Shown: positions 1 through 64,000 of the stretch, piece by piece
How positions within the stretch are numbered: position 1 is the stretch's first letter
How the letters are laid out: every line of letters begins with the position of its first letter
NCBI GenBank assembly: GCA_965248755.1
Contig: OZ252149.1
Span: 4,252,314 to 4,316,313 of the forward strand
From: Candidatus Latescibacterota bacterium
GTDB taxonomy: Bacteria; Latescibacterota; CBDEFO01
Length of the DNA: 64,000 bases
Reading direction: 5' to 3'
Position numbers and translations under genes: made by a program
The notes under the pieces: model-generated
Told to the model about the DNA's origin: nothing
Database searches by the model: none
What the model saw: only the letters and a program-made list of their open reading frames with translations

Positions 1-18
1 CTAGATTAGAACCATCTA

Positions 19-255
19 TTACCTTGGCTGCACTCTTATCATTAGAACTTTCGGGACTGGTAAGACAGCTTTCGGGGAAGATGTTTTTAAGACAAGTATA
101 GAAAGGAGAGCATACGGGATGACTAAGACGCCGAGAAAATTGAGGATAAAAAAGAGAGCAAAGCAAAACGCCGCCGACAGGAGGGCTACAAGAAAGGCAA
201 GCAGAAAAAAGGTCAAAAGACAGTTGTGATTCCAAAGCCCTGCCGAAGTTGGCAA
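19..255 (-). CDS. small hydrophobic membrane protein (hypothetical)
   Basis: 78-aa ORF, strongly hydrophobic, same strand and just downstream of the thioredoxin-like gene; no recognisable motif. Confidence 0.25.
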   Translation of the reverse strand: MPTSAGLWNHNCLLTFFLLAFLVALLSAAFCFALFFILNFLGVLVIPYALLSILVLKTSSPKAVLPVPKVLMIRVQPR

Positions 256-276
256 CGCTCTCCTTTCTCTTCGGGC

Positions 277-810
277 TTATTTCCACTTTATAGTGCAGCC
301 AACAGCCTCCGTCTCAGTTACCGCAACTTCTGCTCCTGAAAGGACAGCGTCGATGGCGTTTCTGAGATCCGGGGATTTGATGCTGTCGGGGTCCTCCCAG
401 TTGTCGTCAATTCTGCCTTGATAGCGCAGTGTGCGTTGGGAATCGAACAGGAACATCTCAGGAGTCCTCTCAGCTCCGTAGGCGGAGGCGGCACTCTGAG
501 CTTCGTCTCTCAAATATGGAAAGTTGAAGCCCCTTTCCTCTGCCCGTATAACCATATTGTCGAAACCGTCTTCCGGGTGGTTCATATCCTCGTTGGGGTT
601 GATAGCTACAAGAGCCACACCATTGTCCTGGTAGTCTTTCTGTATGGCAATAATTCTCTCTTCGTATGCCTGCGCATAGGGACAGTGGTTGCAAGTGAAT
701 ACCACGATTAACACTTCTTTATCCTTGAAATCGTCCATACTGTGATTCACCCCGTCCACACCGGGAAGATCAAAAGGCGGTGCTTTGTCGCCTATCTTCA
801 GATCTGCCAT
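277..810 (-). CDS. thioredoxin-fold thiol:disulfide oxidoreductase (redoxin/AhpC-TSA-like)
   Basis: 177 aa; CxxC-type motif CNHCPY in the context VVFTCNHCPYAQ; typical redoxin length and layout. Confidence 0.8.
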   Translation of the reverse strand: MADLKIGDKAPPFDLPGVDGVNHSMDDFKDKEVLIVVFTCNHCPYAQAYEERIIAIQKDYQDNGVALVAINPNEDMNHPEDGFDNMVIRAEERGFNFPYLRDEAQSAASAYGAERTPEMFLFDSQRTLRYQGRIDDNWEDPDSIKSPDLRNAIDAVLSGAEVAVTETEAVGCTIKWK

Positions 811-892
811 GCTATTTTCCTTCCTTTATATGATTAAGCTCTGCTCGTGGCATCACTTAGGAAGAATCAGTATTAATGCTTCCGTTGCGATT

Positions 893-1756
893 TCATCTTA
901 GTAGAACCATCTTTCTTGTGGCGGTAAAGTCCCCCGCTTTCAAGATGTAGAAATAGACTCCGCTCGCCACGCTCCTGCCCTCTTCATCCAGACCGTTCCA
1001 CACTAAAGAATAGCTTCCTGCGTCTGCCTGACCCTCCATAAGCTTCCTTACTGCCTGTCCGTTGATGTTGTAAATGACAAGCTTTGCCCTTGAGTCTTCG
1101 GGCACATCGTAAGCTATGGTGGTCTCGGGGTTGAAGGGATTGGGATAGTTCTGGGAGAGAGAATAGACGGTCGGTATATCCTGTGTGTCTTTGAAGCCTG
1201 ACCGGGTCCGTCTGACGACGATCTGAACTGGATCCAGGGATTCTATCAGGTCAATGTCGTCTTTAGCGATCCCTTTAAGCTCTATTCTGGCGAGAGTGAA
1301 AGTGACCTCAGATCCTACGGGAAGTTCACCTGAAGGTATAAATGAGATTACCCCCAGAAGTCCCTCTCCAGAGGGAGCTGTCCTATGGTCGGGCTTCACA
1401 ATGGCGTTGGCTACGATGACCCTGTTCTCCCTTTGCGTCTTCAAAGAGATGGGTGTTGCACCTCCCCTGGAGGATAGTATGTTGCGCTTCCCTTCACAAG
1501 ATGCCAGCGTGGAAGGCTCGTTCCAGGAGAAAAGCTCGCTGTCATATAGGAGGTCTATGCGGTAAGCAGTCAGGTCAGATACGCCTTCTGCATAGACAGC
1601 CACATCTACAGTCTGCTGATTGGACTTATACAGATCGAGTCTCAGTGAGGCTGCGCTGTTTGTGCCTGCCATTGGCTCCGATATAGGCATCAGAGCGACA
1701 GTCAGAAGGATAGCTCCAATAACGATGACTCTGGATATCATGATTTCCTCCTCCAT
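893..1756 (-). CDS. secreted cohesin-like domain protein with T9SS type-A C-terminal sorting domain
   Basis: N-terminal hydrophobic signal segment; C-terminal about 80 aa (YPNPFNPETTIAYDV...GVYFYILKAGDFTATRKMVLLR) matches the Por/T9SS C-terminal sorting domain pattern; central region resembles cohesin beta-sandwich domains (weaker, by recall only). Confidence 0.6.
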   Translation of the reverse strand: MEEEIMISRVIVIGAILLTVALMPISEPMAGTNSAASLRLDLYKSNQQTVDVAVYAEGVSDLTAYRIDLLYDSELFSWNEPSTLASCEGKRNILSSRGGATPISLKTQRENRVIVANAIVKPDHRTAPSGEGLLGVISFIPSGELPVGSEVTFTLARIELKGIAKDDIDLIESLDPVQIVVRRTRSGFKDTQDIPTVYSLSQNYPNPFNPETTIAYDVPEDSRAKLVIYNINGQAVRKLMEGQADAGSYSLVWNGLDEEGRSVASGVYFYILKAGDFTATRKMVLLR

Positions 1757-1906
1757 TTAGGGTTGAATTGAGATTATGCTCGATCTTTGTGAGTATGTTT
1801 ACTGATTATGTTTACAGTTCTTATGCGTACAATATACAATATAATCGCTCAAAAGCCAAATCTTTTTTTTCATCAGAGAATATTTAGTCAATATACAACC
1901 GTAAAG

Positions 1907-2599
1907 CTATCCTGTTTTGCCGAAGTTATCCAGAAAAAGGACAAAGTCGGAAAGGCCTACCTCTTCATCATTATCCAAATCAAATGTAGAATCCCAATTG
2001 GTAGAACTGGACGTCGTCCCGAACACATCCAGAAAAAGGACAAAGTCGGAAAGACCTACTTCATTGTCGCCGTCGAAGTCTCCTACAAGTCGGATGGCAG
2101 CGCCGTCTGAGCTGAGGAACTGTATTTCATAAATGACAGCGCCACCGACAACCTGGAAGCTGATGTTATCAATGGCAAATTCCGGCGAACCAGGGATATC
2201 GTACCAACCGGTGACTCCAGCGGGTACAACCGCCTCATGTCCGTAGAGCGACGTCAGCCCACCTACACGAAAGCCCTCCTCAGTGAAGCCCCCTCCTAAA
2301 TAGCCGAATACTCTGTATTGGTACATCTCTCCGAGATAGACCCGGATAGTCTGAAGCCGTACAGTGTCAGGCCACGATACAGCCAACAAACCGATCCAAT
2401 CCCATACAAAAGCGGGAGCGTCCGGGTCAATATCGGGCGTGCGCCCATCGGTGAGTGAGGCTACATCGCCTGTCCAGGTGTTGTGCGTGGTGGCCATGGT
2501 AATTGCATCGGGGGTGATGTCTTTGGCAGAAAAGCTTCCTATGGTCGCGAGGATGATAGGAACTCCCACGATCACTAATATAAGGATAATCTTATACAA
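1907..2599 (-). CDS. exported protein with C-terminal dockerin-like double repeat
   Basis: N-terminal hydrophobic segment MYKIILILVIVGVPIILATIG; C-terminus has two Ca-binding-loop-like repeats DFDGDNEVGLSDFVLFLDVFG ... DLDNDEEVGLSDFVLFLDNFG. Confidence 0.6.
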   Translation of the reverse strand: MYKIILILVIVGVPIILATIGSFSAKDITPDAITMATTHNTWTGDVASLTDGRTPDIDPDAPAFVWDWIGLLAVSWPDTVRLQTIRVYLGEMYQYRVFGYLGGGFTEEGFRVGGLTSLYGHEAVVPAGVTGWYDIPGSPEFAIDNISFQVVGGAVIYEIQFLSSDGAAIRLVGDFDGDNEVGLSDFVLFLDVFGTTSSSTNWDSTFDLDNDEEVGLSDFVLFLDNFGKTG

Positions 2600-2684
2600 G
2601 GAGTTCTTATCCTATTCCCACTGACAGATTTGAGGAGGACTTTCCTGGTGCACTCAAAGAGAAAACCCTGAAGGTGAGAAAAGC

Positions 2685-3809
2685 TTATGCCTTCCACTCT
2701 TCAAGCCATTTATACTTCTCCGGCAAGTAGTCTCCCTGGCTCTCGTCGGCTGCTTGAGCATAGATCTGCAAAAGTCGGATGTCCATCTCAGATAAGCCAT
2801 CGCCCTGCGTCGCTCCTACGTTCTCTACAACTTCATCTATAGAATTCATCGCCGGGATCGTGCTGGCAATCTCCTTGGCTTCCAGGATAAACCTCAATGC
2901 CGCCTGAGGGAGACTTGACTCGATGCCCTCTAGCTCCGCTAGAAGAGGATCTGAGGGCTCCAGGTTAAGCAAAGCTCCTCCGGCAAATGGCTTGATCCCT
3001 ATGAGCCCCAGGCCGGCTTCGCTGATCCGGGTGGCAAAGTCGGGCTCGTCACAAGGCTCGAAGAAGCAGTCGACAGTTTGCTGAGCGGCTTTCGGCGCTC
3101 GGTCAGCAGTCACTCCCGCCTTGATCTGTCCCCAGGAAGAGGCCTGAGCTGAGGTGACAGGAGATAATCTCCGATGCCGGAAGTTATACGGTAGGAACAG
3201 GTAGTCCAATTCCGGATTGTCGCTAAGTAGCTCCAGCAATCTTTTCTGATCGTGATTCGTTACCCCAATGGCCCTTATCTTGCCCTGCTCCTTGGCCTGC
3301 TGCAAAATTTTGAAACGCCCGGTCTCGCCGCGCGCGTCGCGATAGAGATCGATGTAATCGGTATTGAAGGTCTTCAAGGCAAATTCGATCTCCCCCATGA
3401 GGTCGCTCTCCACGGCGACTAGAGATATTACGACATCTTGGCGCACCGGTCCCAACACCTCGCTCATCAGATCAAACTGATGATAATTGTGCTCATAGAT
3501 GTCGAAGAGGTTTATGCCTAACTCTAAGCCTTTTCTGATTACCGCTGCTCTCGCCTGGGGATCACCCCTTTTGTCTTGATTGAGATGAGATCCAAAGCCC
3601 ATCTCTGAGACGCGGATTCCTGTTTTACCCAGTGTTCTATATTTCATGTCCCCTGAAGCAGTCGTAGAGCCGGAACTTGCAACAGCAGGGGTTAACAATG
3701 CTCCAGCCCCTAAAGCAGCAGCACTCATCTTATGGATAAATTCTCGACGGGTGAGTTCTGTGGCCTTCGTTGACTGCAATCTATGATTAGAAGATCGAAT
3801 AGACTTCAT
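2685..3809 (-). CDS. aldo/keto reductase with twin-arginine (Tat) signal peptide
   Basis: 374 aa; N-terminus TRREFIHKMSAAALGAGALL fits a Tat signal; body has aldo/keto reductase character (GINLFDIYEHNYHQ etc.). Confidence 0.75.
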   Translation of the reverse strand: MKSIRSSNHRLQSTKATELTRREFIHKMSAAALGAGALLTPAVASSGSTTASGDMKYRTLGKTGIRVSEMGFGSHLNQDKRGDPQARAAVIRKGLELGINLFDIYEHNYHQFDLMSEVLGPVRQDVVISLVAVESDLMGEIEFALKTFNTDYIDLYRDARGETGRFKILQQAKEQGKIRAIGVTNHDQKRLLELLSDNPELDYLFLPYNFRHRRLSPVTSAQASSWGQIKAGVTADRAPKAAQQTVDCFFEPCDEPDFATRISEAGLGLIGIKPFAGGALLNLEPSDPLLAELEGIESSLPQAALRFILEAKEIASTIPAMNSIDEVVENVGATQGDGLSEMDIRLLQIYAQAADESQGDYLPEKYKWLEEWKA

Positions 3810-4021
3810 ATCAGTACCCTTTCATTTGGGTTTATGTGATGACGGAACTAATGGACTTTAAGATACGAACAAGCAGGTCAAAGTCAATTCCTTTTTCACG
3901 GCGAATGACGACCATTATCGAGCGAACTGCGATTATTTGTATAACTTCATAATGCAAAGGATACTATCTGATTAAGATCAATTTCCTTGTCTGTACGGAT
4001 CCATCTGCTTTCGATCCATAC

Positions 4022-4915
4022 TTAGTTGGAGAAAGTTGACTTCATGCGGCCCCAGGTGTCAGCTTCGACCGATGTTGCAGGTACCCAGATGCTGGAATCA
4101 AAGGGGGCCAGGAGATAGTCGACGCAGTTGTCGGCATGATTGTCCAATCTTGTGGCCCCGCTGTTCGTCCAGAAGCCGTTGTAGCCCCCAACTTCGAGAT
4201 CGTCATCGTCCATAACAGCAAAGCCTATTCCGATGATGGCCCCCTCTTCATAGGTATGTATTATGCTATCATCTACACTATTAAAATCTATATCGTCAAA
4301 TCCCATGAAGTATGTCTCCACATTCAGCGTGCCCGGTCCACCAATTACACCAGCAAAGGTCCAGGTAAGGTCGGCATAAGGAGGCAATCCTGCCCATGCG
4401 GCCGCTCCCCAAAACCAGATGGGATTCTCTCTGTTCAGAAAATAGTGATAGTTTTGCGCCTGAGCTGAGTTGTACCTGTCGGGATCCAGATCGAGATCTT
4501 GCATGACCTGGTACTGTCCTCCGCTGTGGTCAGCATCGATGACCCACTCGATCATCTCCCGAATGTCCACCCCTGCGAAGGAAAGAGAGACATCGTCGTA
4601 CCTATCTTCCATTGTATATATCAGGTTAGTCACCGGACTCCATCCTACGATTATCCGTTCGGCAAGGTTAGAGGAGTCCGGATCCCCCAGGCCTCTGACA
4701 GTCTCTATCAGATCGTCATGCGTCACCCAGAACTCTGAGGGAACGTTAGCCCACTCGCTTAGATCGCTGTCTACTTCAATGTTCTGGAACTCATCGGTGC
4801 CAATCGGCACCTGGACAGCAACGAAGTTCCTATCCGACCTCAAATGAGCAGAACCCGTACTTATAGCAAAAAGAACAAATCCCAGGGCTGTAAATATCGC
4901 AAATATTGTCTTCAT
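4022..4915 (-). CDS. secreted hypothetical protein
   Basis: 297 aa; N-terminal signal peptide MKTIFAIFTALGFVLFAISTGSA; acidic, Trp-rich; function not recognisable. Confidence 0.5.
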   Translation of the reverse strand: MKTIFAIFTALGFVLFAISTGSAHLRSDRNFVAVQVPIGTDEFQNIEVDSDLSEWANVPSEFWVTHDDLIETVRGLGDPDSSNLAERIIVGWSPVTNLIYTMEDRYDDVSLSFAGVDIREMIEWVIDADHSGGQYQVMQDLDLDPDRYNSAQAQNYHYFLNRENPIWFWGAAAWAGLPPYADLTWTFAGVIGGPGTLNVETYFMGFDDIDFNSVDDSIIHTYEEGAIIGIGFAVMDDDDLEVGGYNGFWTNSGATRLDNHADNCVDYLLAPFDSSIWVPATSVEADTWGRMKSTFSN

Positions 4916-4953
4916 GGCGCTATCCTTTCATTGTGAATAATTAGACTCCGAAA

Positions 4954-7900
4954 TTATTGTGTCCTTCCGAAGTTATCCAGAAAAAGGACAAAGTCAGAAA
5001 GACCGATCTCTCCATTGCCGTCTAAATCAAATATAGAATTGGCTGAAGTGGTCGTTGTCCCGAACGCATCTAGAAACAGGACAAAGTCGGCAAGGCCTAC
5101 TTCATTGTTCCCATCGAAATCTGCTGCAAGGTCTGGGGGAACAGCAGATATATCAGAGAGATTCAACAACACTGATACATTATCGCTGTTCCAATTAGCC
5201 ACAGCCAGGTCATTTGTCTCATCGCCATCTAAATCTGAAATAAATACGGAATGGGGACCGTCTCCAGCATCAAAGTCCAGCTTATCTTCGAATGTCCCAT
5301 CTCCTTTATTCAAGAATACTGACACATTATCGCTGAAAGAATTAGCGACAACCATGTCATTATCCTCATCACCATCTAAATCCGCGATGAAAACTGAGCG
5401 GGGAAAACTTCCGGCGTCGTAGTCTATCTTAGGTGCAAATGTCCCATCGCCATGGTTCAACAACACAGATGCGTTGTCGTTGAAAAAATTTGCCACAGCT
5501 ATGTCATTATCTCCATCAGCATCTACATCCGAAACGAAAACGGATATGGGACCATTCCCAGTGGGATAGTCCACCTTGTCTGCAAATGTCTCATCTCCAT
5601 TATTCATCAGCACTGATACGTTGTGGCTGGACGTATTAGCTACAGTCAGATCATTATCTCCATCCCCATCGAGATCCGAAGCGAAAATCGAATGAGGACC
5701 AGCGCCAGCGGCGTAGTCGCTCCTATCTGGAAATATTCCATCTCCTTTATTCAGCAACACTGACACACTATTGCTGAGCTGATTTGCCACAGCTAAATCA
5801 TTATCTCCATCGCTATCTATATCCGAACTATAAACCGATATAGGACCATCACCGGCAGCATAATCTATCTTAGGCGCAAATGTGCCATCGCCATTATTCA
5901 ACAGTATTGATACATTGTCGCTGCTGAAATTAGCTACAGCTAAATCGTTATCCCCATCGCCATCTAAATCACCAATGAATACTGATTGAGGAACATCTCC
6001 AGCGGGATAGTCTATCTTGGGCGCAAACTTCCCGTCTCCATCATTAAGTAGCACAGAAACAATATCATTGCTCAGATTAGCTACAGCTAAATCGTTATCC
6101 CCATCGCCATCTAAATCTCCACTGAATACTGATTCCGGTTTTTCCCCGGTGGCGTAGTCAGTCGGAAGTCCGAAAAAGACAAAAGCAAACGCAAATCCAT
6201 TCTCAAGTGTGTCTGCCTTACCGTCAGCATTTGCAACTATCACATCGACAGTACCGACAGGGTGTGCGGGAGGCAGAGCGGTAATTCTATTGCTGGCCAC
6301 TACGACTACATCTATGGCTGCCATATCCCCGAAAGTGACAGTCGCTCCGATCCCGAAATTACTCCCCGTAATCGTCACAAGCGTACCGCCCGATTCTGAG
6401 CCGACACCGGGCCTGATAGATGTCACAACAAGAGGGGGAGGAACAATAAACTCAAAGGCGTTAAAGAGCGTGTCTGTCTGACCGTCTGGATATGTGAGTA
6501 TCACATCCACAGTACCAACAGGATGACCGGGAGTCAGAGCGGTAATTCTATTGCTGGCCACTACGACTACATCTGTGGCTGCCATATCCCCGAAAGTTAC
6601 AGTCGCTCCGATCCGGAAATTACTCCCTGTTATCGTCACGGACGTACCGCCCAATTCTAGGCCGGAAGTGGGACTGATAGATGTTACAACAGGAGGAGGA
6701 GGAACAATAAACTCAAATCCGTTAAAGAGTGTGTCTGTCTGACCGTCGGGATTTGTTACTATCACATCGACAGTACCGAGAGGATGAGCAGGAGTCACAG
6801 CCCTAATAGCAAGGGAGGATAGTACGGCTACGTCTATGCCTGCCATATCCCCGAAAGTAACGGTCGATCCGATCCGGAAAGTACTCCCTGTAATCGTCAC
6901 AGGCGTACCGCCCGATTCTGAGCCGACACCGGGCCTGATAGATGTCACAACAAGAGGTCCAGTAAGGACAAACTCAAAGCCACTAAAGAGCGTATCTGCC
7001 TGACCGTCGGGATTTGTTACTATCACATCCACAATACCGAGAGGATGAGCAGGAGTCTTGGCAGTAATAATACCCAGAAGTCCTACAGCTACATTTGTGG
7101 CTGCCATATCGCCGAAAGTAAGAGTCGCTCCACTCTGGAAATTGCTCCCCGTTATCGTCACAGGCATACCGCCCAATTCCGTGCCAGAGGTAGGACTAAT
7201 AGATGTCACAACTGGAGAAAGCGGCACATTAGACCGATTCAACAACACTGATACACCGTTGAGATGAGCCGTAACCAGGTCATTATCTCCATCCCCATCT
7301 AAATCTGCAATGAAGACTGATATGGAACCATCCCCAGCGGTGTAGTCCACCTTAGGTGCGAATGTACCATCTCCATTATTCAACAACACTGACACATTAG
7401 CGCTTTCCAAATTAGCCACAGCAAGGTCATTATCCCTATCACCATCTAAATCTGCAATGAAGACTGATATGGAACGATCCCCAGCGATGTAGTCCACCTT
7501 AGGTGCAAATGTACCATCTCCATTGTTCAATAGCACTGACACAATACCGGGCCTGCTACTAAAGCCTCTCGCATTAGCCACAGCAAGGTCATTATCTCCA
7601 TCTCCATCTAAATCCGCACTGAATACTGACCTGGGATCTTCCGTTGCGTGATAGTCCACCTTAGGTGCAAATGTACCATCCCCATTATTCATCAACACTG
7701 ATACAGTATTGCCGGGACGTCCACTAGCCACAGTCAAGTCATTATCTCCATCCCCATCTAAATCTGCACTGAAGACTGAATTGGAACCAGACTCAGTGGT
7801 ATAGTCCACTTTGTCTGCAAATGTCCCGTCTCCATTATTGAACAGTACTGATACAGTACCCACCACATTAGCCACAGCCAGATCATTATCCCCATCCCCA

Positions 7901-8634
7901 TCTAAATCAACACTGAAAACTGATTGGGGACTATCCCCAGCGGGATAGTCTACCCTAGGTGCAAATGTTCCATTTCCATTATTCATCAACACTGATATAC
8001 TACCGATGTCAACAAATGAAAATAAAGCAGAATTAGCCACAGCCAGGTCATTATCCCCATCTCCATCTAAATCTGCACTGAATACTGAATTGGGAACACG
8101 CCCAGTGGGATAGTCCACTTTAGGTGCAAATGTACCATCTCCATTATTCATCAAGACTGATACAGTGCTGTCGGGGGTGGGGGTGAAACCCCCGAAACCC
8201 CCATTGGCCACAGCCAGGTCATTATCTCCATCTCCATCTAAATCCACGCTGAATACTGACGAGGGTTTATGCCCAGCGGGATAGCTTGTCGGAAGTCCGA
8301 AAAGGGTAAAAAGAAACTCAAATCCATTCTTAAGTGTGTCTGCCTGACCGTCGGGATTTGTGACTATCACGTCCACAGTGTCAGCAGGATGAGCGGGACT
8401 CACAGCTCCAATAGCGAAGGAGAATTTACGGTTTACATCTGTGGCCGCACGATCTCCGAAAGTGACAGTCACTCCGCTTTGGAAATTGCTCCCTCTTATG
8501 CCCACAGCCGTGCGCACGAATTCCGGTCCGGAACTGGGAGTAATAGATGTAACGACAGGAGGTTCCTGTGCATAGGCAGTCGCATTCAAAGCGTACAGCA
8601 GTGCCAGCGCAGTGTAGAGTATGGTTAATTTCAT
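4954..8634 (-). CDS. giant secreted surface protein: FG-GAP/VCBS repeats + four IPT/TIG domains + C-terminal dockerin-like module
   Basis: 1226 aa; signal peptide MKLTILYTALALLYALNATAYA; more than 15 repeats of the type SVFSADLDGDGDNDLAVAN...SVLLNNGDGTFAPKVDY; four modules VVTSISPTSG...TITGSNF...TFGD...VTNPDGQ (IPT/TIG-like); dockerin-like tail DFDGNNEVGLADFVLFLDAFG...DLDGNGEIGLSDFVLFLDNFG. Confidence 0.85.
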   Translation of the reverse strand: MKLTILYTALALLYALNATAYAQEPPVVTSITPSSGPEFVRTAVGIRGSNFQSGVTVTFGDRAATDVNRKFSFAIGAVSPAHPADTVDVIVTNPDGQADTLKNGFEFLFTLFGLPTSYPAGHKPSSVFSVDLDGDGDNDLAVANGGFGGFTPTPDSTVSVLMNNGDGTFAPKVDYPTGRVPNSVFSADLDGDGDNDLAVANSALFSFVDIGSISVLMNNGNGTFAPRVDYPAGDSPQSVFSVDLDGDGDNDLAVANVVGTVSVLFNNGDGTFADKVDYTTESGSNSVFSADLDGDGDNDLTVASGRPGNTVSVLMNNGDGTFAPKVDYHATEDPRSVFSADLDGDGDNDLAVANARGFSSRPGIVSVLLNNGDGTFAPKVDYIAGDRSISVFIADLDGDRDNDLAVANLESANVSVLLNNGDGTFAPKVDYTAGDGSISVFIADLDGDGDNDLVTAHLNGVSVLLNRSNVPLSPVVTSISPTSGTELGGMPVTITGSNFQSGATLTFGDMAATNVAVGLLGIITAKTPAHPLGIVDVIVTNPDGQADTLFSGFEFVLTGPLVVTSIRPGVGSESGGTPVTITGSTFRIGSTVTFGDMAGIDVAVLSSLAIRAVTPAHPLGTVDVIVTNPDGQTDTLFNGFEFIVPPPPVVTSISPTSGLELGGTSVTITGSNFRIGATVTFGDMAATDVVVVASNRITALTPGHPVGTVDVILTYPDGQTDTLFNAFEFIVPPPLVVTSIRPGVGSESGGTLVTITGSNFGIGATVTFGDMAAIDVVVVASNRITALPPAHPVGTVDVIVANADGKADTLENGFAFAFVFFGLPTDYATGEKPESVFSGDLDGDGDNDLAVANLSNDIVSVLLNDGDGKFAPKIDYPAGDVPQSVFIGDLDGDGDNDLAVANFSSDNVSILLNNGDGTFAPKIDYAAGDGPISVYSSDIDSDGDNDLAVANQLSNSVSVLLNKGDGIFPDRSDYAAGAGPHSIFASDLDGDGDNDLTVANTSSHNVSVLMNNGDETFADKVDYPTGNGPISVFVSDVDADGDNDIAVANFFNDNASVLLNHGDGTFAPKIDYDAGSFPRSVFIADLDGDEDNDMVVANSFSDNVSVFLNKGDGTFEDKLDFDAGDGPHSVFISDLDGDETNDLAVANWNSDNVSVLLNLSDISAVPPDLAADFDGNNEVGLADFVLFLDAFGTTTTSANSIFDLDGNGEIGLSDFVLFLDNFGRTQ

Positions 8635-8688
8635 TTTAGATCCCCCCTCAATTTTTGGTCGATCCGGTATAACTGCTCAGAAGCGGCT

Positions 8689-8880
8689 TCATAGAAAAGA
8701 AATTATAATATATGTAAGCAACGCTAACACCAAAAATCCGATCACGATTCTTATGACGAACGCTCCGATTTTCATCGCTATCCACAGAAGGACAAGGACT
8801 GCTATCGCGGCTATTATGATTTCTACTTGCGTGAGTTCGCCTGTGGAGAATCTTTCGACTATCGTATCGAGAAGCCCCAC
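8689..8880 (-). CDS. small two-helix membrane protein (hypothetical)
   Basis: 63 aa; GTG start preceded by AAGGAGGA about 8 nt upstream; two hydrophobic helices. Confidence 0.4.
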   Translation of the reverse strand: MGLLDTIVERFSTGELTQVEIIIAAIAVLVLLWIAMKIGAFVIRIVIGFLVLALLTYIIISFL

Positions 8881-9463
8881 TTTGAAGGATCCTCCTTACT
8901 TTCTTATTGACTTTATCCCAAGGTATATCTATATTACTCCTTCGTTTCGGCAGAATATAATCAAGTTTCTTTTCAAAGTCAAGCGGATTTAGTCAACGCA
9001 AAACAGTCGGGGAATTTTGATAAATGAAGCATCATCAACAGCAAACAACGTTAAGCTCCTCATCGCAGACGTGGATGAAGTCCCGACCCCACGCAGCAAA
9101 GACGATACATTGTTGGTACTAAGGGCATGTAGGCCATGTACAGAAGAAATTCAACTCCAAGGACGGAAGTGGGATTTTATTTCTGAGAGAACTCGCAAAG
9201 CTCGAGGCTATGCTTTTCTCCCAGGATGGCACGCAAGTTATCTCAAAAAAAGCAGAATGGCTAAATATACGAGGGCTTCATCAGGGAGTGGAGCACAAAG
9301 TCTCGTATGAAGAAGGTCGGATTCTCGGTCGCAGTCCATGACGTTGTTACAGCCGTAAGACAGATCGTCCGCTATGTGACCTCGCGCTCGTGTAGCAGAT
9401 GGAGCCTTCTGCGAGGTCTGTGAGATAATACTCAAAGCCAGAGGCGTAGGCCTAACGTGAGCA

Positions 9464-10273
9464 TTGCTGGCATTTGATCGTAGTTCACAGGAATCAGATC
9501 TAGAGATGACAATTGGTTATGTAATAAAAGGTGCGCTTAAGAATCTGAGACATCATAAGATCGGGAAATGTAATATATGTGGCAACTTCACAGTCTTTAT
9601 CTGCACAGACTTGATGACAGCGACCAACAACATGTACTGCCTTTTCTGCGTCAGCTCATCCCGGAAAAGACATGTTGCAAAAATGATCATTGAAGAGGTT
9701 ATTCAGGGTATCTCCTCTATCTCCAAGATTCCGAAAGGTAAGGATATCAAGATTTACAATACAGATGTAGGTGAATCATTTTATAGAGTGTTACATAAGC
9801 ACGAGTCATATATTTGCTCCGGTCTGTTCCCTGATGTTGAACCGGGGACTCAGATTAGGAAGAGGGTATTTTGCCAAAACATAGAGAATTTGACATTCCA
9901 GAACGATACTTTTGAGCTGGTAATAAGCGAAGATGTCTTTGAGCATGTAAGAGATCACGAAAAGGGATTTCGAGAGATTTGTCGTGTATTGAAAGTCGGT
10001 GGTTATCATATTTTTACAGTTCCCTGCTATTTCGATAGACCTAGCATCGCTTATGTTGATACCTCTGGCGACGAGGATGTCCATATTCACCCACCGCGGT
10101 ACCACGGTGATAAAATCCGGGGCAAGATACTGGCTTATAGGATGTTTGGGATCGATATTTACGATCTTCTCAAATCTATCGGCTTCGAAACGAAAGTGAA
10201 TTTTCCCAGATATGTGGATCGAAAGTACGGGATTTTTGATAGTCATGTATTCATCTCTAAGAAATTGGGTTAG
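9464..10273 (+). CDS. SAM-dependent methyltransferase with N-terminal Cys-rich (zinc-ribbon-like) segment
   Basis: Class I methyltransferase-like core (VISEDVFEHVRDHEKGFREICRVLKVGGYHIFTVP); N-terminal CNICG...CLFC; true start may be the internal MTIGYV. Confidence 0.6.
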   Translation: MLAFDRSSQESDLEMTIGYVIKGALKNLRHHKIGKCNICGNFTVFICTDLMTATNNMYCLFCVSSSRKRHVAKMIIEEVIQGISSISKIPKGKDIKIYNTDVGESFYRVLHKHESYICSGLFPDVEPGTQIRKRVFCQNIENLTFQNDTFELVISEDVFEHVRDHEKGFREICRVLKVGGYHIFTVPCYFDRPSIAYVDTSGDEDVHIHPPRYHGDKIRGKILAYRMFGIDIYDLLKSIGFETKVNFPRYVDRKYGIFDSHVFISKKLG

Positions 10274-10375
10274 CATCGCGTTCTAGCGATCTCTCTTGGA
10301 GTTGACTCAAATGACTTCGGGATTTTAGATAAACATGAACTGTAATTAAGCGGTTGTGATTTCAAGAGTGAACTT

Positions 10376-11245
10376 GTGATACTTCAGATACTGATATCCA
10401 TGCGGCCCAGGCAGTGGATTAAGAACTTCTTCGTACTGGCGGCCCTGGTCTTTTCAAAGAATCTCCTCGATACCGATTCCCTGTACAAGAGCCTTGAAGC
10501 CTTTGGACTTTTCTGTCTCATTTCAAGTTCTGTATATATAATCAACGACATCCTCGATCTGGAAAAGGATAAAAGACATCCTGAAAAAAGAAAAAGGCCC
10601 TTGGCCGCCGGGAAGATGAGCGTCCCGACAGCTTGGGCCGCGGCTGTCACAATGTTGTCCCTTTCCCTATTACTTTCCTTTTGGCTTAAAACATCTTTCG
10701 GAGCCGTAAGCTCTGTATACTTGGTGCTCAACCTTGCGTATTCTGTCTACCTTAAGCACATAGTTATCGTAGATGTTATGATGGTAGCCTTCGGATTTCT
10801 GCTGAGAGCTGTTGCAGGAGCTGTCGTCATAAATGTTGATATATCATCCTGGTTTATGCTGTGCACCGTGCTTTTGGCGCTCTTTTTAGGGTTCGTCAAG
10901 AGGAGACACGAGCTTGTTATCCTCAAGGAAGGCGCATCAGATCACAGAAAGTCGCTCGAAGAATACAGCTCCCTGTTCCTCGATCAGATGATAGCCGTCG
11001 TCACCTCTGCCACTTTAATTTGCTACGCCCTCTACACCATGTCGCCTGAGGTCGTACGCAAACTCGGAACGGAGCGTCTGGACCTGACCGTTCCCTTTGT
11101 CCTCTACGGAATCTTGAGATACCTATATCTGGCCTACGAAAAGAGCGAAGGTGGTAATCCCACTACGACCATCTTACACGATGGTCCGCTTCTGATAGAC
11201 CTGGGACTCTGGCTCTTGACTTTGGTGCTTATCCTCTACACTTAG
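10376..11245 (+). CDS. UbiA-family prenyltransferase, decaprenyl-phosphate phosphoribosyltransferase-like
   Basis: 289 aa polytopic membrane protein; N-terminal RPRQWIKNFFVLAALVFS and Asp-rich YIINDILDLEKDKRH motif typical of the UbiA/DPPR-synthase family. Confidence 0.75.
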   Translation: MILQILISMRPRQWIKNFFVLAALVFSKNLLDTDSLYKSLEAFGLFCLISSSVYIINDILDLEKDKRHPEKRKRPLAAGKMSVPTAWAAAVTMLSLSLLLSFWLKTSFGAVSSVYLVLNLAYSVYLKHIVIVDVMMVAFGFLLRAVAGAVVINVDISSWFMLCTVLLALFLGFVKRRHELVILKEGASDHRKSLEEYSSLFLDQMIAVVTSATLICYALYTMSPEVVRKLGTERLDLTVPFVLYGILRYLYLAYEKSEGGNPTTTILHDGPLLIDLGLWLLTLVLILYT

Positions 11246-12605
11246 CAAGTAGCAGCATCTCTTCCCGAAAAGAAGTCAGGTTACTTTGTGTTCTTCGCGC
11301 CTTGACGCTATATCCTGTTCAACCTGGCGCGGTAGCAATGCCCACAGCGCCCGTGAGACCTGCATGACTTAGATACGTTTCGGATAACCTCAGTATAACC
11401 GAAAGCCGATCAAAAGCCTCCAGACCTGATGCGTATTGTCCTCTTTGGGCCCTGCTCCCTTTTCAAATCTGCGAGAGAACTTGTACACTTTCCCCTGAAG
11501 ATGGAGGTAAAACCTGTCACCTTCCTTGCGGCGTTTTATGTCGACTCCGATGTAATCTAATCCTTCCTCCATCCTGTCTATGCCCTCGTCTCCCGAAAAA
11601 GGCACAAGTGCCTCAGCCCTTTCACGGTCGTATTCAAAACCCACCCTAATGTCATTCCAGATCTGATAAGTCGTCCTGAAGAAAGCGTCTCTTTCTTCAT
11701 TCCTGAAGCCCTGCTCTTCTGTGCCTCTCCCGACGTGGTGTCCTACAATCCAATCCCTGTAGATATAGGGGAAGTTGCCAGCGACATCCCCGCTGTGCGC
11801 ATACCAGCCGTTCGGCGCCGAGATCCCTCTCCTCAAAAACCTACTTTCGACGACCTGAAATAGCCTTGCTAACTCTATCCTCAGATCCGCCCTTCCGTCC
11901 CTAAATAGGTCTCCAAGGTACGCACCTATCAAATAAGCACTATTGCGGCCCCAAGGTATTACCCTCCTTGCAAACCCCGGGTACCACACATCGTCTCCGG
12001 CTGTTAAACCATAGAGCTTAACGTAATCGTATAGATATACACTCCCCCCCACCTCAGCGATGGCATTGCCTCTTATATCCCCTGCTGTCTGATTAAGAAT
12101 GCTCTCTATGGGGTTCTCCTTAATGACGCCCCCGACGCTTGCTCCTACAGCGATCTTGTTTAGACCGACATTCCCCATATCACATTCATGAGGGATTGTA
12201 TTTCGATACAATCTTGTTTGTGAATGAATATTACCACTTTTACATTTTTCAACAAGTATTTTTTTCAATTAATTATAGTATTTTCCTCTGAATTATCACT
12301 TTCTTTGTGTTTAAATCCTCCAAATCGGAGACACCTCTCCATCGACTCACAAAAAAATGTGGCAGTTTAAACAGAGTAATATCGCAATCGTTCAATCCGG
12401 GATAATATTTCGGTAAATAAGCTCTTGTCTATCCCAACCTCAGCCATCTGAAACGTGATGTATCTGCTGTGCCTGACAAGCTTCGCGCCAATCTTGATCA
12501 ATGTCACGAGGAGGCTGCCAAGAGACCCCGGGATAATATCAGTGTTTGATTCTCCCTGGAAGAACCAACCGCCTTAGCCCGATTAATTCATAAACTTGCT
12601 GGAGT

Positions 12606-12628
12606 TATTGCGAGGAGCAAAGCGGTCC
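12606..12628. repeat. palindromic element copy (TCCCCGATTGAGTCTATCGGGGA)
   Basis: 7-8 bp perfect stem with 7-nt loop; member of a dispersed family (see findings). Confidence 0.8.
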
Positions 12629-12714
12629 CCGATTGAGTCTATCGGGGAAGCAATCTCAAGGTTTTATAGTGGTCTCCTATGAGAGTCGGAGAGTATTACA
12701 TCTACCACAAGTAA

Positions 12715-12738
12715 CCCCCGATTAAATCTATCGGGGGG
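12715..12738. repeat. palindromic element copy (CCCCCGATTAAATCTATCGGGGGG)
   Basis: Same stem and loop architecture, 109 bp from the previous copy in direct orientation. Confidence 0.8.
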
Positions 12739-12933
12739 ATTGCTTCGCCTTCGGCTTGCAATGACACCGAAGGTGGTTAAACGGCATAACTATAATATAA
12801 TACAATCCCTTAATTAATACACGGACTTTTTTTGTGAATTATTCGCCTCAGAAAGTTTCCAAGATTATAGGCCAGAAGAAATAACCAGAGCCTCACCTGA
12901 TCCCTTTCTGAACCCACATAGCATTGATATCTG

Positions 12934-13317
12934 TCAGGTGATATCTGACAGGCTGTTGAGATTTTCCAACTGAGTCAGTATCTCCGTTTCAAAACGTCCT
13001 ATCGTGTTGGCGCTGGCGGCGTGCTTGCCTTTGCCCTTCTTTCCGGTAATCGCTCGCATTACTGGGTCAACTGGTAAAGGATGAGCATTATTCACAGCTT
13101 CATATCCTGCAAGACGACTGTAAATCGATTGACGCATCAGTGTGGGCATATCATGTTGGATATTAAGTCCTCTTCGTAGATCGTTAAAAAGACTAGATAC
13201 TGAGTCGAATAATCCTAAAACGTCATCGAGGTCACGATACGCAAGAAGACCACCATCAGATGTCACCTTGGCACGATCAAATTCAAGCTTAATAGTTCCA
13301 TCAAATCCCATATTCAT
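12934..13317 (-). pseudogene. IS1380-family transposase, N-terminal fragment
   Basis: 127-aa ORF LEFDRAKVTSDGGLLAYRDLDDVLGL...YSRLAGYEAVNNA matches the conserved N-terminus of IS4/IS1380-type DDE transposases; the catalytic core is missing. Confidence 0.6.
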
Positions 13318-14278
13318 CCTTTCACCCTCTGGATGATCAATACTTATCCGCCATTTCCGAGTCTTATTTATTGTAATCTAACATGTTCTGGTGACTTTGA
13401 CAACCGTTTTTCGGGTCTAATATGAGGAATGGTGGTTAGATATGTCCACTGGAGCCTTGCGGTAATAAGGCTTACCTCATCTCCGGTTCGACTTTGAAGA
13501 CCGTCGATAATAGAGGTGCTCCCGGACACTGGACCCAAACTATGTTCTATCTGAATGGACCTAAGAGGAGGAGCGTTGTCTGTCAACACAAAATTTCCAT
13601 GGTAGCCCGGTCCCCACCATTGTCTGCTCTTCCCAAATAAAAAATCGGTCCTCAGAAACCTTACTTTAAGATAGACCTCGTCTAACTTTGCTACGGTTCT
13701 CTCGTCCTTTCCGAAAAGGTAAGGAGATGCAAAAAAGGCAGCATAAGGCGTAATACTTGCTCCTACATCTATTTTGGCCCCGATGCTGCCGCCCTTGGAA
13801 AAGTGATAAGGCTCAATATTATCCACATTTTTAACTGCCGCTCTGGTAGCTCCAAAGAGGGTTAACTCCCCCTTTATGTAAGGGATAAAAAGTTTTTTCC
13901 TTTTTCCCCGCTCTGCCTTTGCTATATCCTCCAATTCGAGTCGAAACTCGTGCTCAAGGTCTAAGACCCATCTTTCTACCTCCAAAGACAATGCCGGCTT
14001 ACTCTTTGACAGTCCATAAACTAAAAGAGCGGCCTCATAACGTCCGATGGGTTTGCTCTCGGACGGAGGACGCTCTAAAAGTCCCTTTGTGTTTAACCTT
14101 TCCAGGATACCGTACGCCCAGTGATGCAGGGGCAAAGCGACAGATGCTCTCCTTTCCTGGAACGGAGTCCACGTTCTACCTTGTGCCCAAACCTTACCGG
14201 CGTTAGCAGTACTGAGGTTCCCAAGCAGTATCGGAGAACTTTTTGGGGAAAAGAGGATTAGGGCAACATACGCACAAC

Positions 14279-16113
14279 TTAAGAACTTCCACTTTGATGA
14301 TTTCTGCAAAACTCCTGAAGTCCCTTCAAAAGTCCCTCTCTGTCTACCCTATCGACGTAGTCGATAATGTTTTGGATCTTCTTGTCCAGCCCATCGATCC
14401 GATTAGAAGACGTGATCCTTAGTATCTTATCGTGCACAGTAGGCTCTACCTTTTCGTCTCCGTTCCAAAGTTCTTCGTGCATCTTTTCTCCGAGCATAAG
14501 TCCTGTGAAGACTATCTGTATATCCTTGTCCACTTCCAGTCCGGAAAGATGTATCATGTCCTTTGCCAGATCCAATATTTTGATCGGGCGTCCCATGTTC
14601 AATATGAATATATCTCCCCTATTTCCTATCGCCGCTGCCTCCAATACCAACTGTGCCGCCTCTGGGATTGTCATAAAGTAGCGGGCTATATCAGGGTGAG
14701 ATACTGTAACGGGGCCTCCTTCTGCTATCTGTTTCCTGAATATAGGGATGACACTTCCGTCGCTGTCCAGGACGTTGCCGAATCTGACTGTGACAAACTT
14801 GGCCCTGCTTTGTCTGCCGAAATCCTGGATGAAGAACTCCGCCAGCTTCTTGGATACACCCATAACTCCCACCGGATTAACTGCCTTGTCTGTTGAGATA
14901 TTAACAAAGGTCTCCACACCGCCTTCCTCTGACAGCTGTGCCGCAGCTATAGTCCCAGCTAAATTGTTCTTTATGGCTTCCTCAGGGTTCAACTCCATCA
15001 AAAGCACGTGCTTATGAGCCGCAGCGTGAAAGACGATCTGTGGCTTGTGTTCGCCTATCATGGCCCTGAACTTTGCCCGGTCGTTAATATCTCCTATTAT
15101 CTGGACAATCTCCGTATCTCTTGCAATCTTTTCAAATTCAATTCCCAAAAAGTGCATATTGTTCTCAGCTTTGTCATAGAGCACAATTTTGAAGGGATTA
15201 TAAGCAGAAGTTGGCGGCATATCTCCGCACCGATAGAGCCCGCTGCTCCGGTTACTAATACAGTTTTATTTGCTATAAACGAGCGTAACTTCTTAGTATC
15301 TAAATTCACCTCCTCTCTACCTAAAAGGTCCTCAACCTTGACGTCCCTGAGTTGATTTATAGGAGATTTTCCATTTACCATCTCGGAGGATGCGGGTGCG
15401 ATCTTGAAATCGATGTTGCATTCTGAGCATATATCTACGATCTCCCTGATCTCTTGTCCACTCGCATCTGGAACCGCCATGATCACTTGCCTGATCTGTC
15501 TGCTTTGAATGATGTTTTTCATCTTCTCCACCCCGCCTAAAATCTCGATTCAGTGAATCCGCATGCCCACATTGGCGCCCGAATTGTCTATGAATCCCTC
15601 GATCTTATACTGCTCCCGATGGTTATTCTCCACCTCCCTGACGATCAGCTCTGCTGTGCTTCCTATGCCGTATATTAGGACAGGTGCGGCAGATCCTCGC
15701 GGTCTCAGCACAGACTCCAAACTCGACCGGAATCTGATAACAAATCTGCTACCCCCGATAAGCAGGATCATAGACATCCAGTCCAGCAAGAAGACACGCC
15801 TTGGGAAGTCCACCGTGCGCAGGACGTATACCAAAGCGATCAGAACTATACTCCCTATCGTAATACTCTTGCATATCTGAACTAAGTCCTCAACACTTGC
15901 ATATTTCCATAGTCTGCGATAGAGATTCGTAACTGAGAATATGCCTATCCTCACTGGGATCGCCAATACCACCATAAGCATCAGGTTATACCTCTGAGCT
16001 TCGGGGAATGAGAAGTTAGAGATCACCCCGAACGATAGGAAAACCGAAATTGCTATAGACAGCAAGTCTGCTACTATCAGGAGGATTTGGTGTCTTTTTA
16101 ATCTTATGTTCAC
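14279..16113 (-). pseudogene. capD: CapD/PglF/WbpM-type UDP-sugar 4,6-dehydratase, disrupted by two frameshifts
   Basis: Three consecutive ORFs (15550..16293, 15097..15531, 14279..15220) together encode an N-terminal membrane domain, a linker with VLVTGAAGSIGAEICRQLL NAD-binding motif, and the epimerase/dehydratase domain; frame changes near 15545 and 15100-15230. Confidence 0.7.
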
Positions 16114-16138
16114 CGATTCGTGTCCCAGAATTTCAGCT

Positions 16139-17263
16139 TCAGAACAAAGCTTTTTTATTCTTACGTATTGCCTCTTTGAGTCTTTTGCACACGTAGTCAA
16201 TCTGTGCCTGGGATATATTTCCGAAGAAAGGCAGCGCCAGGACATATCTTGACGCCTCCTCACAGACTGGAAAATCTCCCACTTTATATCCAAACCTCTC
16301 CCTATAGAAGGGCTGAAGGTGTATAGGAGAAAAATAGGGTCGCGATTCTACACCATCTGCTCTCAAATCCCTCATAATTCCTTCTCTATCAACATTTGTA
16401 CTTAATCTTATTACATACACAAACCAGCTTATCTTCACACCCTTTGCCACATACTGAGTTCCTACTTCCTCTACATCTTTAAGGTTCTGATTGTACTTCT
16501 GTGCCGCCTCATCCCGCTTTGACAGCAATTCATCTATCCTTTCAAGTTGAGCCAGCCCCAGCGCTGAGCTCATCTCATCCAGGCGATAGTTAAATCCGAG
16601 TCTTTCGTGCTCAAGCCAACTTCCATTCTCCGAACGCCCCTGATTTCCCAGACTCCTCAAGAGCCTGGCTAATGCCTCATCATCAGTGACGACAACGCCC
16701 CCTTCTCCCATGGTCATCTGCTTGTTGGGATAGAAAGCAAAGACACCAGCCCTCCCGAAACTCCCCACGAGCTTGTCACCATACTTTGCTCCTGTTGCCT
16801 CACAGGCGTCCTCTACCACCTCCAGACTATGTTCTTGTGACAATTCCATAATAGCATCCATATCGCACGGATGTCCGAAGATGTGAACCGGAAGTATCGC
16901 CTTTGTCCTTTCTGTGATCGCCTCCTCTATCCTGCTTGGATCCATATTCAGAGTCAGAGGATCCACATCTACGAAGACCGGCTTGCCCCTGGCCATAAGG
17001 ATGCAGTTGCTCGAAGCCACGAAGCTGAACGGAGACGTAATCAGCTCATCGCCTGGTCCTATCCCGATTCCTATCAAACAAAGATGCAGTCCACCAGTCC
17101 CACTCGAGGCTCCTACGGCGAACCTGCTCCCTATGTACTCTGCAAACTTACGCTCAAAATCCCTCAGCTTCGGACCCAGAGAAAGCCGCCCCGAGCGGAG
17201 GACTTCATTTACCGATCTGATCTCGAGTTCGCCTATATCGGGCGAGGAAAGGGGCACTTGCAT
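16139..17263 (-). CDS. DegT/DnrJ/EryC1/StrS-family PLP-dependent sugar aminotransferase
   Basis: 374 aa; family-typical layout; directly upstream of capD on the same strand. Confidence 0.85.
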   Translation of the reverse strand: MQVPLSSPDIGELEIRSVNEVLRSGRLSLGPKLRDFERKFAEYIGSRFAVGASSGTGGLHLCLIGIGIGPGDELITSPFSFVASSNCILMARGKPVFVDVDPLTLNMDPSRIEEAITERTKAILPVHIFGHPCDMDAIMELSQEHSLEVVEDACEATGAKYGDKLVGSFGRAGVFAFYPNKQMTMGEGGVVVTDDEALARLLRSLGNQGRSENGSWLEHERLGFNYRLDEMSSALGLAQLERIDELLSKRDEAAQKYNQNLKDVEEVGTQYVAKGVKISWFVYVIRLSTNVDREGIMRDLRADGVESRPYFSPIHLQPFYRERFGYKVGDFPVCEEASRYVLALPFFGNISQAQIDYVCKRLKEAIRKNKKALF

Positions 17264-17322
17264 AGCAAAATATGGGTTGGACTAAACACCTTTACGTCCA
17301 GAGCGATTCTCTGATTGCTCTA

Positions 17323-18468
17323 TCAGATCGCAGATGATTTCAACTTCCGCGCTATAACTATAAGCCCTATTGTCTCCACAAAGATAAGACCCAGACCTAA
17401 CTCTATCGGTAGTTCGACTACAAAGAGCGCGGAAAGACCGAAGAAGAATCCCATCCCAGAGCAGATAAGAACTGTGTGCTCCTGGGAAAATCCCATATCA
17501 ATCAGCTTATCGTAGAAATGGCTTCGATCTCCTGAAAATATCGGCTTTCTGTTTGCTCTCCTTTGCACAACTGCCAGAAGCGTGTCGAAAATCGGCACGG
17601 TCACTACCAGAAGTGGTCCCAGGATCCACCTTAGATCGAATCTCTGCGACGGCAGGAGAAGGATCAGCATAAAGGCGCACATAAATCCCAAAAATAGACT
17701 CCCAGAGTCACCCATAAAGACGTCGGCAGGGTGCCAGTTGAAAAATAAAAATCCCAGGCAGATTCCCAAAAGACATAGGGATATAGCTATACCTATTGGA
17801 GACTCAGCCATGTAAGAAAGTAGCGCGAAGAATCCGAAGGCAATAGCAGACACCCCCCCTGCAAGTCCATCTATCCCATCCAGGAGATTCATAGCGTTGG
17901 AACTCCCCACTACATAGAGCACTACAAGAAGAACTCCCAAAAGTCCCAAAGGGATAACTTTTGTCATTCCGATCAACACAATTACAGCCGTTATCTGTCC
18001 CAAAAGCTTAGCAAAAGGTGAAATTCTCTTCATATCGTCAATAAGTCCTACTATAAAGATAACTCCTGACGACAAAATTGCTGTGATATAAATCACCAGA
18101 AAGTCCGAATTTAAATAATTAAATCGATATGCACCATATCCGACAACCGCAAATGTCAAAAACATAGCGATCCCTCCTGTTCTGGGGATCGGATAAGAGT
18201 GAACGTCCAACCTTCCCGGAGTATATACGATGTTCAATCTCTTTGCTGTCTCCTTTGCCAAAAAAGTTAAAGCTATAGATAGAGCAAGGCAGATCCAAAA
18301 TAGAGCCGCATTGACCTTGATTCCTGTCAACTCAAAGCTGGCCCCGACAAGCAGAGCAGCCCATAGTGGGAGACGAAGAAAACGCCTGGAAGATAAATTT
18401 TCCGTCCTTTGTGTAAGACTTTTGCTCATAACTGTGGAATCCAGACAAGACTGACGAAGATACCGCAA
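17323..18468 (-). CDS. polyprenyl-phosphate sugar-1-phosphate transferase (MraY/WecA/WbpL family)
   Basis: 381 aa, about 10 TM segments; motifs DDMKRISPFAKLLGQ and HPADVFMGDSGSLFLGF. Confidence 0.8.
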   Translation of the reverse strand: MRYLRQSCLDSTVMSKSLTQRTENLSSRRFLRLPLWAALLVGASFELTGIKVNAALFWICLALSIALTFLAKETAKRLNIVYTPGRLDVHSYPIPRTGGIAMFLTFAVVGYGAYRFNYLNSDFLVIYITAILSSGVIFIVGLIDDMKRISPFAKLLGQITAVIVLIGMTKVIPLGLLGVLLVVLYVVGSSNAMNLLDGIDGLAGGVSAIAFGFFALLSYMAESPIGIAISLCLLGICLGFLFFNWHPADVFMGDSGSLFLGFMCAFMLILLLPSQRFDLRWILGPLLVVTVPIFDTLLAVVQRRANRKPIFSGDRSHFYDKLIDMGFSQEHTVLICSGMGFFFGLSALFVVELPIELGLGLIFVETIGLIVIARKLKSSAI

Positions 18469-18504
18469 AGCCCAGCAGAAACGAGAATTAAAATATACGT
18501 TATT

Positions 18505-18957
18505 CTACGTCAAAACACAAGCATTATCCACATAAAAAAATGTGGAGAGGGAGGGATGTTTGATTGGCCATGCGATCACTGGCCCGCTGCACCAGAGAGT
18601 TAAGGGTCTGTCGAGATTTTCGGCGATCTCCAAAGGTTCTGGGGCAGAGGGAATCTTGAAGAGTTGGCAATACTCCTTGAGGAGGTCCACAACAATAACA
18701 TCAAGGGCTGTCGCTAATCTTCTCAGTGTCCTAATGGAAAAACTGCTGTCGGATTTCTCCCACTTCGTGATAACAGTCCTGTGAACGCCGACCTTCACCG
18801 CTAACTGATACTGTTTCAGCCCGCGCTCCTTGCGAATGTTTCTGAGGTTTTCTCCTACCGTCAAACTTGTCTTCTTTGCTAACGTATGGCTGTTCTGACA
18901 GGATGTCGGATACGTAAATAAAAAGGTAATGCAGTAGAAAACTTGCACCTGGTACAT
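18505..18957 (-). CDS. XRE-family helix-turn-helix transcriptional regulator
   Basis: HTH segment LRNIRKERGLKQYQLAVKVGVHRTVITKWEKS; start uncertain (ORF track extends to 18993). Confidence 0.6.
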   Translation of the reverse strand: MYQVQVFYCITFLFTYPTSCQNSHTLAKKTSLTVGENLRNIRKERGLKQYQLAVKVGVHRTVITKWEKSDSSFSIRTLRRLATALDVIVVDLLKEYCQLFKIPSAPEPLEIAENLDRPLTLWCSGPVIAWPIKHPSLSTFFYVDNACVLT

Positions 18958-18991
18958 TGACAATTTGTTGATCTGTAGCGATATTTGGGAC

Positions 18992-19776
18992 ATGAAAAAT
19001 TGCCCTCGCTGCAGGGGAAGAAAATTTTGGTTACTGAAGACTGGTCAGTTACGCTGTCGGAGGTGTAAATTGACTAGAAAGTTGACCTCCTCCTCCTGGG
19101 AGAAAACTCGAATGTCTCCGTACTGGAAGGGGAGGTTGGTTGAGTATTTTTGTCTTGGTGTTCCTGTTTACCGGTTGCGATTCCATGTTCCATACACGAG
19201 GAAGACTATGGAGCGCTGGTATCGGATCATTCGAAAGGAAATCTACCACCTCACCTTCAAGGAGCTTGAACTCCTTGAAGGTGAGGTGGAAATGGACGAA
19301 ACTCTCTTTGGTGGTAGAAGGCCTGGTAAGAGGGATTGGGGTGCTTTGGGCAAACAGATGGTCTTTGGGATCTATCAGAGAAAGGGTAAGGTGTTGACGT
19401 TTCCTATCTCGTCAAGGAGTCGTGACTCACTGTTGCCTCTTATTACCCAACACATCAAACCAGGGAGCTTATATTACACTGATGATTGGATAGCCTATGC
19501 CTCCCTTTCTATCAGTGGCAACCACGTGGTAGTGCCGAAAGAGAAGGGAATAGCTAGAGGAAGAGATCACCTTAATGGCGTGGAAGGTTTCTGGTCGTAT
19601 GCCAAACACTGGCTTTACCAGCGATCCCCGATTGATTCTATCGGGGAGGTGTTGACAAAAACTCCTTCCACCTTTACCTTAAGGAGATCGAGTGGTGCTT
19701 CAACCATCGCCACGAAAATCTCCTTCCACTTATAAGAAAGCTACTCGATCAACAAGCTGTCAAAGAGCTAAATTAG
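18992..19776 (+). pseudogene. IS1595-family transposase interrupted by a palindromic element
   Basis: N-terminal zinc ribbon CPRCRG...CRRC and DDE core with HLNGVEGFWSYAKHWLYQ; the family-typical C-terminus (KNSFHLYLKEIEWCFNHRHENLLPLIRKLL) is encoded in a different frame immediately after the palindrome at 19626-19648. Confidence 0.7.
19626..19648. repeat. palindromic element copy (TCCCCGATTGATTCTATCGGGGA) inside the IS1595 transposase gene
   Basis: Same family as 12606; sits exactly at the frame break. Confidence 0.8.
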
Positions 19777-19971
19777 TGCAACTTTAGTTATGCATTACCA
19801 ATAAAAATAACATATTTCTAGCGGCATTGGCAACTATTTTCTTGCACATGTAGAGATAATTTGTCATCTTGTGTGCCCAATATAGATTTTTTATTGCTTT
19901 TAACTCTAAAAAAGCTTATATTTTGACGTTGATTATCATCTGCCGATTTAACCTTAAAAGAGGCGTCCGTA

Positions 19972-21279
19972 ATGTTTGACCAGCTCACAGACAGCTTGGA
20001 GCAAGTGTTCAAGAAGCTAAGAGGACGCGGCAAGCTTTCGGAAAAGAATATAGAGGAAGCGCTGCGCGAGGTAAGACGCGCCCTTTTGGAGTCAGATGTC
20101 AATTACAAGGTAGCCAAAGACTTCATCGAGAAGGTGAAGCAAAAGGCCACAGGTCGGGAGGTCTTAAAGAGCCTTACTCCAGGTCAACAGGTCATAAAGG
20201 TAGTCCATCAGGAACTTGTACACCTTATGGGCGGGGATGAGAGAGCTGATATAAAGTTCGCTGGTTCTCCTCCCACTGCGATAATGCTCGTCGGGCTTCA
20301 GGGATCAGGCAAGACCACAGCCGCTGCCAAATTGGCAAGACACTTCAAATCTAAGGGCAGCTATCCCTTGCTGGTAGCTGCTGATGTGTATCGCCCCGCA
20401 GCTATAGATCAGTTAGAAACACTAGGCAAGTCCATAGACGTTCCCGTCTATAGAGCCTCGGAGGGGACTGACCCTGTGGACATCTGCCAGGACTCCCTGC
20501 GAAAGGCGAAGGCTACAAACCGAGACCTTATCATTCTGGACACCGCCGGTAGACTCCACATAGACGACGAGATGATGCGCCAACTTGAGAGGATAAAAGC
20601 GGAGACTGTTCCGGATGAGATCCTCTTTGTAGCTGATAGCATGACAGGTCAAGACGCAGTGGGCGCCGCCACCGAATTTAGAGAGCGTCTCAACTTTGAC
20701 GGTGTCTTTTTGACCAAGCTCGACGGAGACGCAAGGGGTGGAGCCGCTCTTTCTATAAGGGCTGTCACAGGTGCACCCATCAAATTCGTCGGAGTCGGAG
20801 AAAAAACAGATGCCATAGAACCTTTTTATCCCGACAGAATGGCGTCCAGAATTCTCGGTATGGGGGATATTCTGTCTCTTGTTGAGAAAGCGGAAAGATC
20901 TATAGATAGAGATAAGGCGCAGGAGCTTGAAGAAAAGCTCAAAAAGGATGCCTTCTCACTCGAGGACTTTATGGATCAACTCAAACAGATAAAGAATATG
21001 GGCCCTTTAGAGGAACTTCTGGGCTTAATCCCCGGAGCGGGTAAGGCTATGAAAGGGCTAAAGGTGGATGAAAAGGCCTTCATAACTATAGAAGCAGTAA
21101 TAAACTCGATGACCCCACAAGAGCGCAGAAAGCCCAATATAATAGACGGTAGAAGAAAAAAACGCATAGCAAAGGGGAGCGGGACCACAGTCCAGGATGT
21201 CAACAGGCTCCTCAAACAGTTCGGGATGGTGCAAAAGATGGCTAAGAATATGAATAAGGCCAATCTGTCGTGGATTTAA
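19972..21279 (+). CDS. ffh: signal recognition particle protein Ffh
   Basis: 435 aa; SRP54 N, G and M domain order with GTPase motifs; classic gene order with rpsP-rimM-trmD-rplS downstream. Confidence 0.95.
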
Positions 21280-21329
21280 GAAAACTATTTGGATATTGAC
21301 AAGAGAATCGATCTAAAAGGGAGGACAAT

Positions 21330-21722
21330 TTGTCAGTAAAACTAAGATTGATGAGGCTCGGAGGCAAAAAGAGGCCGTTTTACAGAGTCGTCGCAATGGA
21401 CATCAGAAGTCCCAGAGATGGCAGACCAATAGATACGCTGGGATACTACAATCCAATTCCGGAAGAGTCTGAAACAAAGATAGACGAGGATAAGGTCTTC
21501 CTCTGGCTTGAGCGCGGAGCTACGCTCAGCCAGACGGTCAAGAGCCTACTTAAAAGCCAGGGGATCCTTCAAAAGTGGAATCTGATGAAGTTCGGTTCTG
21601 GAGAAGTCGAAACACCGCCGGAGGAGCCTTTCGAGGGAGTAACGCTCAAGGGGAAGGACTCCACAGAAGAATCGTCGCAATCCGAAGAGACTACCGAAGA
21701 CGAATCTGACTCTTCCGAATAG
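21330..21722 (+). CDS. rpsP: 30S ribosomal protein S16 with acidic C-terminal extension
   Basis: TTG start after AAGGGAGGA; MSVKLRLMRLGGKKRPFYRVVAMDIRSPRDGRPID matches the S16 N-terminus. Confidence 0.9.
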   Translation: MSVKLRLMRLGGKKRPFYRVVAMDIRSPRDGRPIDTLGYYNPIPEESETKIDEDKVFLWLERGATLSQTVKSLLKSQGILQKWNLMKFGSGEVETPPEEPFEGVTLKGKDSTEESSQSEETTEDESDSSE

Positions 21723-21740
21723 TAGCTTCAACAGCAATAT

Positions 21741-22277
21741 ATGGCAGATACAGACAACGAAGTTTCTAGATTCGCGTTCGTCACGATAGGGGAAATAACA
21801 AAGACACGGGGCGTAAAAGGCGAAGTTAAAGTGGTTCCAGTTACGGATTGCCCCGAGAGGCTCTGCGATCTAGAATCTGTCTATGTCGAAGCGAAAGACG
21901 GGACGGTGCAGATCGCCCAGATAGAACGCGTGCGTCTTCATTCGGGCTTTGCGTCGTTCAAGTTCAGGGGCATAGAATCTCCTGAAGCCGCGGAAAAACT
22001 GCGCGGAGCTTTCATAATGGTTAAAAGAGAAGACGTATTCCCGCTTAAAGATGGGAAATTCTACGTATTTCAGCTTTTGGGCCTAGATGTTCAGACTGAG
22101 GACGGTACATTTGTTGGTACAGTGCATGAAGTCATACATTCTCCCGCTAACGATGTTTATGTCGTAAGAAACGGACAAAGGGAATACTTAATTCCCGCTG
22201 TTCGCCAGATTGTAAAAGACATAGACCCCGAAAGGGGGAAGATAACTATAGATGCCATAGATGGACTTTTGGGTTAG
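21741..22277 (+). CDS. rimM: 16S rRNA processing protein RimM
   Basis: 178 aa; position between rpsP and trmD; VKGEVKVVPVTDCPERL. Confidence 0.85.
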   Translation: MADTDNEVSRFAFVTIGEITKTRGVKGEVKVVPVTDCPERLCDLESVYVEAKDGTVQIAQIERVRLHSGFASFKFRGIESPEAAEKLRGAFIMVKREDVFPLKDGKFYVFQLLGLDVQTEDGTFVGTVHEVIHSPANDVYVVRNGQREYLIPAVRQIVKDIDPERGKITIDAIDGLLG

Positions 22278-22280
22278 AAG

Positions 22281-23030
22281 ATGCGTATAGATATACTCAC
22301 TATATTCCCAGGAATGTTCAACGGCCCCTTCGGTTGTGGCATAGTCAATAGGGCCCGGGAAAAAGGCCTAGTGGAGATAAATATAAACAATCTGAGGGAC
22401 TTCTCCCAGGACAAGCACAAACGGGTGGACGATTACCCTTATGGCGGTGGAGCCGGAATGGTCTTCAGACCCGAACCCATAGTTGGGGCTTTGAATTCCC
22501 TGAACTCCGATCAGGAAGGTTCAAGATCAAGGGTCATCTTCCTATCCGCCCAGGGGCGCACACTCAATCAGGCGCTTTTAAATGAGCTGTCCCTGGAAAA
22601 TCACCTTGTTCTTTTGTGTGGACACTACAAGGGTGTGGACGAAAGGGTCATAGAAAAGTACGTCACAGATGAGATTTCAATAGGAGACTACGTCCTTTCA
22701 GGGGGGGAGCCGGCGGCCGTAGTCATAACTGATGCTGTAGTCAGACTTATCCCGCAAGTGATAAGCGACTTTGAGTCTGCAATGGAAGACTCATTTCAAG
22801 ATGGCCTGCTGGACTGTCCCTGGTACACCAGACCGGTCGAATTTGAGGGCATGAAAGTTCCCCAGGTGGTCCTTTCCGGCGACCACAAAAAGATAAAAGA
22901 GTGGAGGAGACGGGAGTCCATCAGAAGGACGCTCCAAAGGAGACCCGATCTCCTTAAAGGGGCGCGCCTTTCGGATGAAGACAGAGAAATTCTGCAATCT
23001 CTAACTGAACAAGAGAACTTGAAAGTATAA
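22281..23030 (+). CDS. trmD: tRNA (guanine37-N1)-methyltransferase
   Basis: MRIDILTIFPGMF...YPYGGGAGMV motifs; 249 aa. Confidence 0.9.
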   Translation: MRIDILTIFPGMFNGPFGCGIVNRAREKGLVEININNLRDFSQDKHKRVDDYPYGGGAGMVFRPEPIVGALNSLNSDQEGSRSRVIFLSAQGRTLNQALLNELSLENHLVLLCGHYKGVDERVIEKYVTDEISIGDYVLSGGEPAAVVITDAVVRLIPQVISDFESAMEDSFQDGLLDCPWYTRPVEFEGMKVPQVVLSGDHKKIKEWRRRESIRRTLQRRPDLLKGARLSDEDREILQSLTEQENLKV

Positions 23031-23048
23031 GGCTATTAAGGAGGGAAA

Positions 23049-23390
23049 ATGGACGTTTTGCAAACCGTAGTGTCTCAACACCTGAAAGACAATGTTCCTG
23101 ACTTTGGCCCCGGCGATACGGTCAGGGTACATGTCAGAGTCATAGAAGGTGAAAAGGAGAGGACACAGATCTTTGAAGGGACAGTACTGCAAAGGAGAGG
23201 TGGGGGTATATCAGAGACATTCACAGTCCGAAAGGTATCCGCAGGTTACGGCACCGAAAGGATCTTCCCGCTCCACTCTCCTGGAGTAGCCAAGATCGAA
23301 CGCATCCGAAGAGGGAAAAGCAGACGAGCGAAACTCTTTTACCTCAGAAAGCTCAAAGGCAAAGCCGCCAGAGTTGCAGCAAGAAGGTAG
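23049..23390 (+). CDS. rplS: 50S ribosomal protein L19
   Basis: 113 aa; typical L19 sequence; last gene of the operon. Confidence 0.9.
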
Positions 23391-23433
23391 GTGGCGCACC
23401 TCTGCTAAGCGATGTTTCTTGCTCTTTTCCATT

Positions 23434-23470
23434 GCCCCATCACAGCTGTCCGATGGGGCGTTTTATTTAT
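23434..23470 (+). terminator. Rho-independent terminator of the ffh-rplS operon
   Basis: Stem GCCCCATC / GATGGGGC with 10-nt loop followed by GTTTTATTTAT. Confidence 0.6.
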
Positions 23471-23499
23471 CCGTCAAAGTGGTGCGACCGCTCCGTGAT

Positions 23500-25143
23500 A
23501 TGAAGAAGATCACACCTTTCCATATATTAGCGATCGTTCTTACAGTATTCTTCTGCGCCGTAAGATACATTAGATGGCAGGAGCCTATGGGACTTGACCA
23601 GGGTCTCTTTGCCTACTTCGGAAGACACATCCTCACCGGCAGTGTCCCCTACTTAGACATCTGGGACAGCAAACCTCCCGCTATATTCTATATATACTCC
23701 ATCAGCTTTGCTCTACTGGGGGACTCCTTTTTCAGCGTCTTTCTTAGCGAAACCCTATTCTTGGCTCTCACGGCCCTCTTGATCTATCTTCTGTGCGCAG
23801 AAGTTTTCGATAAGACAGTCGCCCTATTTGCCGCGGCCATCTACGTTCTCTTTTCCAACGCTTCTATATTCGACGGATTCTGGTCCACAGCACAGGCTGA
23901 GGTCTTCATGAACTTGCCCATAGTCGCAAGCTTCTACATCCTCACCAAGAACTTAAGGAGATGGCACTTTTTCGCCTCTGGGGTTCTTCTCGGACTGTCA
24001 GCGATGTTCAAACTTACCGCCCTATTCCTGCTACCCTCTTTTATCCTGTATCTCTACCTATCCTGCAAAGAGAGATCCCCGATTGAAGCTACCGGGGATG
24101 GGATTCACAGGTACACATATTTCGGCATCGGACTTATCATCCCCCTGTCAATCTGCGCCTTCTACTTCTGGATGCAGGGAGCCCTGGACGATATGATTTA
24201 CACACTTGTCTCTTACAGCTACCGGTACTCGCAAGCCATAAACCAGGGACATCCTTTTCTCAAGACTTCCCTTGGACAGGTCATAAGGTTTGTCTATTTC
24301 AACCCCACAGTATCCATTTTATCCCTCGTCGGACTTATATATCTCCTTGTAAAAAGACGTTCTAAAGAAACGTATCTTTTAATATCCTATCTTGTGCTAT
24401 CCTTTATTTCGGTCTGTGCGCAAAGACAGTTTGCAGGGTACCACTTCATCGTGCTCTCTCCTCCGCTTGCCGTTATCTGCGGCAGTGCATGCCCCGTTAT
24501 ATTCAACTGGATAGTCCAAGTCGTGCGACCACTCCGTAGTGCAAGGACGATCCTCCGCAAAAGATCCTCAAAGCCTCTGCTCAGGTCATCGGCAGCTATT
24601 ATGACAGTTGTATTATTAGCCTCCCTTCTTTACGCGGACATTTCCCGTTATTATCGGTACTACAAACCCGACATCGCCTATGCTCTTGGAAAGATCCCCG
24701 AAAGACAATATCTAAAGACCTTTGACAGGGGGGCAATATCCTTTCTGAATAACAACTCTGTAGCTGACTATATAAAAAATAGGACCGATAGTGACGACTA
24801 TGTCTTGGTATGGGGATTAGCTCCTGCTATATATTATCTGTCAGACAGAAAATCTCCCACAAAATACGTCTTCCACCACGTTCTGTTGACCGACGCTCCG
24901 CTGTCCCTCACTCTTGGCGGACTTGAAGAAAGGAGGAGGGAATTCATAGATAAAGTAAGTGAAAGCAAGCCCCGTTACATCGTCATAGGCATCAACGACA
25001 GGAACGGCTTTGAGCCGCAGGACTCCTACACTCAGCTTCTCAATTTCAAAGAGCTCAAGGACTATGTCTTTACAAACTACGATAGAGAGAAAAGAATCGG
25101 GAATTTCATCCTTATGAGGAGAAAAGACCAGAAAGTACTTTAA
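23500..25143 (+). CDS. polytopic membrane glycosyltransferase-like protein (GT39/GT83, ArnT/PMT-like)
   Basis: Start moved to the ATG after the terminator; multiple TM helices; family assignment tentative; contains an in-frame palindromic element at 24076-24098. Confidence 0.5.
   Translation: MKKITPFHILAIVLTVFFCAVRYIRWQEPMGLDQGLFAYFGRHILTGSVPYLDIWDSKPPAIFYIYSISFALLGDSFFSVFLSETLFLALTALLIYLLCAEVFDKTVALFAAAIYVLFSNASIFDGFWSTAQAEVFMNLPIVASFYILTKNLRRWHFFASGVLLGLSAMFKLTALFLLPSFILYLYLSCKERSPIEATGDGIHRYTYFGIGLIIPLSICAFYFWMQGALDDMIYTLVSYSYRYSQAINQGHPFLKTSLGQVIRFVYFNPTVSILSLVGLIYLLVKRRSKETYLLISYLVLSFISVCAQRQFAGYHFIVLSPPLAVICGSACPVIFNWIVQVVRPLRSARTILRKRSSKPLLRSSAAIMTVVLLASLLYADISRYYRYYKPDIAYALGKIPERQYLKTFDRGAISFLNNNSVADYIKNRTDSDDYVLVWGLAPAIYYLSDRKSPTKYVFHHVLLTDAPLSLTLGGLEERRREFIDKVSESKPRYIVIGINDRNGFEPQDSYTQLLNFKELKDYVFTNYDREKRIGNFILMRRKDQKVL
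24076..24098. repeat. palindromic element copy (TCCCCGATTGAAGCTACCGGGGA) inside a coding sequence
   Basis: 19 of 21 identity to the family consensus; 6-bp stem; read-through in frame as RSPIEATGDG. Confidence 0.6.
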
Positions 25144-25287
25144 GTAACACCTAATTTTTCATATCAAAGAGGATTCTGGGTATTTAATCCTTGCGCCATA
25201 AGATGAAAATCGCTATTTTCTGGTGTCGGTCTGCTGATATTAGGAATAATCGTTCAATGTCCACATCAAAAAAGGCGGCATTCGAAG

Positions 25288-25971
25288 ATGAAAAGAGAAC
25301 TCATAATCTTGTTGGCAGGATGTGTGCTCATTCTTTACGGCTGCGGCGAAGATGGAGGTCCCACCTCCGGGACAAAGAGCGGACAGGTTCTATACCAGGA
25401 GGACTTCGATTCATACATCGAAGCAACTCTGCCCGATTCCTGGGTGTGGACCGGTGACCCAACAGGTGGAGGCGCTTTCACTGTTGAGGATAAAGTGTTC
25501 AAACATACCGTGGAAGGGGACGTGTACTACTTCTATCAACGGCAGACGTTCGGCAGCGGGACATATGAGTTCGACGTGGATAGCGATGACACCTCGTGGA
25601 TCTTTGCCTGGAGGATTACGTCTTCAGATCCTTCGGAAGGGCAGGCGCTGCATCTCCAGTATAATATTCCGGTCGGCAGCAACAACCTGATCTTCTCCCA
25701 GTCGGATTGGTCCACACTGGAGCAACATCCGCACGGTCAATTTATGTGGCACAACGCATCCTTCACGACCCTCGCGGAAGCTAAATTACCCTTGTCCTCC
25801 GACGAACATCACATGAAAATCGAGGACAACGGAACAGGCGCTACCTTTCTCATTGACGATCAGATCGTATTGGGGGCCACACACGAGCTGGATTCTGAGG
25901 GATTTATCGGACTCGGGAGCCAAGATGCCTTAGGCATCGAATACGACAATATTTCGGTAAAGGCCCTCTGA
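25288..25971 (+). CDS. lipoprotein (hypothetical)
   Basis: Signal peptide with lipobox LILYGC; 227 aa. Confidence 0.5.
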   Translation: MKRELIILLAGCVLILYGCGEDGGPTSGTKSGQVLYQEDFDSYIEATLPDSWVWTGDPTGGGAFTVEDKVFKHTVEGDVYYFYQRQTFGSGTYEFDVDSDDTSWIFAWRITSSDPSEGQALHLQYNIPVGSNNLIFSQSDWSTLEQHPHGQFMWHNASFTTLAEAKLPLSSDEHHMKIEDNGTGATFLIDDQIVLGATHELDSEGFIGLGSQDALGIEYDNISVKAL

Positions 25972-26064
25972 TTCTAAAGTGAATTCAGGCTGATCCTGCG
26001 TCTTGTTTCTCCCTATCGCCAGCAACCCACCGATAGGGAGTCTTTACATATCCAAGACATAAAG

Positions 26065-27564
26065 ATGAACTACACAAAGAACATCGGTCTTGAGATACAT
26101 TGTCAACTCGACACGGAAAGCAAGCTGTTCTGCGAGTGTAGTGCCAGATATTTCCAGAAATACCAAAGGACAGGGACTTCCAAGATAAAACCAAATATGG
26201 AGATATGTCCTATCTGTCTCGGGTTTCCGGGGATACTCCCTGTTCCTAACTTTGAGGCGATAAGGCTCTGCGTTAAATTGTCTTTAGCCCTCAACTGCGT
26301 AATCTCAGAAGAAGTGATCTTCCACCGCAAGAGCTATACGTATCCAGATCTTCCAAAAAACTATCAGATCTCGCAGTTCAAAAACGCAATAGGCAGTAAC
26401 GGATACATGGACCTGGACCTGAATGGAGAGAATAAGAAAGTAACAATAACCGAAGTCCATCTGGAAGAGGATCCCGGAAAGCTCGAACATGAAAAAAGCG
26501 ACACGGGGATAGACTTCAACAGATGCGGCATACCGCTTGCGGAAATCGTCACTGACTACAGAGATATAACCACGTTCAGGGAGGCCCAGGCGTTTGTTCT
26601 AAAGCTCAGAGATATAGTCAGAGACACAGAAGTATCCAACGGAGATATGGAGAAAGGATCCTTACGGGTGGACATAAATATCTCCGTCCTCCCCCAAGAC
26701 GAAGGAAATTACGGCACCAAGACCGAGATCAAAAACCTGAACTCTATAAGAGCCGCAGGAGACGCTATTGACGCCGAATCTGAAAGACAGAGAAATCTCC
26801 TTGAATCAGGGGATAGAGTCAGACCGGTCACTTTAAGATGGGATGGTCACGGATTAAGCCTCCTCAGAGTTAAAGAAGAGGTCTCAGACTACAGATATTT
26901 TCCTGATCCTGACTTAGCCCCTATCAAATTAGACCTGGAACTTATAGAAGAGATAAAAAGCCAACTGCCGGAGGAAAGGGACGAGCTTTTCAGGCGACTT
27001 GTGGAAGAATATGCCTTGACGGAAGATCAGGCGGAAATCCTGATCTTCGAGAGGAGGCTTGCACGCTTCTTTGAACTTGGGGTCGCTGGGACAAAAGATG
27101 CGGAGCTTACTTATAACTTCCTTACATCCACGCTTCTTCCGAACCTTCAGAAGCGCAATTTGGAGCTTAAAGACGTTTCTTCTGAAAAGATAGCTCAATT
27201 CTTAAGGTACGTCAAAGATCACAACACTGATAAGACCCTTGTCCACCAGGCACTCAATCAGTCTATAGACCAAAAGACAGATCTTGTCGAGACTATAAAA
27301 GTAAAAGGCCTATCCTCCAAAAGAATAGGAACAGATGAGACCGAACGCATAGTGGATAAGACCATACAGAGTCTCAAGAAGGATGCCTCCGACGACAAGG
27401 GAAACGTAGTTGACAATGCCGTTGCGGAGTTTAAGGATATAGGGGAGTCCAAAGCCGTAAACGTTATAATAGGCGCCATAATGAGAGAATACGGCAGGAA
27501 GGTCGATCCCAAAGACGTAGGGAAATTGGTCAACCGGAAGATACAAGAGATGGTCGAAGCATAA
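26065..27564 (+). CDS. gatB: aspartyl/glutamyl-tRNA(Asn/Gln) amidotransferase subunit B
   Basis: 499 aa; N-terminal GLEIHCQLDT..., CPICLGFPGILPV and FHRKSYTYPDLPKNYQISQ motifs. Confidence 0.85.
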   Translation: MNYTKNIGLEIHCQLDTESKLFCECSARYFQKYQRTGTSKIKPNMEICPICLGFPGILPVPNFEAIRLCVKLSLALNCVISEEVIFHRKSYTYPDLPKNYQISQFKNAIGSNGYMDLDLNGENKKVTITEVHLEEDPGKLEHEKSDTGIDFNRCGIPLAEIVTDYRDITTFREAQAFVLKLRDIVRDTEVSNGDMEKGSLRVDINISVLPQDEGNYGTKTEIKNLNSIRAAGDAIDAESERQRNLLESGDRVRPVTLRWDGHGLSLLRVKEEVSDYRYFPDPDLAPIKLDLELIEEIKSQLPEERDELFRRLVEEYALTEDQAEILIFERRLARFFELGVAGTKDAELTYNFLTSTLLPNLQKRNLELKDVSSEKIAQFLRYVKDHNTDKTLVHQALNQSIDQKTDLVETIKVKGLSSKRIGTDETERIVDKTIQSLKKDASDDKGNVVDNAVAEFKDIGESKAVNVIIGAIMREYGRKVDPKDVGKLVNRKIQEMVEA

Positions 27565-27570
27565 GGATTA

Positions 27571-28530
27571 TTATGTTCGCTGGTCAGCCGTGTAGACATC
27601 TACTGTCTCCACAGGGCGGAATTTTCTCTTAAACTGTCTTAAGCCAGCACTTCCCAAATCGCTCGCATCGTTTACAAGCTCGAACTTTCTCATTTCACTA
27701 AAGAAACAATATCTCGTATATTCTGATAGTCCTTTTATGTCCAGATCACCTTTGGAGACGAAGAAATTAGCCATCTCCTCCCACATCCTTCCCCCCATCC
27801 AGAATCCCCTTATCTTCCCATCTATCTCGGCAACCCACCCGGAAAGATCTGGAACTTTTGCATAATACTCTAAAGCGGATCTCGTATAAGCCCAGTCCAA
27901 GAGCCTCAGTGAACGTCCCTCTCTCCCATGTCTTTTAGCCTTTCTCCATGCACGCATAATTTCCATGCACCCGTCCACATCTTCTTTCCCCATCTTTCTA
28001 CATAGGACTTTATAATCCTTTTCAGTCCGACGTATTCTCTTCCTCAGGTCACTGTAAGCGCTCCCTTCCATCTGCACAATCTTCTTTGGGTCATATATAT
28101 ACTCCGCCTCCTTCCACCTGAGATAGCAGACGCCCATCTTATCCATCGCCACTTTGTCACACCTGTCCACCCACAAGATTCTCCCCTCTTTATCTTCGTT
28201 AAAAGAGTTCATCAACTCTGTGCACTGCACAAGAGCACTATCTGAAAAGGGCAGGGGAGGGAAAAACATATTCATCCTGACGCCCTCAGGTCTGTGATTT
28301 ACCACAAAGACACAGAGACACCCACTTATCTTCATCCAGAATATGTCTCTTGAGGGGGAGGCCCCGTAGCAGAAGATAAACGGAAAGTAGTAACACCAGG
28401 TCTTCTTTCGATTCTCGCTAAATGTCTCTCTGAACAGATCCGCATCCTCAAGCGTCAGGCGCTTTAAGTGTGTCTCAAAGAGGGCTATTTTACTATCTGC
28501 AGTAAGAAGGGCACTATCCGCGCTCTGCAT
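27571..28530 (-). CDS. DUF2156-like (MprF C-terminal domain-like) acyltransferase-fold protein
   Basis: 319 aa; C-terminal GLRQFKRKFRP motif and overall layout recall the aminoacyl-phosphatidylglycerol synthase C-terminal domain; overlaps speH by 17 nt. Confidence 0.45.
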   Translation of the reverse strand: MQSADSALLTADSKIALFETHLKRLTLEDADLFRETFSENRKKTWCYYFPFIFCYGASPSRDIFWMKISGCLCVFVVNHRPEGVRMNMFFPPLPFSDSALVQCTELMNSFNEDKEGRILWVDRCDKVAMDKMGVCYLRWKEAEYIYDPKKIVQMEGSAYSDLRKRIRRTEKDYKVLCRKMGKEDVDGCMEIMRAWRKAKRHGREGRSLRLLDWAYTRSALEYYAKVPDLSGWVAEIDGKIRGFWMGGRMWEEMANFFVSKGDLDIKGLSEYTRYCFFSEMRKFELVNDASDLGSAGLRQFKRKFRPVETVDVYTADQRT

Positions 28531-28903
28531 CGAACAACCTCGTCCTTGAAGGCTTCAGCACCTTCTTCAGATGATCTACAATTACCGAACTGTCCATCCC
28601 ACCTGGTGGCTTGCTGCCGCCCCTGAAAGAATCATTCGGGGACTGTTCGTCCCTCCCGTCACAGGTCAGAATATCCACAGCCATAAATCCCTCCTCAGCC
28701 CAGGTGTGGACGCTCACGTGCGACTCGGAGATCATGACAAATCCGCTGAATCCGTAAGGCTCGAACTGATGAAAGTGATGGTGCACGATCCTGGCACCTG
28801 AAAGCTTCACAGCCTCTATCAATACGCTCTTGACAGGCTCTACCTGCTTCAAGAGGTCTATGTTATCAAACCACATATCCAAAAGGATGTGGCTCCTTGT
28901 CAT
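28514..28903 (-). CDS. speH: S-adenosylmethionine decarboxylase proenzyme (small bacterial/archaeal type)
   Basis: 129 aa; processing-site motif in FVMISESHVSVHTWAEEG. Confidence 0.8.
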   Translation of the reverse strand: MTRSHILLDMWFDNIDLLKQVEPVKSVLIEAVKLSGARIVHHHFHQFEPYGFSGFVMISESHVSVHTWAEEGFMAVDILTCDGRDEQSPNDSFRGGSKPPGGMDSSVIVDHLKKVLKPSRTRLFDAERG

Positions 28904-29943
28904 CTTTTCCTTTTCTCCCTCTTTTTCACCTGTAATGTGTACAGTTGTCCTTCATAGACGCTCCTTACAGAAGAGCGAGCTGAAGGCGTAGTCAGGGCGT
29001 GGATCAACTGACTCGATCCCGCCAGAATCTGAGACCCTTCATATCTATTGAACCCGGGAATAATCTCTCTTATAAGTAGACCCATAGAAATAGCGCTCTT
29101 GTGTATCCTTATCATCTCGTTCCACCCTTTATGAGCAAATGAAATGAACATCTGCTGTCCTTGATCATCTTTTAGTCCCTCAAGTCCTCGCGATACGAAA
29201 AGCTCAAACCCTTCCAGGGTATAAGGGGGATCTGTCGCAAGGACATTGAAACTGTTTTGGAATCTTTTGGGAAGAGGCGTCCTCAAGTCGTGCTGCACAG
29301 CCTCGATCATCAGATCCTCTTTTTTTGAAGTGTGCGATATATAATCTACTATCCTTCCATCTACTTCCAGGACGCATATACTCCCCTTCATATTCTCACT
29401 TTTGCAATATAGCTCCCTTTTCAAGAGTCCCAGAGCCAAAGACGCCAGATCGTCATCTCCCAGGATCAGAACATCCCTGCCCTCTACAGCATCGTTTTCA
29501 TACATATACAGAGCCCTGTTCAAGGCCGTCTGTGGAGTATCGTGTGACTGATCCAGGGACCTGTCCACAGATGGCCTTTCCCTGCAATAGTGAGTCAGGG
29601 TTTCCAACAGCGGCTCTAATTCAGAAGACGCCAGGATTCCTCTCGCTTGGCAATGTGGGCAGTTAAAACGCTCTCTGCTCCATATCCCCATATCCTCCTT
29701 CAAAATATCATTTCCCACCTCCGAAAGACATAATCCGCTTTTTCTAACTAATATGCCCCTCTTTTCTAATTCTCTCCTCACAGCCGACACCACGGGCAAA
29801 GGGAGGTGGACCGACTGAGAGAGTTCCCAAAGACTTACGTTTCCCCTCCTGTAGACCTCCCTTAGAATGCGCCTTATAGCCTCAGGCCCTTCGTATATTT
29901 GTGTTGCTGCTGAAACCTCCGAAAGGAGATCGTCGCCTGTCAC
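28900..29943 (-). CDS. DUF43-family aminopropyltransferase-like protein (branched-chain polyamine synthase BpsA-like)
   Basis: 347 aa; ILGDDDLASLALG and ATDPPYT motifs; 4-nt overlap with speH. Confidence 0.55.
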   Translation of the reverse strand: MTGDDLLSEVSAATQIYEGPEAIRRILREVYRRGNVSLWELSQSVHLPLPVVSAVRRELEKRGILVRKSGLCLSEVGNDILKEDMGIWSRERFNCPHCQARGILASSELEPLLETLTHYCRERPSVDRSLDQSHDTPQTALNRALYMYENDAVEGRDVLILGDDDLASLALGLLKRELYCKSENMKGSICVLEVDGRIVDYISHTSKKEDLMIEAVQHDLRTPLPKRFQNSFNVLATDPPYTLEGFELFVSRGLEGLKDDQGQQMFISFAHKGWNEMIRIHKSAISMGLLIREIIPGFNRYEGSQILAGSSQLIHALTTPSARSSVRSVYEGQLYTLQVKKREKRKR

Positions 29944-30056
29944 TATTTTCTCACTTTCTTGCTTACGGCTATCCTTAATCTACGACTTTCAAATAAGCCT
30001 ATTTTATCAAAGTCAGCTTCCTCGTCTGCACAAATTCATCCGCCTCTAACTGTAAA

Positions 30057-32622
30057 CTATCCTGTCGTGCCGAAGTTATCCAGAAAGATCACAAAGTCAG
30101 ATAGACCTACTTCTCCATCGCTGTCCAAGTCATACGCAGAATCCCAATCGACTGAACTGGTAGTTGTTCCGAACACATCTAGAAAACGGACAAAATCGGA
30201 GAGACCTACTTCATTATCCCCGTCGAAATCTCCTACAAGGTCAGGGACGACAGTAAAGTCAGAGATATTCAACAACACTGACACACTGTCGCTCCATCTA
30301 TTAGTCACAACAAGGTCATTATTTCCATCTCCATCCAAATCCGCACTAAAAACTGACACGGGACCATTCCCAACACTATAGGCCGCATTAATTTCAAATG
30401 TCCCATTTCCATCATTCAACAACACTGACACATTATCACTGTTCTCATTAGCTACAGCCAAGTCATTATCCCCATCCCCGTCTAAATCCACACTGAAAAT
30501 TGATATAGGACTGTCCCCAACAGCATAGTTCATCTTAGGAGCAAATGTTCCATTTCCATTATTCAACAACACTGATACACTATCGCTGCCAATATTAGCT
30601 GTTGCTAAGTCATTATCTCCATCTCCATCTAAATCTGTACTGAATACTGATGCGGGTTCATTTCCAGCGTCATAGTCTGCCCTAAATGGAAATGCTCCAT
30701 CTCCACTATTCAACAACACCGATACATTTTCGCTAATAAGATTAGCCACAACTAATTCATTATCCCCATCCCCATCTAAATCCACACTGAAAATTGATAT
30801 AGGACCCTCCCCAACAGCATAGTCCACCTTAGGTGCAAATGTGCCATTCCCATTATTCAACAACACTGATACATTATCGCTGTTCCAATTAGCCACAGCC
30901 AAGTCATCATCCCCATCTCCATCTAAATCTGTAATGAATACTGACTCGGGACTACCCCCAACTGCATAGTCAGTCCTGGGTCCGAAAAGGACATCGACAA
31001 AAGCAAATCCGTCAGAGAGTGTGTCTGTCAGACCATTGGGATTTGTAACTATTACGTCTACAGTGCTAATAGGATGAGCGGGAATCACAGCGGTGATCGT
31101 ACTGGAGGATACTATGACTACGTCTGTGGCTGCTCTATCTCCGAAAGTAACAGTTGCTCCACTTTGGAAATCGCGGCCTTTTATCGTCACAGATGTACCA
31201 CCCAATTTCGTGCCGAAAATAGGATCAATAGATGTCACAATAGGGGGAACCCCAATAAAAGCAAATCCATTAGACAGTGTGCCAGCCTGACCGTCGGGAT
31301 TTGTGACTGTCACATCCACAATGCCAACGGGATGAGCGGGAGTTGTTGCGGTAATGGTACCCCAAAGTCCTACAGCTACATTTGTGGCATCGCTCTCGCC
31401 GAAAATAACAGTCGCTCCACTTTGGAAATTGCTCCCTGTTATCGTCACAGACGTACCCTCTAATTCCAGGCCAGAAGTGGGATTGATAGAGGTTACAGCC
31501 AGAGAAGGTATCACATCGGAGAGATTCAACAACACTGATACATTATCGCTACCCAAATTAGCCACAGCCAAGTCGTTATCACCATCTCCATCTAAATCCA
31601 CACTGAATACTGATTCGGGACGACTCCCAGCGGCATAGTCTACCTTAGGTGCAAATGGTCCCATTCCCATTATTCAATAACACTGATACATTATCGCTGA
31701 GGAAATTAGCCACAGCTAAGTCGTTATCTTCATCACCATCTAAATCTGCAATGAATACTGAATAGGCATGATCCCCAGCGGGATAGTCCACCTTAGTTAC
31801 AAATGTCCCATTCCCATTATTCAATAACACTGATACAGTACCGTCGAATACAGAATTAGCCACAGCCAAGTCATTATCCCCATCTCCATCTAAATCTGCA
31901 ATGAATACTGAAGAGGGACCAAGCCCGGCGTTATAGTCTGTCTTAGGTGCAAATGTCCCATCTCCTTTGTTCAACAACACTGATACATTATAGCTGTTCC
32001 TGTTAGCCACAGCCATGTCATTATCCCCGTCTCCATCTAAATCTGCGATGAAAACTGAAACGGGATTATCCCCAACAATCAAGTCTACCTTAGGTACAAA
32101 TGTTCCGTTCCCATTGTTCAATAATACTGAAACGCTATCGCTCCCTGCATTAGCCACAGCGAGGTCATTATCTCCATCCCCATCTAAATCTGCAATGAAT
32201 ACTGAACGGGGGAAAACCCCAGTGCCATAATCCACCTTATGCCCAAATGTTCCATCCCCATTATTTAACAACACTGATACAGTACCTGGGGGGATGTTAT
32301 TAGCCACAGCTAAGTCATTATCCCCATCTCCATCTAAATCCGCACTGAATACTGAACGGGGATATTCCGTAACACCATAGTCCACCTTAGGTGCAAATGT
32401 ACCATCGCCATTATTCAACAACACTGATACAGTACCTGGGGAGATGCTATTAGCCACAGCTAAGTCATTATCCCCATCTCCATCTAAATCCGCACTGAAT
32501 ACTGAACGGGGTTTATCCCCAGTGGCATAGGAAGTCGGAGGCCCCAAAAGGGCTTGTGCATAGACAGGCGCATACAAAGCGACTAACAGGATCAAAGCAG
32601 TATATAAGATTGCACACCTCAT
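30057..32622 (-). CDS. secreted FG-GAP/VCBS + IPT/TIG + dockerin-like surface protein, second paralogue, with apparent 1-nt frameshift near 31650
   Basis: ORFs 31645..32622 (signal peptide MRCAILYTALILLVALYAPVYAQA plus FG-GAP repeats) and 30057..31670 (FG-GAP, three IPT/TIG, dockerin-like tail) overlap; the frame break lies inside a conserved NNGNGTFAPK repeat. Confidence 0.7.
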
Positions 32623-32653
32623 TTTATTATCTCTTAACGGAAAGATCCGAGAG

Positions 32654-33976
32654 TTAAGCGACTCGCTTTAAGACTCGTTCGAAAGCGCTGATAGCCTCGT
32701 CTATATTTTCTCTACCGGTCGGGATGGAGATACTGTGCATTGTCAGACCGGGATTTGTGTGAACGCCCTCCTCAAGGAGTCCGAGATATAGCCTGTATGA
32801 CAGCGCTCTATCACTCGCAGCGCCGGCGCGATAGTTGAGGATCTCCTGATTAGTGAAATAGATGCCGAATAGCGGCCCGATACCGATCACACAAGTTGCA
32901 ATGCCGACCCGGTCTGCGGCTTCTTTTAATCCTCTTCGGATTCGGTCGCCCAGTGTTTTAAGGTGAACGTACATCTCATCTGTCAGGAGCCGCAGAGTGG
33001 CAAGGCCCGCGGTGGTCGACATGGGGTTGCCCGCAAATGTGCCGCTTTGAAAGAAACCCTTACCGGTCCTTGCGTCCAGAACGTCCATAAGTTCAGCTCG
33101 TCCGCCGAGCGCGCCGCCGGGGAATCCGCCCGCGATAATCTTTCCAAAGAGTGTAAGGTCAGGTTCAAAACCGTAGAGTTCCTGGACACCTCCGGGGGCA
33201 ACAGAGAAGCTGACGACTTCGTCAAGGATAAGGTAGAGGTCGTACTTGTGAGTGATGTTCCGAACAAAGCGCGAAAATTCAGGACCTACTGACATAACGC
33301 CTGCCCGGACATCAAAAAGTACGCCCGCCAATTCATCCCGGTGTTCCGCCAATATGCGATCTACAGATTCAGGGTCATTCAGCGGCAGGACAACAGTATC
33401 CTCAGCCACGTGGCACGACACTCCTTTGACTGTCACGACAGGTTCAGGTGAATCGGCCGGACCTGCCATATCGGTCGGCGGAGCTACGCTGACCTCAACA
33501 GCGTCGTGGCTGCCATGAAAGGCCCCCTCAAATTTCGCGATTTTCTCCTTTCCGGTCAGGCCGCGCACCAACCTTACTGCGTTGAGGCTTGCTTCTGTGC
33601 CTGAGTTAGTAAACCGGACCCGCTCGACGGATGGGACCCGCCGACATATCTCCTCGGCAAGTTCAGCCTCTACACCGACTTGGCGGCCAAGGGCAAAGCC
33701 CCTGCCAATCTGGCTTTGCACAGCTTCAACGACATTCGGATGGCGATAGCCCGCTATAGCCGCCGTATGGTGATTAGCTACATCCAAGTAACGATGGCCG
33801 TCAACGTCATAAAGGTAACATCCCTCGCCACGCTCCATATAGAGCGGAAAGGGGAAGGTATCATAAGCCCCTTTGGCGACGCCTCCCGGCATAGAGGACA
33901 GACCTTTTTCGTAAAGGGCCAAAGACCTGGGGTTGTTCTTGAGATATCGAGATTCCAGGGTTTCGATAGATTCCAC
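32654..33976 (-). CDS. class-III PLP aminotransferase, glutamate-1-semialdehyde 2,1-aminomutase-like
   Basis: 440 aa; ILDEVVSFSVAPGG...FGKIIAGGFPGGALGGR pattern resembles HemL. Confidence 0.65.
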   Translation of the reverse strand: MESIETLESRYLKNNPRSLALYEKGLSSMPGGVAKGAYDTFPFPLYMERGEGCYLYDVDGHRYLDVANHHTAAIAGYRHPNVVEAVQSQIGRGFALGRQVGVEAELAEEICRRVPSVERVRFTNSGTEASLNAVRLVRGLTGKEKIAKFEGAFHGSHDAVEVSVAPPTDMAGPADSPEPVVTVKGVSCHVAEDTVVLPLNDPESVDRILAEHRDELAGVLFDVRAGVMSVGPEFSRFVRNITHKYDLYLILDEVVSFSVAPGGVQELYGFEPDLTLFGKIIAGGFPGGALGGRAELMDVLDARTGKGFFQSGTFAGNPMSTTAGLATLRLLTDEMYVHLKTLGDRIRRGLKEAADRVGIATCVIGIGPLFGIYFTNQEILNYRAGAASDRALSYRLYLGLLEEGVHTNPGLTMHSISIPTGRENIDEAISAFERVLKRVA

Positions 33977-34076
33977 GTTGTATTCTCCTTTGCACGCTGT
34001 GACGGACGCGGCTGGACATGCCTCATTCTAAAATAACCTGATAAAGATGGAAAATCAAGTCAAATCATTTTTTTGG

Positions 34077-34099
34077 TCCCCGATAGATTCAATCCGGGA
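34077..34099. repeat. palindromic element copy, inverted orientation (TCCCCGATAGATTCAATCCGGGA)
   Basis: Reverse complement matches the family consensus with one mismatch; intergenic. Confidence 0.7.
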
Positions 34100-34197
34100 A
34101 AAGAAAATCCTTGCTTTGTGTCTCGATCTGCATTATCATATTTCAATCTGCTACGTTCCTTGCTATCTTAGGCTACTTTCAATCAGAGAATATTCAA

Positions 34198-35214
34198 ATG
34201 GAAACTCCCCTTTTTCCCGGCAAACTGCCGCCCGGTCTCCTTAAACGCCTGACAGAGACGTACACAACATCAGACGAAAGAGTAGTAATAGGCTCAAAGT
34301 TAGGGGAAGACGCCACAGTCATAGACTTCCATGATACCTATCTTGTTGCGAAGACAGATCCCATCACTTTTGCGACCGACCAGGCAGGCTGGTACGCTGT
34401 CAACGTCAACGCCAACGATATAGCCGCAATGGGTGCAAGACCCAAATGGTTTCTGGCAACAGCTCTCCTTCCTGAAAGAGACGCTACGCCGCAACTTGCC
34501 GAAGAGATCTTCAGGCAGATCAGTCAGGCCTCCTCATCTTTAGGCATAGCCTTCTGCGGAGGACATACGGAGATAACTTACGGCCTCGACAGACCCATAC
34601 TCATAGGCTGCATGCTCGGCGAAGTTCCGAAAGAAGGGCTCGTCAGATCGTCCGGCTTGATTCCCGGAGATAGGATCATCCTGACGAAGGGACTCGGCAT
34701 AGAAGCCACATCCATCATTGCAAGAGAAAAAGAGGAGCAACTAAAAGAAAAGTGGGGGAAGGAATTTGTTCAAAGATGTAAGGACTACCTCTACAAGCCC
34801 GGTATAAGTGTAGTCAAAGACTCAGAGATAGCCTGCGCCACAGCCCGAATAAAGGCCATGCACGATCCGACCGAGGGCGGAGTAGCCACAGGATTGTGGG
34901 AACTTGCCCAGGCATCACAGGTTGGGATCGAAATATATGGTGAAAGGCTCTATATTTCAGAAGAATCCAAAGCCCTCTGCGAGGAATTCGACATCGTCCC
35001 TCTAGGGGCTATCTCATCAGGCGCCCTCCTGATAGGTGTCAATCGGACTGATGTTCAACCTGTACTTCAAGCCCTGCGGAGGGCCGAGATCGAATCTGAG
35101 GAGATAGGACAAGCTAAAGACAAGGACTTCGGATTAAGGCTGAACACAAAAGGAAAGCTTTCCGAGCTTCCCCGCTTCGACAGAGACGAAATAACGAAGC
35201 TCTTTGAGGGCTGA
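34198..35214 (+). CDS. AIR-synthase-related (PurM-like superfamily) protein
   Basis: GEDATVID...DQAGWYAVNVNANDIAAMGARPKWFL and HDPTEGG regions typical of PurM/HypE/ThiL-like folds; start taken at the internal ATG. Confidence 0.55.
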   Translation: METPLFPGKLPPGLLKRLTETYTTSDERVVIGSKLGEDATVIDFHDTYLVAKTDPITFATDQAGWYAVNVNANDIAAMGARPKWFLATALLPERDATPQLAEEIFRQISQASSSLGIAFCGGHTEITYGLDRPILIGCMLGEVPKEGLVRSSGLIPGDRIILTKGLGIEATSIIAREKEEQLKEKWGKEFVQRCKDYLYKPGISVVKDSEIACATARIKAMHDPTEGGVATGLWELAQASQVGIEIYGERLYISEESKALCEEFDIVPLGAISSGALLIGVNRTDVQPVLQALRRAEIESEEIGQAKDKDFGLRLNTKGKLSELPRFDRDEITKLFEG

Positions 35215-35347
35215 TCTTATTATATTTGATTCTCCTCTGCAGCCCTGTAACAATTTTGCATCTTTTTGGACGACACAAGTAGTTTGGAATACATATAGGT
35301 ACTGCATAGATTTAAGGATCGGTTCAGAATAGTCTGGACAAGATTAT

Positions 35348-35386
35348 GGATATCTCAAATGGATATCTCAAATGGACATCTAAAAT
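35348..35386. repeat. three tandem 13-bp direct repeats (GGATATCTCAAAT x2, GGACATCTAAAAT)
   Basis: Read directly; about 170 bp upstream of the methyltransferase gene at 35559. Confidence 0.7.
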
Positions 35387-35558
35387 AGTAGACAGCATAG
35401 AGGGAGGGGGCGGTCTAACGAGATTGCTTCGCTTCGCTTGCAGCGACATCGCGGCCTTTCGGTACAGTCATTGCGAGGAGTGAAACCATGAAGGAATCAC
35501 AAGAGATGGACAGGGCTGTCCTATTTTCTGTCTTCTACTTACTGTCGAGTTATTCAGT

Positions 35559-36407
35559 ATGGGCATTACGGTATCCTATAAATCTCTGAAAGAATCGCCC
35601 GTCCCTGATGCATTTTGGGCTCAGATCGGGCTGGCAGGTCCTGACGGGTCGGTGGATCGAGCTAAGATCAAGAAGTACCAAGAGGTTGTGGGATTCAGCC
35701 GATATATTGTGGAAGCTGTCGAGACGTTGCCCGAAGATCAGGAGATCACCATTTTAGACTGCGGCTGTGGGAAGTCGTATCTGTCGTTTGTGGTAAACGA
35801 TCTGTTGACGCGCCAGATGGGTAGGTCTGCCTACTTCATCGGCGTGGACACCAACGACGCGGTCATCCAGATGTGCGAACAGACTCGGGAGGGGCTTGGG
35901 TTCGATAATATGGTCTTTCACGTCGCCCGGACGCTCGATTTTGAGCCGGACAGAAGTGTGGATGTTGTGATCGCTCTCCACGCCTGCAACACGGCCACAG
36001 ACGAGGCCATCGCAAGGGGGATATCCCTGGGGGCCAGGTACATAATGACAATGCCGTGCTGCCAGAATCAAGTCCGGGGACAACTCAAGGATAAGCATCC
36101 GCTGGCTGACCTGACCCAGTTCGGCCTTCTGAAGTACGCCTTTGCCAGCACGCTCACCGATGGCCTTAGGTCTTTGATCCTCAAGGGAGTCGGATATGAG
36201 GTCAAGCACTTTGAAGTGGTTCCTCCCAAGTGCACACCCAAGAATGTTCTGATCCAAGCCCGAAAGATTAAGCGCAAGCGGGAGCCGAATCTGTCTGAGT
36301 ACGTGCGGGTAAGTCGTCAGTTCGGTGTGCGGATTGCCCTGGAGCATATGCTGCCTGAGGAATTGCGGGAAGTGCTGGCAAGGGCAGATATAGGATACAA
36401 TGTGTAG
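35559..36407 (+). CDS. SAM-dependent methyltransferase
   Basis: ILDCGCGKSYLSFVV (motif I-like) and DVVIALHACNTATDEAI. Confidence 0.65.
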   Translation: MGITVSYKSLKESPVPDAFWAQIGLAGPDGSVDRAKIKKYQEVVGFSRYIVEAVETLPEDQEITILDCGCGKSYLSFVVNDLLTRQMGRSAYFIGVDTNDAVIQMCEQTREGLGFDNMVFHVARTLDFEPDRSVDVVIALHACNTATDEAIARGISLGARYIMTMPCCQNQVRGQLKDKHPLADLTQFGLLKYAFASTLTDGLRSLILKGVGYEVKHFEVVPPKCTPKNVLIQARKIKRKREPNLSEYVRVSRQFGVRIALEHMLPEELREVLARADIGYNV

Positions 36408-36601
36408 GAGCGATTCACACTGCGTGCATTGCGACAGAGACGACAGCGATCTTTCGTTAATTGATTCTCCTTGACAGCCCTGCGACGAATTAGTATCTTT
36501 TAACCAAGTGCAAGGCTATTTTTTTGAAAGTAAAGGATATATCGATGAGATCTTATGGGGTATGATCCATTCTGGGAAATTACCAAGACTAAGGAACAGA
36601 T

Positions 36602-37613
36602 ATGGCAAGAGATATTAGAGACTTCATAATGAACTTGAGGTATTCACGAAAACCGGCGGACATTGTGATCGAGAATATGATTGAAGAAGTTCGTGATGGT
36701 ACGCTTATTGTCGACCACCCTTTAACGGTAAAGCAATTTCTGGAAGTCGTTGAAAAAAGGTGGGCAGAAATTTCGCCTCGTCTAATTCAATTACTCTTCA
36801 AGCTCTTACTAAGTGAGTCTGAAAAAGCAGAGCTGCCTCCATCTTCTCATGATCAAATCCGCTCTATGTTGGTGGAGATACTAGGTAAGTTCAAGACTTC
36901 ACCTCTTATTGAGGATGAAGTGGTGATAAGGAAAAGACGGGAAAAGAATCTGGAATATGCGCTGCAAGCTGTGGAGGAGATCTAAATCCAAGAAAAGGAT
37001 AGACTTCTCTTCTTCCTAGGAGCAGGAGCTTCAAAGCCAGAGCCTTCAAATATCCCGACAATAAACGAATTGCTCCCAGAGATTTGGAAAAAATCAAGTC
37101 GAATGGAATCAAGGCCTCTTGAAAAACTTCAGCTATGGTGCACTGAAAACAACATATAAAACATCGAAGAAATGCTTACCGCAGTGACCCTCTCCAATTC
37201 TATAATCAAGGACTCGAAGGTTCACGGGCTTTTTAATTCGGTACTATATCCTGACGATACTTCGGAACAGACTTCCATTAGGGACATAGACACTTGATGA
37301 TTACATTTCAAAAATGTTAGTCAAAGCAGTAGGTCAAGATCCAGAAAAACATGTAATCGCTGTTAATATTGATCACGAAGCAATCGATAGATGCAAATCC
37401 TTTATTAAACTACACGTGGAAGCTTTTGATGAAGATAAGAGGTTCTTTTCTATGCGAGGAGATGGAACCGAGCTTGTACCCAAGATAACAAGAGTGCTCA
37501 CTGAAGTCCCGAAGAAAATATCAAAAAAACGCTCAATAGACCCGTCGAACAGGAATGGAGACTCTAAACCTCCGTCAGATCTACGGGCAACCGCGGACCT
37601 CTCTACAGACTAG
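36602..37613 (+). pseudogene. degraded SIR2-like (DHS-like NAD-binding) gene
   Basis: ORF 36602..36985 ends at TAA; in the same frame follows IQEKDRLLFFLGAGASKPEPSNIPTINELLPEIW (FLGAGxS...IP...EL, SIR2_2-like); later segments in other frames include HVIAVNIDHEAIDR (TTNYD-like); at least one in-frame stop and two frame changes. Confidence 0.35.
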
Positions 37614-37638
37614 CCATAATCATCAGACGAGGCTCACA

Positions 37639-38217
37639 ATGACCCTCAAGGTCGTAATCTTCGACATGGACGGGACTATAACGAAGCCTTATATAGACTG
37701 GAAATCCCTCAGAGATGAAATAGGCATCCCACAGAATGAAATAATTATTGACTACATCGAATCTCTACCTTTCCAAGAAAGAAAAAGGGCTAACCGAATC
37801 CTTGAAATGCTAGAAGGGGAAGCCGCCCAAAACTCTGAGATCAACGAAGGAGCTGAAGAACTCCTTCAATTCCTTAAAGAAAAAGGCATAAAGACGGCCC
37901 TGGTCACGAATAACAACAGGCGGGCGATGGAACACGTCCTTGAAAGACACAGTCTGGATTTTGATATCCTGTTAAGCAGGGAAGATGGATCGGTCAAGCC
38001 CTCGGAAGAGTTGATATTAAGAGCCCTCGACCGCACAGGAGCAGAAAAAGATCAAGCCATCGCAGTGGGAGATGGACGATTTGATTTAGAAGCGAGCAAG
38101 AAAGCAGGAGTCAGATGCATTTACCTATCCAACTCTACCCCTGCGTTAGAACATAACTTCACAGCGCATACCTTACACGACGTAGTGGAAATAATAGACA
38201 AACTCACAGAGGCATAA
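37639..38217 (+). CDS. HAD-superfamily hydrolase
   Basis: N-terminal VVIFDMDGTIT (HAD motif I) and later GDGRFD; start at internal ATG. Confidence 0.7.
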   Translation: MTLKVVIFDMDGTITKPYIDWKSLRDEIGIPQNEIIIDYIESLPFQERKRANRILEMLEGEAAQNSEINEGAEELLQFLKEKGIKTALVTNNNRRAMEHVLERHSLDFDILLSREDGSVKPSEELILRALDRTGAEKDQAIAVGDGRFDLEASKKAGVRCIYLSNSTPALEHNFTAHTLHDVVEIIDKLTEA

Positions 38218-38239
38218 ACTAAGGAGTGAGGCGATCACT

Positions 38240-38413
38240 GTGCGAAAGCTTGCGCTTTTTGTCACAATTGCAGGACTTTCAGCGACGGGAGCCATTTTTT
38301 TCCTGGGAAAGAGGAGGAGGGTCTGCCCTGAGTGCAAAAGACGAGTGCAGGGTAATTGGAAATATTGTCCCCACGACGGCGCGAAGACTGAAGCCAAATA
38401 CGAATGGGATTAA
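38240..38413 (+). CDS. small membrane-anchored zinc-ribbon protein (not in ORF track)
   Basis: 57 codons from GTG with AAGGAG about 13 nt upstream; one TM helix then [19 protein letters not shown]. Confidence 0.35.
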
Positions 38414-38865
38414 GCGGGAGAATTGGCGTGCCAAAGATACTGGTCATACATGGTCCAAACCTCAATTTACTCGGCACAAGAGAGCCCGAAATATACGGTT
38501 TACAAACTTTACAGGATATAAATAAAGCTGTAGAGGACTTATCTTGTGAATTAGACGCAGATGTGCAAATATTCCAGTCTAACCACGAAGGCGAAATCGT
38601 AGACCAGATCCAAAAGGCGGGGGAGTGGGCGGACGGCATCCTCATCAACCCCGGAGCATTTACACACTACAGTATCGCAATAAGAGACGCCCTTTCCGCG
38701 GTAGATCTTCCTGCAGTAGAGGTCCATCTGTCAAACCTACACGCAAGGGAAGATTTCAGAAAGAATTCTGTCATAGCTTCCGTATGCACAGGACAAATAT
38801 CCGGATTTGAGGCAAGCAGCTATCTTTTGGGACTCAGAGCCTTAGTAGGTAAACTGAAAGAATAG
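38404..38865 (+). CDS. aroQ: 3-dehydroquinate dehydratase, type II
   Basis: [23 protein letters not shown]...[12 protein letters not shown] motifs; start may be a few codons downstream. Confidence 0.85.
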
Positions 38866-38880
38866 CTTTGGAACTTCGAT

Positions 38881-39984
38881 ATGGCCAGATCGTACACACA
38901 TAAGATAAAACCCCAGGTGAGAGGGCTAACTCCCTATACTCTCAAGCAGTACGACTACGACGTGAAGCTCAATCAGAACGAAAATCCATTCGACTTTCCG
39001 CAAGAGATAAAAGAAGAAGTCCTTCAATTTGCCCGGGAAAGATGTTGGTCGAGATATCCAGACTTCACACAGAAAGATATGGTACAAGCCCTCTCAAGGT
39101 ACACAGGATGGCCGGAAGATGGAATTTTGGTCGGAAACGGTTCAAACGAACTGGTGCAGGCTACCCTCATAACTTTTATAGACGCTCCAGACACGACCGT
39201 GCTCATACCTACTCCCACGTTCACGCTCTACAGGCTGCTCTGCAAAGCCTTGGGAGCCAATGTCCTTGAGGTCTATCTTACTGAGAACTACAGATTCGAC
39301 ATAGAAGCTATAAAAGATGCCACTGAGACAAATTTTCCCGACGTTATGATATTCTGCTCTCCCAACAATCCGACAGGATGTGTCCTGGAAAACAGCGACA
39401 TTGAAGACCTTCTAAACCTCTCTGACGGCCTGATCGTAGTGGACGAAGCCTACTATGAATTCAGGGGCGAAACCTGCTTTTGCCTTTTGAAGGACTATCC
39501 CAATCTGATAATCTTTAGGACCTTCTCAAAAGCCCTTAGTCTTGCTGGACTCAGAATCGGATATCTTATGGCACATCCTGAGCTTGTAGAGCAAATATCT
39601 AAAGTCAAACTCCCGTACAACCTCAATTTCTTCTCACAGATAGCGGCGATGAAAGCCCTCGAAAATAGAGATCTACTGCAAAAGAACATAGACTATCTTA
39701 TCGGACAAAGGGACATCCTCTACAATGCACTCAAAGACATAGAGGGCGTGGTACCCTATCCCTCCTACGCCAACTTCATCCTCTTTGAGACACAATCGAA
39801 TTCTAAAGATATATTTGAGGGACTACTTCAGCAAGGCGTTCTAATTAGGGATGTCAGCGGTTATCCGATGCTTTCTCGTGCCCTAAGATTCAACGTCGGC
39901 ATCCAAGAGGAGAATACAAGATTTCTGGATGCCCTAAAAGAGACAGTGCGCTCGGCGCTTCGAAAAGGAAGTTTAAGCGTATGA
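38881..39984 (+). CDS. hisC: histidinol-phosphate aminotransferase
   Basis: 367 aa; class II aminotransferase layout, LNQNENPF start region. Confidence 0.85.
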
Positions 39985-40577
39985 GCTCTAAAAGACAGAG
40001 TCGTATAGAAAGAGGGACTGCAGAGACACAGATAGAACTCGTGCTCGACCTTGACGGAAGAGGGAAAGCCGACATCGATACGGGAATCGGCTTTTTTGAC
40101 CACATGCTCGAGCTTTTTGCAAAGCATGGGTTCTTCGACCTTACTGTCAAATGTAAGGGCGACCTTAGTGTAGATCCGCATCATACGGTCGAAGACACAG
40201 GGATATGTCTGGGGTCCGCTATCGTTCAGGCTTCAGGGGACAAATCTGGCATCGTAAGATACGGATGCAGCTACGTGCCTATGGACGAAGCCCTTGCAAG
40301 GGTCGTTGTAGATCTTTCAGGACGCTCATCTTTCATCTTTAACGCTGAGATAAGGGACCGAAAGATAGGCCAGTTCCCGATGGAACTCTTGCCGGACTTC
40401 TTCAAAGCCGCAGCCGACAACGCTAAGATGAACCTGCATATAGACCTTATTAGGGGAGAAAATAGCCATCACTCGTCAGAGGCCATCTTTAAAGCCTTCG
40501 CCAGGGCCCTTGACCAGGCCTCGTCAATAAGCCAAAGAGTTCAGGGCGTCCTGTCTACCAAGGGGACTCTGCAGTGA
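39981..40577 (+). CDS. hisB: imidazoleglycerol-phosphate dehydratase
   Basis: 198 aa; [16 protein letters not shown] and [11 protein letters not shown] motifs; 4-nt overlap with hisC. Confidence 0.9.
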
Positions 40578-41665
40578 GTACAGAGGTAAAATACGACTGC
40601 AGATACTTCAAAGGCGACGTCCCCTGCAAATTCAATAAATTAGACGGCTCCGTCTGCGAGTGCTGTGGGCACTACGATAAGGTGGAGGGGAAGATACTCA
40701 TTATAAAGCTCGGCAGGGCCGGAGACGTTATAAGGACCACCCCTCTTTTGAGAAGACTCAAATATGTCTATCCAAAATCCCACATAACGTGGCTCACATG
40801 CTTTCCAGAATTCGTTCCGGATATAGTGGACTGCGTATTTACGTTCGATCCTCAAAACATCCTGTATCTCCAGCAGGTGCACTTTGATATCCTTTACAAC
40901 CTGGACAAGGATGTGGAAGGCTGCACCCTTGCTAACATAGTTTCCGCGGCCACAAAAAAAGGCTTCCACCTCAAAGACGGAAAATGCCATCCTATAGACA
41001 AAGACGCAGAGCACAAGTTCCTCACAGGCATATTCGATCAGGTGAGCAAAGCCAACACCAAAAGCTATCCTCATGAAATTTTCGAGATATGCGGCTTTGA
41101 ATTTAAAGGGGAGGAGTATATCCTCGAGAACTTCGCATCAGAGGGCTATAACTGGAGGATAGAGGAGCCGAAGCCCCTTGTAGGATTAAACACCGGCTGC
41201 GGTGGCACGTGGAGATCCAGACTCTGGGGCCAGGAAAAGTGGGTAGAGCTGGCACAGAGCCTCAAATCACAAGGCATAGGCGTCGTGCTACTGGGCGGAG
41301 AGGGGGAACACGAAAGGAATACATATATCTCAAAAGAAAGCAAAGCAAGCTATCTGGGATACTTCCCTATCAGGAAATTCGTCAACCTGATAGATCAATG
41401 TAACACCGTAGTGACAGCCGTCACCATGGCTACCCACATAGCTATAGGGCGTAGAAAAGGCATAGTCCTCTTAAACAACACGTTCAACCCCAGCGAATTT
41501 GAACTCTACGAATTGGGACAGATTGTAGAGCCTGACTTTGACTGTGACTGCTACTATTCTCCGATATGTCCCAACGACTGCATGCAGTACATCAGTCCCC
41601 AGAAGGTCTTTAACACATGTCTTGCAGTCCTCGAAAGCCAGGGGGAAAATCTTAATCTCTTATGA
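40574..41665 (+). CDS. glycosyltransferase family 9 (heptosyltransferase-like) with N-terminal Cys-rich segment
   Basis: [19 protein letters not shown] and GLNTGCGG...VVLLGGEGE pattern of GT9; N-terminal C-x7-C...C-x-CC. Confidence 0.7.
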
Positions 41666-42822
41666 GAATTTACTTCATAGCTCCTGCTTATCCTCTAAGA
41701 GGTGGCATAGCTCAATACACAGCTCTACTTTACAAGAAAATGCAAGAGAGAGGACACGGGGTGAAAATCATCTCGTTCAAACGGCAGTACCCGGAGTTCC
41801 TCTTCCCCGGAAAGACACAGAAGGAGAGTGGAAAACAGATCATTCGTACCGATAGCGAGGCCATAATCGACACTCTCAATCCGCTGACCTGGCTTAAGGC
41901 TTTTGCAAAGATCAAAGCCGAGCGACCTGACCTGATAATCTTCAAGTACTGGCTCCCTTTCTTTGCTCCCTGCTATATCACCATCTCACTCTTGGTGCGC
42001 CTTTTTACAGAGTATAAAGTCCTTTACATCTGCCACAACATAATCCCTCACGAAAAGCGTCTGGGAGACACTGTACTTACAAAGATAGCCCTGAGATACT
42101 CAGACTACTTCATCGTCCTATCGGACGCGGTCAAAGGTGATCTCCTCAGATTCCGTCCCGACGCTGTGTATAGAAAAGTGCCGCTTCCTGTCTATGATTT
42201 ATTCCACACAAACTACGATAAAATTACAGCCAGACGAAAGCTCAAAATCCAAAAGGAGAGGGTCATCCTGTTTTTCGGATACATAAGGGCTTATAAGGGC
42301 CTGCATCTTATTTTGCAGGCTATGCCCTACGTCCTTAAGCACATAGACATCACCCTCGTAGTTGCCGGAGAGTTTTACGATTCGAAAGAGAAGTACACAG
42401 ACCTTATTGAAGAGCTCAATCTAAATGATCACGTGGAGATATTCGACAGCTTTATACCGGACGAAGAAGTAGGGACCTATTTTGCCGCCGCAGACGCCGT
42501 AGTACTCCCCTATATATCCGCCACGCAGAGCGCAATCGCTCAGATAGCCTACAACTTCGATAAGCCGGTCATAGCCACAGATGTTGGAGGTCTTTCAGAA
42601 GTCGTAGTCAACGAAAAGACAGGCTACATCGTCTGCCCCGAAGATCCTGAGGCTTTCGCAGATGCCATCGTCAAATTCTACTCCCAGAACAAAAATCGGG
42701 AATTCGTTTCGAACGTCAAAGTGGAAAAGGGCAAATATTCGTGGGACAGGATGGCAGAGGCTGTAGAGAGCCTGTTAGCCACAGGGTCAAGCCGTTCCTC
42801 GAAGAGAGGAGAGTCCCGATAA
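41662..42822 (+). CDS. glycosyltransferase family 4 (group 1)
   Basis: C-terminal GT4-like core VVLPYISATQSAIAQIAYNFDKPVIATDVGGLSEVV. Confidence 0.75.
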   Translation: MRIYFIAPAYPLRGGIAQYTALLYKKMQERGHGVKIISFKRQYPEFLFPGKTQKESGKQIIRTDSEAIIDTLNPLTWLKAFAKIKAERPDLIIFKYWLPFFAPCYITISLLVRLFTEYKVLYICHNIIPHEKRLGDTVLTKIALRYSDYFIVLSDAVKGDLLRFRPDAVYRKVPLPVYDLFHTNYDKITARRKLKIQKERVILFFGYIRAYKGLHLILQAMPYVLKHIDITLVVAGEFYDSKEKYTDLIEELNLNDHVEIFDSFIPDEEVGTYFAAADAVVLPYISATQSAIAQIAYNFDKPVIATDVGGLSEVVVNEKTGYIVCPEDPEAFADAIVKFYSQNKNREFVSNVKVEKGKYSWDRMAEAVESLLATGSSRSSKRGESR

Positions 42823-42828
42823 GAAAGT

Positions 42829-43782
42829 ATGGATGAAAAGAAAGAGACATCACAGAACAGCGTTGCAAGTTCCGATCTGCCGTTGGTCTTTGTGATCGTT
42901 TTAAACTGGAACGGGAAAGAGGATCTGTTGCGGTGTCTGGGTTCACTTTCCGGGGTCGAATACGGCAATTTCAAAACGCTGGTGGTTGACAACGCTTCTG
43001 AGGACGGCTCCGTCCAGGCAGTCAGGGAGAATTTCCCCGAAGTTAAGGTCATCCAGAACAGCCGGAACTTGATGTTCTCCGAGGGTAACAACGTCGGGAT
43101 GGAATATGCTTTAAGCCAAAGCTCCGATTATGTTCTCCTGCTAAATAATGACATTGTAGTCGCTCCGCAGTTTCTAACCGAGATGGTCTTGGTGGCTCAA
43201 AGCGATCCTCTTATCGGGATGGTAGGACCCAAAATATACTATTATGATAATCCCCAAAGGTTATGGTTCGCAGGTGGAAAGGTGGAATTATGGAGGGGAA
43301 GGATAAGCCATTTAGGAATAAGAGAGTTCGATTCTGGGCAGTACGATTCTACAAGGGATATAGATTATGTAACAGGCTGTGCGATTCTGGTCAAAAGAGA
43401 AGTCATAGCAAAAGTCGGTATGCTCGATGCTTCGTATTATATTTACTCGGAGGATGTGGACTGGTGCTGGAGAGCTAAAAACGCCCAATATAGATCGGTA
43501 TTAGCACCAAAGGCTAAAATCTGGCATAGGATTTCAGCCTCTACAGGAGGAGAATTGACGCCGTTCAAGGTATACTGGAGGATAAAAAGCAGCTTAAGAT
43601 TCTACAGAAGATACGCAAGTTGGTATCATTGGCTGACGGTGCCTATATTCGTCTCTTTTGACACAGCCAAGTTTGCATTAAGGCAGATATTTAAGGGGAA
43701 TTTTGAGATAGTGTCCTCACTGTTGAGAGGCTTTAAGGACTCGCTTACAGGGAGCAAAGTTCCGACTGGAACAATACGATAA
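42829..43782 (+). CDS. glycosyltransferase family 2
   Basis: VIVLNWNGKEDLLRCL...VVDNASEDGS...LLLNNDIVV pattern. Confidence 0.75.
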   Translation: MDEKKETSQNSVASSDLPLVFVIVLNWNGKEDLLRCLGSLSGVEYGNFKTLVVDNASEDGSVQAVRENFPEVKVIQNSRNLMFSEGNNVGMEYALSQSSDYVLLLNNDIVVAPQFLTEMVLVAQSDPLIGMVGPKIYYYDNPQRLWFAGGKVELWRGRISHLGIREFDSGQYDSTRDIDYVTGCAILVKREVIAKVGMLDASYYIYSEDVDWCWRAKNAQYRSVLAPKAKIWHRISASTGGELTPFKVYWRIKSSLRFYRRYASWYHWLTVPIFVSFDTAKFALRQIFKGNFEIVSSLLRGFKDSLTGSKVPTGTIR

Positions 43783-43800
43783 GCGGCCGAATATAAATAG

Positions 43801-45141
43801 ATGCAACTGAGCAGGTATCTACACGAGGGCATCTGGGCGTTTCTGGATAAGTCCCTGCCCCTTATTTACGGCGTCTTTTTTATAGTCCTTGTGATTCGGA
43901 CACTGCCTGAGGAGGAATATGGACTCTTTGTTTTAACTTATAATGGCATATTCATCACACTGACGTTAATTAGCAAGACTCTGATACTACAGCCGATGAT
44001 AAAATATGTATCAGAAAAGGATGATACTAAAGCTGTAGTTACCCAAACGATATTTCTCAATTTTGCCATATTAGCGCTCTTTGTGCTTATCGTTATCCCG
44101 TCTTCGCCGATTGTAGCCAGGTTATTCCATTCATCTCGACTTGTTCCCCTTTTGAAGTTTGTGCCCTTTTTGTTAGCAGCCCACTTTATGAAGGACATAA
44201 CCTTGGGACTGCTCACCGCCAAATATCGGATGAAGGAGGTATTTTGTCTTGACGCTGTCTATTTTCTCGGCTCTGCCCTTTTGATGCTGGTCTATAATCT
44301 GATGGGCCGTATGGACAGCGCACAAGACGTGTTGACGATTACGTGTTTTACGGCACTGGCAGCCTCGATAGCAGGGACTTTCCTGTCGAGGGACCTGTTA
44401 AGGCTCGACTGGAAAATAGACTTCAACACTATAAGGACAATTCTTAACTTCGGCAAGTACACTTTGGGTTCGGGCGTTGGAAATATACTGCATACTCAGA
44501 TAGACACCCTTATGATCGGCTACTTTTACGATCCCTTTCAGGTCGCCTTGTACAACGCCGCCAAGATCTTTTTCAAGATATACAATGTCTTCTCACAGGC
44601 AATAAGCATGTTAGTTTTCCCGTTAGTCTCGAAGTTGCACGCAGAGGGCAAGCAAGATGAGATCAAAGCGCTCTTTGAAAAGATGGTCTGTTTTTATTAT
44701 ATTATTCTGATCCCCTTTAATTTAGTGCTGTTGGTACTTTCAAAAGAGATATTTGAAATTGCCTATGCAGGCAGATATCCTGACTCTGCTAAGATATTTA
44801 TAGTTTTAATTATCGGGACGTTCCTAAGCCCATTAGGAACTGTAGGTTCTAACATTATCCTTGGAATCGAAAAGCCCAAGATCAATTTTAGAATTACCTG
44901 GCTTGCGGTAGCCTCCAATGTAATCTTGAATCTTCTATTTATTCCCAGATATGGAGCCTTCGGAGCCGCGGTTGCCACTGTTTTCTCCATGGGGATCGGT
45001 TATATACTTATTGCTGTGTTCACAAAAAGGATAACCGGCGCAACCTTTACAGGTGTCCTTGTAAGAGTGAAAGATGCGGCAAACTTTGGGAGGGAGATAT
45101 TGAGTAATGTGCAAAAAAACTTTTCTGGAGAGATACGATAG
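43801..45141 (+). CDS. polysaccharide biosynthesis membrane protein (Wzx-like flippase, MOP superfamily)
   Basis: 446 aa, about 12 predicted TM helices, position within GT cluster. Confidence 0.6.
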   Translation: MQLSRYLHEGIWAFLDKSLPLIYGVFFIVLVIRTLPEEEYGLFVLTYNGIFITLTLISKTLILQPMIKYVSEKDDTKAVVTQTIFLNFAILALFVLIVIPSSPIVARLFHSSRLVPLLKFVPFLLAAHFMKDITLGLLTAKYRMKEVFCLDAVYFLGSALLMLVYNLMGRMDSAQDVLTITCFTALAASIAGTFLSRDLLRLDWKIDFNTIRTILNFGKYTLGSGVGNILHTQIDTLMIGYFYDPFQVALYNAAKIFFKIYNVFSQAISMLVFPLVSKLHAEGKQDEIKALFEKMVCFYYIILIPFNLVLLVLSKEIFEIAYAGRYPDSAKIFIVLIIGTFLSPLGTVGSNIILGIEKPKINFRITWLAVASNVILNLLFIPRYGAFGAAVATVFSMGIGYILIAVFTKRITGATFTGVLVRVKDAANFGREILSNVQKNFSGEIR

Positions 45142-45168
45142 GGATTTATCCTGACGGGGAAGTTCCGA

Positions 45169-45828
45169 ATGAAATTTAATCCTTCATATGTGGAAGAACG
45201 TCCTGATGTACTTTCACTAATCCGGCCTGGCATAAGAAATTTGCTTGACATTGGCTGTAGTGATGGAACATTTGCCCTGTCTGTGAAGAATAAATTCAAA
45301 TCTGTAGAGGTCTTAGGAGTTGAACTTGATCCTTCTATGGCTTCTGTTGCTAAACAAAGATTAGATATGGTTCATATTGCTGATTTAAACAAGGTTAATC
45401 TCAGTAATCTTTTTCCAGAGAAAACATTTGATTGTATAGTAATGGCAGATGTTTTAGAGCACCTTATTGATCCATGGAATATCATCAAACAAGCTTCATC
45501 TCTTTTGGCTGACAATGGAAGGATTGTTACAAGTATCCCAAATGTTCGTCACATTTCTACAGTTATAAGTCTAGTATTGAAAGGGAAATGGCCATACAGA
45601 AAACGTGGCATTCATGACATGAACCATCTACGATTCTTTACTCATTCAAACATTGTCGAAATGTTTGATAAAGCAGAATTGAAAATAGTTAGAGAAAAAA
45701 GGAATATGAGGATTGTTGAGCGCAGTTTTAAAAAAATAGATATATTTGCTAAGTTATTTGATATTCTAGGATTAAGAGAGTTTTTTACAATTCAGTATTT
45801 ACATGAATGTGTTCTATCTGACGAATAA
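45169..45828 (+). CDS. SAM-dependent methyltransferase
   Basis: LLDIGCSDGTFALSV (motif I) and IVMADVLEHLIDP. Confidence 0.7.
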   Translation: MKFNPSYVEERPDVLSLIRPGIRNLLDIGCSDGTFALSVKNKFKSVEVLGVELDPSMASVAKQRLDMVHIADLNKVNLSNLFPEKTFDCIVMADVLEHLIDPWNIIKQASSLLADNGRIVTSIPNVRHISTVISLVLKGKWPYRKRGIHDMNHLRFFTHSNIVEMFDKAELKIVREKRNMRIVERSFKKIDIFAKLFDILGLREFFTIQYLHECVLSDE

Positions 45829-45994
45829 AAGAATCCGTGGTTTTCAGCGGGCTTACAGCGTCTAAGAGAGTAACATCTGGATGGTCACTATTCATCATTA
45901 GACTCAGGGAATTCGCGATGCTCAAGATCGCTTTCGCCAGGAAACTTATCCAGGGGAACATAACCGTAAGACGCGTTGAAGGAGCAAAGCCAAG

Positions 45995-46927
45995 ATGGAT
46001 AGAAGGGTTAGCATCTTTATTCTTAACTACAACGGAAGAGATCTTTTAGAGGAATATCTTCCTTCTGTAATGGAGGCTGTGGAGTACGATAGCGGCGGAC
46101 ACGAGATTGTCGTTGTAGACAATCTCAGCACGGATGACAGCGTGGAGTTTGTGGAGAGGAACTTCCCTGGGGTCTGTGTCAAGAGGATGGAGGTAAACAG
46201 ACTGTTCTTTTCTTATAATCGGGTCGTAAAAGAGTGTAAAAACGATTATATTATCCTCCTAAACACCGATGTGAAGGTTGTAGAGCCCCACTTTGTAAGT
46301 CCTCTTTTAAGACATTTTTCTGATCCCGATGTCTTTGCAGTTATGCCCAAGGTCCTATCCGACAATCCTTCAGCAGAGTACCTTTGCAGATGTCCCGGTG
46401 TCTTTTGGCGGGGTTTTCTAAAGGCAGAGAAACGGGAAAAGTTTCCGGGGAGCGGATTTACACTCTTTGCGCTTGGAGGAGCAGCCGCCTACGACAGAGA
46501 GAAGTTTTTGGAACTCGGTGGATTCGATGATATTTATTACCCCGGGTATTCTGAAGACGTGGATATTTCCTATTTAGCGTGGATGAGAGGATGGAAGATT
46601 ATCTTTGAACCTGAAAGCGTGGTGTTTCACAAGAAAGGCACTACGTTCAAAAGGACTTATAAAGATGATATGATACAGGCGCAAGAGGAGAAGGTAGCGA
46701 TGCTCTTTGTCCTAAAGAATATATCTGATAGAAAGCTATTAGCAAGTTTTCTCTTTTGGTCGGTGCTCAGATTGGGTCAAAGGATTTTACAAACTAACTA
46801 CCCTAAAATAAAGGCTTATTGGAATATTATAAAAGATTTACCCAGGATTTTGTCGTCTCGAAACAGGACGAAGGCTTTCAGGAAGATTTCAGATAGGGAG
46901 ATACTTCAAATCATAAGGGATAATTAG
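45995..46927 (+). CDS. glycosyltransferase family 2
   Basis: VSIFILNYNGRDLLEEYL...VVDNLSTDDS...LLNTDVKV pattern. Confidence 0.75.
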   Translation: MDRRVSIFILNYNGRDLLEEYLPSVMEAVEYDSGGHEIVVVDNLSTDDSVEFVERNFPGVCVKRMEVNRLFFSYNRVVKECKNDYIILLNTDVKVVEPHFVSPLLRHFSDPDVFAVMPKVLSDNPSAEYLCRCPGVFWRGFLKAEKREKFPGSGFTLFALGGAAAYDREKFLELGGFDDIYYPGYSEDVDISYLAWMRGWKIIFEPESVVFHKKGTTFKRTYKDDMIQAQEEKVAMLFVLKNISDRKLLASFLFWSVLRLGQRILQTNYPKIKAYWNIIKDLPRILSSRNRTKAFRKISDREILQIIRDN

Positions 46928-47084
46928 TTTGAACGCTTGCAGGGGAGCATTTCATAGTCAGCCGGAAGTTCCTTGGAAGAGATAGTTTCTATGGCAGAGG
47001 AACTGTAGGTCCTGCCGGGGAAGACAGTGCGGTTCAGCTCCTTGCAGAATATAAAAAACTGTGTAAGGAGAAAAGGGAACAAAA

Positions 47085-48176
47085 TTGAAGATCATCTTAT
47101 CAGCAGGGGTTCGACCTAAGTTTATGAAGGTTGCACCGCTTGTGGAGGAGATTAGGAAGTTTCCGGAGAATCTTCAGGCTTCTCTCATTCACACAGGATA
47201 GCACTACGATGATCCAATGTCCAGGGTGTTCTTCTGTGATCTGAAACTTCCCAAACCGGACAGATATTTGAACGTGGGATCGGGAACTCACGCAGTCCAG
47301 ACGGCCGGAGTGATGGTGGTATTTGAGCAGGTACTTTTAGAGGAAATGCCAGATTTAGTAATAGTGGTGGGAGATGTGAACTCGACTTTAGGGTGCGCAC
47401 TTATCGCCGCCAAACTGGGCATTAAGCTGGCGCACGTGGAAGCAGGACTGCGCAGTTGGGACCGCACGATGCCTGAGGAGATTAATCGGGTTGTGACCGA
47501 CTTAATTTCGGATCTACTGTTCACACCTTCGGAGCATGCAGACGAGAACCTACTCCACGAGGGGATACCCCAAGAGAAGATATTTTTCGTGGGGAATATA
47601 ATGGTCGATTCTCTGCTTAGATCTAAGCGGATAGCGTTAAGATCCAAGATCCTGGAAGAGATAGGTTCAGCAGAAGACAACTACTGTCTGGTGACGCTGC
47701 ACCGTCCATCTAACGTCGATGTAAAGGGGGTCCTATCTGGAATCATCAATGCATTAGACAAGATTCAGGAGCAGATTAAGGTAGTCTTTCCCGCTCATCC
47801 CAGGACGCAAAAGATGCTCCGGGACTTTGAACTGCTCAGAGTCTTGGAGGGTATGGATAATCTGACTTTGATAGAACCCTTAGGCTATCTGGATTTCTTG
47901 AAGCTTGAGATATGCGCAGAGGTAGTGTTGACCGATTCCGGTGGGATACAAGCGGAGACGACAGTTTTAGGGGTGCCGTGTCTAACTTTGAGGGAGAATA
48001 CGGAAAGCCCCACGACTGTCGAGATCGGGACAAATCTGGTCGTGGGAAACCGAGAAGATGATATCGTGGTTGCAGTATATAAGGTTCTACAAAGTAAGGG
48101 TAAAAAGTGGAGCATTACAAAATTCTGGGATGGTCGAACATCAGAGCGGATCGTCAGGATATTGAAAGGTATTTAA
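47085..48176 (+). pseudogene. wecB: UDP-N-acetylglucosamine 2-epimerase (non-hydrolysing) with in-frame amber codon at 47199-47201
   Basis: TTG start after GGAG; translation LKIILSAGVRPKFMKVAPLVEE...SLIHTG-stop-HYDDPMS continues in the same frame into ORF 47217..48176; the stop sits where this family usually has Gln. Confidence 0.65.
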
Positions 48177-48234
48177 GCCTGATTTAAGTGCGCCGTTATC
48201 CAATGCACAAGATCGATACCGTCAGCATTAACAG

Positions 48235-49395
48235 GTGACAAGACAGATGTTAAAACTTGTGGTCTTTTCGGAGATCAAGTGGAGTTACCTAAAAACTCGC
48301 AAACAACAGATCATAAGTCGATTTCCAAAAGATTGGCGCATACTTTTCATTGAGCCTTTTGTCCTCGGCACACGCAATCAGTTCTTGCCAAAAAAGACAC
48401 AAAACGTCATACACGCAACAGTCCCGTTTTTCAAAATCGTTCCGGAGGGGGTTGTACGAAGAACATTAGATGAGAGAATCGCCAGAGCTATTATCAGTAC
48501 TTTAGTCTTTTTATGGGTAAAAGCGATCTTCTTATTAACCGGCTTCACCGGAAAAAAGAGGGTCTTTTTCGTATCTAATATATACTACTCTTATGTTGTG
48601 CAAAGGCTTGCCAAAGCTCTCGTGCTATACGACTGCAACGACAATCCTTTAGCATTTCCCGGCACTCCCGGGTGGGCTGAAGGTTATTTTCATAAACTCA
48701 GTCGGCTCTCCGACGTGATATTTTACTCCGCTGTGGAGCTCAGCAAAAAGGTAGATTCTTGCCAAAGGCACAAGACAGTTTTCATCGGCAACGGAGTCGA
48801 TTTCGAACTCTTTCAAGGAGAGCTAGTACACGACGAAGGGGCCCTGGAACTTAATCGCATTTCTGGGACGATTATCGCTTATGTTGGAGCTATCGATAGT
48901 CGGATGGATTTCCAGTTATTGGCTAAGATCGCCTCTGCATATCCGTCTGCTTCGATGGTATTCATAGGCCCGGTGGCTCCCAAGGTATCCGAAGAAGTCC
49001 AAGAGCTGAAGGAATACCCCAATATTTTTCTTTTAGGCACGAAGGTGCACGATGTTCTACCGTCGTATTTGAAAAGGGCTAAGGTATGTATTATCCCATT
49101 TGTAAAAAATGAGCTTACCGCCTCAGTAAATCCGGATAAGCTATATGAGTACTTAGCGGCAGGAAAGCCTGTAGTGACGTTGGATTTTTCCCCTGAAGTG
49201 TCTCAATACAGTGAGATCATTTATGTAGCTTGTGACCACGAAGATTTTACCAAGAAGGTGGGCCTGGCTCTAAGTAAGGAGCATGATACGGAGAAAATGA
49301 AGGCTATAGCCCGGGCAAACGATTGGAGTCAGAAGGCAAAGCAGATGATAGCTATTATTGACGAGTGCCTTAATAATAAGAAAGATTGCTCGTAG
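48235..49395 (+). CDS. glycosyltransferase, group 1-like
   Basis: C-terminal half has GT1/GT4 pattern (AYVGAIDSRMD...FIGPVAP...IPF...KLYEYLAAGKPVV). Confidence 0.6.
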   Translation: MTRQMLKLVVFSEIKWSYLKTRKQQIISRFPKDWRILFIEPFVLGTRNQFLPKKTQNVIHATVPFFKIVPEGVVRRTLDERIARAIISTLVFLWVKAIFLLTGFTGKKRVFFVSNIYYSYVVQRLAKALVLYDCNDNPLAFPGTPGWAEGYFHKLSRLSDVIFYSAVELSKKVDSCQRHKTVFIGNGVDFELFQGELVHDEGALELNRISGTIIAYVGAIDSRMDFQLLAKIASAYPSASMVFIGPVAPKVSEEVQELKEYPNIFLLGTKVHDVLPSYLKRAKVCIIPFVKNELTASVNPDKLYEYLAAGKPVVTLDFSPEVSQYSEIIYVACDHEDFTKKVGLALSKEHDTEKMKAIARANDWSQKAKQMIAIIDECLNNKKDCS

Positions 49396-49495
49396 GCGAT
49401 ACACTGCTCCCCATCCTCAAAGAGAGTTTCACTGGGAACTTGTCTCCTTGTGTCTTAGCTTCTTCACTGTACCATCCCCAAAGTGTTGAACACAG

Positions 49496-49717
49496 TTGAC
49501 AGCTTGCCTGAAAGAATATTACACCATACTGTTCCCCGTGGAATGCATGGGATTTAATTCTGCCCCTGAGGTTACCGCCAAAGTGTTAAAGAGGGGATAT
49601 AAAATCTACGAAGTACCGATTTCATACGGTCCGAGAGGAAAAGAAAAGGGCAAGAAGCTACGCTGGAACGTCGGCTTAAAGGCTATTTGTACTCTGATAA
49701 AATATCGTTTTCTGTAA
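49496..49717 (+). pseudogene. C-terminal fragment of a GT2 polyprenyl-phosphate glycosyltransferase (gene remnant)
   Basis: Only about 50 aa (RGYKIYEVPISYGPRGKEKGKKLRW...) resembling the tail of GtrB/ArnC-like GT2 enzymes such as the intact paralogue at 52257..53225. Confidence 0.4.
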
Positions 49718-49801
49718 GGTTTTTATCAGGAGGAGGTTGTCATTAATTCCAAAAGACAAAAAAGGGCCCAAAAAAGGAAACCGAGCGCAGGGGAGCCCAA
49801 A

Positions 49802-52279
49802 ATGTCAGCCTTCGTATTCTCCGAAAGAGGAAAAGAACTGATAGCGTGCTGTTTAATATTCGTATTAGTCCTGATATTGTTTCGCGAAGTGATCTTTCAG
49901 AATAAGAGCTTTGTCGTTCCGGACAGCAAGGCTCCCGCCGCTTTGACGGCACCTATGAGCGAGTCGTTGAACAACGATGGTATCTATCCGCTCTGGCATC
50001 CCTATATCTTCAGCGGTATGCCCTCCTTTGCAAGTCTGATATACAACCCCTATGTCTATGTACTCGGTGCCCTTATGTCTATATTCAATTTTGTTCTGCC
50101 TCCACTGAGCTGGCTTTGGATACACTATTTTCTGGCTGGATTTTTTACATTTATCTTGATGAGGTCGAAGAAGATAAGCATTTCGGGAGCTCTCCTTTCG
50201 GCAGTGACCTTTACCTTCACGCCGTACTTGGTGGCTATGGGGACGTTCGGGCACGGGAGCCAGATGATGACAGCTGCATATATACCCTTGGCTTTTTGGG
50301 CAGTCGACAGGCTCCTCGAAAAGAGGAGCATCCTGTATATCGCCTTGACGGCGTTAGCGCTCGGCCTTCAACTGCAAAGAGGTCACGTCCAGATTGCGTA
50401 CTACACCTGGATGATGCTCGGCCTCTACTTTGTCTATTTTTCGTACTTGAGGCTTCGATCCGGAGCATCGGCTACGGACGTCTTGAAAACTGGCGGACTT
50501 TTAGCCATAGCCCTGGTATGGGCGTTTGCCTTAGCCTCTGTCCTCTACCTGCCCGTTTACAACTATACTCCCTATTCCATACGGGGCGGCGGTTCAGAAG
50601 GTGGCGTGGGATTCGAATATGCCACTGGTTGGTCGTTTCATCCTAAGGAGATGCTGACCTTCTTGGTGCCCTCTTTCTTCGGCTTCGGCGGCATTACCTA
50701 CTGGGGAAAGATGCCCTTCACCGATTTCCCCAACTATATGGGCCTAATCCCGCTTTTTCTTGCAATCTTAGCGCTGATCTGGAGGAGGAACAAGACTACC
50801 GTCTTTTTCGGAATCCTCATATTCGTCTCACTTTTGGCATCCTTCGGCAGACATTTTTTCTTCTACCAGTTCCTCTACGACTTTCTGCCCTTCTTCAAAA
50901 AGTTCCGCGTGCCCGTCATGATCCTTATAATGGTTCAATTTTCCGTCGCCGTGATGGCGGGCTATGGGCTGGACAATCTGATTAGATTTTCCCGGGAAAA
51001 GATGGAAAAAACTACAAGCGAAAAGATTAAGAGGCTCACAAAGCGCCTCGCCATCGCCATCGGAGTCCTGATAGCCGCAGGCTTGATCCTGAGCCTTGGA
51101 AAGAAGTCGTTTTTCGGGACAATGTCAGAGATATATCCCCAAAGTGCCAGATACACCATTTTGGAACTTAATCAGATGAGATTCGACATGTTCTATAAGG
51201 ATACCTGGAAGATGATATTTCTCTTTGCTATCGGGGGCGGCATAACTATCGGACTTTTAAAAAGATATGTAAGGCCTCATCTTTTCGGAATAGCTCTCCT
51301 TTTTCTGGCGACAGCAGACCTGTGGTTGGTAGACTTTAAGCTCATTCGTCCCTCTGGGCGGGGAGAGATGAACCGGTATTTAGCTCAGGATGAGACGATA
51401 GAGTTCATAAAAAGGGATGAGGACATCTTTCGAATATTCCCTGTAGGCAGGCTCTTTTCGGATAACAAATGGGCCGCACATCGCATCTTTTCTATCGGGG
51501 GATACCACGCGGCCAAGTTGAAGATATATCAGGAATTTTTGAGCGAGCAAGGCATCCCCGAGGGATTCCTTGCGAAGTACCTGAAGCCCTCTCGTACCAC
51601 CGAGCAGGGCTACGTCCTGAAGGATATAGACGAAGTTTCACTCAAAGATCGCCGCGCCCACTCTGCGGCTCTGGACATGCTGAATGTCAAATACGTCGTC
51701 TCTCCATATCCTATCCCCGATCCACAGTACAGGTTAGTGGCACAGAAGAAGGGCTATATAGACCGACATGAAACTTCACTGAACATCTATCAAAAGCAGA
51801 GTGTGCTCCCGAGAACCTTTCTTGTCGGGAAAGTCAAAGTCGTCCCAGACGAAAACAAAATCCTGGATGAGATGAGATCCGGGGCGTTCGACCCCCACGA
51901 GTATGCCCTTTTGGAGGAAGTTCCCGAGTTTGAACCTGAAAGTGTCGAAAGCAGCTTTGCAAGGATCACAGATTATGGAATTCATAACATAAAGCTTGAG
52001 GCTTCCAACCTCAAGCCCTGTCTTTTGGTCTTAAGTGAGATATATTATCCTGAAGGTTGGAAAGCTCGTCTGGATGGGGAAGAGGTAAAAATATACAAGA
52101 CTAACTACCTGCTCAGGTCAATCCTCCTTCCTCCCGGTGATCACAGGGTTGAGTTTGTCTTCGATCCCTGGGATTTTAAGTTGGGGCTTTGGATAAGCGT
52201 TGGGGCATGGGCACTGCTGATAGGCTTACTTTCTCTGAAAGGGGTACGATATTATCGTGCAGAAAGAGGACAAAAGTAG
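49802..52279 (+). CDS. YfhO-family polytopic membrane protein (GT-C-like glycosyltransferase)
   Basis: 825 aa; N-terminal multi-TM domain, large extracytoplasmic domain, C-terminal TM; family assignment by overall architecture. Confidence 0.65.
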   Translation: MSAFVFSERGKELIACCLIFVLVLILFREVIFQNKSFVVPDSKAPAALTAPMSESLNNDGIYPLWHPYIFSGMPSFASLIYNPYVYVLGALMSIFNFVLPPLSWLWIHYFLAGFFTFILMRSKKISISGALLSAVTFTFTPYLVAMGTFGHGSQMMTAAYIPLAFWAVDRLLEKRSILYIALTALALGLQLQRGHVQIAYYTWMMLGLYFVYFSYLRLRSGASATDVLKTGGLLAIALVWAFALASVLYLPVYNYTPYSIRGGGSEGGVGFEYATGWSFHPKEMLTFLVPSFFGFGGITYWGKMPFTDFPNYMGLIPLFLAILALIWRRNKTTVFFGILIFVSLLASFGRHFFFYQFLYDFLPFFKKFRVPVMILIMVQFSVAVMAGYGLDNLIRFSREKMEKTTSEKIKRLTKRLAIAIGVLIAAGLILSLGKKSFFGTMSEIYPQSARYTILELNQMRFDMFYKDTWKMIFLFAIGGGITIGLLKRYVRPHLFGIALLFLATADLWLVDFKLIRPSGRGEMNRYLAQDETIEFIKRDEDIFRIFPVGRLFSDNKWAAHRIFSIGGYHAAKLKIYQEFLSEQGIPEGFLAKYLKPSRTTEQGYVLKDIDEVSLKDRRAHSAALDMLNVKYVVSPYPIPDPQYRLVAQKKGYIDRHETSLNIYQKQSVLPRTFLVGKVKVVPDENKILDEMRSGAFDPHEYALLEEVPEFEPESVESSFARITDYGIHNIKLEASNLKPCLLVLSEIYYPEGWKARLDGEEVKIYKTNYLLRSILLPPGDHRVEFVFDPWDFKLGLWISVGAWALLIGLLSLKGVRYYRAERGQK

Positions 52280-53225
52280 AGCTGAAGACGCGAAAAGAAA
52301 GAGCTTTTTTTCGATTGTGATCCCCCTCTTGAACGAGAGACCAAGCCTCAAAGAGCTCTTTTTCAGGATCAAGAGCGTAATGGGGGAGGTGGAGAAAGGA
52401 TACGAGGTAATCTTTATAGACGACGGGAGCACGGACGGCTCGTTTGAGATCTTAGAGGAATTGAAAAAAGATAACAAAGAGGTGGTAGCGATTCAGTTCA
52501 GAAGGAACTGCGGGAAAGCTGCCGCTCTATCTGCGGGATTTGAACAGGCACAGGGCGAGGTTATCGTAACGATGGACGCCGATCTTCAGGACGATCCTGA
52601 GGAGATACCCAATGTCATACAGAAGATAAACGAGGGTTATGACATCGTCTCCGGATGGAAGAAAGAGAGGAAGGACCCTATAGGGAAGCGGCTCTCCTCC
52701 AAGGTCTTCAACTTCGTCACTTCGCTTGTCACAGGTGTGCATCTCCACGACATCAACTGTGGGCTTAAGGCCTACAGATGGGAAGTGGCAAAGGACATCA
52801 CTCTTTACGGAGAACTCCACAGGTACGTCCCTGTCCTCGCCTACTGGAAGGGGTACAAAGTAGGAGAACTCGCCGTGGTGCATCACCCCCGAAAGTTCGG
52901 AAAGAGCAAATACGGAGTAAAGAGGTTTCTAAGCGGTTTCTTCGATCTTTTGACGGTTATGATGATAACCAGATACCTTACAAAGCCCCTGCACCTCTTC
53001 GGCACAGTTGGAGTCATACTCACACTGGCAGGAACGGCCATAAACTCATATCTTACGTACCACAAACTCACAACCGGTTCACTCGGTGGACGTTATCCAC
53101 TTTTGATGTTGGGAATCCTTTTGATGATAGTAGGCATACAATTTGTCTCAACTGGACTCCTTGCTGAGATAATGACGACCTCGATGGGAAAAGAGAAATA
53201 CCCCATCAGAAAGATATTGGAGTAG
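52257..53225 (+). CDS. GT2 polyprenyl-phosphate sugar synthase (GtrB/CsbB/ArnC-like)
   Basis: FSIVIPLLNE...IFIDDGSTDGS...VTMDADLQDDPEEIP and two C-terminal TM helices. Confidence 0.8.
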   Translation: MQKEDKSRAEDAKRKSFFSIVIPLLNERPSLKELFFRIKSVMGEVEKGYEVIFIDDGSTDGSFEILEELKKDNKEVVAIQFRRNCGKAAALSAGFEQAQGEVIVTMDADLQDDPEEIPNVIQKINEGYDIVSGWKKERKDPIGKRLSSKVFNFVTSLVTGVHLHDINCGLKAYRWEVAKDITLYGELHRYVPVLAYWKGYKVGELAVVHHPRKFGKSKYGVKRFLSGFFDLLTVMMITRYLTKPLHLFGTVGVILTLAGTAINSYLTYHKLTTGSLGGRYPLLMLGILLMIVGIQFVSTGLLAEIMTTSMGKEKYPIRKILE

Positions 53226-53301
53226 GACATTAGGCTTAAAGACGTATGTAAAGTTAAAGTTGCCGAAGATTCTTACTTCCAGACTCCCCATCCGTGTCCT
53301 G

Positions 53302-54003
53302 TTACGCAGCTTCTTTTTTCCCTTCGTCTTTTTTCGCTTTTCTGGCCTCTATTTCCTCTTTGAGATGGTCTATCATACGGGACGCCTTTCTCATTATTGG
53401 ATTGTCCTTGAGGAAATTACGTGCTTTTTGTCGTTCCTCCTCTGTGAAGACTTCCTCTTCGACGAGCTTGGATATGAGGTCTTTTTGCTCTTTGGAGGCA
53501 GTTTTCCCGTTCCCGTTGCTTCCGAACCCACCGTTTCTCGTGCCTGTATGTTCCCGGGGAGGCTCCTTTATCTCATCCACAGAGCACATTCCTGTGGCGG
53601 TCGCCAACCGCATAGCCCTGTTGGTAGCTCTCCTTGTCGCCATTTCGATCGGATATTCTGGGAACTTTACAAAGCCCTTCAGGTTATGAGGGCTCGCCGT
53701 GCCGTAATCTACGAAGGGCTTTTCGAATCCTTCGACCCAGACTTCCCCTTTCATGACAACGAGGGGATCTCCCTCCTTGAGAGCTATCATCGCCCTCAGG
53801 AGTCTGTACTCCTCAACTGAGGGGGGGAGTGCCTGAACAGCGAATCTTCCTGCTCCGTACTTCTGCAGCATCTTATACTGGAGGCCCGCTCCGGTTATGT
53901 AAGGTTCACCATCTATAAATACCACAAATTCCTCAACCTTTTGGATAGGGAAGCGCTCAGAATCTGCGATCTCTTTTTGCATCTCTTTCAATGTCTTTTC
54001 CAT
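53302..54003 (-). CDS. hypothetical protein with Gly-rich linker
   Basis: 233 aa, charged, no signal peptide; no recognisable family. Confidence 0.4.
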   Translation of the reverse strand: MEKTLKEMQKEIADSERFPIQKVEEFVVFIDGEPYITGAGLQYKMLQKYGAGRFAVQALPPSVEEYRLLRAMIALKEGDPLVVMKGEVWVEGFEKPFVDYGTASPHNLKGFVKFPEYPIEMATRRATNRAMRLATATGMCSVDEIKEPPREHTGTRNGGFGSNGNGKTASKEQKDLISKLVEEEVFTEEERQKARNFLKDNPIMRKASRMIDHLKEEIEARKAKKDEGKKEAA

Positions 54004-54378
54004 CTGAAACCTCCACTCTAAAATAATAATCTAAAGGAACAATTCCCGAATAGTGTCGACACTACGAATATACTGTACATTAGTGTATTTGTCAAGGAAA
54101 AAATAAAGATTTTTCCAGATATTTAAAAAAAATGGAACGATCATCCGTAACGGTTTCTTGATGCTTAATTTTGTGGAACTGATAGGGCTATAAATACGGA
54201 CTAAATCAGCTTGTAAAACCCTTACGAGATTTTGCATAGGTTTTGATTTTACTTGATTTCTGCGCATCAGATGAATATATTATCGATGTGCTCTTTGGAC
54301 GTATTTCGTTTGTGGAAGAATAGAGTTGATCTGTCATCGGTGCACTGATAGAATCCAGGTAAGTGGGAGAAAAGGTGA

Positions 54379-54990
54379 ATGGTTGAGCTTTTCAGTAAGG
54401 GCGGATCTTTTATGTATCCGCTCCTGTTCTTATTTGTCGTCGGAGTAGCTATAATTTTGGAGCGCATCTGGACACTCACCAGGGCTTCTGTCAATACGAA
54501 GAGATTCTTCTTTCGGCTCCAAACCGCCCTTGAGGAAAATGGTCCTGAAGGAGCAGCTATGGTCTGCGCTGATACAAGGGGTCCCGCTGCGACTGTCATC
54601 CATGCCGGACTTCTAAGGCTCCCAAGGGGAATTGATCACGTAGAAAAGGCAATTGGTGATTCAGGAGCTATCGAAATGGCATTTTTGGAAAAGGGGATGG
54701 TCTGGCTCGCTACGGTTGCCAACATAGCTCCCATGATAGGCTTCTTAGGGACCGTACGGGGTATGATAAGGGCGTTTCAAGCCATCGCTGAGGCGGGGGA
54801 TGTGGAGCCCACGCTCGTGGCTTCTGGAATATCCGAAGCGCTCATTACCACTGCAGCCGGACTCGCCGTGGCTATACCGATGCAGTTCTTTCACAATCTC
54901 TTCGTCTCCAGAATTGACAAGATCGTTATCGAAATGCAGGAGACCTCTACAGCCTTTGTGGATAGTCTTATCGAAAAAGAGTTTGGTTAG
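54379..54990 (+). CDS. exbB: MotA/TolQ/ExbB proton-channel protein
   Basis: 203 aa, three TM segments, IAPMIGFLGTVRGMI motif. Confidence 0.85.
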   Translation: MVELFSKGGSFMYPLLFLFVVGVAIILERIWTLTRASVNTKRFFFRLQTALEENGPEGAAMVCADTRGPAATVIHAGLLRLPRGIDHVEKAIGDSGAIEMAFLEKGMVWLATVANIAPMIGFLGTVRGMIRAFQAIAEAGDVEPTLVASGISEALITTAAGLAVAIPMQFFHNLFVSRIDKIVIEMQETSTAFVDSLIEKEFG

Positions 54991-55016
54991 GTGCGGCACG
55001 ACGCAGAGGAAACAAC

Positions 55017-55433
55017 GTGAGATTCGAGAGGAAATCGAGGATCGACCAGACAGTTCCGACCGCTTCGATGGCTGACATTGCCTTTTTATTGCTTATATTC
55101 TTTATGGTCTCGACGGTATTCATTACCTACCGGGGGCTACCTGTGATATTGCCCAAGGCCCAGAAGATAGAGGAACTCAAAACCAGAAGGAATATAGCAA
55201 ACCTGTGGATAGGAACCGACGGCACCCTCGTTATTGATGACGATAAAGTGGACATCTCATCGATAAGGTCAGTTATGTACAACAAGCTGTCGGAAAATCC
55301 GAGGATCATAGTTTCGCTTAAGTGCGATGAGGAGGCACCCTGCGGCGTCCTGTACGACGTTCTGGTGGAATTAAGAGAATCTCAGGCTCTAAGGGTCAAC
55401 TTCGCCACAGACAGGAAGAAGGAGACACGTTGA
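55017..55433 (+). CDS. exbD: ExbD/TolR biopolymer transport protein
   Basis: ASMADIAFLLLIFFMVSTVF N-terminal TM region. Confidence 0.85.
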   Translation: MRFERKSRIDQTVPTASMADIAFLLLIFFMVSTVFITYRGLPVILPKAQKIEELKTRRNIANLWIGTDGTLVIDDDKVDISSIRSVMYNKLSENPRIIVSLKCDEEAPCGVLYDVLVELRESQALRVNFATDRKKETR

Positions 55434-56089
55434 TCAGAAAGAAGAACCCCAAGGTGGATCTCAAGCTCGAATATAAAAAGGTCTTTCCAGTATGCCTCTT
55501 CGTATCGGTCCTGCTGACCTTTTTGGTATTCTTCTTCAGCAGGGAATTTGACGTTAAAGCGTACGCCAAGCCGCCACAGAGAATAATCCTGCAGATTGAG
55601 GACATACCCGAGACTCATCAGATCAAAAGACCACCTCCGCCTCCGAGGCCCTCTGTTCCGATAGAAGTTGAGGCCGAAGATCTCGTAGATGATGTGACAA
55701 TAGAAAGCACGGACCTAGACTTGAGCCAGATTCCAGCGGATATTCCTCCACCGCCCCCTCTGATTGAGACTTTTCCCGTTGAGCATTTGGCCGATGAGGA
55801 GGAGATAGTCGAGTTCTGGCATGCGGAGGTAAAGCCGAAGCTGGTTAAGTCTGTGGTCCCGGAGTATCCTGAGATCGCACGTAAGGCTGGGATAGAGGGG
55901 AAAGTCTCTCTGCGTCTTTTAATCGGTAAGGACGGTAAAGTGGAGGAAGTGGAGTTCCTGAAGGGCCCCGTAGTATTCAAAGATTCGGCAATAGAAGCGG
56001 TGATGCAATACTTATTTTCACCGGCTATGCAGAACGATAAGCCTGTGAGGGTATGGGCGGCTCAGATGATCAGGTTCAAATTGAAATGA
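55430..56089 (+). CDS. tonB: TonB-family energy transducer
   Basis: N-terminal TM anchor, Pro-rich spacer PPPPPRPSVP, C-terminal TonB-like domain. Confidence 0.75.
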   Translation: MIRKKNPKVDLKLEYKKVFPVCLFVSVLLTFLVFFFSREFDVKAYAKPPQRIILQIEDIPETHQIKRPPPPPRPSVPIEVEAEDLVDDVTIESTDLDLSQIPADIPPPPPLIETFPVEHLADEEEIVEFWHAEVKPKLVKSVVPEYPEIARKAGIEGKVSLRLLIGKDGKVEEVEFLKGPVVFKDSAIEAVMQYLFSPAMQNDKPVRVWAAQMIRFKLK

Positions 56090-56092
56090 CTG

Positions 56093-56150
56093 AATGTAGG
56101 AGCTGGGTTTCCCAGCCCTTGTGGCGAGCGAACCTCGCCCCTACATCTTA
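56093..56150. terminator. nested stem-loops between convergent tonB and exbD (probable bidirectional terminator)
   Basis: GCTGGG-TTT-CCCAGC and GGCGAG-CGAAC-CTCGCC hairpins enclosed by GTAGG/CCTAC. Confidence 0.45.
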
Positions 56151-56158
56151 TTTGGGAA

Positions 56159-56563
56159 TTACTTTATAGGAGAGGCTATAGATATTCTGGTGGCTCCCGC
56201 TAACTTGAGTTCATCTAATACATCGACAAAGGCTCTGTACGGGGTCTCCCTGTCCGACTGCAGAGATACTATAAGCTTATCATTTTCGGAGAGTCTTCGC
56301 TTTATCTCATCTGTAAGGTTAAACAGACTGATCTCCTCTCCATCTACGGCGATATCCCCGGCGGCGTTGAGCCAGATGTTGCAGATGTTTTTCTTGGGAA
56401 CGGGCTTTGTCTTACCGGCGGAAGGCAGAATTAGTCCTATACCTTTATCCCTGTTTAAAGTGGTGGTCACCAGGAAAAATATGATCAGCAAAAAGGCGAT
56501 GTCCGCCATAGCCACAACGGGGATGAAGACCGTTACCTTTCTTTTCCTTTTGGGTATCAACAT
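56159..56563 (-). CDS. ExbD/TolR biopolymer transport protein (second copy)
   Basis: VVAMADIAFLLIIFFLVTTTL. Confidence 0.8.
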   Translation of the reverse strand: MLIPKRKRKVTVFIPVVAMADIAFLLIIFFLVTTTLNRDKGIGLILPSAGKTKPVPKKNICNIWLNAAGDIAVDGEEISLFNLTDEIKRRLSENDKLIVSLQSDRETPYRAFVDVLDELKLAGATRISIASPIK

Positions 56564-56593
56564 CTGTGATGTCCTACTGTTTTCGGTGGACGT

Positions 56594-57820
56594 TCACTTG
56601 CCTGCTTTTTTCTTCCCCTTTTTAAAGAAATTGAGTTTTTTCTTCTCCTCCTCCGATATAGCTGGTCTTATAGACCATATCATCTGCTGAGCGTGCTCTC
56701 TCCATGTGGAGTCGTTCAAAGCTGATGTGAACTCCCGTATTGCCTCATCCTCCTTGCCTTTTTCCAGATAATATTCCCCGTTGAGTACCCTCAAGTGGCC
56801 ATTTTGTGGGTCAATGGACAAGCCCATATTGATCCGGGCTTCGGCGCTTTCCATGTCTCCAGACTTGAGACTTCCTTCCGCCAGTTGAATAATGGAGGAA
56901 ATATCGTGGGGCCTTATGCGCACCATCCCTTCCAATGCAAATATGGCATCCTCATCTTTTCCTAACTTCTGGGCGATCGAGCGTATCTTGGAAAATGTCG
57001 CATAGCTTGTCGAATCTATCTTTGCAATAGTTTTATATGACTCTAAGGCATCTTCATAGTAACCCATCTTGGACTGAAGACCCGCCAATTTGGTCAAGAC
57101 TGTCATATTTTGGGGATTTAGTCGTAAGAGCTCTTTATAGGTTCTGATAGCTTCATCGTCCAAGGCGAGATAGACGCAAAGTTGGCCTATACGATTTAAC
57201 ATAGTACTATCCTTTTCCACAAGTTTGGACAATTTCCGCAGGTACGCTAACTCATCCAGGTGTAGGCCTTTATAGCGGTATAGGCCGGACAAGGTCCTCA
57301 AAACAGGTTCCTGCTCCGGTTCTATAGCAAGTATCGTTTCATATTCTCTTATAGCCGAATCGTACTGAGCATCTACATGGTAGATATTAGCAAGCATAAG
57401 ATGCGCGTTAATATGCGTGGAATCTGCCTTTATCGCCTCAAGATATGCGGCTTTTGCAGCGTCGGTGTTCCCTTTTACCTTATGGTAGATACTTCCCAGG
57501 GCGTAGTGAGCTTTGGCATTATGGGGATTAAAGGATAAAGATTTTCTGTATTGCTGTATCGCGTCATCGTACATCTTATTTTGATCGTACTGCACGGCAA
57601 AGCTATAGTGTTTCCTCGCCTCAAGTACAGATACCGAATCGACATCAGCCGACCTTGCAAAAGTGGTGCTATCTGGCGTGTTTGCTGACGGAGTGGTCGC
57701 ACCACCCCAAGAGGGTTCGGCAGACAACATAAAGGACGAAAAGAGTATTAAGAGTGAAATGACCAATTTCTTATCCATCAAAATATAGTAACTTACTGAT
57801 GGGGACTTCGGGCTTATCAA
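56594..57820 (-). CDS. secreted tetratricopeptide-repeat protein
   Basis: Signal peptide; repeated A-x-x-Y-Y-x-L-G TPR-like units. Confidence 0.7.
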   Translation of the reverse strand: MISPKSPSVSYYILMDKKLVISLLILFSSFMLSAEPSWGGATTPSANTPDSTTFARSADVDSVSVLEARKHYSFAVQYDQNKMYDDAIQQYRKSLSFNPHNAKAHYALGSIYHKVKGNTDAAKAAYLEAIKADSTHINAHLMLANIYHVDAQYDSAIREYETILAIEPEQEPVLRTLSGLYRYKGLHLDELAYLRKLSKLVEKDSTMLNRIGQLCVYLALDDEAIRTYKELLRLNPQNMTVLTKLAGLQSKMGYYEDALESYKTIAKIDSTSYATFSKIRSIAQKLGKDEDAIFALEGMVRIRPHDISSIIQLAEGSLKSGDMESAEARINMGLSIDPQNGHLRVLNGEYYLEKGKEDEAIREFTSALNDSTWREHAQQMIWSIRPAISEEEKKKLNFFKKGKKKAGK

Positions 57821-58019
57821 AAATAAATCCGATTACCCCATAAAGTCAAGATATATCGGGATAGATAGAAACATAGGTAATAGTGAAGTAGTAAGGAGGG
57901 AGAAAGGCAGATGCGCTGAATTCACAGAAGGTAAAAGTCTATCGGAAGATTCTTAAATTGTCAACTTTAGAGCGCGATTCATCACTGAGATTCTGTAACA
58001 GGGGAGTCGCCTCTATATC

Positions 58020-59365
58020 GGGTCTGTCAGTTTTTTTGTGTAAATGGGATTTTCTTCTGTACCCTTTTCGGCTTATTCTATACCAAATCTCCCCTCGAAG
58101 TGGATGGAGAATTGGTGAATGGCCAAGCTCCAGTTCCTGATCGGCATCGTCCATTTTTTCTTGATATTCTTGAGTGTCATATAGAGTAACTTAATCGCTG
58201 TCTCGTCGTTTGGGAAGCTATTTCTGTTCTTTATTACTTTCCGTAGAGAGTTATTAAGCGATTCGATGGCGTTTGTGGTATAGATCACCCTTCGGATCTC
58301 TTCAGAGTAGGCGAAAAACGGGATGATCCGAGACCAGTTATTCTGCCACGATTTACTTATCATCGGATAACGGCTGTCCCAAGCCTCCTGAAAATCTCCA
58401 AGGGCCTCTTCAGCCTGTTCTACCGTGGGGGCTCGGTATATATTCTTGAGGTCGGCGGCAATCTTCTTACGATCCCTATACGACACGAACTTCAAGGAAT
58501 TCCTCACCACATGGACAATACAGAGCTGGACCTCTGCTTGGGGAAATACGGATTCAATAGCCTCTGGAAGACCCTGGAGACCATCCACGCAAGCTATCAA
58601 CACATCGTTCATCCCCCGATTCTTAAGCTCCGTGAAAACTTGCAGCCAGAACTTCGCCCCCTCGCTCTTTGCAATCCAGATACCCAAAACGTCTTTCATC
58701 CCATCCAGACCGACCCCTACCGCAAGATACACCGCCTTGTTTACGATCCGGCCTTCGTCTCTAATCTTCATCACCAGAGAATCAAAGAATACTATGGGAT
58801 ACACCCCTTCCAAAGGACGATCCTGCCACTGCTTCACCTCTGATATGATCCCATCGGTCACAGTCGATATCAAATCAGGGGCACCTCTACACCGTATATC
58901 TCCTCCAAATGAGCCTGTATATCACGTGTGGTCATCCCTCGGGCATACATAGACAGTATCTTATCATCAAAACCTGTAAATCGCCTCTGCCCCTTCCTCA
59001 CTATCTGCGGATCAAACTGACTGTTCCGATCCCGTGGCACCGATATCTCCAGATCACCATAATCTGTCTTCAATCCCTTTGTGCTCCTACCGTTGCGCGA
59101 ATTACCGCTGTTCCTCCCTTCTGGAGAACTCTTATCGTAGCCTAACTCATACGTAAGCTCTGACTCCAGAGCCCGCTCAAGAATCGCCTTCGTCAACTGC
59201 TTCAAAAGACCTTCCTAACCAATTATGTCTTCCGGCTTCTTGTAATCCTTCAAAAGCTCATCAATCAACTTCGGGTCTAGCTTGTCCATGTAAGAACTCC
59301 TTATGTAAATGGTGGACAACTAATATAACTCATTTCCCCATTTACACAAATTTCCTTACACACCC
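58020..59365 (-). mobile_element. IS256-family insertion sequence, copy 1 (inactivated), flanked by 8-bp TSD TCTATATC
   Basis: Termini GGGTCTGTCAGTTTTTTTGTGTAAATGGG / CCCCATTTACACAAATTTCCTTACACACCC form imperfect IRs; identical 8-mers at 58012-58019 and 59366-59373. Confidence 0.85.
58073..59319 (-). pseudogene. IS256-family transposase, inactivated (1-nt deletion plus nonsense codon)
   Basis: Split into ORFs 58073..58873 and 58870..59205; relative to copy 2 lacks one A near 58878 and has GAG to TAG near 59203; also a Q to R substitution. Confidence 0.85.
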
Positions 59366-59366
59366 T

Positions 59367-60374
59367 CTATATCTCCCCTTCAATCTCCTTTCTCATTAAA
59401 GAGCAGAAACTGATCGCCCTCTTCAGACATCCCTCAGCCTTCTTTTGATCTACCTTGTTCTCTTTCTCAAGCATGTCCCTCTTTTGGGGCAACCATACAT
59501 TTTCCAGATAGTCCATCTGCTCGTTCAGATTCGGGTCGTCCGCGCAGCTTATGAAGTAGTCGATGATCCCCAACAGTCCAAATTTCAAGCTTACAGAATA
59601 TGATTTCGTCTCCTCATCCAAATCTAGGCAGATGTTTTTGCTTCTGTTCTGCCGTGCCGTTGCCAGTTTCCCGGCAGAAACGGTCAAAAGTGTATTTACA
59701 AAACTGTCCTTGTTCTGTACCCAGTCCGCCAGCCCCTCTACGTAGTCCAGAAGGTCCACCTTTTCGCCTCTAGAGATAACCGAGTAGGCTCGTATCTGCA
59801 CGTTTCTGAAGAACGCCACGAGTCCAATGTTGGCGTCTATAGTGTCAGCATCGTACAGTATCCTCTTCTCCAGGGAGGAATATTCTCTCTCCACATCGCT
59901 TGGGCTTAATCTACTGGACTTGAGGTGGCCTACGATAATATCTGCTATCTTCTGACAGAACGTTTCGGGGAAATTCCTCATCCTTAATATCTCTTCTGAG
60001 ATGAAAGCACCAGATACATTATGTATTTCTCCGAACAGATTGTACTTCTCGTATAGTTGAGTTACAATATTGTTTCCTGTGGGCAGCAGAGAATCGTTCA
60101 GCCAGAAACCATGCTCATTTAGAAGCCTGTTTCCGTTTTCATCCATGCTAACAGGACCGTCGTATCTTTTTGTAATATCGTGGAGCGTAGCTGCATATTT
60201 CAACTGATCTATGTCTCCACCTTCATCTTCACCCAAGGATACGCTCAGGTTCCTTACTCTCATCGTATGATTGAAGTAATAGTGTCTCCACAAAAAGCCC
60301 ACCCGCTTTTCGTCCCACAGATTGAAAGTGGACCCTACAAGATCTTCTAACTCCTTCAATCTATTGTCTTCCAT
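59367..60374 (-). CDS. HD-domain phosphohydrolase-like protein
   Basis: 335 aa; H...HD motif region HYYFNHTMRV...AATLHDITK and later LYDADTIDANIG; stop codon lies inside the right TSD of IS256 copy 1. Confidence 0.65.
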   Translation of the reverse strand: MEDNRLKELEDLVGSTFNLWDEKRVGFLWRHYYFNHTMRVRNLSVSLGEDEGGDIDQLKYAATLHDITKRYDGPVSMDENGNRLLNEHGFWLNDSLLPTGNNIVTQLYEKYNLFGEIHNVSGAFISEEILRMRNFPETFCQKIADIIVGHLKSSRLSPSDVEREYSSLEKRILYDADTIDANIGLVAFFRNVQIRAYSVISRGEKVDLLDYVEGLADWVQNKDSFVNTLLTVSAGKLATARQNRSKNICLDLDEETKSYSVSLKFGLLGIIDYFISCADDPNLNEQMDYLENVWLPQKRDMLEKENKVDQKKAEGCLKRAISFCSLMRKEIEGEI

Positions 60375-60860
60375 TCTTTTCTCCTGAAAGTATAGAACAA
60401 AGAGTCTAAAGTTGCCTTTCTTCTCCCCGTTTCAAAAGATATTCCTGAATATACGGAAAAGTTCCCAAGGCTGCAACAAGGGTTTCCCGCATCTAGAAGA
60501 ATAAAGATACATGGTATCCACCCACACGGGACGCTCTTGCCTGTTGGGCGTAATCAGATGTTGACTGTGGAAGGTTACCTCTTGCCGTGAGAAGATCTCC
60601 AACAAGATGGTGCGGATGGGCTTCTTGGCGTTAGACCACTATGGAGTGGATCATCCCATGGATAGGGTCAGGTAGTTCCTATTGAGCCATCGCACACCAA
60701 ACAGAGATATTCGAAGGCTTTGCCCTGGAATTTCCTGTCACCACCTATGTCTAAGACCAAAGGAGTATTCCACTTGGCTGTTTTCCTCAGTTTTGCGCGA
60801 GGGACTTGACAAGATCTCACAAATTTGCTATCTTTACAACGATTAGGGGTAAGATCTTGC

Positions 60861-60938
60861 GCGCCCATGGCTCAATTTGGATAGAGCATCTGACTACGGA
60901 TCAGAAGGTTGGGGGTTCGAGTCCCTCTGGGCGTGCCA
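60861..60938 (+). tRNA. tRNA-Arg (anticodon ACG)
   Basis: Cloverleaf folded by hand: acceptor GCGCCCA/TGGGCGT, D-stem GCTC/GAGC, anticodon stem TCTGA/TCAGA with loop CTACGGA, T-stem GGGGG/CCCTC with loop TTCGAGT, discriminator G, encoded CCA. Confidence 0.8.
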
Positions 60939-60943
60939 GAAAA

Positions 60944-60981
60944 AACAACGGGTTACGACAATTAGATCGTAGCCCGTTGTT
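60944..60981 (+). terminator. stem-loop downstream of tRNA-Arg
   Basis: AACAACGGG ... CCCGTTGTT 9-bp stem. Confidence 0.4.
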
Positions 60982-60985
60982 CGTT

Positions 60986-61022
60986 TGGTGACATATTGGT
61001 GACAGAAAGCGGGCTGGTGACA
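60986..61022. repeat. three direct TGGTGACA repeats
   Basis: Copies at 60986, 60997 and 61015, immediately downstream of the tRNA. Confidence 0.6.
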
Positions 61023-61534
61023 GCTGAAAAGAGCCTGGTAACTCTTCTATGTACACGTCAGTAACAAATCATAATATTGACGGAATCTATTCCATAGCGG
61101 CTTCGGAGGAAAAAAGGCAGTTGATGCAAATACACATCAACGAACTCATCTGGACGTTCGCTGAAGTGAAGCCACGTTGAGCCACCACCTTCAGCGTGGC
61201 TCAACATAGGTACTCCGCAGAGCGGAGCTTCAAACCCCATGCTTGGGTGCTATCCCCTACACCCCCCGAGATTGCATTCATTCGCACTTACGCGCGATGG
61301 TATTCTGTCATAACTTTTGGTTCTTCTCCAAAAAGTGTAGTTATTGACGGAAGTAGTTTTTTGAGAATTTAATATTGAAAGGCATCTGTCTGTTCCTGTA
61401 TAGTTTATAGTAGTAAGAACAAACAAATACAGGAGGGGGACAGGATGCCTAGTGACATGAGAGCATAATGGCTTAACCTGCCGAAAGTAAGAGTTAATCG
61501 CGTAACGATCCATAGTGACAGCACCGAAATTTAT

Positions 61535-61819
61535 GTGGATCGAGATGCTCTCTTCGACTTTACTTGCTCTGGCTGTGGCCAGACATCCTTCTGGAGTTGG
61601 GATTGTCGGCAATTCAGGATTAGGGATCTGTCAGTTTTTGAATTTAAGGCCTACCTGATCATAGATAAATATCGCACCAATTGTCCAATCTGCGGGGTGA
61701 AGATTGAAGGACTTGACTTTGTTGATTCTTATTACCGATGCACTGCCGAACAATGGATTAAGGTAGGCAAATATGCTCTGAACTGGGTCCGGCTATCATG
61801 CCAGCGTCCCCGATTGTGA
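61535..61819 (+). pseudogene. ISL3-family transposase, N-terminal fragment
   Basis: CSGCG...RIRDLSVFEFKAYLIIDKYRTNCPICG matches the zf-ISL3 N-terminal pattern; ORF stops at the palindromic element. Confidence 0.5.
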
Positions 61820-61852
61820 TCCCCTATTGAATCTATAGGGGAGCGGGGATCA
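61807..61852. repeat. compound palindromic element (TCCCCGATTG + TGATCCCCTATTGAATCTATAGGGGAGCGGGGATCA)
   Basis: Contains the family loop TGAATCT in a nested hairpin; sits between the ISL3 and IS1380 fragments. Confidence 0.7.
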
Positions 61853-61853
61853 G

Positions 61854-62096
61854 GTGAGGCTCTGGTTATTTGTTCTGGCCAATAATCTTGGAAACTTTCT
61901 GAGGCGGTTGGTTCTTCCAGGGATAATCAAATACCGCTCTCTTGGCAGCCTCCTTGTGAAATTGATCAAGATTGGCGCGCAGATTGTCAGGCACAGCAGA
62001 TACATCACGTTTCAGATGGTTGAGGTTGGGATAGACATGAGGTTATTTGCCGAAATATTATCCCGGATTGAACGATTGCGATGTTACTCTGTTTAG
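61854..62096 (+). pseudogene. IS1380-family transposase, C-terminal fragment
   Basis: LANNLGNFLRRLVLPGIIKYRSLGSLLVKLIKIGAQIVRHSRYITFQMVEV matches the conserved C-terminus; near-identical DNA to 12368-12560 on the opposite strand. Confidence 0.6.
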
Positions 62097-62263
62097 AAGC
62101 CTTGTGAAATAGTTATCTTGTAGGCAGCGTCTGAAACGTCTATTATGGGTCAAACAGTAGCATATCGTATCGTTTTGCTATGGAATAAGCAAAATAGTCT
62201 CATCAGAGTTCTGGTCAGCAAGGAATAGAAGCTGTTTGAAGAACAGGATGCACTGTCTTTGAA

Positions 62264-63610
62264 GGGTCTGTCAGTTTTTTTGTGTAAATGGGATTTTCTT
62301 CTGTACCCTTTTCGGCTTATTCTATACCAAATCTCCCCTCGAAGTGGATGGAGAATTGGTGAATGGCCAAGCTCCAGTTCCTGATCGGCATCGTCCATTT
62401 TTTCTTGATATTCTTGAGTGTCATATAGAGTAACTTAATCGCTGTCTCGTCGTTTGGGAAGCTATTTCTGTTCTTTATTACTTTCCGTAGAGAGTTATTA
62501 AGCGATTCGATGGCGTTTGTGGTATAGATCACCCTTCGGATCTCTTCAGAGTAGGCGAAAAACGGGATGATCCGAGACCAGTTATTCTGCCACGATTTAC
62601 TTATCATCGGATAACGGCTGTCCCAAGCCTCCTGAAAATCTCCAAGGGCCTCTTCAGCCTGTTCTACCGTGGGGGCTCGGTATATATTCTTGAGGTCGGC
62701 GGCAATCTTCTTACGATCCCTATACGACACGAACTTCAAGGAATTCCTCACCACATGGACAATACAGAGCTGGACCTCTGCTTGGGGAAATACGGATTCA
62801 ATAGCCTCTGGAAGACCCTGGAGACCATCCACGCAAGCTATCAACACATCGTTCATCCCCTGATTCTTAAGCTCCGTGAAAACTTGCAGCCAGAACTTCG
62901 CCCCCTCGCTCTTTGCAATCCAGATACCCAAAACGTCTTTCATCCCATCCAGACCGACCCCTACCGCAAGATACACCGCCTTGTTTACGATCCGGCCTTC
63001 GTCTCTAATCTTCATCACCAGAGAATCAAAGAATACTATGGGATACACCCCTTCCAAAGGACGATCCTGCCACTGCTTCACCTCTGATATGATCCCATCG
63101 GTCACAGTCGATATCAAATCAGGGGACACCTCTACACCGTATATCTCCTCCAAATGAGCCTGTATATCACGTGTGGTCATCCCTCGGGCATACATAGACA
63201 GTATCTTATCATCAAAACCTGTAAATCGCCTCTGCCCCTTCCTCACTATCTGCGGATCAAACTGACTGTTCCGATCCCGTGGCACCGATATCTCCAGATC
63301 ACCATAATCTGTCTTCAATCCCTTTGTGCTCCTACCGTTGCGCGAATTACCGCTGTTCCTCCCTTCTGGAGAACTCTTATCGTAGCCTAACTCATACGTA
63401 AGCTCTGACTCCAGAGCCCGCTCAAGAATCGCCTTCGTCAACTGCTTCAAAAGACCTTCCTCACCAATTATGTCTTCCGGCTTCTTGTAGTCCTTCAAAA
63501 GCTCATCAATCAACTTCGGGTCTAGCTTGTCCATGTAAGAACTCCTTATGTAAATGGTGGCCAACTAATATAACTCATTTCCCCATTTACACAAATTTCC
63601 TTACACACCC
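62264..63610 (-). mobile_element. IS256-family insertion sequence, copy 2 (intact transposase), no TSD
   Basis: Same termini as copy 1; flanks TCTTTGAA and ACGAAATC differ. Confidence 0.85.
62317..63564 (-). CDS. IS256-family (mutator-type) transposase
   Basis: 415 aa uninterrupted; typical IS256 sequence features. Confidence 0.9.
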   Translation of the reverse strand: MATIYIRSSYMDKLDPKLIDELLKDYKKPEDIIGEEGLLKQLTKAILERALESELTYELGYDKSSPEGRNSGNSRNGRSTKGLKTDYGDLEISVPRDRNSQFDPQIVRKGQRRFTGFDDKILSMYARGMTTRDIQAHLEEIYGVEVSPDLISTVTDGIISEVKQWQDRPLEGVYPIVFFDSLVMKIRDEGRIVNKAVYLAVGVGLDGMKDVLGIWIAKSEGAKFWLQVFTELKNQGMNDVLIACVDGLQGLPEAIESVFPQAEVQLCIVHVVRNSLKFVSYRDRKKIAADLKNIYRAPTVEQAEEALGDFQEAWDSRYPMISKSWQNNWSRIIPFFAYSEEIRRVIYTTNAIESLNNSLRKVIKNRNSFPNDETAIKLLYMTLKNIKKKWTMPIRNWSLAIHQFSIHFEGRFGIE

Positions 63611-63625
63611 ACGAAATCGGACGGG

Positions 63626-64000
63626 TTAAGCAAGTTTTTTGCAATTTTGTGCTTCATACTGTGCCTCGAATTCTCCAGGCGTCAGATAACCAAGTGCTGA
63701 GTGGATACGCTGATCATTGTAAACCACATCCAGAAAGTGACTCAAATGCACCAAAGCGTCCTCAAAATGCACGTATTCTTGCTGCCATACTTCCTCATCC
63801 TTCAGATGACCAATCGCGCTTTCTACAAACGGGTTCTCCCAAGCTTTGGCCTCAGATGCCATGCTTATCTCGGCACTTACTTCCCCAAGCATCTTACGGT
63901 AGCCAGCCGCCGTGTATTGAGACCCCCGATCCGAATGGTGTATCTCCGGTCGGTGTCCTTTCTTGAATGCTTTGGAAAGTGCTTCTTGGGGCAAGGCACA
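63626..64000 (-). CDS. IS3-family transposase (integrase core), 3' part; continues beyond window edge
   Basis: HHSDRGSQYTAAGY...HSALGYLTPGEFE; rve-type integrase core; N-terminus lies beyond 64000. Confidence 0.7.
   Translation of the reverse strand, partial: CALPQEALSKAFKKGHRPEIHHSDRGSQYTAAGYRKMLGEVSAEISMASEAKAWENPFVESAIGHLKDEEVWQQEYVHFEDALVHLSHFLDVVYNDQRIHSALGYLTPGEFEAQYEAQNCKKLA

Follow-up and report, generated by a model that had tools for sequence, protein, structure and literature searches.

Why does a single stretch of bacterial DNA of 64,000 nt (the window) carry so many broken genes, and are the breaks real? A sequence-only reading had called the number unusual, and the counts bear this out. 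That is, of 60 gene-like units about 10 carry disabling damage, compared with a background of 4% (P = 1e-4); when insertion sequence (IS) elements are excluded, 6 of 54 units are disabled (P = 0.02). Intact genes account for 70% of the window's length, and another 20% or so is decayed DNA. Nine point lesions lie in six genes (P = 0.03 for nine lesions falling in six or fewer genes). All the lesions of that reading were located, i.e., two in capD, those in the second FG-GAP gene, wecB, the SIR2-like gene and the IS1595 and IS256-1 transposases, as well as the GT2 remnant and the split barrel gene. Each has identifiable coordinates, and one extra lesion was found in the SIR2-like gene. We consider it probable that these are true, inherited inactivations of flexible-genome genes that the cell can dispense with, in an uncultivated bacterium of the FCB group (Latescibacterota-like) whose insertion sequences are active. 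The evidence is analyzed locus by locus, with reference to sister strains that are 93-97% identical to the window and are represented by eight independent metagenome contigs.

The first affected locus concerns surface polysaccharide, as follows.

~11393-12268, minus strand: C-terminal part of a Wzi-like outer-membrane barrel gene (Pfam Caps_assemb_Wzi, profile 227-337, E = 6.5e-7).
~12150-13420, minus strand: decayed IS1380-family element splitting the Wzi-like gene; outer boundaries approximate, matched only at 12368-12904 and 12937-13377.
~13371-14348, minus strand: N-terminal part of the Wzi-like gene (Caps_assemb_Wzi, profile 30-116, E = 1.1e-12).
14279-16293, minus strand: pseudogene of a capD/WbpM-type polysaccharide dehydratase, with TGA at 15550-15552 and a 1-nt deletion at ~15205/15206.

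The IS1380 transposase inside the Wzi-like gene is reduced to its N-terminal 147 aa and C-terminal scraps. The segment at 12937-13377 matches Pfam DDE_Tnp_1_4 (profile 4-113) and NCBIfam transpos_IS1380 (profile 1-103 of 419), and 12368-12525 is 94% identical to a second IS1380 remnant at 61938-62095. Of 30 intact homologues of capD, 28 have Gly where the stop lies. Adding one base at the deletion, some 350 bp away, restores Polysacc_synt_2 to profile 1-291 of 293 and raises the score from 319 to 352 bits; the 28 homologues align across the repaired shift without a gap. In the repaired protein, the CoA_binding_3 domain runs across the in-frame TGA. capD has no orthologue in the sister strains, and its lesions are judged against homologues that are only ~40% identical. 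The neighbouring DegT and GT4 initiating transferase genes are intact. In the sister strains, window segment 11650-17802 is replaced by an IS5-like element, and only the last 84 aa of the Wzi-like gene are retained.

A second region, around wecB, contains a point lesion, a deletion and a gene remnant.

47082-48176, plus strand: wecB (UDP-GlcNAc 2-epimerase), with a premature TAG at codon 40 (47199-47201), a CAG to TAG change in the HTG-Q-HYD motif.
49525-49535, no strand: junction of a deletion of ~980 bp, defined by alignment blocks and gene tables against the sister strains.
49536-49717, plus strand: C-terminal remnant (~60 aa) of a GT2 glycosyltransferase, from its translation and a weak NCBIfam AglJ-type GT match (E = 1e-3).

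The wecB stop position is CAG in two sister strains (L166 and L168), and the Epimerase_2 match (profile 7-347) extends over it. Since capD and wecB have few lesions each and their dN/dS is not raised, the death of both genes would appear to be recent. The ~980-bp deletion took a 253-aa methyltransferase gene that the sister strains keep. The GT2 remnant is probably old, because its DNA is conserved in those strains.

Two further lesioned genes, one adhesin-like and one of a defence type, lie between these two regions.

30057-32622, minus strand: second FG-GAP/TIG repeat gene, with a 1-nt insertion (extra C/G) at 31657-31658; Pfam FG-GAP_3/TIG matches on both pieces.
36602-37613, plus strand: remnant of a SIR2-like defence-type gene, with TAA at 36983-36985 and 37157-37159, a 1-nt insertion at ~37289-37296 and the 3′ half missing.

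The insertion divides the FG-GAP/TIG gene into ORFs of 325 and 537 aa. The other five NGNGTF units in the window's pair of FG-GAP genes read GGxACATTTG, where the lesioned repeat has GGGACCATTTG; the extra base is also missing from the best-aligned repeat units of relatives. The orthologue is disrupted in every sister strain, each time differently from the window. For the SIR2-like gene, comparison with homologues makes the upstream 127-aa ORF a part of it: homologues P0308-P0311 link that ORF with the GAGASKPxPSNIPT motif. A PADLOC SIR2 match (E = 6.2e-6) covers the first 85 aa past the first stop. The slot is strain-variable, with an AAA_15 ATPase and DUF4276 in the sister strains instead.

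Six IS-derived elements are found in the 64 kb. Besides the IS1380 element described above, they include the following.

18923-19799, plus strand: IS1595-family element bounded by GGTAATGC terminal inverted repeats, with AATAAA(A) repeats on either side; lesion at 19622-19649.
58020-59365, minus strand: IS256-1, recently inserted and flanked by an 8-bp target duplication, TCTATATC, at 58012-58019 and 59366-59373; the site is empty in sister strain L170.
61839-62095, plus strand: IS1380-family C-terminal remnant adjoining tRNA-Arg (Pfam DDE_Tnp_1_4, profile 356-434).
62264-63610, minus strand: IS256-2, the intact copy used as reference; its transposase has 415 aa (Transposase_mut 14-377 of 379; NCBIfam IS256 4-337 of 338).

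The lesion of the IS1595 transposase is a complex palindromic insertion, net +20 nt. Comparison with a ~97% identical marine-metagenome copy (L177) and with intact 254-aa homologues shows that it is not a 1-nt slip. The repaired protein matches DDE_Tnp_IS1595 over 2-153 of 153. The element is not present in the sister strains, and L161 has the empty site. In IS256-1, one A is gone at 58881/58882, leaving two Transposase_mut pieces; the copy is 99.6% identical to IS256-2, with one gap and four substitutions. IS256-2 has no target-site duplication in its flanks. The tRNA-Arg-adjacent IS1380 remnant is common to all sister strains (conserved in L169-L172).

Some IS families make their transposases by programmed frameshifting, and surface genes are often phase-variable. 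Might the lesions then be regulated recoding sites or reversible surface-gene switches? The IS1595 lesion does lie within a hairpin. Neither a slippery heptamer nor a simple-sequence repeat is present at any of the sites, however, and the ORFs are uninterrupted in the 99.6% identical IS256 copy and the ~97% identical IS1595 copy. More than 100 IS1595 homologues of ~254 aa span the repaired protein essentially end to end, and none of the six aligned is interrupted where the lesion lies. Moreover, four of the lesions are nonsense substitutions of three kinds (capD TGA, wecB TAG, and two TAA in the SIR2-like gene). Intact genes in the window end in TAA (17), TAG (17) and TGA (12); since all three serve as normal terminators, the genetic code is standard. 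Recoding or switching is therefore hardly credible.

Comparison with the sister strains indicates where genuine inactivation, the preferred reading, occurs. Segments that all sister strains lack, have replaced or have broken account for 26% of the comparable span and hold five of the six hit genes (hypergeometric P = 0.0012). The five indels likewise all fall within them (P = 0.0011). The lesions have defined positions, are absent from intact orthologues and paralogues, and are confined to strain-variable DNA. The sister lineage decays in like manner at like loci. Its second FG-GAP gene is broken into pieces of 737, 345 and 272 aa, in a 4,026-bp region that is 100% identical between two samples; a 233-aa gene has an identical frameshift context in two samples; and two sister strains have lost the HD gene or carry it split.

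These data bear on whether some or all of the 1-nt indels (in capD, the second FG-GAP gene, the SIR2-like gene and IS256-1) are long-read consensus mistakes, the genes being intact in the cells. Each single-base indel is read from one consensus sequence of the window's lineage. The names of related contigs bear coverage tags in the style of a long-read assembler, 5x-19x, and two near-identical related contigs are six 1-nt indels apart in 20.7 kb, five of them within genes. The low-coverage contigs (5x, 8x) have single-base indel differences inside genes such as TPR and GT1b that could be assembly errors. In addition, the four indels each involve a single base beside or inside a very short run. 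Oxford Nanopore (ONT) metagenome assemblies of a mock community carry ~4 indels per 100 kb (PMC13087279), which is near the 4-5 indels in these 64 kb. The window thus resembles known long-read frameshift artefacts, i.e., truncated proteins of the IDEEL type (PMC13087279), in that single-base indels split genes and the contigs are apparently from long-read metagenomes. It differs from them as follows. Errors do not yield four nonsense substitutions or a 20-nt palindromic insertion. The window's indels all avoid homopolymer runs of more than 3 nt, and none of the 72 runs of at least 6 nt is affected. Some 45 kb of intact genes, all conserved housekeeping genes included, are free of lesions, and yet every indel is in the strain-variable quarter. 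Genes with indels also have independent lesions, namely the capD stop and the two stops and truncation of the SIR2-like gene. The four substitutions between IS256-1 and IS256-2 indicate that the two copies were resolved separately. To summarize, consensus error is an unlikely source of the indels, and the sequence-only reading was correct to cite substitutions and paralogue differences against pure sequencing error.

That reading had also suggested a consensus drawn from a heterogeneous population. If strain alleles were mixed, the combination of lesions, or individual frameshifts, would be present in no single cell. The sequence is metagenome-derived and co-occurring strains do exist: in one sample, ERZ25067264, several sister-lineage strains are represented by four contigs over the same locus at 7-19x, and the lesions lie in the most strain-variable parts, where mixing is likeliest. 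But strains 1-3% apart were assembled separately and unmerged. Because every consensus base has to come from reads, some cells must carry the stops and the 20-nt insertion. Independent samples of the sister lineage share identical multi-lesion haplotypes, and each of the window's exact proteins that was looked up traces to one 4.54-Mb contig, except the 233-aa protein, which is shared with sister strains. Mixing is unneeded as an explanation and is judged very improbable.

The alternative offered alongside it was a genome under relaxed selection, that is, the early reductive evolution and IS expansion of, e.g., a host-associated or bottlenecked lineage, of which the window would be a typical sample. 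It would agree with the number of IS-derived elements, with intact coding sequence making up only 70% of the window, and with the many private disruptions and other IS families in the sister strains. Likewise, dN/dS between the window and the sister strains is ~0.2-0.3, even for ffh, rpsP, rimM and gatB, which hints at mildly weak purifying selection; the strains differ by dS of only ~0.05-0.2, and dN/dS is inflated at low divergence owing to its time dependence. Against a genome-wide cause, every housekeeping or conserved gene in the window is intact (among them ffh, rpsP, rimM, trmD, rplS, gatB, hisB, hisC, aroQ and exbBD-tonB), and the lesions follow the flexible genome. With two polysaccharide clusters, a defence slot and a tRNA-linked IS graveyard in the window, locally high decay is expected and does not extrapolate to the genome, which at 4.54 Mb is not reduced. 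The claim was thus not upheld, and relaxed selection across the genome seems rather doubtful.

Returning to inactivation of flexible genes, the disabled genes are nearly all dispensable and strain-specific (surface-sugar, adhesin-like, defence and jumping-gene functions) in a marine-type uncultivated bacterium. To judge from their sequences, they have presumably lost function. Three concurrent processes are proposed. IS insertion would have brought IS1380 into the Wzi-like gene, put IS1595 next to an HTH regulator gene and into its 5′ end, and set IS256 down between the TPR and HD genes. The nonsense changes, the 1-nt indels and a single templated 20-nt insertion would come from ordinary point mutation; once a gene is unneeded, such mutations may go unpurged and pile up, as in the SIR2-like gene (three) and capD (two). 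Later deletion may clear the wrecks, as suggested by the missing 3′ half of the SIR2-like gene, the GT2 gene reduced to its tail and the 980-bp methyltransferase loss, and in the sister strains by loss of the whole Wzi-capD-DegT locus (6.1 kb). The likely targets, i.e., cell-surface polysaccharide genes, an adhesin-like repeat protein, a defence cassette and IS transposases, are classes with fast between-strain turnover. Loss may have been neutral or even favoured, e.g., as an escape from phage or host recognition of surface structures.

Several known systems are comparable. The Yersinia pestis O-antigen cluster is disabled by frameshifts, and capsule loci are IS-disrupted in many species. Likewise, in one window locus an IS has disrupted wzi and a stop plus a frameshift have disabled capD, and sister strains have deleted the corresponding locus; unlike those cases, it is known from genes alone, in an uncultivated organism. 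IS expansion and pseudogene build-up also mark recently niche-restricted bacteria such as Shigella, Y. pestis and Bordetella pertussis. The window shares with them several IS families, a recent insertion with a perfect 8-bp duplication, genes interrupted or flanked by IS, IS-associated deletions in sister strains and somewhat raised dN/dS, but it has no lesions in core or metabolic genes, and its genome measures 4.5 Mb. Horizontally acquired genes are a favoured source of prokaryotic pseudogenes, whose background fraction is 1-5%, compared with 36.5% in the niche-restricted Mycobacterium leprae and ~12% in the likewise restricted Neisseria meningitidis (Liu, Harrison, Kunin & Gerstein 2004, PMC522871). 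The window exceeds that background, at ~16% of units (~11% without IS), although one island-rich 64-kb window is here set against genome averages. It otherwise resembles the "failed horizontal transfers" of that survey (PMC522871): disabled copies of recognizable families carry stops and frameshifts, transposition families are over-represented, and the lesions are gathered in DNA that is absent or replaced in sister strains. The phenomenon is the ordinary route by which bacterial accessory DNA decays.

Of the roughly 60 gene-like units that Pfam, NCBIfam and PADLOC searches of every sizeable reading frame revealed in the window, about 10 are disabled (binomial P = 1e-4 at a 4% background; P = 0.02 without the IS elements). 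Published genome averages put the pseudogene fraction at 1–5% (PMC522871). Intact genes cover 70% of the window and decayed genes plus IS DNA about 20%; as the window is rich in islands, these densities should not be carried over to the genome at large. We consider that the damage probably reflects local decay of the flexible genome, the normal course for accessory genes and for those gained by horizontal transfer (PMC522871). The gene content is as follows.

Housekeeping block: ffh, rpsP, rimM, trmD, rplS, gatB, hisC, hisB, aroQ, exbB-exbD-tonB
11-18.5 kb: surface-polysaccharide cluster 1, wzi-capD-DegT-GT4
40-53 kb: surface-polysaccharide cluster 2, GT9/GT1/GT2/flippase/wecB/YfhO
FG-GAP/TIG repeat genes: two
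Branched-polyamine genes: present
IS-derived elements: six (IS1380 x2, IS1595, IS256 x2, and an IS3-type fragment at the window edge)
tRNA-Arg: one, the only match in an Rfam search of the window

Outside its own species cluster, the nearest Ffh proteins are 67–70% identical and carry the names Latescibacteria, Zixibacteria, Calditrichaeota and Kryptonia. A T9SS sorting domain is found in gene 896-1756. The source is therefore an uncultivated FCB-group bacterium. The gene for a branched-chain polyamine synthase (BpsA_C) adjoins that for S-adenosylmethionine decarboxylase (28514-29943), and both are kept in all strains; thermophiles are the best-known source of this pairing.

The lesions are not placed at random. 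Eight sister contigs from four ENA metagenome assemblies, aligned to the window at 93–97% identity, were used to tell its conserved from its strain-variable DNA without reference to the lesions. The strain-variable segments, 26% of the comparable span, hold five of the six lesion-bearing genes (hypergeometric P = 0.0012) and all 5 indels (P = 0.0011). About 45 kb of intact genes has zero lesions. Some genes were hit repeatedly: capD has two lesions and the SIR2-like gene three, a clustering with P = 0.03 for nine lesions and P = 0.12 for eight, and so weak alone. Nonsense substitutions account for four of the nine point lesions, and among them all three stop codons occur. The 46 intact genes end in TAA (17), TAG (17) or TGA (12). 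As all three terminate intact genes, the genetic code is standard, and an alternative code was rejected.

In cluster 1, capD has an in-frame TGA (15550-15552), at a position occupied by glycine in 28 of 30 intact homologues, and a 1-nt deletion near 15205/6; both lesions were judged against homologues about 40% identical. Adding one base at the deletion extends the Polysacc_synt_2 match from profile positions 21–291 to 1–291 of 293, and puts the NAD-binding GAAGSIG motif back in frame. In the sequence as it stands, the GxxGxxG motif for NAD binding is missing from the longest capD ORF. An IS1380 family element, itself without most of its transposase, interrupts the split barrel gene, which is Wzi-like. 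The two Wzi halves are assigned to a single gene because of their Pfam profile coordinates; a check of DegT loci for a Wzi homologue bridging them found none. DegT itself is absent from the sister strains, and among the matches listed in a search of genome and metagenome contigs, its only relatives are at most 61% identical. In all five sister contigs covering the span, a 1.5-kb IS5-like element stands in place of window 11650-17802, which comprises most of wzi, capD, DegT and the 5′ part of the GT4 initiating transferase.

In cluster 2, wecB is stopped at codon 40 by a TAG inside the conserved motif HTGQHYD; the codon is CAG in two sister strains. The restart ORF lacks the first 39 residues. 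These losses suggest that the capD and wecB products are nonfunctional. When repaired, the capD, wecB and IS1595 proteins give end-to-end Pfam model matches that span the lesions. The dN/dS of wecB between window and sister strains is 0.26, not above that of its neighbours, and hence carries no signal of relaxed selection. capD has just two lesions in 2 kb, and the neighbouring DegT and GT4 are intact. From these features the inactivations look recent: the wecB stop probably is, and that of capD appears so. Others look like old wrecks: the SIR2-like gene, both IS1380 elements and the GT2 remnant, a 60-aa tail.

Cluster 2 also varies in content among strains. Genes for a methyltransferase (219 aa) and a GT2 (310 aa) at window 45156-47014 replace a 396-aa GT4 of the sister strains (16277-17406 in sister contig L166). 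This cassette swap sits directly upstream of the dead wecB. At 49525-49535, a deletion of about 980 bp has removed a 253-aa methyltransferase from the window.

The second FG-GAP gene is broken by one extra base at 31657/8, where the repeat reads GGGACCATTTG. Neither the aligned units of relatives nor the five remaining NGNGTF repeat units of the window, which read GGxACATTTG, have the extra base. Both pieces match the same Pfam families. The orthologue is broken in every sister strain, but differently. Contigs from two samples have it in pieces of 737, 345 and 272 aa, within a 4,026-bp region identical between the samples, and another sister strain has four pieces. A C-terminal repeat of about 60 aa (DFDGDNEVGLSDFVLFLDVFG, present twice) is common to three genes, a 230-aa ORF and both FG-GAP/TIG genes. 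It gives a weak NCBIfam match to 'GC-type dockerin' (E = 7e-4), and gene 896-1756, nearby, has its T9SS sorting domain in place of the repeat. The DNA of the copies is 80–82% identical.

1897-2089: copy of the terminal repeat
4967-5130: copy of the terminal repeat
30048-30239: copy of the terminal repeat

Two transposases are also disabled. Compared with the intact IS256-2, IS256-1 has four substitutions and is one A short; both pieces of its transposase match the same family, and the element is flanked by a perfect 8-bp target duplication. IS1595 and IS256-1 are missing from the sister strains, which have clean empty sites. The IS1595 transposase carries a complex insertion of net +20 nt at window 19622-19649, TATCGCGG having become CGATCCCCGATTGATTCTATCGGGGAGG. 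It was called against L177, a marine-metagenome contig with a copy about 97% similar, and against intact 254-aa homologues; their alignment gave the 20-nt insertion, and a 1-nt deletion was rejected. The insertion forms a perfect palindrome with an 8-bp stem (TCCCCGAT...ATCGGGGA). It thus looks like a templated mutation, by quasi-palindrome or strand switch, and unlike slippage.

The left end of IS1595 (18923) lies inside an HTH_3 regulator gene (18505-18993, minus strand), in roughly its first 10 codons. The regulator ORF now begins at an ATG 70 nt inside IS1595 and so has a chimeric N-terminus; its HTH domain is intact, and the gene is probably under a new promoter context. A pile-up of IS elements lies downstream of tRNA-Arg; near the same place, the sister strains carry an IS5-like element. 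The members of the pile-up, at 60861-64000, are as follows.

IS1380 tail: common to all strains
IS256-2: lacks a target-site duplication, which suggests rearrangement
IS3-type integrase-core fragment: cut by the window end

The SIR2-like gene (36602-37613) has two TAA stops, one +1 frameshift and a missing 3′ half, and comparison with homologues identifies the 127-aa ORF upstream as its N-terminal domain. The pieces align to four homologues, P0308-P0311; P0310 has a TTNYE motif further downstream, and the window remnant lacks the C-terminal half. The PADLOC SIR2 match (E = 6.2e-6) covers only profile positions 21–107 of 395, in the N-terminal part, and a Pfam search of the remnant gave no SIR2 match at E<=0.1. 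The 'SIR2' label, taken from PADLOC and the homologues, is held with modest confidence. An in-frame pair of 243 + 83 aa at 53302-54279 was rejected as the SIR2-like gene; it corresponds to an intact 233-aa gene, and a motif search placed the real one at 37019. The remnant occupies a strain-variable defence slot between the Methyltransf_32 and HAD genes (window 36550-37606; L166 6838-8726). The sister strains have there an AAA_15/AAA_21 ATPase (425–430 aa) and a DUF4276 protein (210 aa).

The sister lineage shows comparable instability. The 233-aa gene (53305-54003, minus strand), which has no family match, is intact in the window and frameshifted in strains A and H, where it adjoins an IS1595 fragment; the frameshift context is common to contigs from two samples. 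The window and strain B differ in this gene by 1 non-synonymous and 7 synonymous changes. The flanks differ by 3–5%, and near-identity of the gene despite such flanks suggests recent exchange. An HD gene is deleted in one sister strain and split in another. Because the same loci are unstable across the clade and haplotypes are repeated between samples, the sister-lineage lesions appear to be heritable and to recur at dispensable loci. Between the PMT_2 gene and a 227-aa gene, three sister strains have a cassette absent from the window and strain A, made up of a 179-aa ORF, a 367-aa DndB and a D12-class methyltransferase of 283 aa, the last broken in two by a 1-nt insertion in contig_78.

L161/L163/L164, about 13000-15600: DndB cassette
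Window, about 25150-25280: corresponding site

Assembly error as the source of some indels is improbable. Published metagenome assemblies from ONT data have an indel rate of about 4 per 100 kb (PMC13087279), and two low-coverage sister contigs that are 99.8% identical, L175 (5x) and L176 (8x), differ by six single-base indels. Five of these lie inside genes, and they split a TPR gene, a GT1 gene and an IS5-like transposase in one or other contig. These differences may be assembly errors, and they counsel caution over pseudogene counts in the clade. The window indels, however, avoid long homopolymers: none is in a run >3 nt, and 72 runs of at least 6 nt and 23 of at least 7 nt are unaffected. 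The IS256-1 deletion adjoins a GGGG run yet removes the neighbouring A. Moreover, all five indels and five of the six lesion genes lie in variable DNA, and random assembly error predicts neither the kind of lesion, nor its placement, nor the repeated hits. Error may have contributed to individual 1-nt indels. A sequence-only reading had listed these lesions and argued against pure sequencing error; every item was found, the SIR2-like gene being both longer and more damaged than described, and their reality is supported by kind (stops, the 20-nt insertion) and by placement in variable DNA. Programmed frameshifting or phase variation is hardly credible, as near-identical and distant homologues are single uninterrupted ORFs and the sites lack a slippery motif or repeat. 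That is, the lesion sites showed no slippery heptamers and, in their sequence contexts, no simple-sequence repeat or long homopolymer.

The same reading had offered either a decaying genome or a mixed consensus as the cause. Neither was borne out, the evidence favouring local decay of the flexible genome. A chimeric consensus assembled from mixed strains is very unlikely. Genome-wide relaxed selection, which does not exclude local decay, is rather unlikely. Comparison of the window with two sister strains gave Nei-Gojobori dN/dS values mostly of 0.1–0.35, also for ffh, rpsP, rimM and gatB, at low divergence and uncalibrated by an outgroup. Such values are compatible with somewhat weak purifying selection and are higher than expected for a large free-living population. 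Against relaxation across the genome, the window has no core or metabolic pseudogenes, and all its housekeeping genes are intact.

We suggest that local decay would proceed as follows. IS insertion and ordinary mutation would disable genes whose products are no longer required; the swap of methyltransferase and GT2 for GT4 may, for example, have made wecB unneeded. Further lesions would then pile up without purifying selection, and deletional bias would clear the remains, as in the 6.1-kb loss in the sister strains. A bolder and rather doubtful proposal is that the species cluster is undergoing rapid, strain-by-strain, IS-driven erosion of its cell-surface and defence repertoire, since inactivation of the Wzi-CapD-DegT-GT4 locus, of the FG-GAP/TIG adhesin-like gene and of the HD gene appears to have happened independently among the strains. 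If true, it would mean selection for loss of surface structures, or early niche restriction or host association, and not neutral background decay.

For annotation, the split genes should be recorded as pseudogenes and not 'corrected', and neither the capsule/O-antigen-type locus at 11-18 kb nor wecB should be counted as functional capacity. Were the pattern to extend across the genome, it would point to a lineage of small effective population size or with a recent change of lifestyle. The window offers a base-resolution record of how flexible-genome cassettes of a candidate-phylum lineage are disabled and later deleted, by IS insertions, point lesions, a templated palindromic insertion and deletion, with the same loci apparently lost independently in sister strains. 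It is of use for annotation and as a case study of convergent surface-locus loss. The lineage is little known; the phenomenon is well known and will not surprise the specialist.

Follow-up and report, generated by a model that had tools for sequence, protein, structure and literature searches.

A Latescibacterota lineage appears to attach a small dockerin module to many of its secreted proteins. In the reading that we consider likely, the tagged proteins are served by cohesin carriers that bear a type IX secretion (T9SS) sorting domain, and the DNA cassette encoding the tag was spread by recombination rather than kept uniform by cassette-wide gene conversion. The window, a stretch of 64,000 nucleotides from Candidatus Latescibacterota contig OZ252149.1, holds three copies of this cassette. 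Copy number and the variety of gene bodies were counted in a sister genome (MAG CBDEFO01, Latescibacterota, ~95% identical), which stands in for the window's own genome, and all comparisons between strains or genomes rest on metagenome assemblies.

Three cassettes encoding a divergent dockerin

Three minus-strand ORFs, here called g1907, g4954 and g30057, terminate at 1907, 4954 and 30057 and end in the following cassettes:

1907..2089, minus strand: dockerin cassette of g1907, with LVG codons, two F-hand repeats, KTG and the stop (module at residues 171-230; first Asp codon 2078-2080; stop 1907-1909)
4954..5137, minus strand: dockerin cassette of g4954; the ~94%-identical inter-strain stretch stops at its 5' edge (5137)
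30057..30248, minus strand: dockerin cassette of g30057, with VPDLVG, the module, TTG and the stop

The final ~175-185 nt of the three ORFs align with a mean column identity of 87%, and the sole gap, of 6 nt (two codons), lies in g4954. Pairwise, the cassettes are 79-82% identical in nucleotides and 70-83% in amino acids. The sequence-only reading had held that these 3' ends are homologous at the DNA level, and would have given this up had nucleotide identity been no higher than the protein match predicts. The protein alignment and the codon usage of the window predict 64-69%, so the excess is real; furthermore, identical residues in cassette pairs share the same codon at 65-70% of positions, versus 35% expected. 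The translations bear out that every cassette encodes the same two-repeat module (DFDGDNEVGLSDFVLFLDvFG ... DLDxxxEvGLSDFViFLDNFG), and a tblastn search of the window with the module found no copies beyond these three. The shared string CCGAAGTTATCCAGAAA... was likewise common to all three cassettes. Its reverse complement, lengthened, is the 29-mer GACTTTGTCCTTTTTCTGGATAACTTCGG, which occurs with at most 3 mismatches at 1920-1948, 4967-4995 and 30070-30098 and in an internal repeat at 2019-2047 (0 matches expected in shuffles); it begins 13 nt from the stop codon and not at the stop itself.

Dockerins are recognized as segments of ~60-70 residues with two duplicated stretches of ~22 residues, each of which pairs a Ca2+-binding loop with a following helix (the F-hand), and the module has this architecture. 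An AF2 model based on 17 family members (pLDDT 96.1) places helices at residues 13-22 and 46-55. The first Foldseek matches to this model in the PDB were 2y3n_B, 3kcp_A and 2b59_B, with TM scores of 0.82-0.87 and rmsd of 1.0-1.2 Å over 57-59 residues, and the top 11 were all type II dockerins (TM 0.74-0.87, rmsd 1.0-1.4 Å, with the exception of 4wi0_B at 3.0 Å; predicted model). Calmodulin-type EF-hands, in contrast, gave TM scores of ~0.25. A family profile searched against PDB sequences matched dockerins over their full length at E-values of 3.4e-5 to 7e-4, the best being 2b59_B (3.4e-5), 2y3n_B (5e-5) and 3kcp_A (6e-5). In both loops, Ca2+-binding positions 1, 3, 5 and 12 are Asp or Asn in almost all of the 25 cassettes, and position 9 is Gly. 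On the strength of the modeled fold and the profile homology, we regard the module as a true dockerin, divergent and ~58 residues long, with two predicted Ca2+-binding F-hand repeats; its predicted fold is closest to that of type II dockerins.

The divergence is evident from the family thresholds. The three window copies score 13.0-17.5 bits against Pfam Dockerin_1, under the gathering threshold (GA) of 22.9; of 17 family members, 14 reach E<=1, the best with an E-value of 1.9e-4. Matches to EF-hand_1/6 are also sub-threshold. The best NCBIfam match is NF041540 (dockerin_GC, GC-type dockerin domain-anchored protein), likewise a C-terminal dockerin-like domain; the scores of 20-22 bits fall below its 29-bit cut-off, so the module is not a member of that family.

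Gene bodies and the spread of the cassette

The gene bodies and neighboring elements of the window are as follows:

2090..2599, minus strand: g1907 body, a signal peptide or anchor and a domain of ~145 residues that has no Pfam match
2685..3809, minus strand: aldo/keto reductase gene, conserved upstream neighbor of the g1907 body family
3956..4008, minus strand: second window copy of the dispersed 3' element at 29992-30056, after ORF 4022-4915
4967..4995, minus strand: candidate short conversion tract in repeat 2 of g4954, identical at 29/29 nt to g1907 1920-1948
5138..8634, minus strand: g4954 body, a signal peptide, 6 TIG/IPT-like units (Pfam TIG scores 5) and ~14 FG-GAP repeats
29992..30056, minus strand: conserved non-coding element of ~65 nt, directly after the g30057 stop codon
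30249..32622, minus strand: g30057 gene body, a signal peptide, FG-GAP, 2 TIG, FG-GAP
31651..31662, minus strand: frameshift site GGGACC-A-TTTGC, with an extra A within an FG-GAP repeat unit

The upstream bodies had been described as different, which is correct for g1907 and incorrect for the other two. Residues 53-536 of g30057 align to residues 644-1225 of g4954 at 65% amino acid and 73.5% nucleotide identity (same-codon fraction 0.68), and the two are therefore whole-length paralogs of the TIG + FG-GAP_3 type. The 537-residue ORF 30057-31670 covers no more than the 3' portion of a gene of ~860 codons (30057-32622), which a 1-nt insertion has broken into ORFs 31645-32622 and 30057-31670; the variant FG-GAP unit at this site is present twice in L004, the positional ortholog of g30057.

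The body of g1907, for which Pfam returned no family, has its own family, in which an aldo/keto reductase gene always precedes. The module is absent from homologs of this body elsewhere, including a paralog in the sister genome, and DNA homology between g1907 and the tag-less paralog L032 stops at 2090|2089. Body dS to an in-genome paralog is 0.44. A tag-less paralog, P0002, was considered as an internal dockerin deletion on account of a shared 'NFG'; the support was a 9-nt match with an E-value of 0.47, and we rejected the idea because the P0002 tail is closer to the ancestral hydrophobic tail.

A search for further 3' cassettes, as the sequence-only reading had suggested, was run in the sister genome and located at least 24 module loci on about ten unrelated bodies. 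These include FG-GAP, TIG, NHL, PD40, F5/8-C, peptidase M6 with beta-helix, heparinase II/III and alpha/beta hydrolase with PKD, among others; a few members of the family carry the module at the N-terminus or internally. Were the three window genes simply duplicates of one ancestral gene, with no shuffling, the whole-length alignment of g4954 and g30057, at the same synonymous distance as the cassettes, would be expected. We judge this history highly improbable for all three, given that the g1907 body is unrelated to FG-GAP/TIG and belongs to a family that lacks the tag, and that about ten unrelated architectures are joined at the same junction in the sister genome. Plain paralogy is thus refuted for g1907 and holds for the g4954/g30057 pair. 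Together, the unrelated bodies, the tag-less homologs of the g1907 body and an inter-strain break at the edge of the g4954 cassette support module shuffling, as judged from sequence comparison. One ancestral cassette would have been spread by DNA recombination onto unrelated gene bodies, fused at a fixed junction (...P-x-L-V-G|DFDG) and taking along ~12 nt or more of 3' flank, and the three window copies would be alike in DNA because they descend from it.

Gene conversion had been put forward as the other possible source of this likeness, with a comparison of synonymous divergence between cassettes and bodies as the check. Cassette dS (0.61-1.03; family median 0.885 over 282 pairs) is the same as the dS of the paralogous bodies (0.65-0.96), and cassette dN is 0.08-0.13 versus 0.26-0.29 in the bodies. 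The excess nucleotide identity of the cassettes is due to their lower dN. That the protein is under strong purifying selection (dN/dS ~0.15) would explain why the cassette is more conserved than the bodies, and its synonymous sites are still unsaturated (dS ~0.6-1.0).

Ongoing conversion that kept the cassettes alike while the bodies drifted would make within-genome paralogs more similar than orthologs and reduce dS in the tract, a pattern that the cassettes do not show. The g1907 cassette is nearest to L003 (95.7%) and the g4954 cassette to L019 (92.9%), in each case the positional ortholog, whereas the two are 82% identical to each other. Some observations do favor such concerted evolution. 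Namely, repeat 2 of g4954 carries 3 clustered changes, all within 4 nt (GTGATC to GTCCTT), that match g1907 and not its own ortholog, which has the other state, as do 20 of 24 members of the family; the internal repeats of g1907 agree with each other at 34/36 nt, where the family average is 26.7 and the ortholog of g1907 has 29; and the g30057 cassette, at 82.7% identity and a dS of 0.69, is no closer to L004 than to random paralogs. At that last locus, however, the whole gene is replaced or diverged between strains, not the cassette alone, within a flank that is ~96% identical. The conversion-like signal is limited to short tracts, apart from this whole-gene replacement. Cassette-wide gene conversion is not supported by these sequence comparisons, and concerted evolution as the main cause, which we hold to be quite improbable, is largely refuted.

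Both FG-GAP genes of the window show paralog-level differences between strains of ~95% identity. At the g4954 locus, identity is ~94% as far as 5137; on the upstream side of this point, one strain has a TIG domain and the other an FG-GAP repeat; at g30057, a strain-specific junction lies around 29950-30950. Such repeat-rich genes are easily misassembled, and errors of this sort could generate or displace apparent breakpoints; however, L001 and L002, assembled independently of each other, agree on the sister-strain junction at g4954. The FG-GAP/TIG paralogs, rich in repeats, are probably still recombining between strains, with crossovers at or near the cassette.

Finally, we considered whether a function at the DNA or RNA level (for example as a structured mRNA 3' end, a regulatory site or the target of a recombinase) conserves the nucleotides of the cassette rather than its protein. 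Homology runs ~12 nt beyond the stop codon in most copies, and a non-coding element of ~60 nt follows several; the element at 29992-30056 recurs in the 3' flank of at least 7 dockerin paralogs. However, the synonymous sites of the cassette diverge as fast as those of the bodies, and the element also occurs apart from cassettes. RNAalifold gave no convincing consensus structure for it (-2.06 kcal/mol, no compensatory pairs), and the one Rfam match in the window was a tRNA, with none to the cassette or the 3' element. A DNA- or RNA-level function of the coding cassette is thus disfavored, and we would assign it almost no weight.

A candidate cohesin carrier

The gene directly downstream of g1907 encodes a putative binding partner for the module:

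893..1756, minus strand: candidate partner gene, 150 nt downstream of g1907, with signal peptide, cohesin and T9SS C-terminal domain (CTD)
1202..1666, minus strand: type II-like cohesin domain of ORF 893-1756 (residues ~31-185)
Residues 204-284 of ORF 893-1756, minus strand: T9SS C-terminal sorting domain

Pfam Cohesin (PF00963) does not match ORF 893-1756 itself even at E<=10. The ORF aligns end to end, at 36% identity, with the cohesin and T9SS CTD part of L026 from the sister genome, whose cohesin scores 33.2 bits against a GA of 24.1, and 5 of 10 relatives match Pfam Cohesin, 3 of them above GA. A profile of the ORF and 13 relatives (A8) matched the type II cohesin 3l8q_A in the PDB at 3.1e-17 and 14 more cohesin chains at <=6e-5, including the type II cohesins 4u3s_A (8e-9), 2b59_A (1e-5) and 2y3n_A (6e-5). 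Cohesins have a nine-stranded beta-sandwich fold; an AF2 model of the ORF from a 2-sequence alignment was all-beta and, at a pLDDT of 39, unusable. The C-terminal domain scores above threshold with both Por_Secre_tail (PF18962; 29.7 bits, GA 27) and FlgD_ig (41.7 versus 27). ORF 4022-4915, the gene after g4954, has no Pfam family; it was tried as cohesin-like and rejected at an hhalign probability of 0.1.

Candidate cohesin partners are thus encoded in the same genome as the dockerins, namely ORF 893-1756 in the window and, in the sister genome, L026 and the gene downstream of L014. The last of these forms a second tandem of a dockerin gene followed by a cohesin-CTD gene. A protein 100% identical to ORF 893-1756 (P0044) lies on the same 4.54-Mb contig as five more module proteins, and the cohesin-like P0095 (217 residues) is on that 4.54-Mb contig as well. 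In the relatives P0056 and P0076, a cohesin of the ORF 893-1756 type and a dockerin of the g1907 type occur in one chain. Because ORF 893-1756 combines a signal peptide, a type II-like cohesin and a T9SS domain, it is a plausible surface anchor and dockerin partner. The module had been called a docking tag, and its dockerin fold, its profile homology to solved dockerins and the cohesin-bearing gene next to g1907 all agree with that name.

It could also be that the module is a generic EF-hand-like Ca2+-binding stabilizer, or a signal that acts in cis for sorting or anchoring, much as GC-type dockerin anchors do, and that the cohesin gene is nearby by coincidence. The sub-threshold EF-hand_1/6 matches, dockerin_GC scores about equal to those of Dockerin_1, and the presence of at least 24 dockerins versus only a few identified cohesin genes would fit this idea, and many bacteria have dockerin-like modules with no recognized cohesin (Peer et al. 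2009, as cited in PMC8542988). We nevertheless find it unlikely. The fold and profile matches are specifically to dockerins, two different dockerin genes (in the window and at L014) are each immediately followed by a cohesin gene, and the same cohesin and dockerin types are found within single polypeptides elsewhere. Furthermore, the module is sometimes N-terminal or internal and is therefore unlike a C-terminal sorting signal.

The dockerin-tagged proteins have Sec signals only and carry no T9SS sorting domain. In the docking model that we favor, the Sec signal peptide would export each tagged protein, the dockerin would bind, in a Ca2+-dependent manner, to the cohesin domain of small carrier or anchor proteins, and carriers with a type IX C-terminal sorting domain, such as ORF 893-1756, would hold the cargo at the cell surface. 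A bolder extension, which we regard as distinctly unlikely, makes the dockerin a trans-acting secretion tag. In the periplasm, the tagged protein would bind a cohesin-CTD carrier, for which ORF 893-1756 is an example, and the complex would pass through the type IX secretion system and stay tethered to the outer surface; the cassette and the dispersed 3' element would serve as recombination anchors that let strains exchange FG-GAP/TIG adhesin bodies before the tag.

A cellulosome combines dockerins on glycoside hydrolases with a scaffoldin of several cohesins, and the proteins scanned in the window and the sister genome do not have this composition. Each cohesin protein found has one cohesin, and the DNA examined yielded no scaffoldin with several cohesins. 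No glycoside hydrolase domain was present among the 10 sister-genome cargo proteins scanned; tagged proteins in that genome include a hydrolase, a peptidase, a heparinase-like protein and a beta-helix protein.

Comparison with known docking systems

Protein docking of this kind is already known, and the Latescibacterota case is a fresh example of it. Its interest lies in the possibility that an uncultured Gram-negative phylum displays dozens of proteins on its surface through one small tag, among them integrin-like FG-GAP/TIG adhesins, hydrolases, peptidases and lyase-like proteins, with a cohesin and type IX secretion as the proposed anchor. Since both the dockerin and the cohesin escape Pfam thresholds, routine annotation overlooks such systems. 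The adjacent pair of g1907 and ORF 893-1756 is, moreover, a candidate new orthogonal cohesin-dockerin pair.

The closest structural counterparts are the type II dockerins of C. thermocellum (CipA XDoc-SdbA, 2b59/3kcp) and Bacteroides (Pseudobacteroides) cellulosolvens (2y3n), which share the duplicated F-hand fold of ~58 residues at an rmsd of ~1 Å, Asp or Asn at loop positions 1, 3, 5 and 12, and the C-terminal '...FGkT' ending. The best-matching cohesins for ORF 893-1756 are the type II partners of those same clostridial dockerins. Unlike these dockerins, the module is only 24-29% identical to them, has no preceding X-module, lies under the Dockerin_1 threshold, has Gly at loop position 9, and consists of near-identical repeats (SDFVLFLD / SDFVIFLD). 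The setting also differs from that of clostridial scaffoldins, as the host belongs to the Gram-negative FCB group and the window cargo comprises FG-GAP/TIG repeat proteins and a small protein of no known family.

Within the FCB-group candidate phyla, Ca. Stygibacter (Cloacimonadota) has dockerin-tagged enzymes and a cohesin scaffoldin with a T9SS CTD, inferred to be cellulosome-like (PMC8542988), and 'cellulosome-affiliated enzymes' are attributed to Latescibacteria (Farag et al. 2017, as cited in PMC7081726). Common to those systems and the present one are C-terminal dockerins on proteins with signal peptides, cohesin proteins whose terminal T9SS sorting domain serves to attach them to the surface of the producing cell, and evidence from genomes only, in uncultured hosts. 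In contrast to them, the carriers here are either small single-cohesin proteins (287 residues) or a protein of at least 1303 residues that ends in one cohesin, the cargo is mostly adhesin-like FG-GAP/TIG, and one carrier gene adjoins a cargo gene.

Non-cellulosomal dockerins have been described on proteins that are not glycoside hydrolases, in organisms that have no cellulosome (Peer et al. 2009, as cited in PMC8542988). The Latescibacterota dockerins resemble these in being carried by proteins other than glycoside hydrolases, and differ in forming a lineage-specific expansion (at least 24 per genome) with DNA-level homology. Because the expansion retains this homology, the spread of the module can be dated (dS ~0.6-1) and its fusion junctions and inter-strain breakpoints can be mapped directly from the aligned copies, a direct reading that is seldom possible for dockerins.

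A dockerin module encoded by shared 3' DNA

The three genes with 3' ends at 1907, 4954 and 30057 on the minus strand (g1907, g4954 and g30057) are present, as confirmed by ORF listing and by direct reading. Their last ~180 nt, the cassette, have a mean column identity of 87% in a three-way alignment, with a single gap of 6 nt (two codons) in g4954. The 29-mer GACTTTGTCCTTTTTCTGGATAACTTCGG, a lengthened reverse complement of the CCGAAGTTATCCAGAAA... described in the sequence-only reading, occurs without mismatch at 1920-1948 and 4967-4995 and with three mismatches at 30070-30098 and at an internal repeat, 2019-2047; shuffled sequence gave no match. No fourth copy within the window was found by tblastn of the module, the ~58-aa two-repeat product of the cassette. 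Pairwise identity among the window copies is 70-83% for protein and 79-82% for DNA, compared with 64-69% DNA identity expected from the protein alignment and window codon usage, and identical residues share the same codon in 65-70% of cases against an expected 35%. The nucleotide homology therefore goes beyond protein similarity, as had been proposed.

The accompanying proposal that the upstream bodies differ holds for g1907, whose body is unrelated to the others and has no Pfam match. It does not hold for g4954 and g30057, which are both built of TIG and FG-GAP_3 repeats and align in their bodies (g30057 aa 53-536 with g4954 aa 644-1225; 65% aa and 73.5% nt identity, same-codon fraction 0.68).

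Recognition of the module as a docking tag proved correct. Matches to Pfam Dockerin_1 (13-17.5 bits, cut-off 22.9), Pfam EF-hand_1/6 (up to 22.8, cut-off 25) and NCBIfam dockerin_GC (20-22, cut-off 29) all fall below threshold. An AF2 model from an alignment of 17 family members (pLDDT 96.1) has type II dockerins as all of its best 11 PDB matches, with TM 0.74-0.87 and rmsd 1.0-1.4 Å except for 4wi0_B (3.0 Å), while calmodulin-type EF-hands reach a TM of only ~0.25. Furthermore, the family profile matches solved dockerins over the full length (E 3.4e-5 to 7e-4), and positions 1, 3, 5 and 12 are D/N in both loops. On these fold, profile and loop features, we treat the module as a divergent dockerin subfamily.

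The window is syntenic and ~95% identical to one contig of the MAG CBDEFO01, the sister genome, in which 24 module loci were found. The module lies at the extreme C-terminus in about 19 of these and follows a signal peptide or is internal in four. Module-bearing bodies include FG-GAP, TIG, NHL, PD40 propeller, F5/8-type-C, peptidase M6 with beta-helix, heparinase II/III-like, PKD with alpha/beta hydrolase, cupredoxin-like and several unknown types. Weaker relatives of the module occur in another Latescibacterota genome, Pirellulaceae and Eisenbacteria. Two near-identical heparinase II/III-like dockerin genes, with cassettes identical in protein sequence, lie on separate sister-genome contigs (CBDEFO010000008.1 and CBDEFO010000004.1); the pair arose by very recent duplication or else is duplicated only in the assembly.

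Proposed origins: module shuffling and gene conversion

Two origins had been suggested for the shared cassette, module shuffling and gene conversion. The first is supported by tag-less homologs, a family-wide junction and a breakpoint between strains. The g1907 body belongs to a family of small secreted or anchored proteins with 28 homologs (53-91% identity), of which the ortholog P0001 alone is tagged with the module; all others have another, mostly hydrophobic C-terminal end, and in other lineages a hydrophobic tail stands in the place of the g1907 dockerin. An aldo/keto reductase gene always directly precedes the body gene (window 1907-3809; a paralogous locus, L032 2770-4546; a distant relative, L033 2817-4627). 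When g1907 is compared with its tag-less paralog in the sister genome (P0002, body dS 0.44), DNA homology ends at 2090|2089, the first cassette codon. Family-wide homology begins about 18 nt ahead of the first Asp codon, at GTCCCTGRCCTTGTAGGA, encoding V-P-x-L-V-G, and extends ~12 nt beyond the stop codon (YTTTACRGT). At the g4954 locus an identity of ~94% between the strains extends from 3' of the gene to 5137, past which the sequences cannot be aligned. Immediately upstream of the cassette the sister strain has a TIG domain and the window an FG-GAP repeat; the sister-strain junction is the same in two independent assemblies.

Separately, a 4.5-kb insertion in the sister strain (L001 3998-8519), at a point corresponding to window ~3860-3865, separates ORF 4022-4915 from the aldo/keto reductase gene. 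It encodes an IS1595-family transposase and an N6/N4 DNA methyltransferase, the latter with an additional HNH domain in a second assembly.

No support was found for gene conversion as the origin of the cassette similarity. By Nei-Gojobori estimates, synonymous divergence is not reduced in the cassettes (dS 0.61-1.03, dN 0.08-0.13) relative to the g4954/g30057 bodies (dS 0.65-0.96, dN 0.26-0.29); the cassette family medians are dS 0.885 and dN/dS 0.146. Synonymous sites in the cassettes and in the bodies are thus of equal age, and with equal dS and lower dN the cassette is more conserved only through stronger protein constraint. The g1907 and g4954 cassettes are each nearest to their own orthologs (L003, 95.7%; L019, 92.9%), and therefore have not been homogenised since the strain split.

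There are local exceptions. Repeat 2 of g4954 has a cluster of three changes spanning 4 nt (GTGATC to GTCCTT) that bring it into agreement with g1907, a gene 3 kb distant, with 29/29 nt identical; GTGATC is kept in the g4954 ortholog and in 20/24 family members. The core of the g1907 internal repeats (1920-1955 and 2019-2054) is identical at 34/36 nt, compared with 29/36 in the ortholog and a family mean of 26.7, a pattern that suggests a recent conversion event within the gene, from one module half to the other. Finally, the strains are ~96% identical in the flank of the g30057 locus, whereas the whole gene, its cassette (dS 0.69) and ~100 nt of 3' flank show paralog-level divergence (68-93% per 60-nt bin), implying replacement at this locus by recombination with paralogs.

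The g30057 reading frame and a dispersed 3' element

Two further features concern g30057 and its surroundings:

31651-31662, minus strand: 1-nt insertion in g30057 (GGG ACC A TTT GCA instead of GGN ACC TTT GCA), inside an FG-GAP repeat; splits the gene.
29992-30056 and 3956-4008, minus strand: dispersed ~60-nt non-coding element, also in L004-L007, L009, L011, L013, L014, L020, L001 and others.

Because the insertion splits the gene, ORF 31645-32622, which encodes a signal peptide, is the true 5' part of g30057. The extra-A unit occurs twice in the sister-strain positional ortholog L004 (nt 1355 and 2367) and in none of the other FG-GAP paralogs compared, and so looks inherited, even duplicated; random assembly error is an unlikely source. 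g30057 may be a pseudogene or may tolerate frameshifting.

The ~60-nt element (consensus ~GAGACGGATGGATTTGTGCAGACGAGGAAGCTGAyCTTGATGAGATAGG) lies directly 3' of the stop codon in many dockerin genes and also after or before some neighbouring genes, in every case on the gene strand. Most copies match by nhmmer at E about 1e-19 to 3e-9, with two weaker matches; the element matches nothing in Rfam and lacks a conserved RNA fold. The strain-variable region at g30057 reaches about 40 nt past it. The sole Rfam match within the window is a tRNA gene at 60861-60935 (+).

A candidate cohesin partner and known systems

A tblastn search with the Pfam-certified cohesin of L026, a sister-genome protein combining a divergent dockerin, a Cohesin domain (33.2 bits, threshold 24.1) and a FlgD_ig/Por_Secre_tail region, matched the window at 1340-1582, within an ORF that begins 150 nt downstream of the g1907 stop codon:

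893-1756, minus strand: ORF with signal peptide, ~155-aa domain and T9SS sorting domain (29.7 bits, threshold 27).

Pfam Cohesin does not match this ORF itself. It aligns end-to-end with the L026 cohesin and C-terminal sorting domain (CTD) (36% identity, E 8e-46), much of the score coming from the CTD. An exhaustive search gave 41 relatives; Pfam Cohesin matches 5 of 10 scanned, three above threshold, and one is named 'Cohesin domain-containing protein' in UniRef. A 14-sequence family profile matches the type II cohesins 3l8q_A (3.1e-17), 4u3s_A (8e-9), 2b59_A (1e-5) and 2y3n_A (6e-5), and several type II cohesins so matched are partners of the module's best-matching dockerins. A second tandem of dockerin gene and cohesin-CTD gene, including a homologous intergenic region, is found at L014, and the relatives P0056 and P0076 join this cohesin type and the module's dockerin type in one chain. 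The AF2 model of the ORF was unusable. These sequence comparisons point to ORF 893-1756 as a candidate cohesin partner of the module. The dockerin proteins are Sec-only, and their piggyback through T9SS towards a surface-anchored cohesin would be a speculative route.

P0044 is 100% identical to ORF 893-1756. With P0029, P0031, P0038, P0041 and P0042 grouped by inference with its genome, the window's own genome would hold at least eight module genes.

Small cohesin-like proteins of ~200 aa (P0048, P0049 (P0093/P0095) and P0083), one in the sister MAG and one on P0044's contig, end in the conserved motif '(A)VE..(T/S/R)WG.(I/V)K..F' in place of the T9SS domain, which may serve as an alternative signal for sorting or anchoring. 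L026 (at least 1303 aa) has, at aa ~1000-1300, a degenerate dockerin directly ahead of its own cohesin and T9SS CTD, with the acidic residues of the first Ca2+ loop gone; self-docking or chain formation is conceivable.

By the defining features tested, the system is not a cellulosome. It belongs to the kind inferred for Ca. Stygibacter (Cloacimonadota), which has dockerin-tagged enzymes and a cohesin scaffoldin with a terminal T9SS CTD (PMC8542988), and reported for Latescibacteria, with 'cellulosome-affiliated enzymes' (Farag et al., 2017, as cited in PMC7081726). Unlike in those systems, the cohesin carriers here contain one cohesin each, most of the cargo is adhesin-like, a carrier gene adjoins a cargo gene, and the family is young enough for its DNA history to be readable.

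Follow-up and report, generated by a model that had tools for sequence, protein, structure and literature searches.

A Wzi-family outer-membrane barrel gene interrupted by an IS1380-family element with an internal deletion

Wzi of Escherichia coli K30 is an outer-membrane lectin that keeps the group 1 capsule on the cell surface. Among insertion sequences, the IS1380 family (IS1380, ISEcp1) is described in ISfinder and in reviews by its CC ends, its 5-bp target duplication and the position of the transposase within the element. Reversible IS insertions are also known, such as those of IS492 in Pseudoalteromonas and of IS1301 in meningococcal siaA, and a GTAG head is typical of the REPs tied to RAYT transposases. 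A literature search gave nothing specific to the case reported here. It lies in a window (the whole 64-kb stretch of DNA that was analysed) of a metagenome-derived 4.54-Mb contig, where two ORFs on the minus strand are supported as the halves of a single Wzi-family barrel gene that an IS1380-family element with an internal deletion has interrupted. The locus is an ordinary IS insertion pseudogene, well resolved, and the parts of the split gene are the following:

13441..14309, minus strand: Wzi-like gene, 5′ part, with codons 1-289 and a further 2 nt; PF14052 positions 30-116; aligns to residues 58-284 of P0002
11390..12164, minus strand: Wzi-like gene, 3′ part, with 1 nt, codons 291-547 and the stop codon; PF14052 positions 227-337; aligns to residues 377-511 of P0002
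13436..13440: TTAGA target-site duplication, copy at the IS left end (direct reading; boundary from the alignment with L002)
12160..12164: TTAGA target-site duplication, copy at the IS right end (direct reading)

To begin with, both ORFs were found as described in the initial annotation, which had taken them for the two halves of one gene and had noted a Wzi-like region in the first and a C-terminal aromatic residue in the second. Against the Pfam family PF14052 (Caps_assemb_Wzi), ORF 14309..13368(-) matched positions 30-116 (E 1e-12, 48.2 bits) and ORF 12268..11390(-) matched positions 227-337 (E 6.5e-7), the latter with 29.1 bits, slightly below the cut-off of 30.1. The 5′ part encodes a signal-peptide-like N-terminus, a helical bundle and barrel strands 1-8 (AlphaFold secondary structure), and the 3′ part corresponds to barrel strands 9-18 and ends in ..GFRLY, the last residue being Tyr. 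The target duplication (TTAGA, 5 bp) is perfect, and excision of positions 12165-13440, that is, the IS and one TTAGA, brings the 3′ part into frame with the 5′ part and restores an ORF of 548 codons including the stop (547 aa), with no internal stop. Moreover, neither half contains further stops or frameshifts. The Wzi profile search on the joined halves, which had been proposed as a check, gave 75.3 bits for the rejoined 547-aa protein (PF14052, E 6e-21; curated cut-off 30.1 bits). On the other hand, the final 23 codons of the N-half ORF (13437..13371) are target-duplication and IS sequence, and the initial 35 codons of the C-half ORF (12268..12165) are IS sequence. The N-half ORF is already deposited as protein P0001, and in the annotation both deposited fragments should be merged into one pseudogene, discarding the ORF ends that run into the IS.

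A word-index protein search with the rejoined protein retrieved only distant homologues (26-30% identity), and an exhaustive HMMER scan led to others with 38-39% identity. Both halves are collinear on the distant homologue P0002, whose gene adjoins Wza-like and Wzz/GNVR genes, as in the linkage known for Wzi. In the full HMMER scan, the intact homologue P0130 (476 aa, 38% identity, query residues 62-545, E 1e-87) aligned in one stretch across residue 289/290, and so did P0131, P0133 and P0135, the intact homologues crossing the junction being 476-509 aa long. The alignment to them is gap-free at the junction, which lies between QWTYL and NKIAVGASVG. Furthermore, P0130 and P0131 are single gene calls, so that uninterrupted homologues do exist, although they are only 38-39% identical and do not belong to close relatives. 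An intact orthologue was also sought in the close relatives by means of the linked Ffh gene, and none was found there, as the gene is deleted in them.

The AlphaFold model of the rejoined protein (pLDDT 86.3, pTM 0.85) has helices at residues 64-133 and 18 strands, and the insertion cut falls after barrel strand 8. When this model was compared with the PDB using Foldseek, the top match was E. coli Wzi (2YNK; E 6.9e-17, TM 0.59/0.72). The protein thus resembles Wzi of E. coli K30 (2YNK, PF14052) in a family HMM score above the cut-off, in the WWGPGY motif common to Wzi and, on the predicted structure, in the 18-strand beta-barrel behind an N-terminal alpha-helical bundle. However, both differ in that their identity in the structural alignment is only 16%, the Wzi-like protein is ~100 residues longer and its host belongs in or near the Latescibacterota, judging by Ffh homologues and by a related MAG. 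The capsule-lectin function is here putative, as deduced from the family and the predicted fold. Moreover, the linkage to wza-wzb-wzc, the genes of group 1 capsule export, was not found within the 64-kb window, where no long ORF has Poly_export or Wzz/GNVR domains, and the neighbours are instead a CapD/PglF-like dehydratase, a DegT aminotransferase and a GT4 initiating transferase.

The sequence between the two halves had been attributed to IS1380, which was confirmed by the N- and C-termini of a transposase, but its extent is 12165-13435 and not the gap between the two ORFs. Its features are:

12165..13435, minus strand: mini-IS1380, in the same orientation as the gene; 1,271 bp including the nested 266-bp insertion
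13416..13435, minus strand: left inverted repeat, CCACCATTCCTCATATTAGA on the minus strand; starts with CC; kept in L002 and L003
12165..12184, plus strand: right inverted repeat, CCGACATTCCCCATATCACA reading inward; kept in L002 and L003
12934..13317, minus strand: transposase N-terminal remnant ORF, 127 aa; PF13701 positions 4-113 of 435, 82.4 bits; NCBIfam IS1380
12902..12940, minus strand: internal deletion junction; compared with L003 4378-5060 (blastn), the element lacks ~680 bp, among them the catalytic core
12925-12952: 14-nt tandem duplication at the deletion junction (repeat D17); absent from L002
12844..12904, minus strand: transposase C-terminal remnant (..VRLWLFLLAYNLGNF.. in translation); 97% identical to window 61846-61906
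12367..12577, minus strand: transposase C-terminal remnant; ORF 12507..12367, stop 12367-12369; 87% identical to window 62095-61899

In the mini-IS1380, 1,005 bp derive from the IS, including 8 bp duplicated by the nested insertion. The element is 91% identical to L002 3883-4844 over 998 aligned columns, the alignment ending exactly at 13435 and 12165 (blastn), and ~80% identical to the ends of a near-full-length copy (L003 3889-5510). Thus, the IS ends and the target duplication were mapped exactly, with 20-nt ends starting with CC and TTAGA on both flanks, and all three of the proposed checks turned out to favour a single interrupted gene. The inverted ends match at 15 of their 20 positions and are read directly as CCACCATTCC.. 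and CCGACATTCC... The transposase starts ~120 bp inside the left end, and its first 127 and approximately its last 80 codons are retained. The N-terminal remnant reaches 82.4 bits on PF13701 (cut-off 34.7) and 68.8 bits on NF033539, below the full-length cut-off of 180, and the C-terminal remnant ORF 12507..12367 matches PF13701 positions 394-434 with 30.4 bits.

Hence, the element shares with the IS1380 family the PF13701/NCBIfam remnants, CC-initiated inverted repeats of the expected ~15-20 bp, a 5-bp duplication where 4-5 bp are expected and the transposase start ~120 bp inside. In contrast, the DDE transposase of the PF13701/NF033539 type is present as remnants only, with the catalytic core absent, and the element measures ~1.0 kb without the nested insert, compared with the 1.55-2.0 kb of an autonomous member with one full-length transposase. 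It occurs in at least two loci and, judging by its sequence, is filed as a non-autonomous derivative and not as an IS proper. Such an internally deleted derivative with intact ends and a perfect target duplication is useful to IS catalogues, if unsurprising. The 64-kb window contained no full-length copy of IS1380, and a 27-mer from the IS left end matched only the Latescibacterota MAG holding L002 in a contig collection that does not include the window genome.

The L002 copy has the identical deletion junction and lies at an unrelated locus of this MAG, between AIPR and PhyH genes. Since the same deletion junction is found at another locus in a related MAG, the mini-IS1380 was most likely already a shortened, non-autonomous derivative on arrival. 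No target duplication is recognisable around the L002 copy, so its own transposition is only presumed. A further related element, L004, is a 561-bp left-end piece with its own 5-bp duplication (TTTAC), which suggests a loose choice of the second end, reminiscent of the one-ended transposition of ISEcp1, although that process is known with downstream surrogate ends and not with internal ones. On the other hand, the element could be thought of as a full-length IS1380 that inserted here and then decayed in place, first by the internal deletion and then by a small insertion, as would fit the missing transposase core, the weak constraint on the N-terminal remnant ORF (dN/dS ~0.6), the extra small indels and the 14-nt tandem duplication. 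Nevertheless, this history is improbable, as it would involve two independent deletions with identical end points, a very unlikely event, at different loci of two genomes whose copies are 91% identical; moreover, an element still movable in trans would be expected to have intact ends and an intact 5-bp duplication, as is the case here. The initial description of the IS as decayed and internally deleted was therefore right about the ~680-bp deletion and misleading about the decay, the same junction being present in L002 elsewhere.

The best 120 of 334 matches to the transposase N-terminus were all 103-223 aa long, which prompted the idea that the retained 127-aa N-terminus might be a selected regulator. 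It was rejected, as the dN/dS of ~0.6 relative to the L002 copy and the heterogeneity of the three loci examined point to incidental remnants.

The two hairpin copies that had been assigned to the IS are indeed present, but they belong to a nested insertion within it:

12578..12843: nested MITE-like insertion, 266 bp; imperfect terminal inverted repeats ATTAATTCATAAA / TTTGTGAATTATT (inverted repeat I9)
12570-12577 (CGCCTTAG) and 12844-12851 (CGCCTCAG): 8-bp duplication flanking the nested insertion, one mismatch
12626..12648: hairpin unit copy 1, 23 nt, TCCCCGATTGAGTCTATCGGGGA
12715..12737: hairpin unit copy 2, 23 nt, CCCCCGATTAAATCTATCGGGGG

Three other copies of the host element (the fragment at 62 kb of the window, L002 and L003) have empty sites with contiguous flanks at this position. 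As in MITEs, the insert is short and non-coding, with imperfect terminal inverted repeats of ~13 nt and an 8-bp duplication, and it is strongly structured (DNA fold z-score of -3.35), while its 23-nt hairpin is dispersed in the genome as in REP-like repeats. MITEs are expected to have several genomic copies and a related autonomous IS with the same ends; here, the window yielded no candidate parent IS with such ends, and a second full copy was found neither in the window (blastn) nor in any fetched locus, where only the hairpin module recurs. The hairpin differs from REPs in having no GTAG head and in sitting inside genes and other mobile elements, not just in intergenic sequence. An IS1595-type element (GGTAATGCA.. 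ends) was considered as the parent of the insert and rejected, as the ends differ, and the likeness of TCACAAAAAAA to an IS256-like end was judged a low-complexity chance. Neither the nested insert nor the metagenome hairpin elements matched an Rfam family, a hit to NsiR1 (E 0.54) being noise.

The surroundings of the gene are affected as well. The adjacent upstream CapD-like dehydratase gene has an in-frame TGA and a 1-nt deletion, a frameshift that could be a sequencing error. In addition, three relatives (L006, L008 and L009) are 93-97% identical to the window up to position 11649 and from 17803 on, and have another IS in place of 11650-17802. These relatives thereby lack CapD, DegT, the greater portion of the Wzi-like gene and a portion of the GT4 gene, and an 84-aa protein (P0136) remains of the Wzi-like gene. 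The proposed loss of a capsule-anchoring protein with an effect on glycan display is a weaker deduction than was stated, given that CapD is broken, the relatives have deleted the block and no wza or wzc lies in the window.

Overall, a single Wzi-family gene was very probably inactivated by a non-autonomous mini-IS1380 with a nested MITE-like insert, in an eroding locus. The ancestral gene would have had 1,644 nt on the minus strand, its parts now spanning 11390-14309, and would have encoded a 547-aa outer-membrane protein with a signal peptide, an N-terminal helical bundle and an 18-strand beta-barrel. The IS1380-family element would have entered following codon 289, where strand 8 ends, in the orientation of the gene, duplicating TTAGA. 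Since it does not contain the ~680-bp catalytic core, it would have moved in trans, presumably by means of the transposase of a full-length copy elsewhere. The 266-bp MITE-like element with its two 23-nt hairpins sits within the mini-IS1380, flanked by the 8-bp duplication, and may have entered it before or after the gene was interrupted. As a presumed pseudogene, the gene would give at most a 313-aa fragment with the signal peptide, the helical bundle and 8 of the 18 strands, unable to close the barrel, and a C-terminal part lacking a signal peptide. Finally, the whole locus appears to be eroding, as seen in the CapD lesions here and in the IS-marked deletion in the close relatives.

Because the contig is metagenome-derived, the insertion could represent only part of the population. 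There is a slight chance that it is an assembly artefact or a minority variant fixed in the MAG consensus, in agreement with the source being a MAG-type single contig, with repeated IS copies being frequent sites of assembly error and with the names of related contigs, which suggest low coverage (e.g. 4.53x and 5.33x); however, a perfect 5-bp duplication, complete inverted ends and exact in-frame restoration would be unexpected from a false join. Similarly remote is a reversible switch, that is, IS-mediated phase variation of surface polysaccharide attachment in which precise excision restores the gene. Both halves are free of other lesions and the duplication is perfect, so precise excision would give back a working gene, and there are other bacteria in which an IS enters capsule or exopolysaccharide genes reversibly. 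Nevertheless, the element has no transposase of its own, the adjacent CapD-like gene was damaged independently and the block is deleted outright in the relatives, and therefore a one-way decay is favoured. The locus resembles other IS-disrupted capsule or surface-polysaccharide genes in the clean insertion with target duplication that inactivates a polysaccharide-related gene, but here there is no sign of reversibility or of selection for switching, and the locus is progressively lost. As for the two ORFs being independent genes, one for a periplasmic helical protein and one for a small barrel, that flank a mobile element, each has a possible start codon and the N-terminal one is deposited as a protein, but this reading is refuted by the exact in-frame restoration and by the single-gene homologues aligning gap-free over the junction, besides the ORF ends lying in IS or duplicated sequence and the model being one 18-strand barrel cut after strand 8.

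Inactivation by the mini-IS1380 in an eroding locus would mean that a little-known lineage in or near the Latescibacterota is losing a small surface-sugar module (Wzi-like barrel, CapD-like dehydratase, DegT aminotransferase and GT4 initiating transferase) via IS activity, with one genome at an early stage and its relatives at the end stage.

One odd side observation was that the 23 nt of the hairpin behave as an insertion unit of their own, and this unit is the sole element here that might repay further work. Within the nested insertion, the hairpin CCCCGATTnAnTCTATCGGGG is present twice, with starts at 12627 and 12716, and a total of six hairpin sites were observed in the 64-kb window compared with 0.02 expected by chance. 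The 23-nt palindrome occurs inside transposase genes, MITEs, copies of itself and at least one protein-coding gene. In particular, deleting exactly the 23 nt of the hairpin unit (19625-19647) from an IS1595 element restores the transposase frame and the full Pfam domain. Hairpin-in-hairpin copies were found at 61806-61850 of the window and at 14113-14155 of L006, the latter making a PMT_2 gene differ by 18 nt, in frame, between genomes otherwise ~94% identical. It is conceivable, if rather doubtful, that the palindrome TCCCCGATTGAnTCTATCGGGGA is itself a tiny insertion unit that is mobilised or copied in trans. Neither an enzyme nor a target rule or a duplication was identified for it, and the repeats may instead be explained by gene conversion, by templated repair or by selection for a hairpin that binds a protein. 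Furthermore, near-identical hairpins were found in 31 JGI metagenome contigs with G+C contents from 39 to 61%, mostly as a module within a different repeat of ~200-250 bp, one copy of which has another short sequence in place of the hairpin. Finally, position 5 of the hairpin stem showed the compensatory variants G-C, T-A and A-T.

Everything described in the initial annotation, namely both ORFs, the pieces of an IS1380-type transposase and the pair of hairpins, was found in the window, and the features considered here are the following.

Features of the window (coordinates, strand where assigned, description)
12268..11390, minus strand, C-half ORF (Pfam Caps_assemb_Wzi profile positions 227-337)
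14309..13368, minus strand, N-half ORF (Pfam Caps_assemb_Wzi profile positions 30-116)
12507..12367, transposase C-terminus (PF13701 / NCBIfam IS1380, positions 394-434)
13317..12934, transposase N-terminus (PF13701 / NCBIfam IS1380, positions 4-113 of 435)
61846-62095, third fragment of the same IS1380 element
14279-16293, minus strand, CapD/PglF-like polysaccharide dehydratase gene, in three ORFs
18925-19799, IS1595-family element (875 bp, GGTAATGCA.. inverted ends)
12626, 12715, 19625, 24076, 34077 and 61820, 23-nt palindromic units TCCCCGATTGAnTCTATCGGGGA (also at 14113-14155 of L006, a close relative's contig, and in the metagenome contigs L010-L040)
58073-58873, truncated IS256/Mutator-type transposase
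62317-63564, full IS256/Mutator-type transposase

The two ORFs proved to be halves of one gene. When positions 12165-13440 (the element plus one TTAGA) were removed in silico, the halves fused in frame into an ORF of 1,644 nt (547 codons) with zero internal stops, the reconstructed empty site reading ..GCGATCTTGTTTAGATATGTCCACTGG.., and the rejoined protein matched the Wzi family, as had been supposed, with a PF14052 score of 75.3 bits (E 6e-21). When 1.84 billion representative proteins were scanned exhaustively with HMMER, intact homologues covering residue 289/290 in one unbroken alignment were obtained, namely P0130 (476 aa; 38% identity over query 62-545, E 1e-87), P0131 (497 aa), P0133 (509 aa) and P0135 (493 aa), the first two being called as single genes on their own contigs. 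In the multiple alignment, the junction QWTYL/NKIAVGASVG was ungapped against EWSYFRRLAIQGSLG and its equivalents. Moreover, the more distant homologue P0002 (581 aa), whose gene adjoins Poly_export (Wza-like) and Wzz/GNVR genes, was collinear with both halves.

The AlphaFold model of the rejoined protein, based on 57 sequences, is confident (pLDDT 86.3, pTM 0.85) and places helices at 64-133 ahead of 18 strands, with the insertion point at the end of strand 8. Its top PDB match was E. coli Wzi (2YNK; E 6.9e-17, TM 0.59/0.72), with AlgE, the OprD family and similar barrels of 18 strands ranking after it, and the C-terminus reads ..GFRLY. Very probably the rejoined protein is, or formerly was, a barrel of the Wzi type, and its family membership would suggest a role in capsule anchoring. 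The interrupted gene is considered inactive, because 8 of 18 strands cannot form a barrel.

The boundaries of the insertion were established with L002, an ENA metagenome contig whose sequence is also present in the NCBI contig CBDEFO010000006.1 (Candidatus Latescibacterota MAG) and which was found by using the 127-aa N-terminus of the transposase as a protein query. The window sequence without its nested insert aligned to L002 3883-4844 with 91% identity over 998 columns, and this alignment ended exactly at window positions 13435 and 12165. The element ends are imperfect inverted repeats (CCACCATTCCTCATATTAGA / CCGACATTCCCCATATCACA) starting with CC and identical at 15 of 20 positions, which are kept in the more distant copy L003; the IS1380 left end carries CAAAGTCACCAGAACATGTTAGATTAC. 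Directly outside both ends lies TTAGA (12160-12164 and 13436-13440), and therefore the inserted DNA measures 1,271 bp. The separator is IS1380-derived as proposed, although larger than the approximately 1 kb given between the ORFs. Read-through of the target duplication and IS accounts for the final 23 codons of the N-half ORF (13437..13371) and for the opening 35 of the C-half ORF (12268..12165).

The internal deletion noticed in the IS is real; however, the element is better described as a mini-element than as a decayed one. Compared with L003 (GCA_000402435.1, 3889-5510), a near-full-length relative about 80% identical, the window copy has no counterpart of L003 4378-5060, some 680 bp including the catalytic core. 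The identical deletion junction appears in the L002 copy, at an unrelated locus between AIPR and PhyH genes, so that the deletion is older than one or both of these insertions, two identical independent deletions being very unlikely. As the ends are intact and the duplication is perfect, the element is most simply read as a non-autonomous derivative mobilised by a transposase made elsewhere. We infer this mobilisation step, because no full-length IS1380 copy was seen within the 64-kb window and no target duplication was found around the L002 copy. The remnant N-terminal ORF is under weak constraint (dN/dS ~0.6) and is accordingly thought to have no function.

Other shortened copies were also observed. 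In the contig L004, a pyruvate dehydrogenase E1 gene harbours 561 bp from the left end of a related IS1380 (3918-4478). This piece has the inverted end, the 160 N-terminal codons as far as the first catalytic Asp and a 5-bp duplication (TTTAC), which suggests transposition via an internal surrogate right end. Among the best 120 of 334 matches to the IS1380 N-terminal 127 aa, all were short proteins (103-223 aa), several of them in the interior of long contigs; in assemblies, intact copies of this IS lineage seem far rarer than truncated or frameshifted ones.

The two hairpin copies placed in the IS are present, but as part of a nested 266-bp insertion (12578-12843). Positions 12577 and 12844 are contiguous in the 62-kb fragment, L002 and L003, and the insert-containing form is the derived state, because the 266 bp split the conserved ..LAYNLGNF.. 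stretch of the transposase. The insert lies between CGCCTTAG and CGCCTCAG, its terminal inverted repeats are imperfect, and it folds far better than shuffled controls (z -3.35); no parent IS was found in the window, and no second full copy in the window or in the loci retrieved. Within it, an inverted motif pair (ATTGCGAGGAGC..GAAGCAATC / GATTGCTTCG..GCAATGAC; 12604-12656 and 12738-12768) holds the first hairpin inside its left arm, and this motif recurs as an extra module in the metagenome repeats of L023 and L036.

The hairpin behaves as a separate unit of 23 nt. The IS1595 element, flanked by a perfect 8-bp duplication AATAAAAA (18917-18924 and 19800-19807) and missing from the relatives, has its transposase gene disrupted by a hairpin at 19625-19647, whose excision in silico extended the Pfam transposase match from profile positions 2-130 to 2-153 of 153. 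Hairpin-in-hairpin copies were found at 61806-61850 and in the relatives' PMT_2 glycosyltransferase gene, which is 18 nt shorter, in frame, in the window. The family shows compensatory stem variants, and near-identical hairpins appeared in 31 JGI metagenome contigs (G+C 39-61%), mostly as a module of another short repeat; no known RNA family in Rfam matched the hairpin. In this repeat (~200-250 bp; e.g. L019 6196-6400), the ends are conserved (CCCAAAAATAG..TTTTTGGGGAAAC.. and ..GTAAAATAGCGAGGTTTTCAATCGCTATTTTACGG), the internal pairing covaries (CCTGC/GCAGG vs CTGGC/GCCAG) and the inserted modules, the hairpin among them, are interchangeable; the repeat has no match in Rfam.

The Wzi-like gene has three genes upstream of it on its own strand, namely CapD/PglF-like, DegT aminotransferase and GT4 initiating transferase genes. 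The CapD/PglF-like gene is broken by a TGA in frame at 15550-15552 and by the loss of 1 nt near 15205 (..CRQLL/AYNPFKIVLYD..), making it a second pseudogene of the operon unless a sequencing error explains the frameshift. At a distance of 26-40 kb the window has several glycosyltransferase genes and a gene for a Wzx flippase; no Wza or Wzc domains were found in the window. The relatives L006, L008 and L009 (93-97% identity), reached via the linked Ffh gene, are syntenic with the window to 11649 and again from 17803. Among named Ffh homologues, the nearest (67-68% identity) belong to Latescibacteria/Latescibacterota MAGs. In place of 11650-17802 (6.15 kb), which spans CapD, DegT, the greater part of the Wzi-like gene and the 3′ portion of GT4, these relatives have a ~1.5-kb IS with DUF772 and DDE_Tnp_1 domains, at about 7173-8691 of their own contigs. 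Uninterrupted counterparts of the Wzi-like gene exist among homologues such as P0130, while these close relatives retain just its last 84 codons (P0136, 93% identity), and the window genome therefore represents an earlier stage of the same loss. This single insertion may have no effect on the phenotype at all, since the locus is damaged elsewhere too. Overall, the proposed barrel gene interrupted by an IS1380 element is supported, with corrections on size, deletion and hairpins, and the locus is an ordinary IS-insertion pseudogene mapped to the single base.

Other features were noted as well. Some relatives (L007 6527-9029; L008/L009 15338-17839) have, between PMT_2 and the gene that follows it, a DndB-like gene, a D12-class methyltransferase gene and an ORF of 179 aa. 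This block is absent from the window (about 25229-25282) and L006, and hence forms a strain-variable, defence-like islet. An IS-debris cluster occupies 58073-63564 near tRNA-Arg (60861-60938), where the IS1380 fragment adjoins the nested hairpins. Finally, 4954-8634 and 30057-32622, where the DNA is highly repetitive, encode very large proteins of FG-GAP/TIG repeats, which are paralogues of each other and of the relatives' genes.

Follow-up and report, generated by a model that had tools for sequence, protein, structure and literature searches.

The six short hairpins in the stretch of 'Candidatus Latescibacterota' DNA analysed here (64,000 nt, referred to below as the window) very probably belong to a family of mobile mini-hairpins. 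We also consider it probable, with less confidence than we place in mobility itself, that they are very small, non-coding, non-autonomous elements that spread by being joined into staggered breaks in the target DNA.

A first-pass annotation of the sequence had described at least six dispersed copies of a 21-bp palindrome. A search for CCCCGAT-N7-ATCGGGG, allowing up to two mismatches, returned exactly six matches across the 64-kb window (46.6% GC), where 0.32 were expected by chance, and none of 100 dinucleotide-preserving shuffles of the window reached six. The 21-mer matches lie at 12627-12647, 12716-12736, 19626-19646, 24077-24097, 34078-34098 (loop reversed) and 61821-61841. All of the later copies fall within 1 nt of the positions first assigned to them, while the first, originally placed at 12606, had been set about 20 nt too low. 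With one further base on either side, the copies and the elements that carry the first two are as follows.

12165-13435, minus strand: non-autonomous IS1380-family derivative of about 1 kb that hosts the MITE, with Pfam DDE_Tnp_1_4 and NCBIfam IS1380 matches
12575-12848, plus strand: MITE of about 270 bp with terminal inverted repeats CGATTAATTCATAAA / TTTGTGAATTATTCG, carrying hairpin copies 1 and 2
12626-12648, plus strand: hairpin copy 1, T-CCCCGATTGAGTCTATCGGGG-A, in the MITE (pattern match, 0 mismatches)
12715-12737, plus strand: hairpin copy 2, C-CCCCGATTAAATCTATCGGGG-G, in the MITE (pattern match)
19625-19647, plus strand: hairpin copy 3, within an IS1595-family transposase gene that is frameshifted there
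24076-24098, plus strand: hairpin copy 4, in frame (SPIEATG) in a PMT_2 glycosyltransferase gene (23500-25143)
34077-34099, minus strand: hairpin copy 5, with one stem mismatch, intergenic between divergent aminotransferase and AIR-synthase/HypE-like genes
61807-61849, plus strand: nested pair, the outer copy consisting of 61807-61819 and 61843-61849 and the inner, complete 23-mer of 61820-61842

It can be seen that the contexts originally noted (intergenic DNA, coding sequence and transposase break points) are all represented: a glycosyltransferase gene, an intergenic region, an IS1595 gene, a MITE in an IS1380 remnant and a joint between ISL3 and IS1380 sequences. The compound copy reported near 61807-61852 proved to be a complete 23-mer within the loop of a second copy. 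Its inner 23-mer is a compensated stem variant (CCCCTAT..ATAGGGG), and the pair marks the precise point where a truncated ISL3 gene (61535-61819, an N-terminal fragment) meets a truncated IS1380 gene (61854-62096, a C-terminal fragment). When folded as single-stranded DNA, the intact copies formed the expected hairpin, with an 8-bp stem, a 7-nt loop and a z score of about -3.5; copy 5 folded weakly.

The 21 bp first given for the unit is slightly short. Since conservation runs one base past the 21-mer on each side and then ends, the unit is 23 nt, 5'-Y CCCCGAT TGAATCT ATCGGGG R-3', a near-perfect palindrome centred on a base that is free to vary, and with an outermost Y/R pair that covaries. 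Among 163 non-redundant copies, position -1 is a pyrimidine in 153 and position +1 a purine in 154, and the two form a Watson-Crick pair in 137, where 72 would be expected and 2000 shuffles gave no more than 92. Information content ends at positions -2 and +2 (148 and 163 non-redundant copies), which are R and Y, respectively, and are unpaired with each other. Position 11 of the 21-mer is free (A 96, G 21, T 18, C 13), so that the centre reads GANTC, and the remaining loop positions are 90-99% conserved; because positions 8 and 14 are both T in >97% of copies, the two strands of the element can be told apart. The stem is maintained by compensatory change, with variants such as CCCCAAT..ATTGGGG and CCCCTAT..ATAGGGG at several independent sites and double compensated changes at stem pairs 4 and 5 in eight copies. 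Loop variants and kinds of closing pair are associated (p=0.005), indicating that the closing pair travels with the unit. In groundwater contigs there are sibling families, among them CCCCGAATGTATCTATCGGGG and CCCCGAGTGTCTCTATCGGGG, that have retained CCCCGA, TG and CTATCGGGG, an asymmetric conservation which suggests that a folded single strand may be what is recognised.

Mobility is supported by insertion polymorphism at about 15 sites, in paralogous MITE or IS copies and in one ortholog. The MITE at 12575-12848, which interrupts the IS1380-type remnant, is present in at least 15 copies of 84-97% identity in a related metagenome-assembled genome (MAG); a second IS remnant in the window and one at locus L174, the latter used to set the boundaries of the IS1380-family derivative at 12165-13435, are free of it. 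At the site of copy 1 (site A) three other MITE copies are empty, GCG-ACG-AAGC being converted to GCG-GT[21]-AAGC with a net gain of 20 nt, and at the site of copy 2 (site B) eleven other MITE copies read AATCGAG instead, again with a net gain of 20 nt. One further MITE copy (L019) has an extra, tandem hairpin 27 nt away. Of the copies of an IS1182/IS5-like element, one is filled at sites C and D and 11-12 near-identical ones are empty there. Between two IS1595 paralogs the difference lies at sites E and F, one of which is that of window copy 3; in the paralog at L022, which is without this copy, CAATATC^GAGGCG corresponds to CAGCGATC[CCC..GGG]GAGGTG (net +20 nt), and it is the insertion of copy 3 that frameshifts the IS1595 gene in the window. 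Seven further filled and empty pairs (sites H to N) were found in groundwater contigs, one of them involving a sibling family. A glycosyltransferase ortholog of 87% identity is filled at the same site as copy 4 with a second, inverted copy nested inside, and orthologs at 39-44% identity are without the 6-9 extra residues. At sites J, K and M the empty state may have arisen by secondary deletion and need not be ancestral.

As judged from these sequence comparisons, the hairpin is an independent insertion and not merely part of a longer repeat. The idea that all copies are parts of one longer repeat, which the first-pass annotation had named as a potential objection, is ruled out by the filled and empty pairs, among them the MITE copies that lack one or both hairpins. 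A related explanation is that the hairpin is not itself mobile but either a conserved functional site, such as a terminator, an RNA motif or a palindrome bound by a protein, or no more than a passenger of longer repeats. In favour of this are the conservation of its sequence in different phyla, the two window copies (of six) that are carried by a MITE and the many copies from metagenomes that lie within recurrent repeat families. Against this, paralogous repeats occur with and without the hairpin, unrelated proteins contain it in four reading frames, and copies also occur within transposase genes and inside one another, while an Rfam search gave no match at the hairpins, which have no T-run and no fixed position relative to genes. 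We therefore regard a non-mobile hairpin as very improbable.

We next consider how widely the family of mobile hairpins is distributed. The ortholog cluster containing the 87%-identical relative of the copy-4 glycosyltransferase lies on contig CBDEFO010000003 of a 'Candidatus Latescibacterota' MAG, and the ENA contig that carries the glycosyltransferase ortholog cluster (L001) is 92-97% identical in DNA sequence to syntenic stretches of the window at 17.9-30.9 kb. A scan of one genome per GTDB species (596 Gb) with the stricter pattern CCCCGATTNANNCTATCGGGG gave at least 76 matching stretches. Sixty of those listed were 8-kb blocks of one Latescibacterota MAG, and the other matches listed came from several 'Deltaproteobacteria' groundwater MAGs, one Thermodesulfobacteriota MAG and single contigs of other taxa; the singletons with non-consensus loops may be due to chance, since 18 specified bases give about 17 chance matches in 596 Gb. 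With up to three mismatches allowed, the window and 77 loci contain at least 159 copies, at least 130 of them in the 60 8-kb blocks of the related MAG, and the total DNA examined held 159 + 131 copies; these numbers are lower bounds, as the DNA covered amounts to about 14% of one genome plus fragments. The exact 21-mer is found in 96 further metagenome stretches, mostly groundwater or sediment contigs of 40-46% GC, with four distinct loci at 61-67% GC. No match to the hairpin was found in viral contigs, which were searched for phage carriage, and none of the papers searched contains the 21-mer. New copies have been added repeatedly and recently in the Latescibacterota lineage, and the same 21-mer is present in unrelated uncultured bacteria, among them inhabitants of groundwater and soil. 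Copy number far above chance, together with the filled and empty sites, bears out the original description of a dispersed, mobile, non-coding hairpin family and disposes of the concern that copies might be no more frequent than chance.

In contrast to the unit, which is always intact, the joints on the target side vary. Of the 163 non-redundant copies, 11 have the 23-mer flanked by an exact 4-nt direct repeat, where 1.0 was expected and none of 300 shuffles reached 11. Such perfect duplications account for just 7% of copies, and several events delete target bases. The duplicated tetranucleotides begin with Y and end with R, and the composition of the flanks is mirror-symmetric (YYNR, unit, YNRR). 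No excess of 5-6-nt target duplications was seen among the 163 copies, and a 2-nt duplication was rejected, because the dinucleotides on either side repeat directly only where they are self-complementary (AT and GC). The resolved events fall into several classes of net gain. One is a clean insertion of net +19 nt inside TC^GA. Six give +20 nt, the commonest gain at non-nested sites; in five of these a clean right joint keeps the target's G-R and the left joint gains R-Y, and at the sixth, site I, the 23-mer stands in place of ATT. One event gives +21 nt and three give +27 nt, one of the latter with TAAA duplicated. In three replacement events 9-14 nt are lost, and the lost bases are themselves small hairpins. 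Overall, the right joint is clean in seven of eight well-resolved events, with the target's own G-R kept in six of these seven. Duplication of 4 nt fits the arithmetic of the larger class (23+4 = 27), which is also the tandem period and equals nine codons, and loss of 4 nt fits that of the smaller (23-4 = 19), as in nested copies and in the clean event.

The polarity of these joints would be compatible with RNA-mediated spread, a route reportedly proposed for the small dispersed repeats (SDRs) of cyanobacteria, in which a transcribed hairpin would serve as the template for a reverse transcriptase, priming would occur at a nick in the target and the cDNA would be joined in. A clean right joint with an extra or changed base at the left resembles target-primed synthesis, and variable-length duplication or loss of target bases is typical of target-primed reverse transcription. 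At the closing position there are 13 T/G and only 3 C/A pairs, a G-T tolerance confined to one strand; within the core stem, however, G-U pairs are in no excess over A-C pairs (14 against 10). Orientation relative to host genes is also unbiased (27 same, 20 opposite), no reverse transcriptase was seen near the copies, and none is known that uses a 23-nt template. On balance, spread through RNA seems unlikely. The orientation of copies with respect to GC skew shows a weak strand bias (p=0.047), from counts that are not independent, and is given no weight here.

Copies of the hairpin land preferentially in the loop or centre of other palindromes: MITE hairpins, REP-like cassettes, CTGTCTA heptamers and the hairpin's own loop. 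Thirty-five of 131 non-redundant copies are nested in or abut another copy, 18 of 131 lie between CTGTCTA heptamer repeats (CTGTCTAC; 1.7 expected) and 12 of 131 occupy the loop of palindromic cassettes of the form GTCATTGCGA..GAAGCAATC (1.5 expected); flanking palindromy of at least 5 bp was found around 11 of 148 copies, against 0.7 expected. Nesting follows a rule, whereby positions 1-11 of the outer copy are followed by Y[21]R and then by outer positions 16-21, the inner 23-mer taking the place of outer positions 12-15 (TCTA). A triple nest is present at locus L050. Neighbouring copies within 400 nt of each other are direct in 20 cases and inverted in 10, and the only recurrent short spacing is the 27-nt direct period. 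What is observed, then, is the addition of an intact 23-nt unit at loop-like targets with duplication of 4 nt, loss of 4 nt or messier joints.

Genes are also hit. Approximately 47 of 148 copies lie in stop-free stretches of at least 150 codons, spread over all four open frames of the hairpin (SPIESIG, PRLNLSG, SPIDSIG and PDRFNRG), and the coding hosts include the glycosyltransferase, IF-2 and an Ig-like surface protein. Copies survive within genes only where one of the four stop-free frames keeps the reading frame. Such in-frame residence agrees with the likeness to Rickettsia palindromic elements that had been drawn at the outset.

The preference for palindrome loops, together with heterogeneous joints at which 2-14 nt of target are replaced, would also be expected of an enzyme-free template switch, in which replication stalls at a hairpin and the nascent strand switches by microhomology to another extruded copy, replicates it and returns, leaving a patch that propagates itself. 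The 2-6 nt of identity between donor and target at the right joint (G-R; GCAGGC at site H) and the copy at the joint of two unrelated IS fragments could be accommodated in the same way. The sharp ends of the unit, with no information past -2/+2, and the specific class of 4-nt duplications speak against it, and a loop that is 90-99% conserved and an identical 21-mer in organisms of 40-67% GC would be hard to account for without a sequence-specific factor. We consider template switching alone quite unlikely.

The first-pass annotation had also pointed to REP/PATE-like elements, usually mobilised in trans by an IS200-type transposase. In REP/REPIN-type movement the hairpin would travel as single-stranded DNA, mobilised by a HUH tyrosine transposase of the RAYT or IS200/IS605 type whose single gene lies elsewhere in the genome, and such movement would suit a short dispersed hairpin with no coding capacity, most of whose copies have no target duplication. 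The asymmetric loop and stem conservation between sibling families, suggestive of a folded single strand, and the preference for T/G over C/A at the closing position point the same way. Assignment to the IS200/IS605-dependent REP/RAYT or PATE class was not supported, however: no GTAG or CGTC tag adjoins the hairpin in the sets of 148 and 163 non-redundant copies, there are no REPIN-like inverted doublets at a fixed spacing, about one third of copies are intragenic, and the excess of exact 4-nt duplications and the replacement of target bases are unlike the products of Y1 transposases. A cognate Y1/HUH gene was likewise not encountered, as no Y1_Tnp-like ORF was detected (E<=10) among 3102 ORFs of the window and 77 loci, 665 kb of this genome group, with queries that matched Pfam Y1_Tnp at 1e-38 and 1e-42; this search covered about 14% of the MAG and could miss divergent RAYTs. 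Taken together, a REP/REPIN-type mechanism appears improbable.

Other candidate partners were examined. An IS200/IS608-type transposase is rejected for the 3102 ORFs of the 665 kb. An IS1380-type parent or partner was suspected because the IS1380 family has CC ends and 4-5-bp target duplications, and was discarded since the window element ends in the terminal repeats CATTCCCCATAT, which are unrelated to the hairpin. The 21-mer could also have represented the fused ends of a larger IS, but solo half-sites (CCCCGATTGA or TCTATCGGGG) in the 665 kb are all remnants of nests. A cyanobacterial origin or an association with HIP1 was dismissed, since the window contains no GCGATCGC and the copies come from Latescibacterota and other hosts. 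A search for a gene shared next to copies across hosts yielded nothing suggestive, the neighbours being ordinary genes; one recurrent neighbouring 'ORF' is a translation of stacked repeats. Within the window, no candidate mobilising gene was found, as had been stated originally.

To account for the observed joints we propose that a trans-acting, sequence-specific factor would recognise the hairpin and define the ends of the unit. Two parts of the hairpin that stay conserved from one sibling family to the next, the stem CCCCGA/TCGGGG and the loop bases TG and CTA, may be the features it recognises. The break that then receives the unit would have a 4-nt stagger and lie at a Y..R tetranucleotide, only loosely specified, that is accessible in loops of single-stranded or cruciform DNA. 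Filling in of the overhangs would give a 4-nt target duplication (+27 nt) and their trimming would remove the tetranucleotide (+19 nt, as in nests), whereas sloppier processing might yield +20 or +21 nt or the replacement of 9-14 nt. Gene frameshifts, short peptide insertions and recombination joints between unrelated IS fragments would follow as side effects. The simple fill-in-or-trim scheme gives +20, the commonest gain, only with one extra nucleotide at the left joint. No mobilising enzyme was found in the DNA covered, about 14% of one genome plus fragments, so that the central step is one that we infer, and because a double-stranded 23-bp segment is too short to form the synapse loop of a classical DDE transposase, the chemistry would be unusual.

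By behaviour, and as compared from descriptions rather than from sequence, the closest known kind would be the cyanobacterial SDRs. In 2008 Elhai et al. reportedly described SDR1-8 of Nostoc punctiforme and related heterocyst-forming cyanobacteria as repeats of 21-27 nt, which are said to form hairpins with compensatory changes, to nest in themselves, to reside in heptamer repeats and minitransposons and to have moved recently. The hairpin family studied here shares the size class (23 nt, with a 27-nt tandem period) and the high copy number, the maintenance of the hairpin by compensatory changes (the closing pair in 137 of 163 copies and eight double changes), self-nesting and residence in tandem heptamer repeats and MITEs (35 of 131, 18 of 131 and the 270-bp MITE), presence or absence among otherwise identical sequences, and the lack of coding capacity and of a known mobilising enzyme. 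SDRs are reportedly restricted to one cyanobacterial subgroup. Unlike them, the hairpins have Latescibacterota, unclassified 'Deltaproteobacteria', Thermodesulfobacteriota and high-GC organisms as hosts, with no HIP1 in the window. We know of no counterpart in the SDR description to the joint anatomy found here (a 23-nt unit, 4-nt duplication or loss and a Y..R target). In the literature SDRs are viewed as repeats of about 20 nt that may be mobile (PMC4390886, PMC2884548), and SDR5 inserts precisely within HIP1 (PMC4390886).

Like MITEs, the hairpin is non-autonomous, its two 11-nt arms are formally terminal inverted repeats and a subset of copies has a 4-nt duplication. MITEs, however, are usually at least several-fold longer than 23 nt; in addition, no parent IS with hairpin ends was found in the 665 kb, which represent part of the genome, and most copies are without a duplication. 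REP and REPIN sequences are likewise short dispersed palindromes with many copies, sometimes intragenic and thought to be moved in trans (PMC3116915, PMC3733652). They differ in their tags and doublets, in the far higher intragenic share, the nesting and the 4-nt duplications of the present family, and in their RAYT, which was not found in the 665 kb. Rickettsia palindromic elements, which are about 100-150 bp and have a CGTC tag (PMC3733652), also insert in frame in protein-coding genes and are tolerated as an extra peptide, whereas the hairpin is 23 nt and untagged. A looser parallel is offered by the mobile hairpins of organelles, namely yeast mitochondrial GC clusters, Neurospora PstI palindromes, Allomyces double-hairpin elements and Glomus SIRs (PMC3787672). 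These are short, their means of spread is unexplained, they enter coding as well as non-coding DNA and they favour rearrangements; in contrast to the present family they are mitochondrial, about 30-80 nt long and unrelated in sequence.

At 23 nt the hairpin ranks among the smallest mobile DNA elements known. To our knowledge mobile repeats below about 30 nt have been described for one cyanobacterial group only, and their mechanism has been open since 2008. SDR-like behaviours, namely nesting, residence in heptamer repeats and MITEs and the in-frame addition of peptides, are now seen in a distant uncultured phylum, with the identical 21-mer in several other lineages. Within their hosts the hairpins frameshift genes, mark rearrangement joints and add 7-9 residues to proteins, IF-2 and the glycosyltransferase among them, and they will mislead gene callers and repeat annotation in metagenome-assembled genomes. 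The many filled and empty pairs made it possible to define a signature of the joints, in which the 23-nt unit stays whole, a Y..R tetranucleotide is either duplicated or lost and hairpin loops are the favoured targets; any candidate enzyme must be able to produce it. We tentatively raise the possibility, which for now seems rather doubtful, that an as yet undescribed, sequence-specific integration machinery, neither Y1/HUH nor classical DDE, recognises and joins the folded hairpin into 4-nt staggered breaks in loops, and that this machinery or the element has crossed phyla among subsurface bacteria. Were this the case, the hairpin would be the smallest transposable unit with a defined target-joint signature and would offer a way into the mechanism by which cyanobacterial SDRs and organellar hairpin elements move.

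Position 11, the central loop base of the 21-mer, is free in all hairpin copies, so that the centre of the element reads GANTC, the site recognised by CcrM/HinfI-type methyltransferases. One degenerate hairpin in the window (28620-28642; CCCCTGAAAGAATCATTCGGGG) differs from the family consensus at 5-6 positions and is kept in the relative (L001:12694); it may be an ancient member of the family or may match by chance. A 21-nt tandem duplication, CTCAGGGTCCTAATGGATCTG, that is present in the relative (L001:802) and absent at window position 18722 is not related to the hairpin.

The window also carries the following repeats and mobile elements.

4954-8634, 30057-31670 and 31645-32622: very large FG-GAP/TIG repeat proteins, with tandem units of 147 nt and 261 nt
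12165-13435: non-autonomous IS1380-family derivative of ~1 kb, terminal repeats CATTCCCCATAT
12575-12848: MITE of ~270 bp, terminal inverted repeats CGATTAATTCATAAA / TTTGTGAATTATTCG
58020-59177 and 62264-63564: IS256-family element, present twice
61535-62262: patchwork of IS fragments between a tRNA (60861-60935) and an IS256 copy

The MITE, bracketed in the window by a repeated CGCCT, contains a palindromic cassette, GTCATTGCGAGG..GAAGCAATC. At least 15 copies with 84-97% identity are found in the related Latescibacterota MAG; the loci that carry it include L006, L009, L019, L044 and L049, among others. In the IS1380-family derivative, which also occurs at L174:2883-3844, all that is left of the gene is its C-terminal end and an N-terminal ORF; the best 120 database homologues of this ORF are all short (103-223 aa). 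At L175 (2980-3640) a pyruvate dehydrogenase E1 gene is interrupted by a partial gene of this family. The two IS256 copies are 100% identical across the compared stretches, and the one at 58020-59177 appears to be truncated (ORF of 266 aa versus 415 aa). In the patchwork the nested hairpin lies between an ISL3 N-terminus and an IS1380 C-terminus, and a further piece is 170 bp of an IS1182/IS5-like element.

The FG-GAP/TIG family forms the biggest ORF cluster among all hairpin-bearing loci, in Latescibacterota and other hosts alike. Within a 779-codon ORF of L023 (3900-4400, 6870-7120) there are eight copies of a variant, CCTGT-CCCCGAATGACTCTATCGGGG, set in 112-115-nt repeats, some of them paired in a 27-nt tandem. 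Several families of sibling hairpins, such as GCCTGC-CCCCGAATGTATCTATCGGGG-G and CCCCGAATGTTTCTATCGGGG-ATAGAA, are present in groundwater contigs of 40-46% GC together with stacked MITE-like repeats (TTGATTTTTGGGGAAAC...GAGGCCATTTTTGC and GGGAATCCAG...CTGGATTCCC); these features map to the metagenome contigs L079-L173 and to L003, L040 and L052. Translation of such repeats accounts for spurious conserved 'ORFs' in the groundwater contigs.

Palindromic cassettes of the form GTCATTGCGA..GAAGCAATC are found in MAG loci (for example L008:6270-6330, L028:3110-3190 and L051:3530-3600). Since CGTC often precedes them (CAACGTCATTGCGA), they look like the CGTC-tagged REP class, which is without a known transposase (PMC3733652). 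Among the sites that the hairpin itself prefers are short arrays in which the heptamer CTGTCTA is repeated in tandem; these arrays occur at L048:3440-3560, L045:6250-6360, L047, L058, L071 and other MAG loci, often with GGGAGG..GCC on their 5' side. The frequency of CTGTCTA in the MAG blocks is 2.4 times the expectation. The association of hairpin and arrays has a parallel in the STRR heptamers of cyanobacteria.
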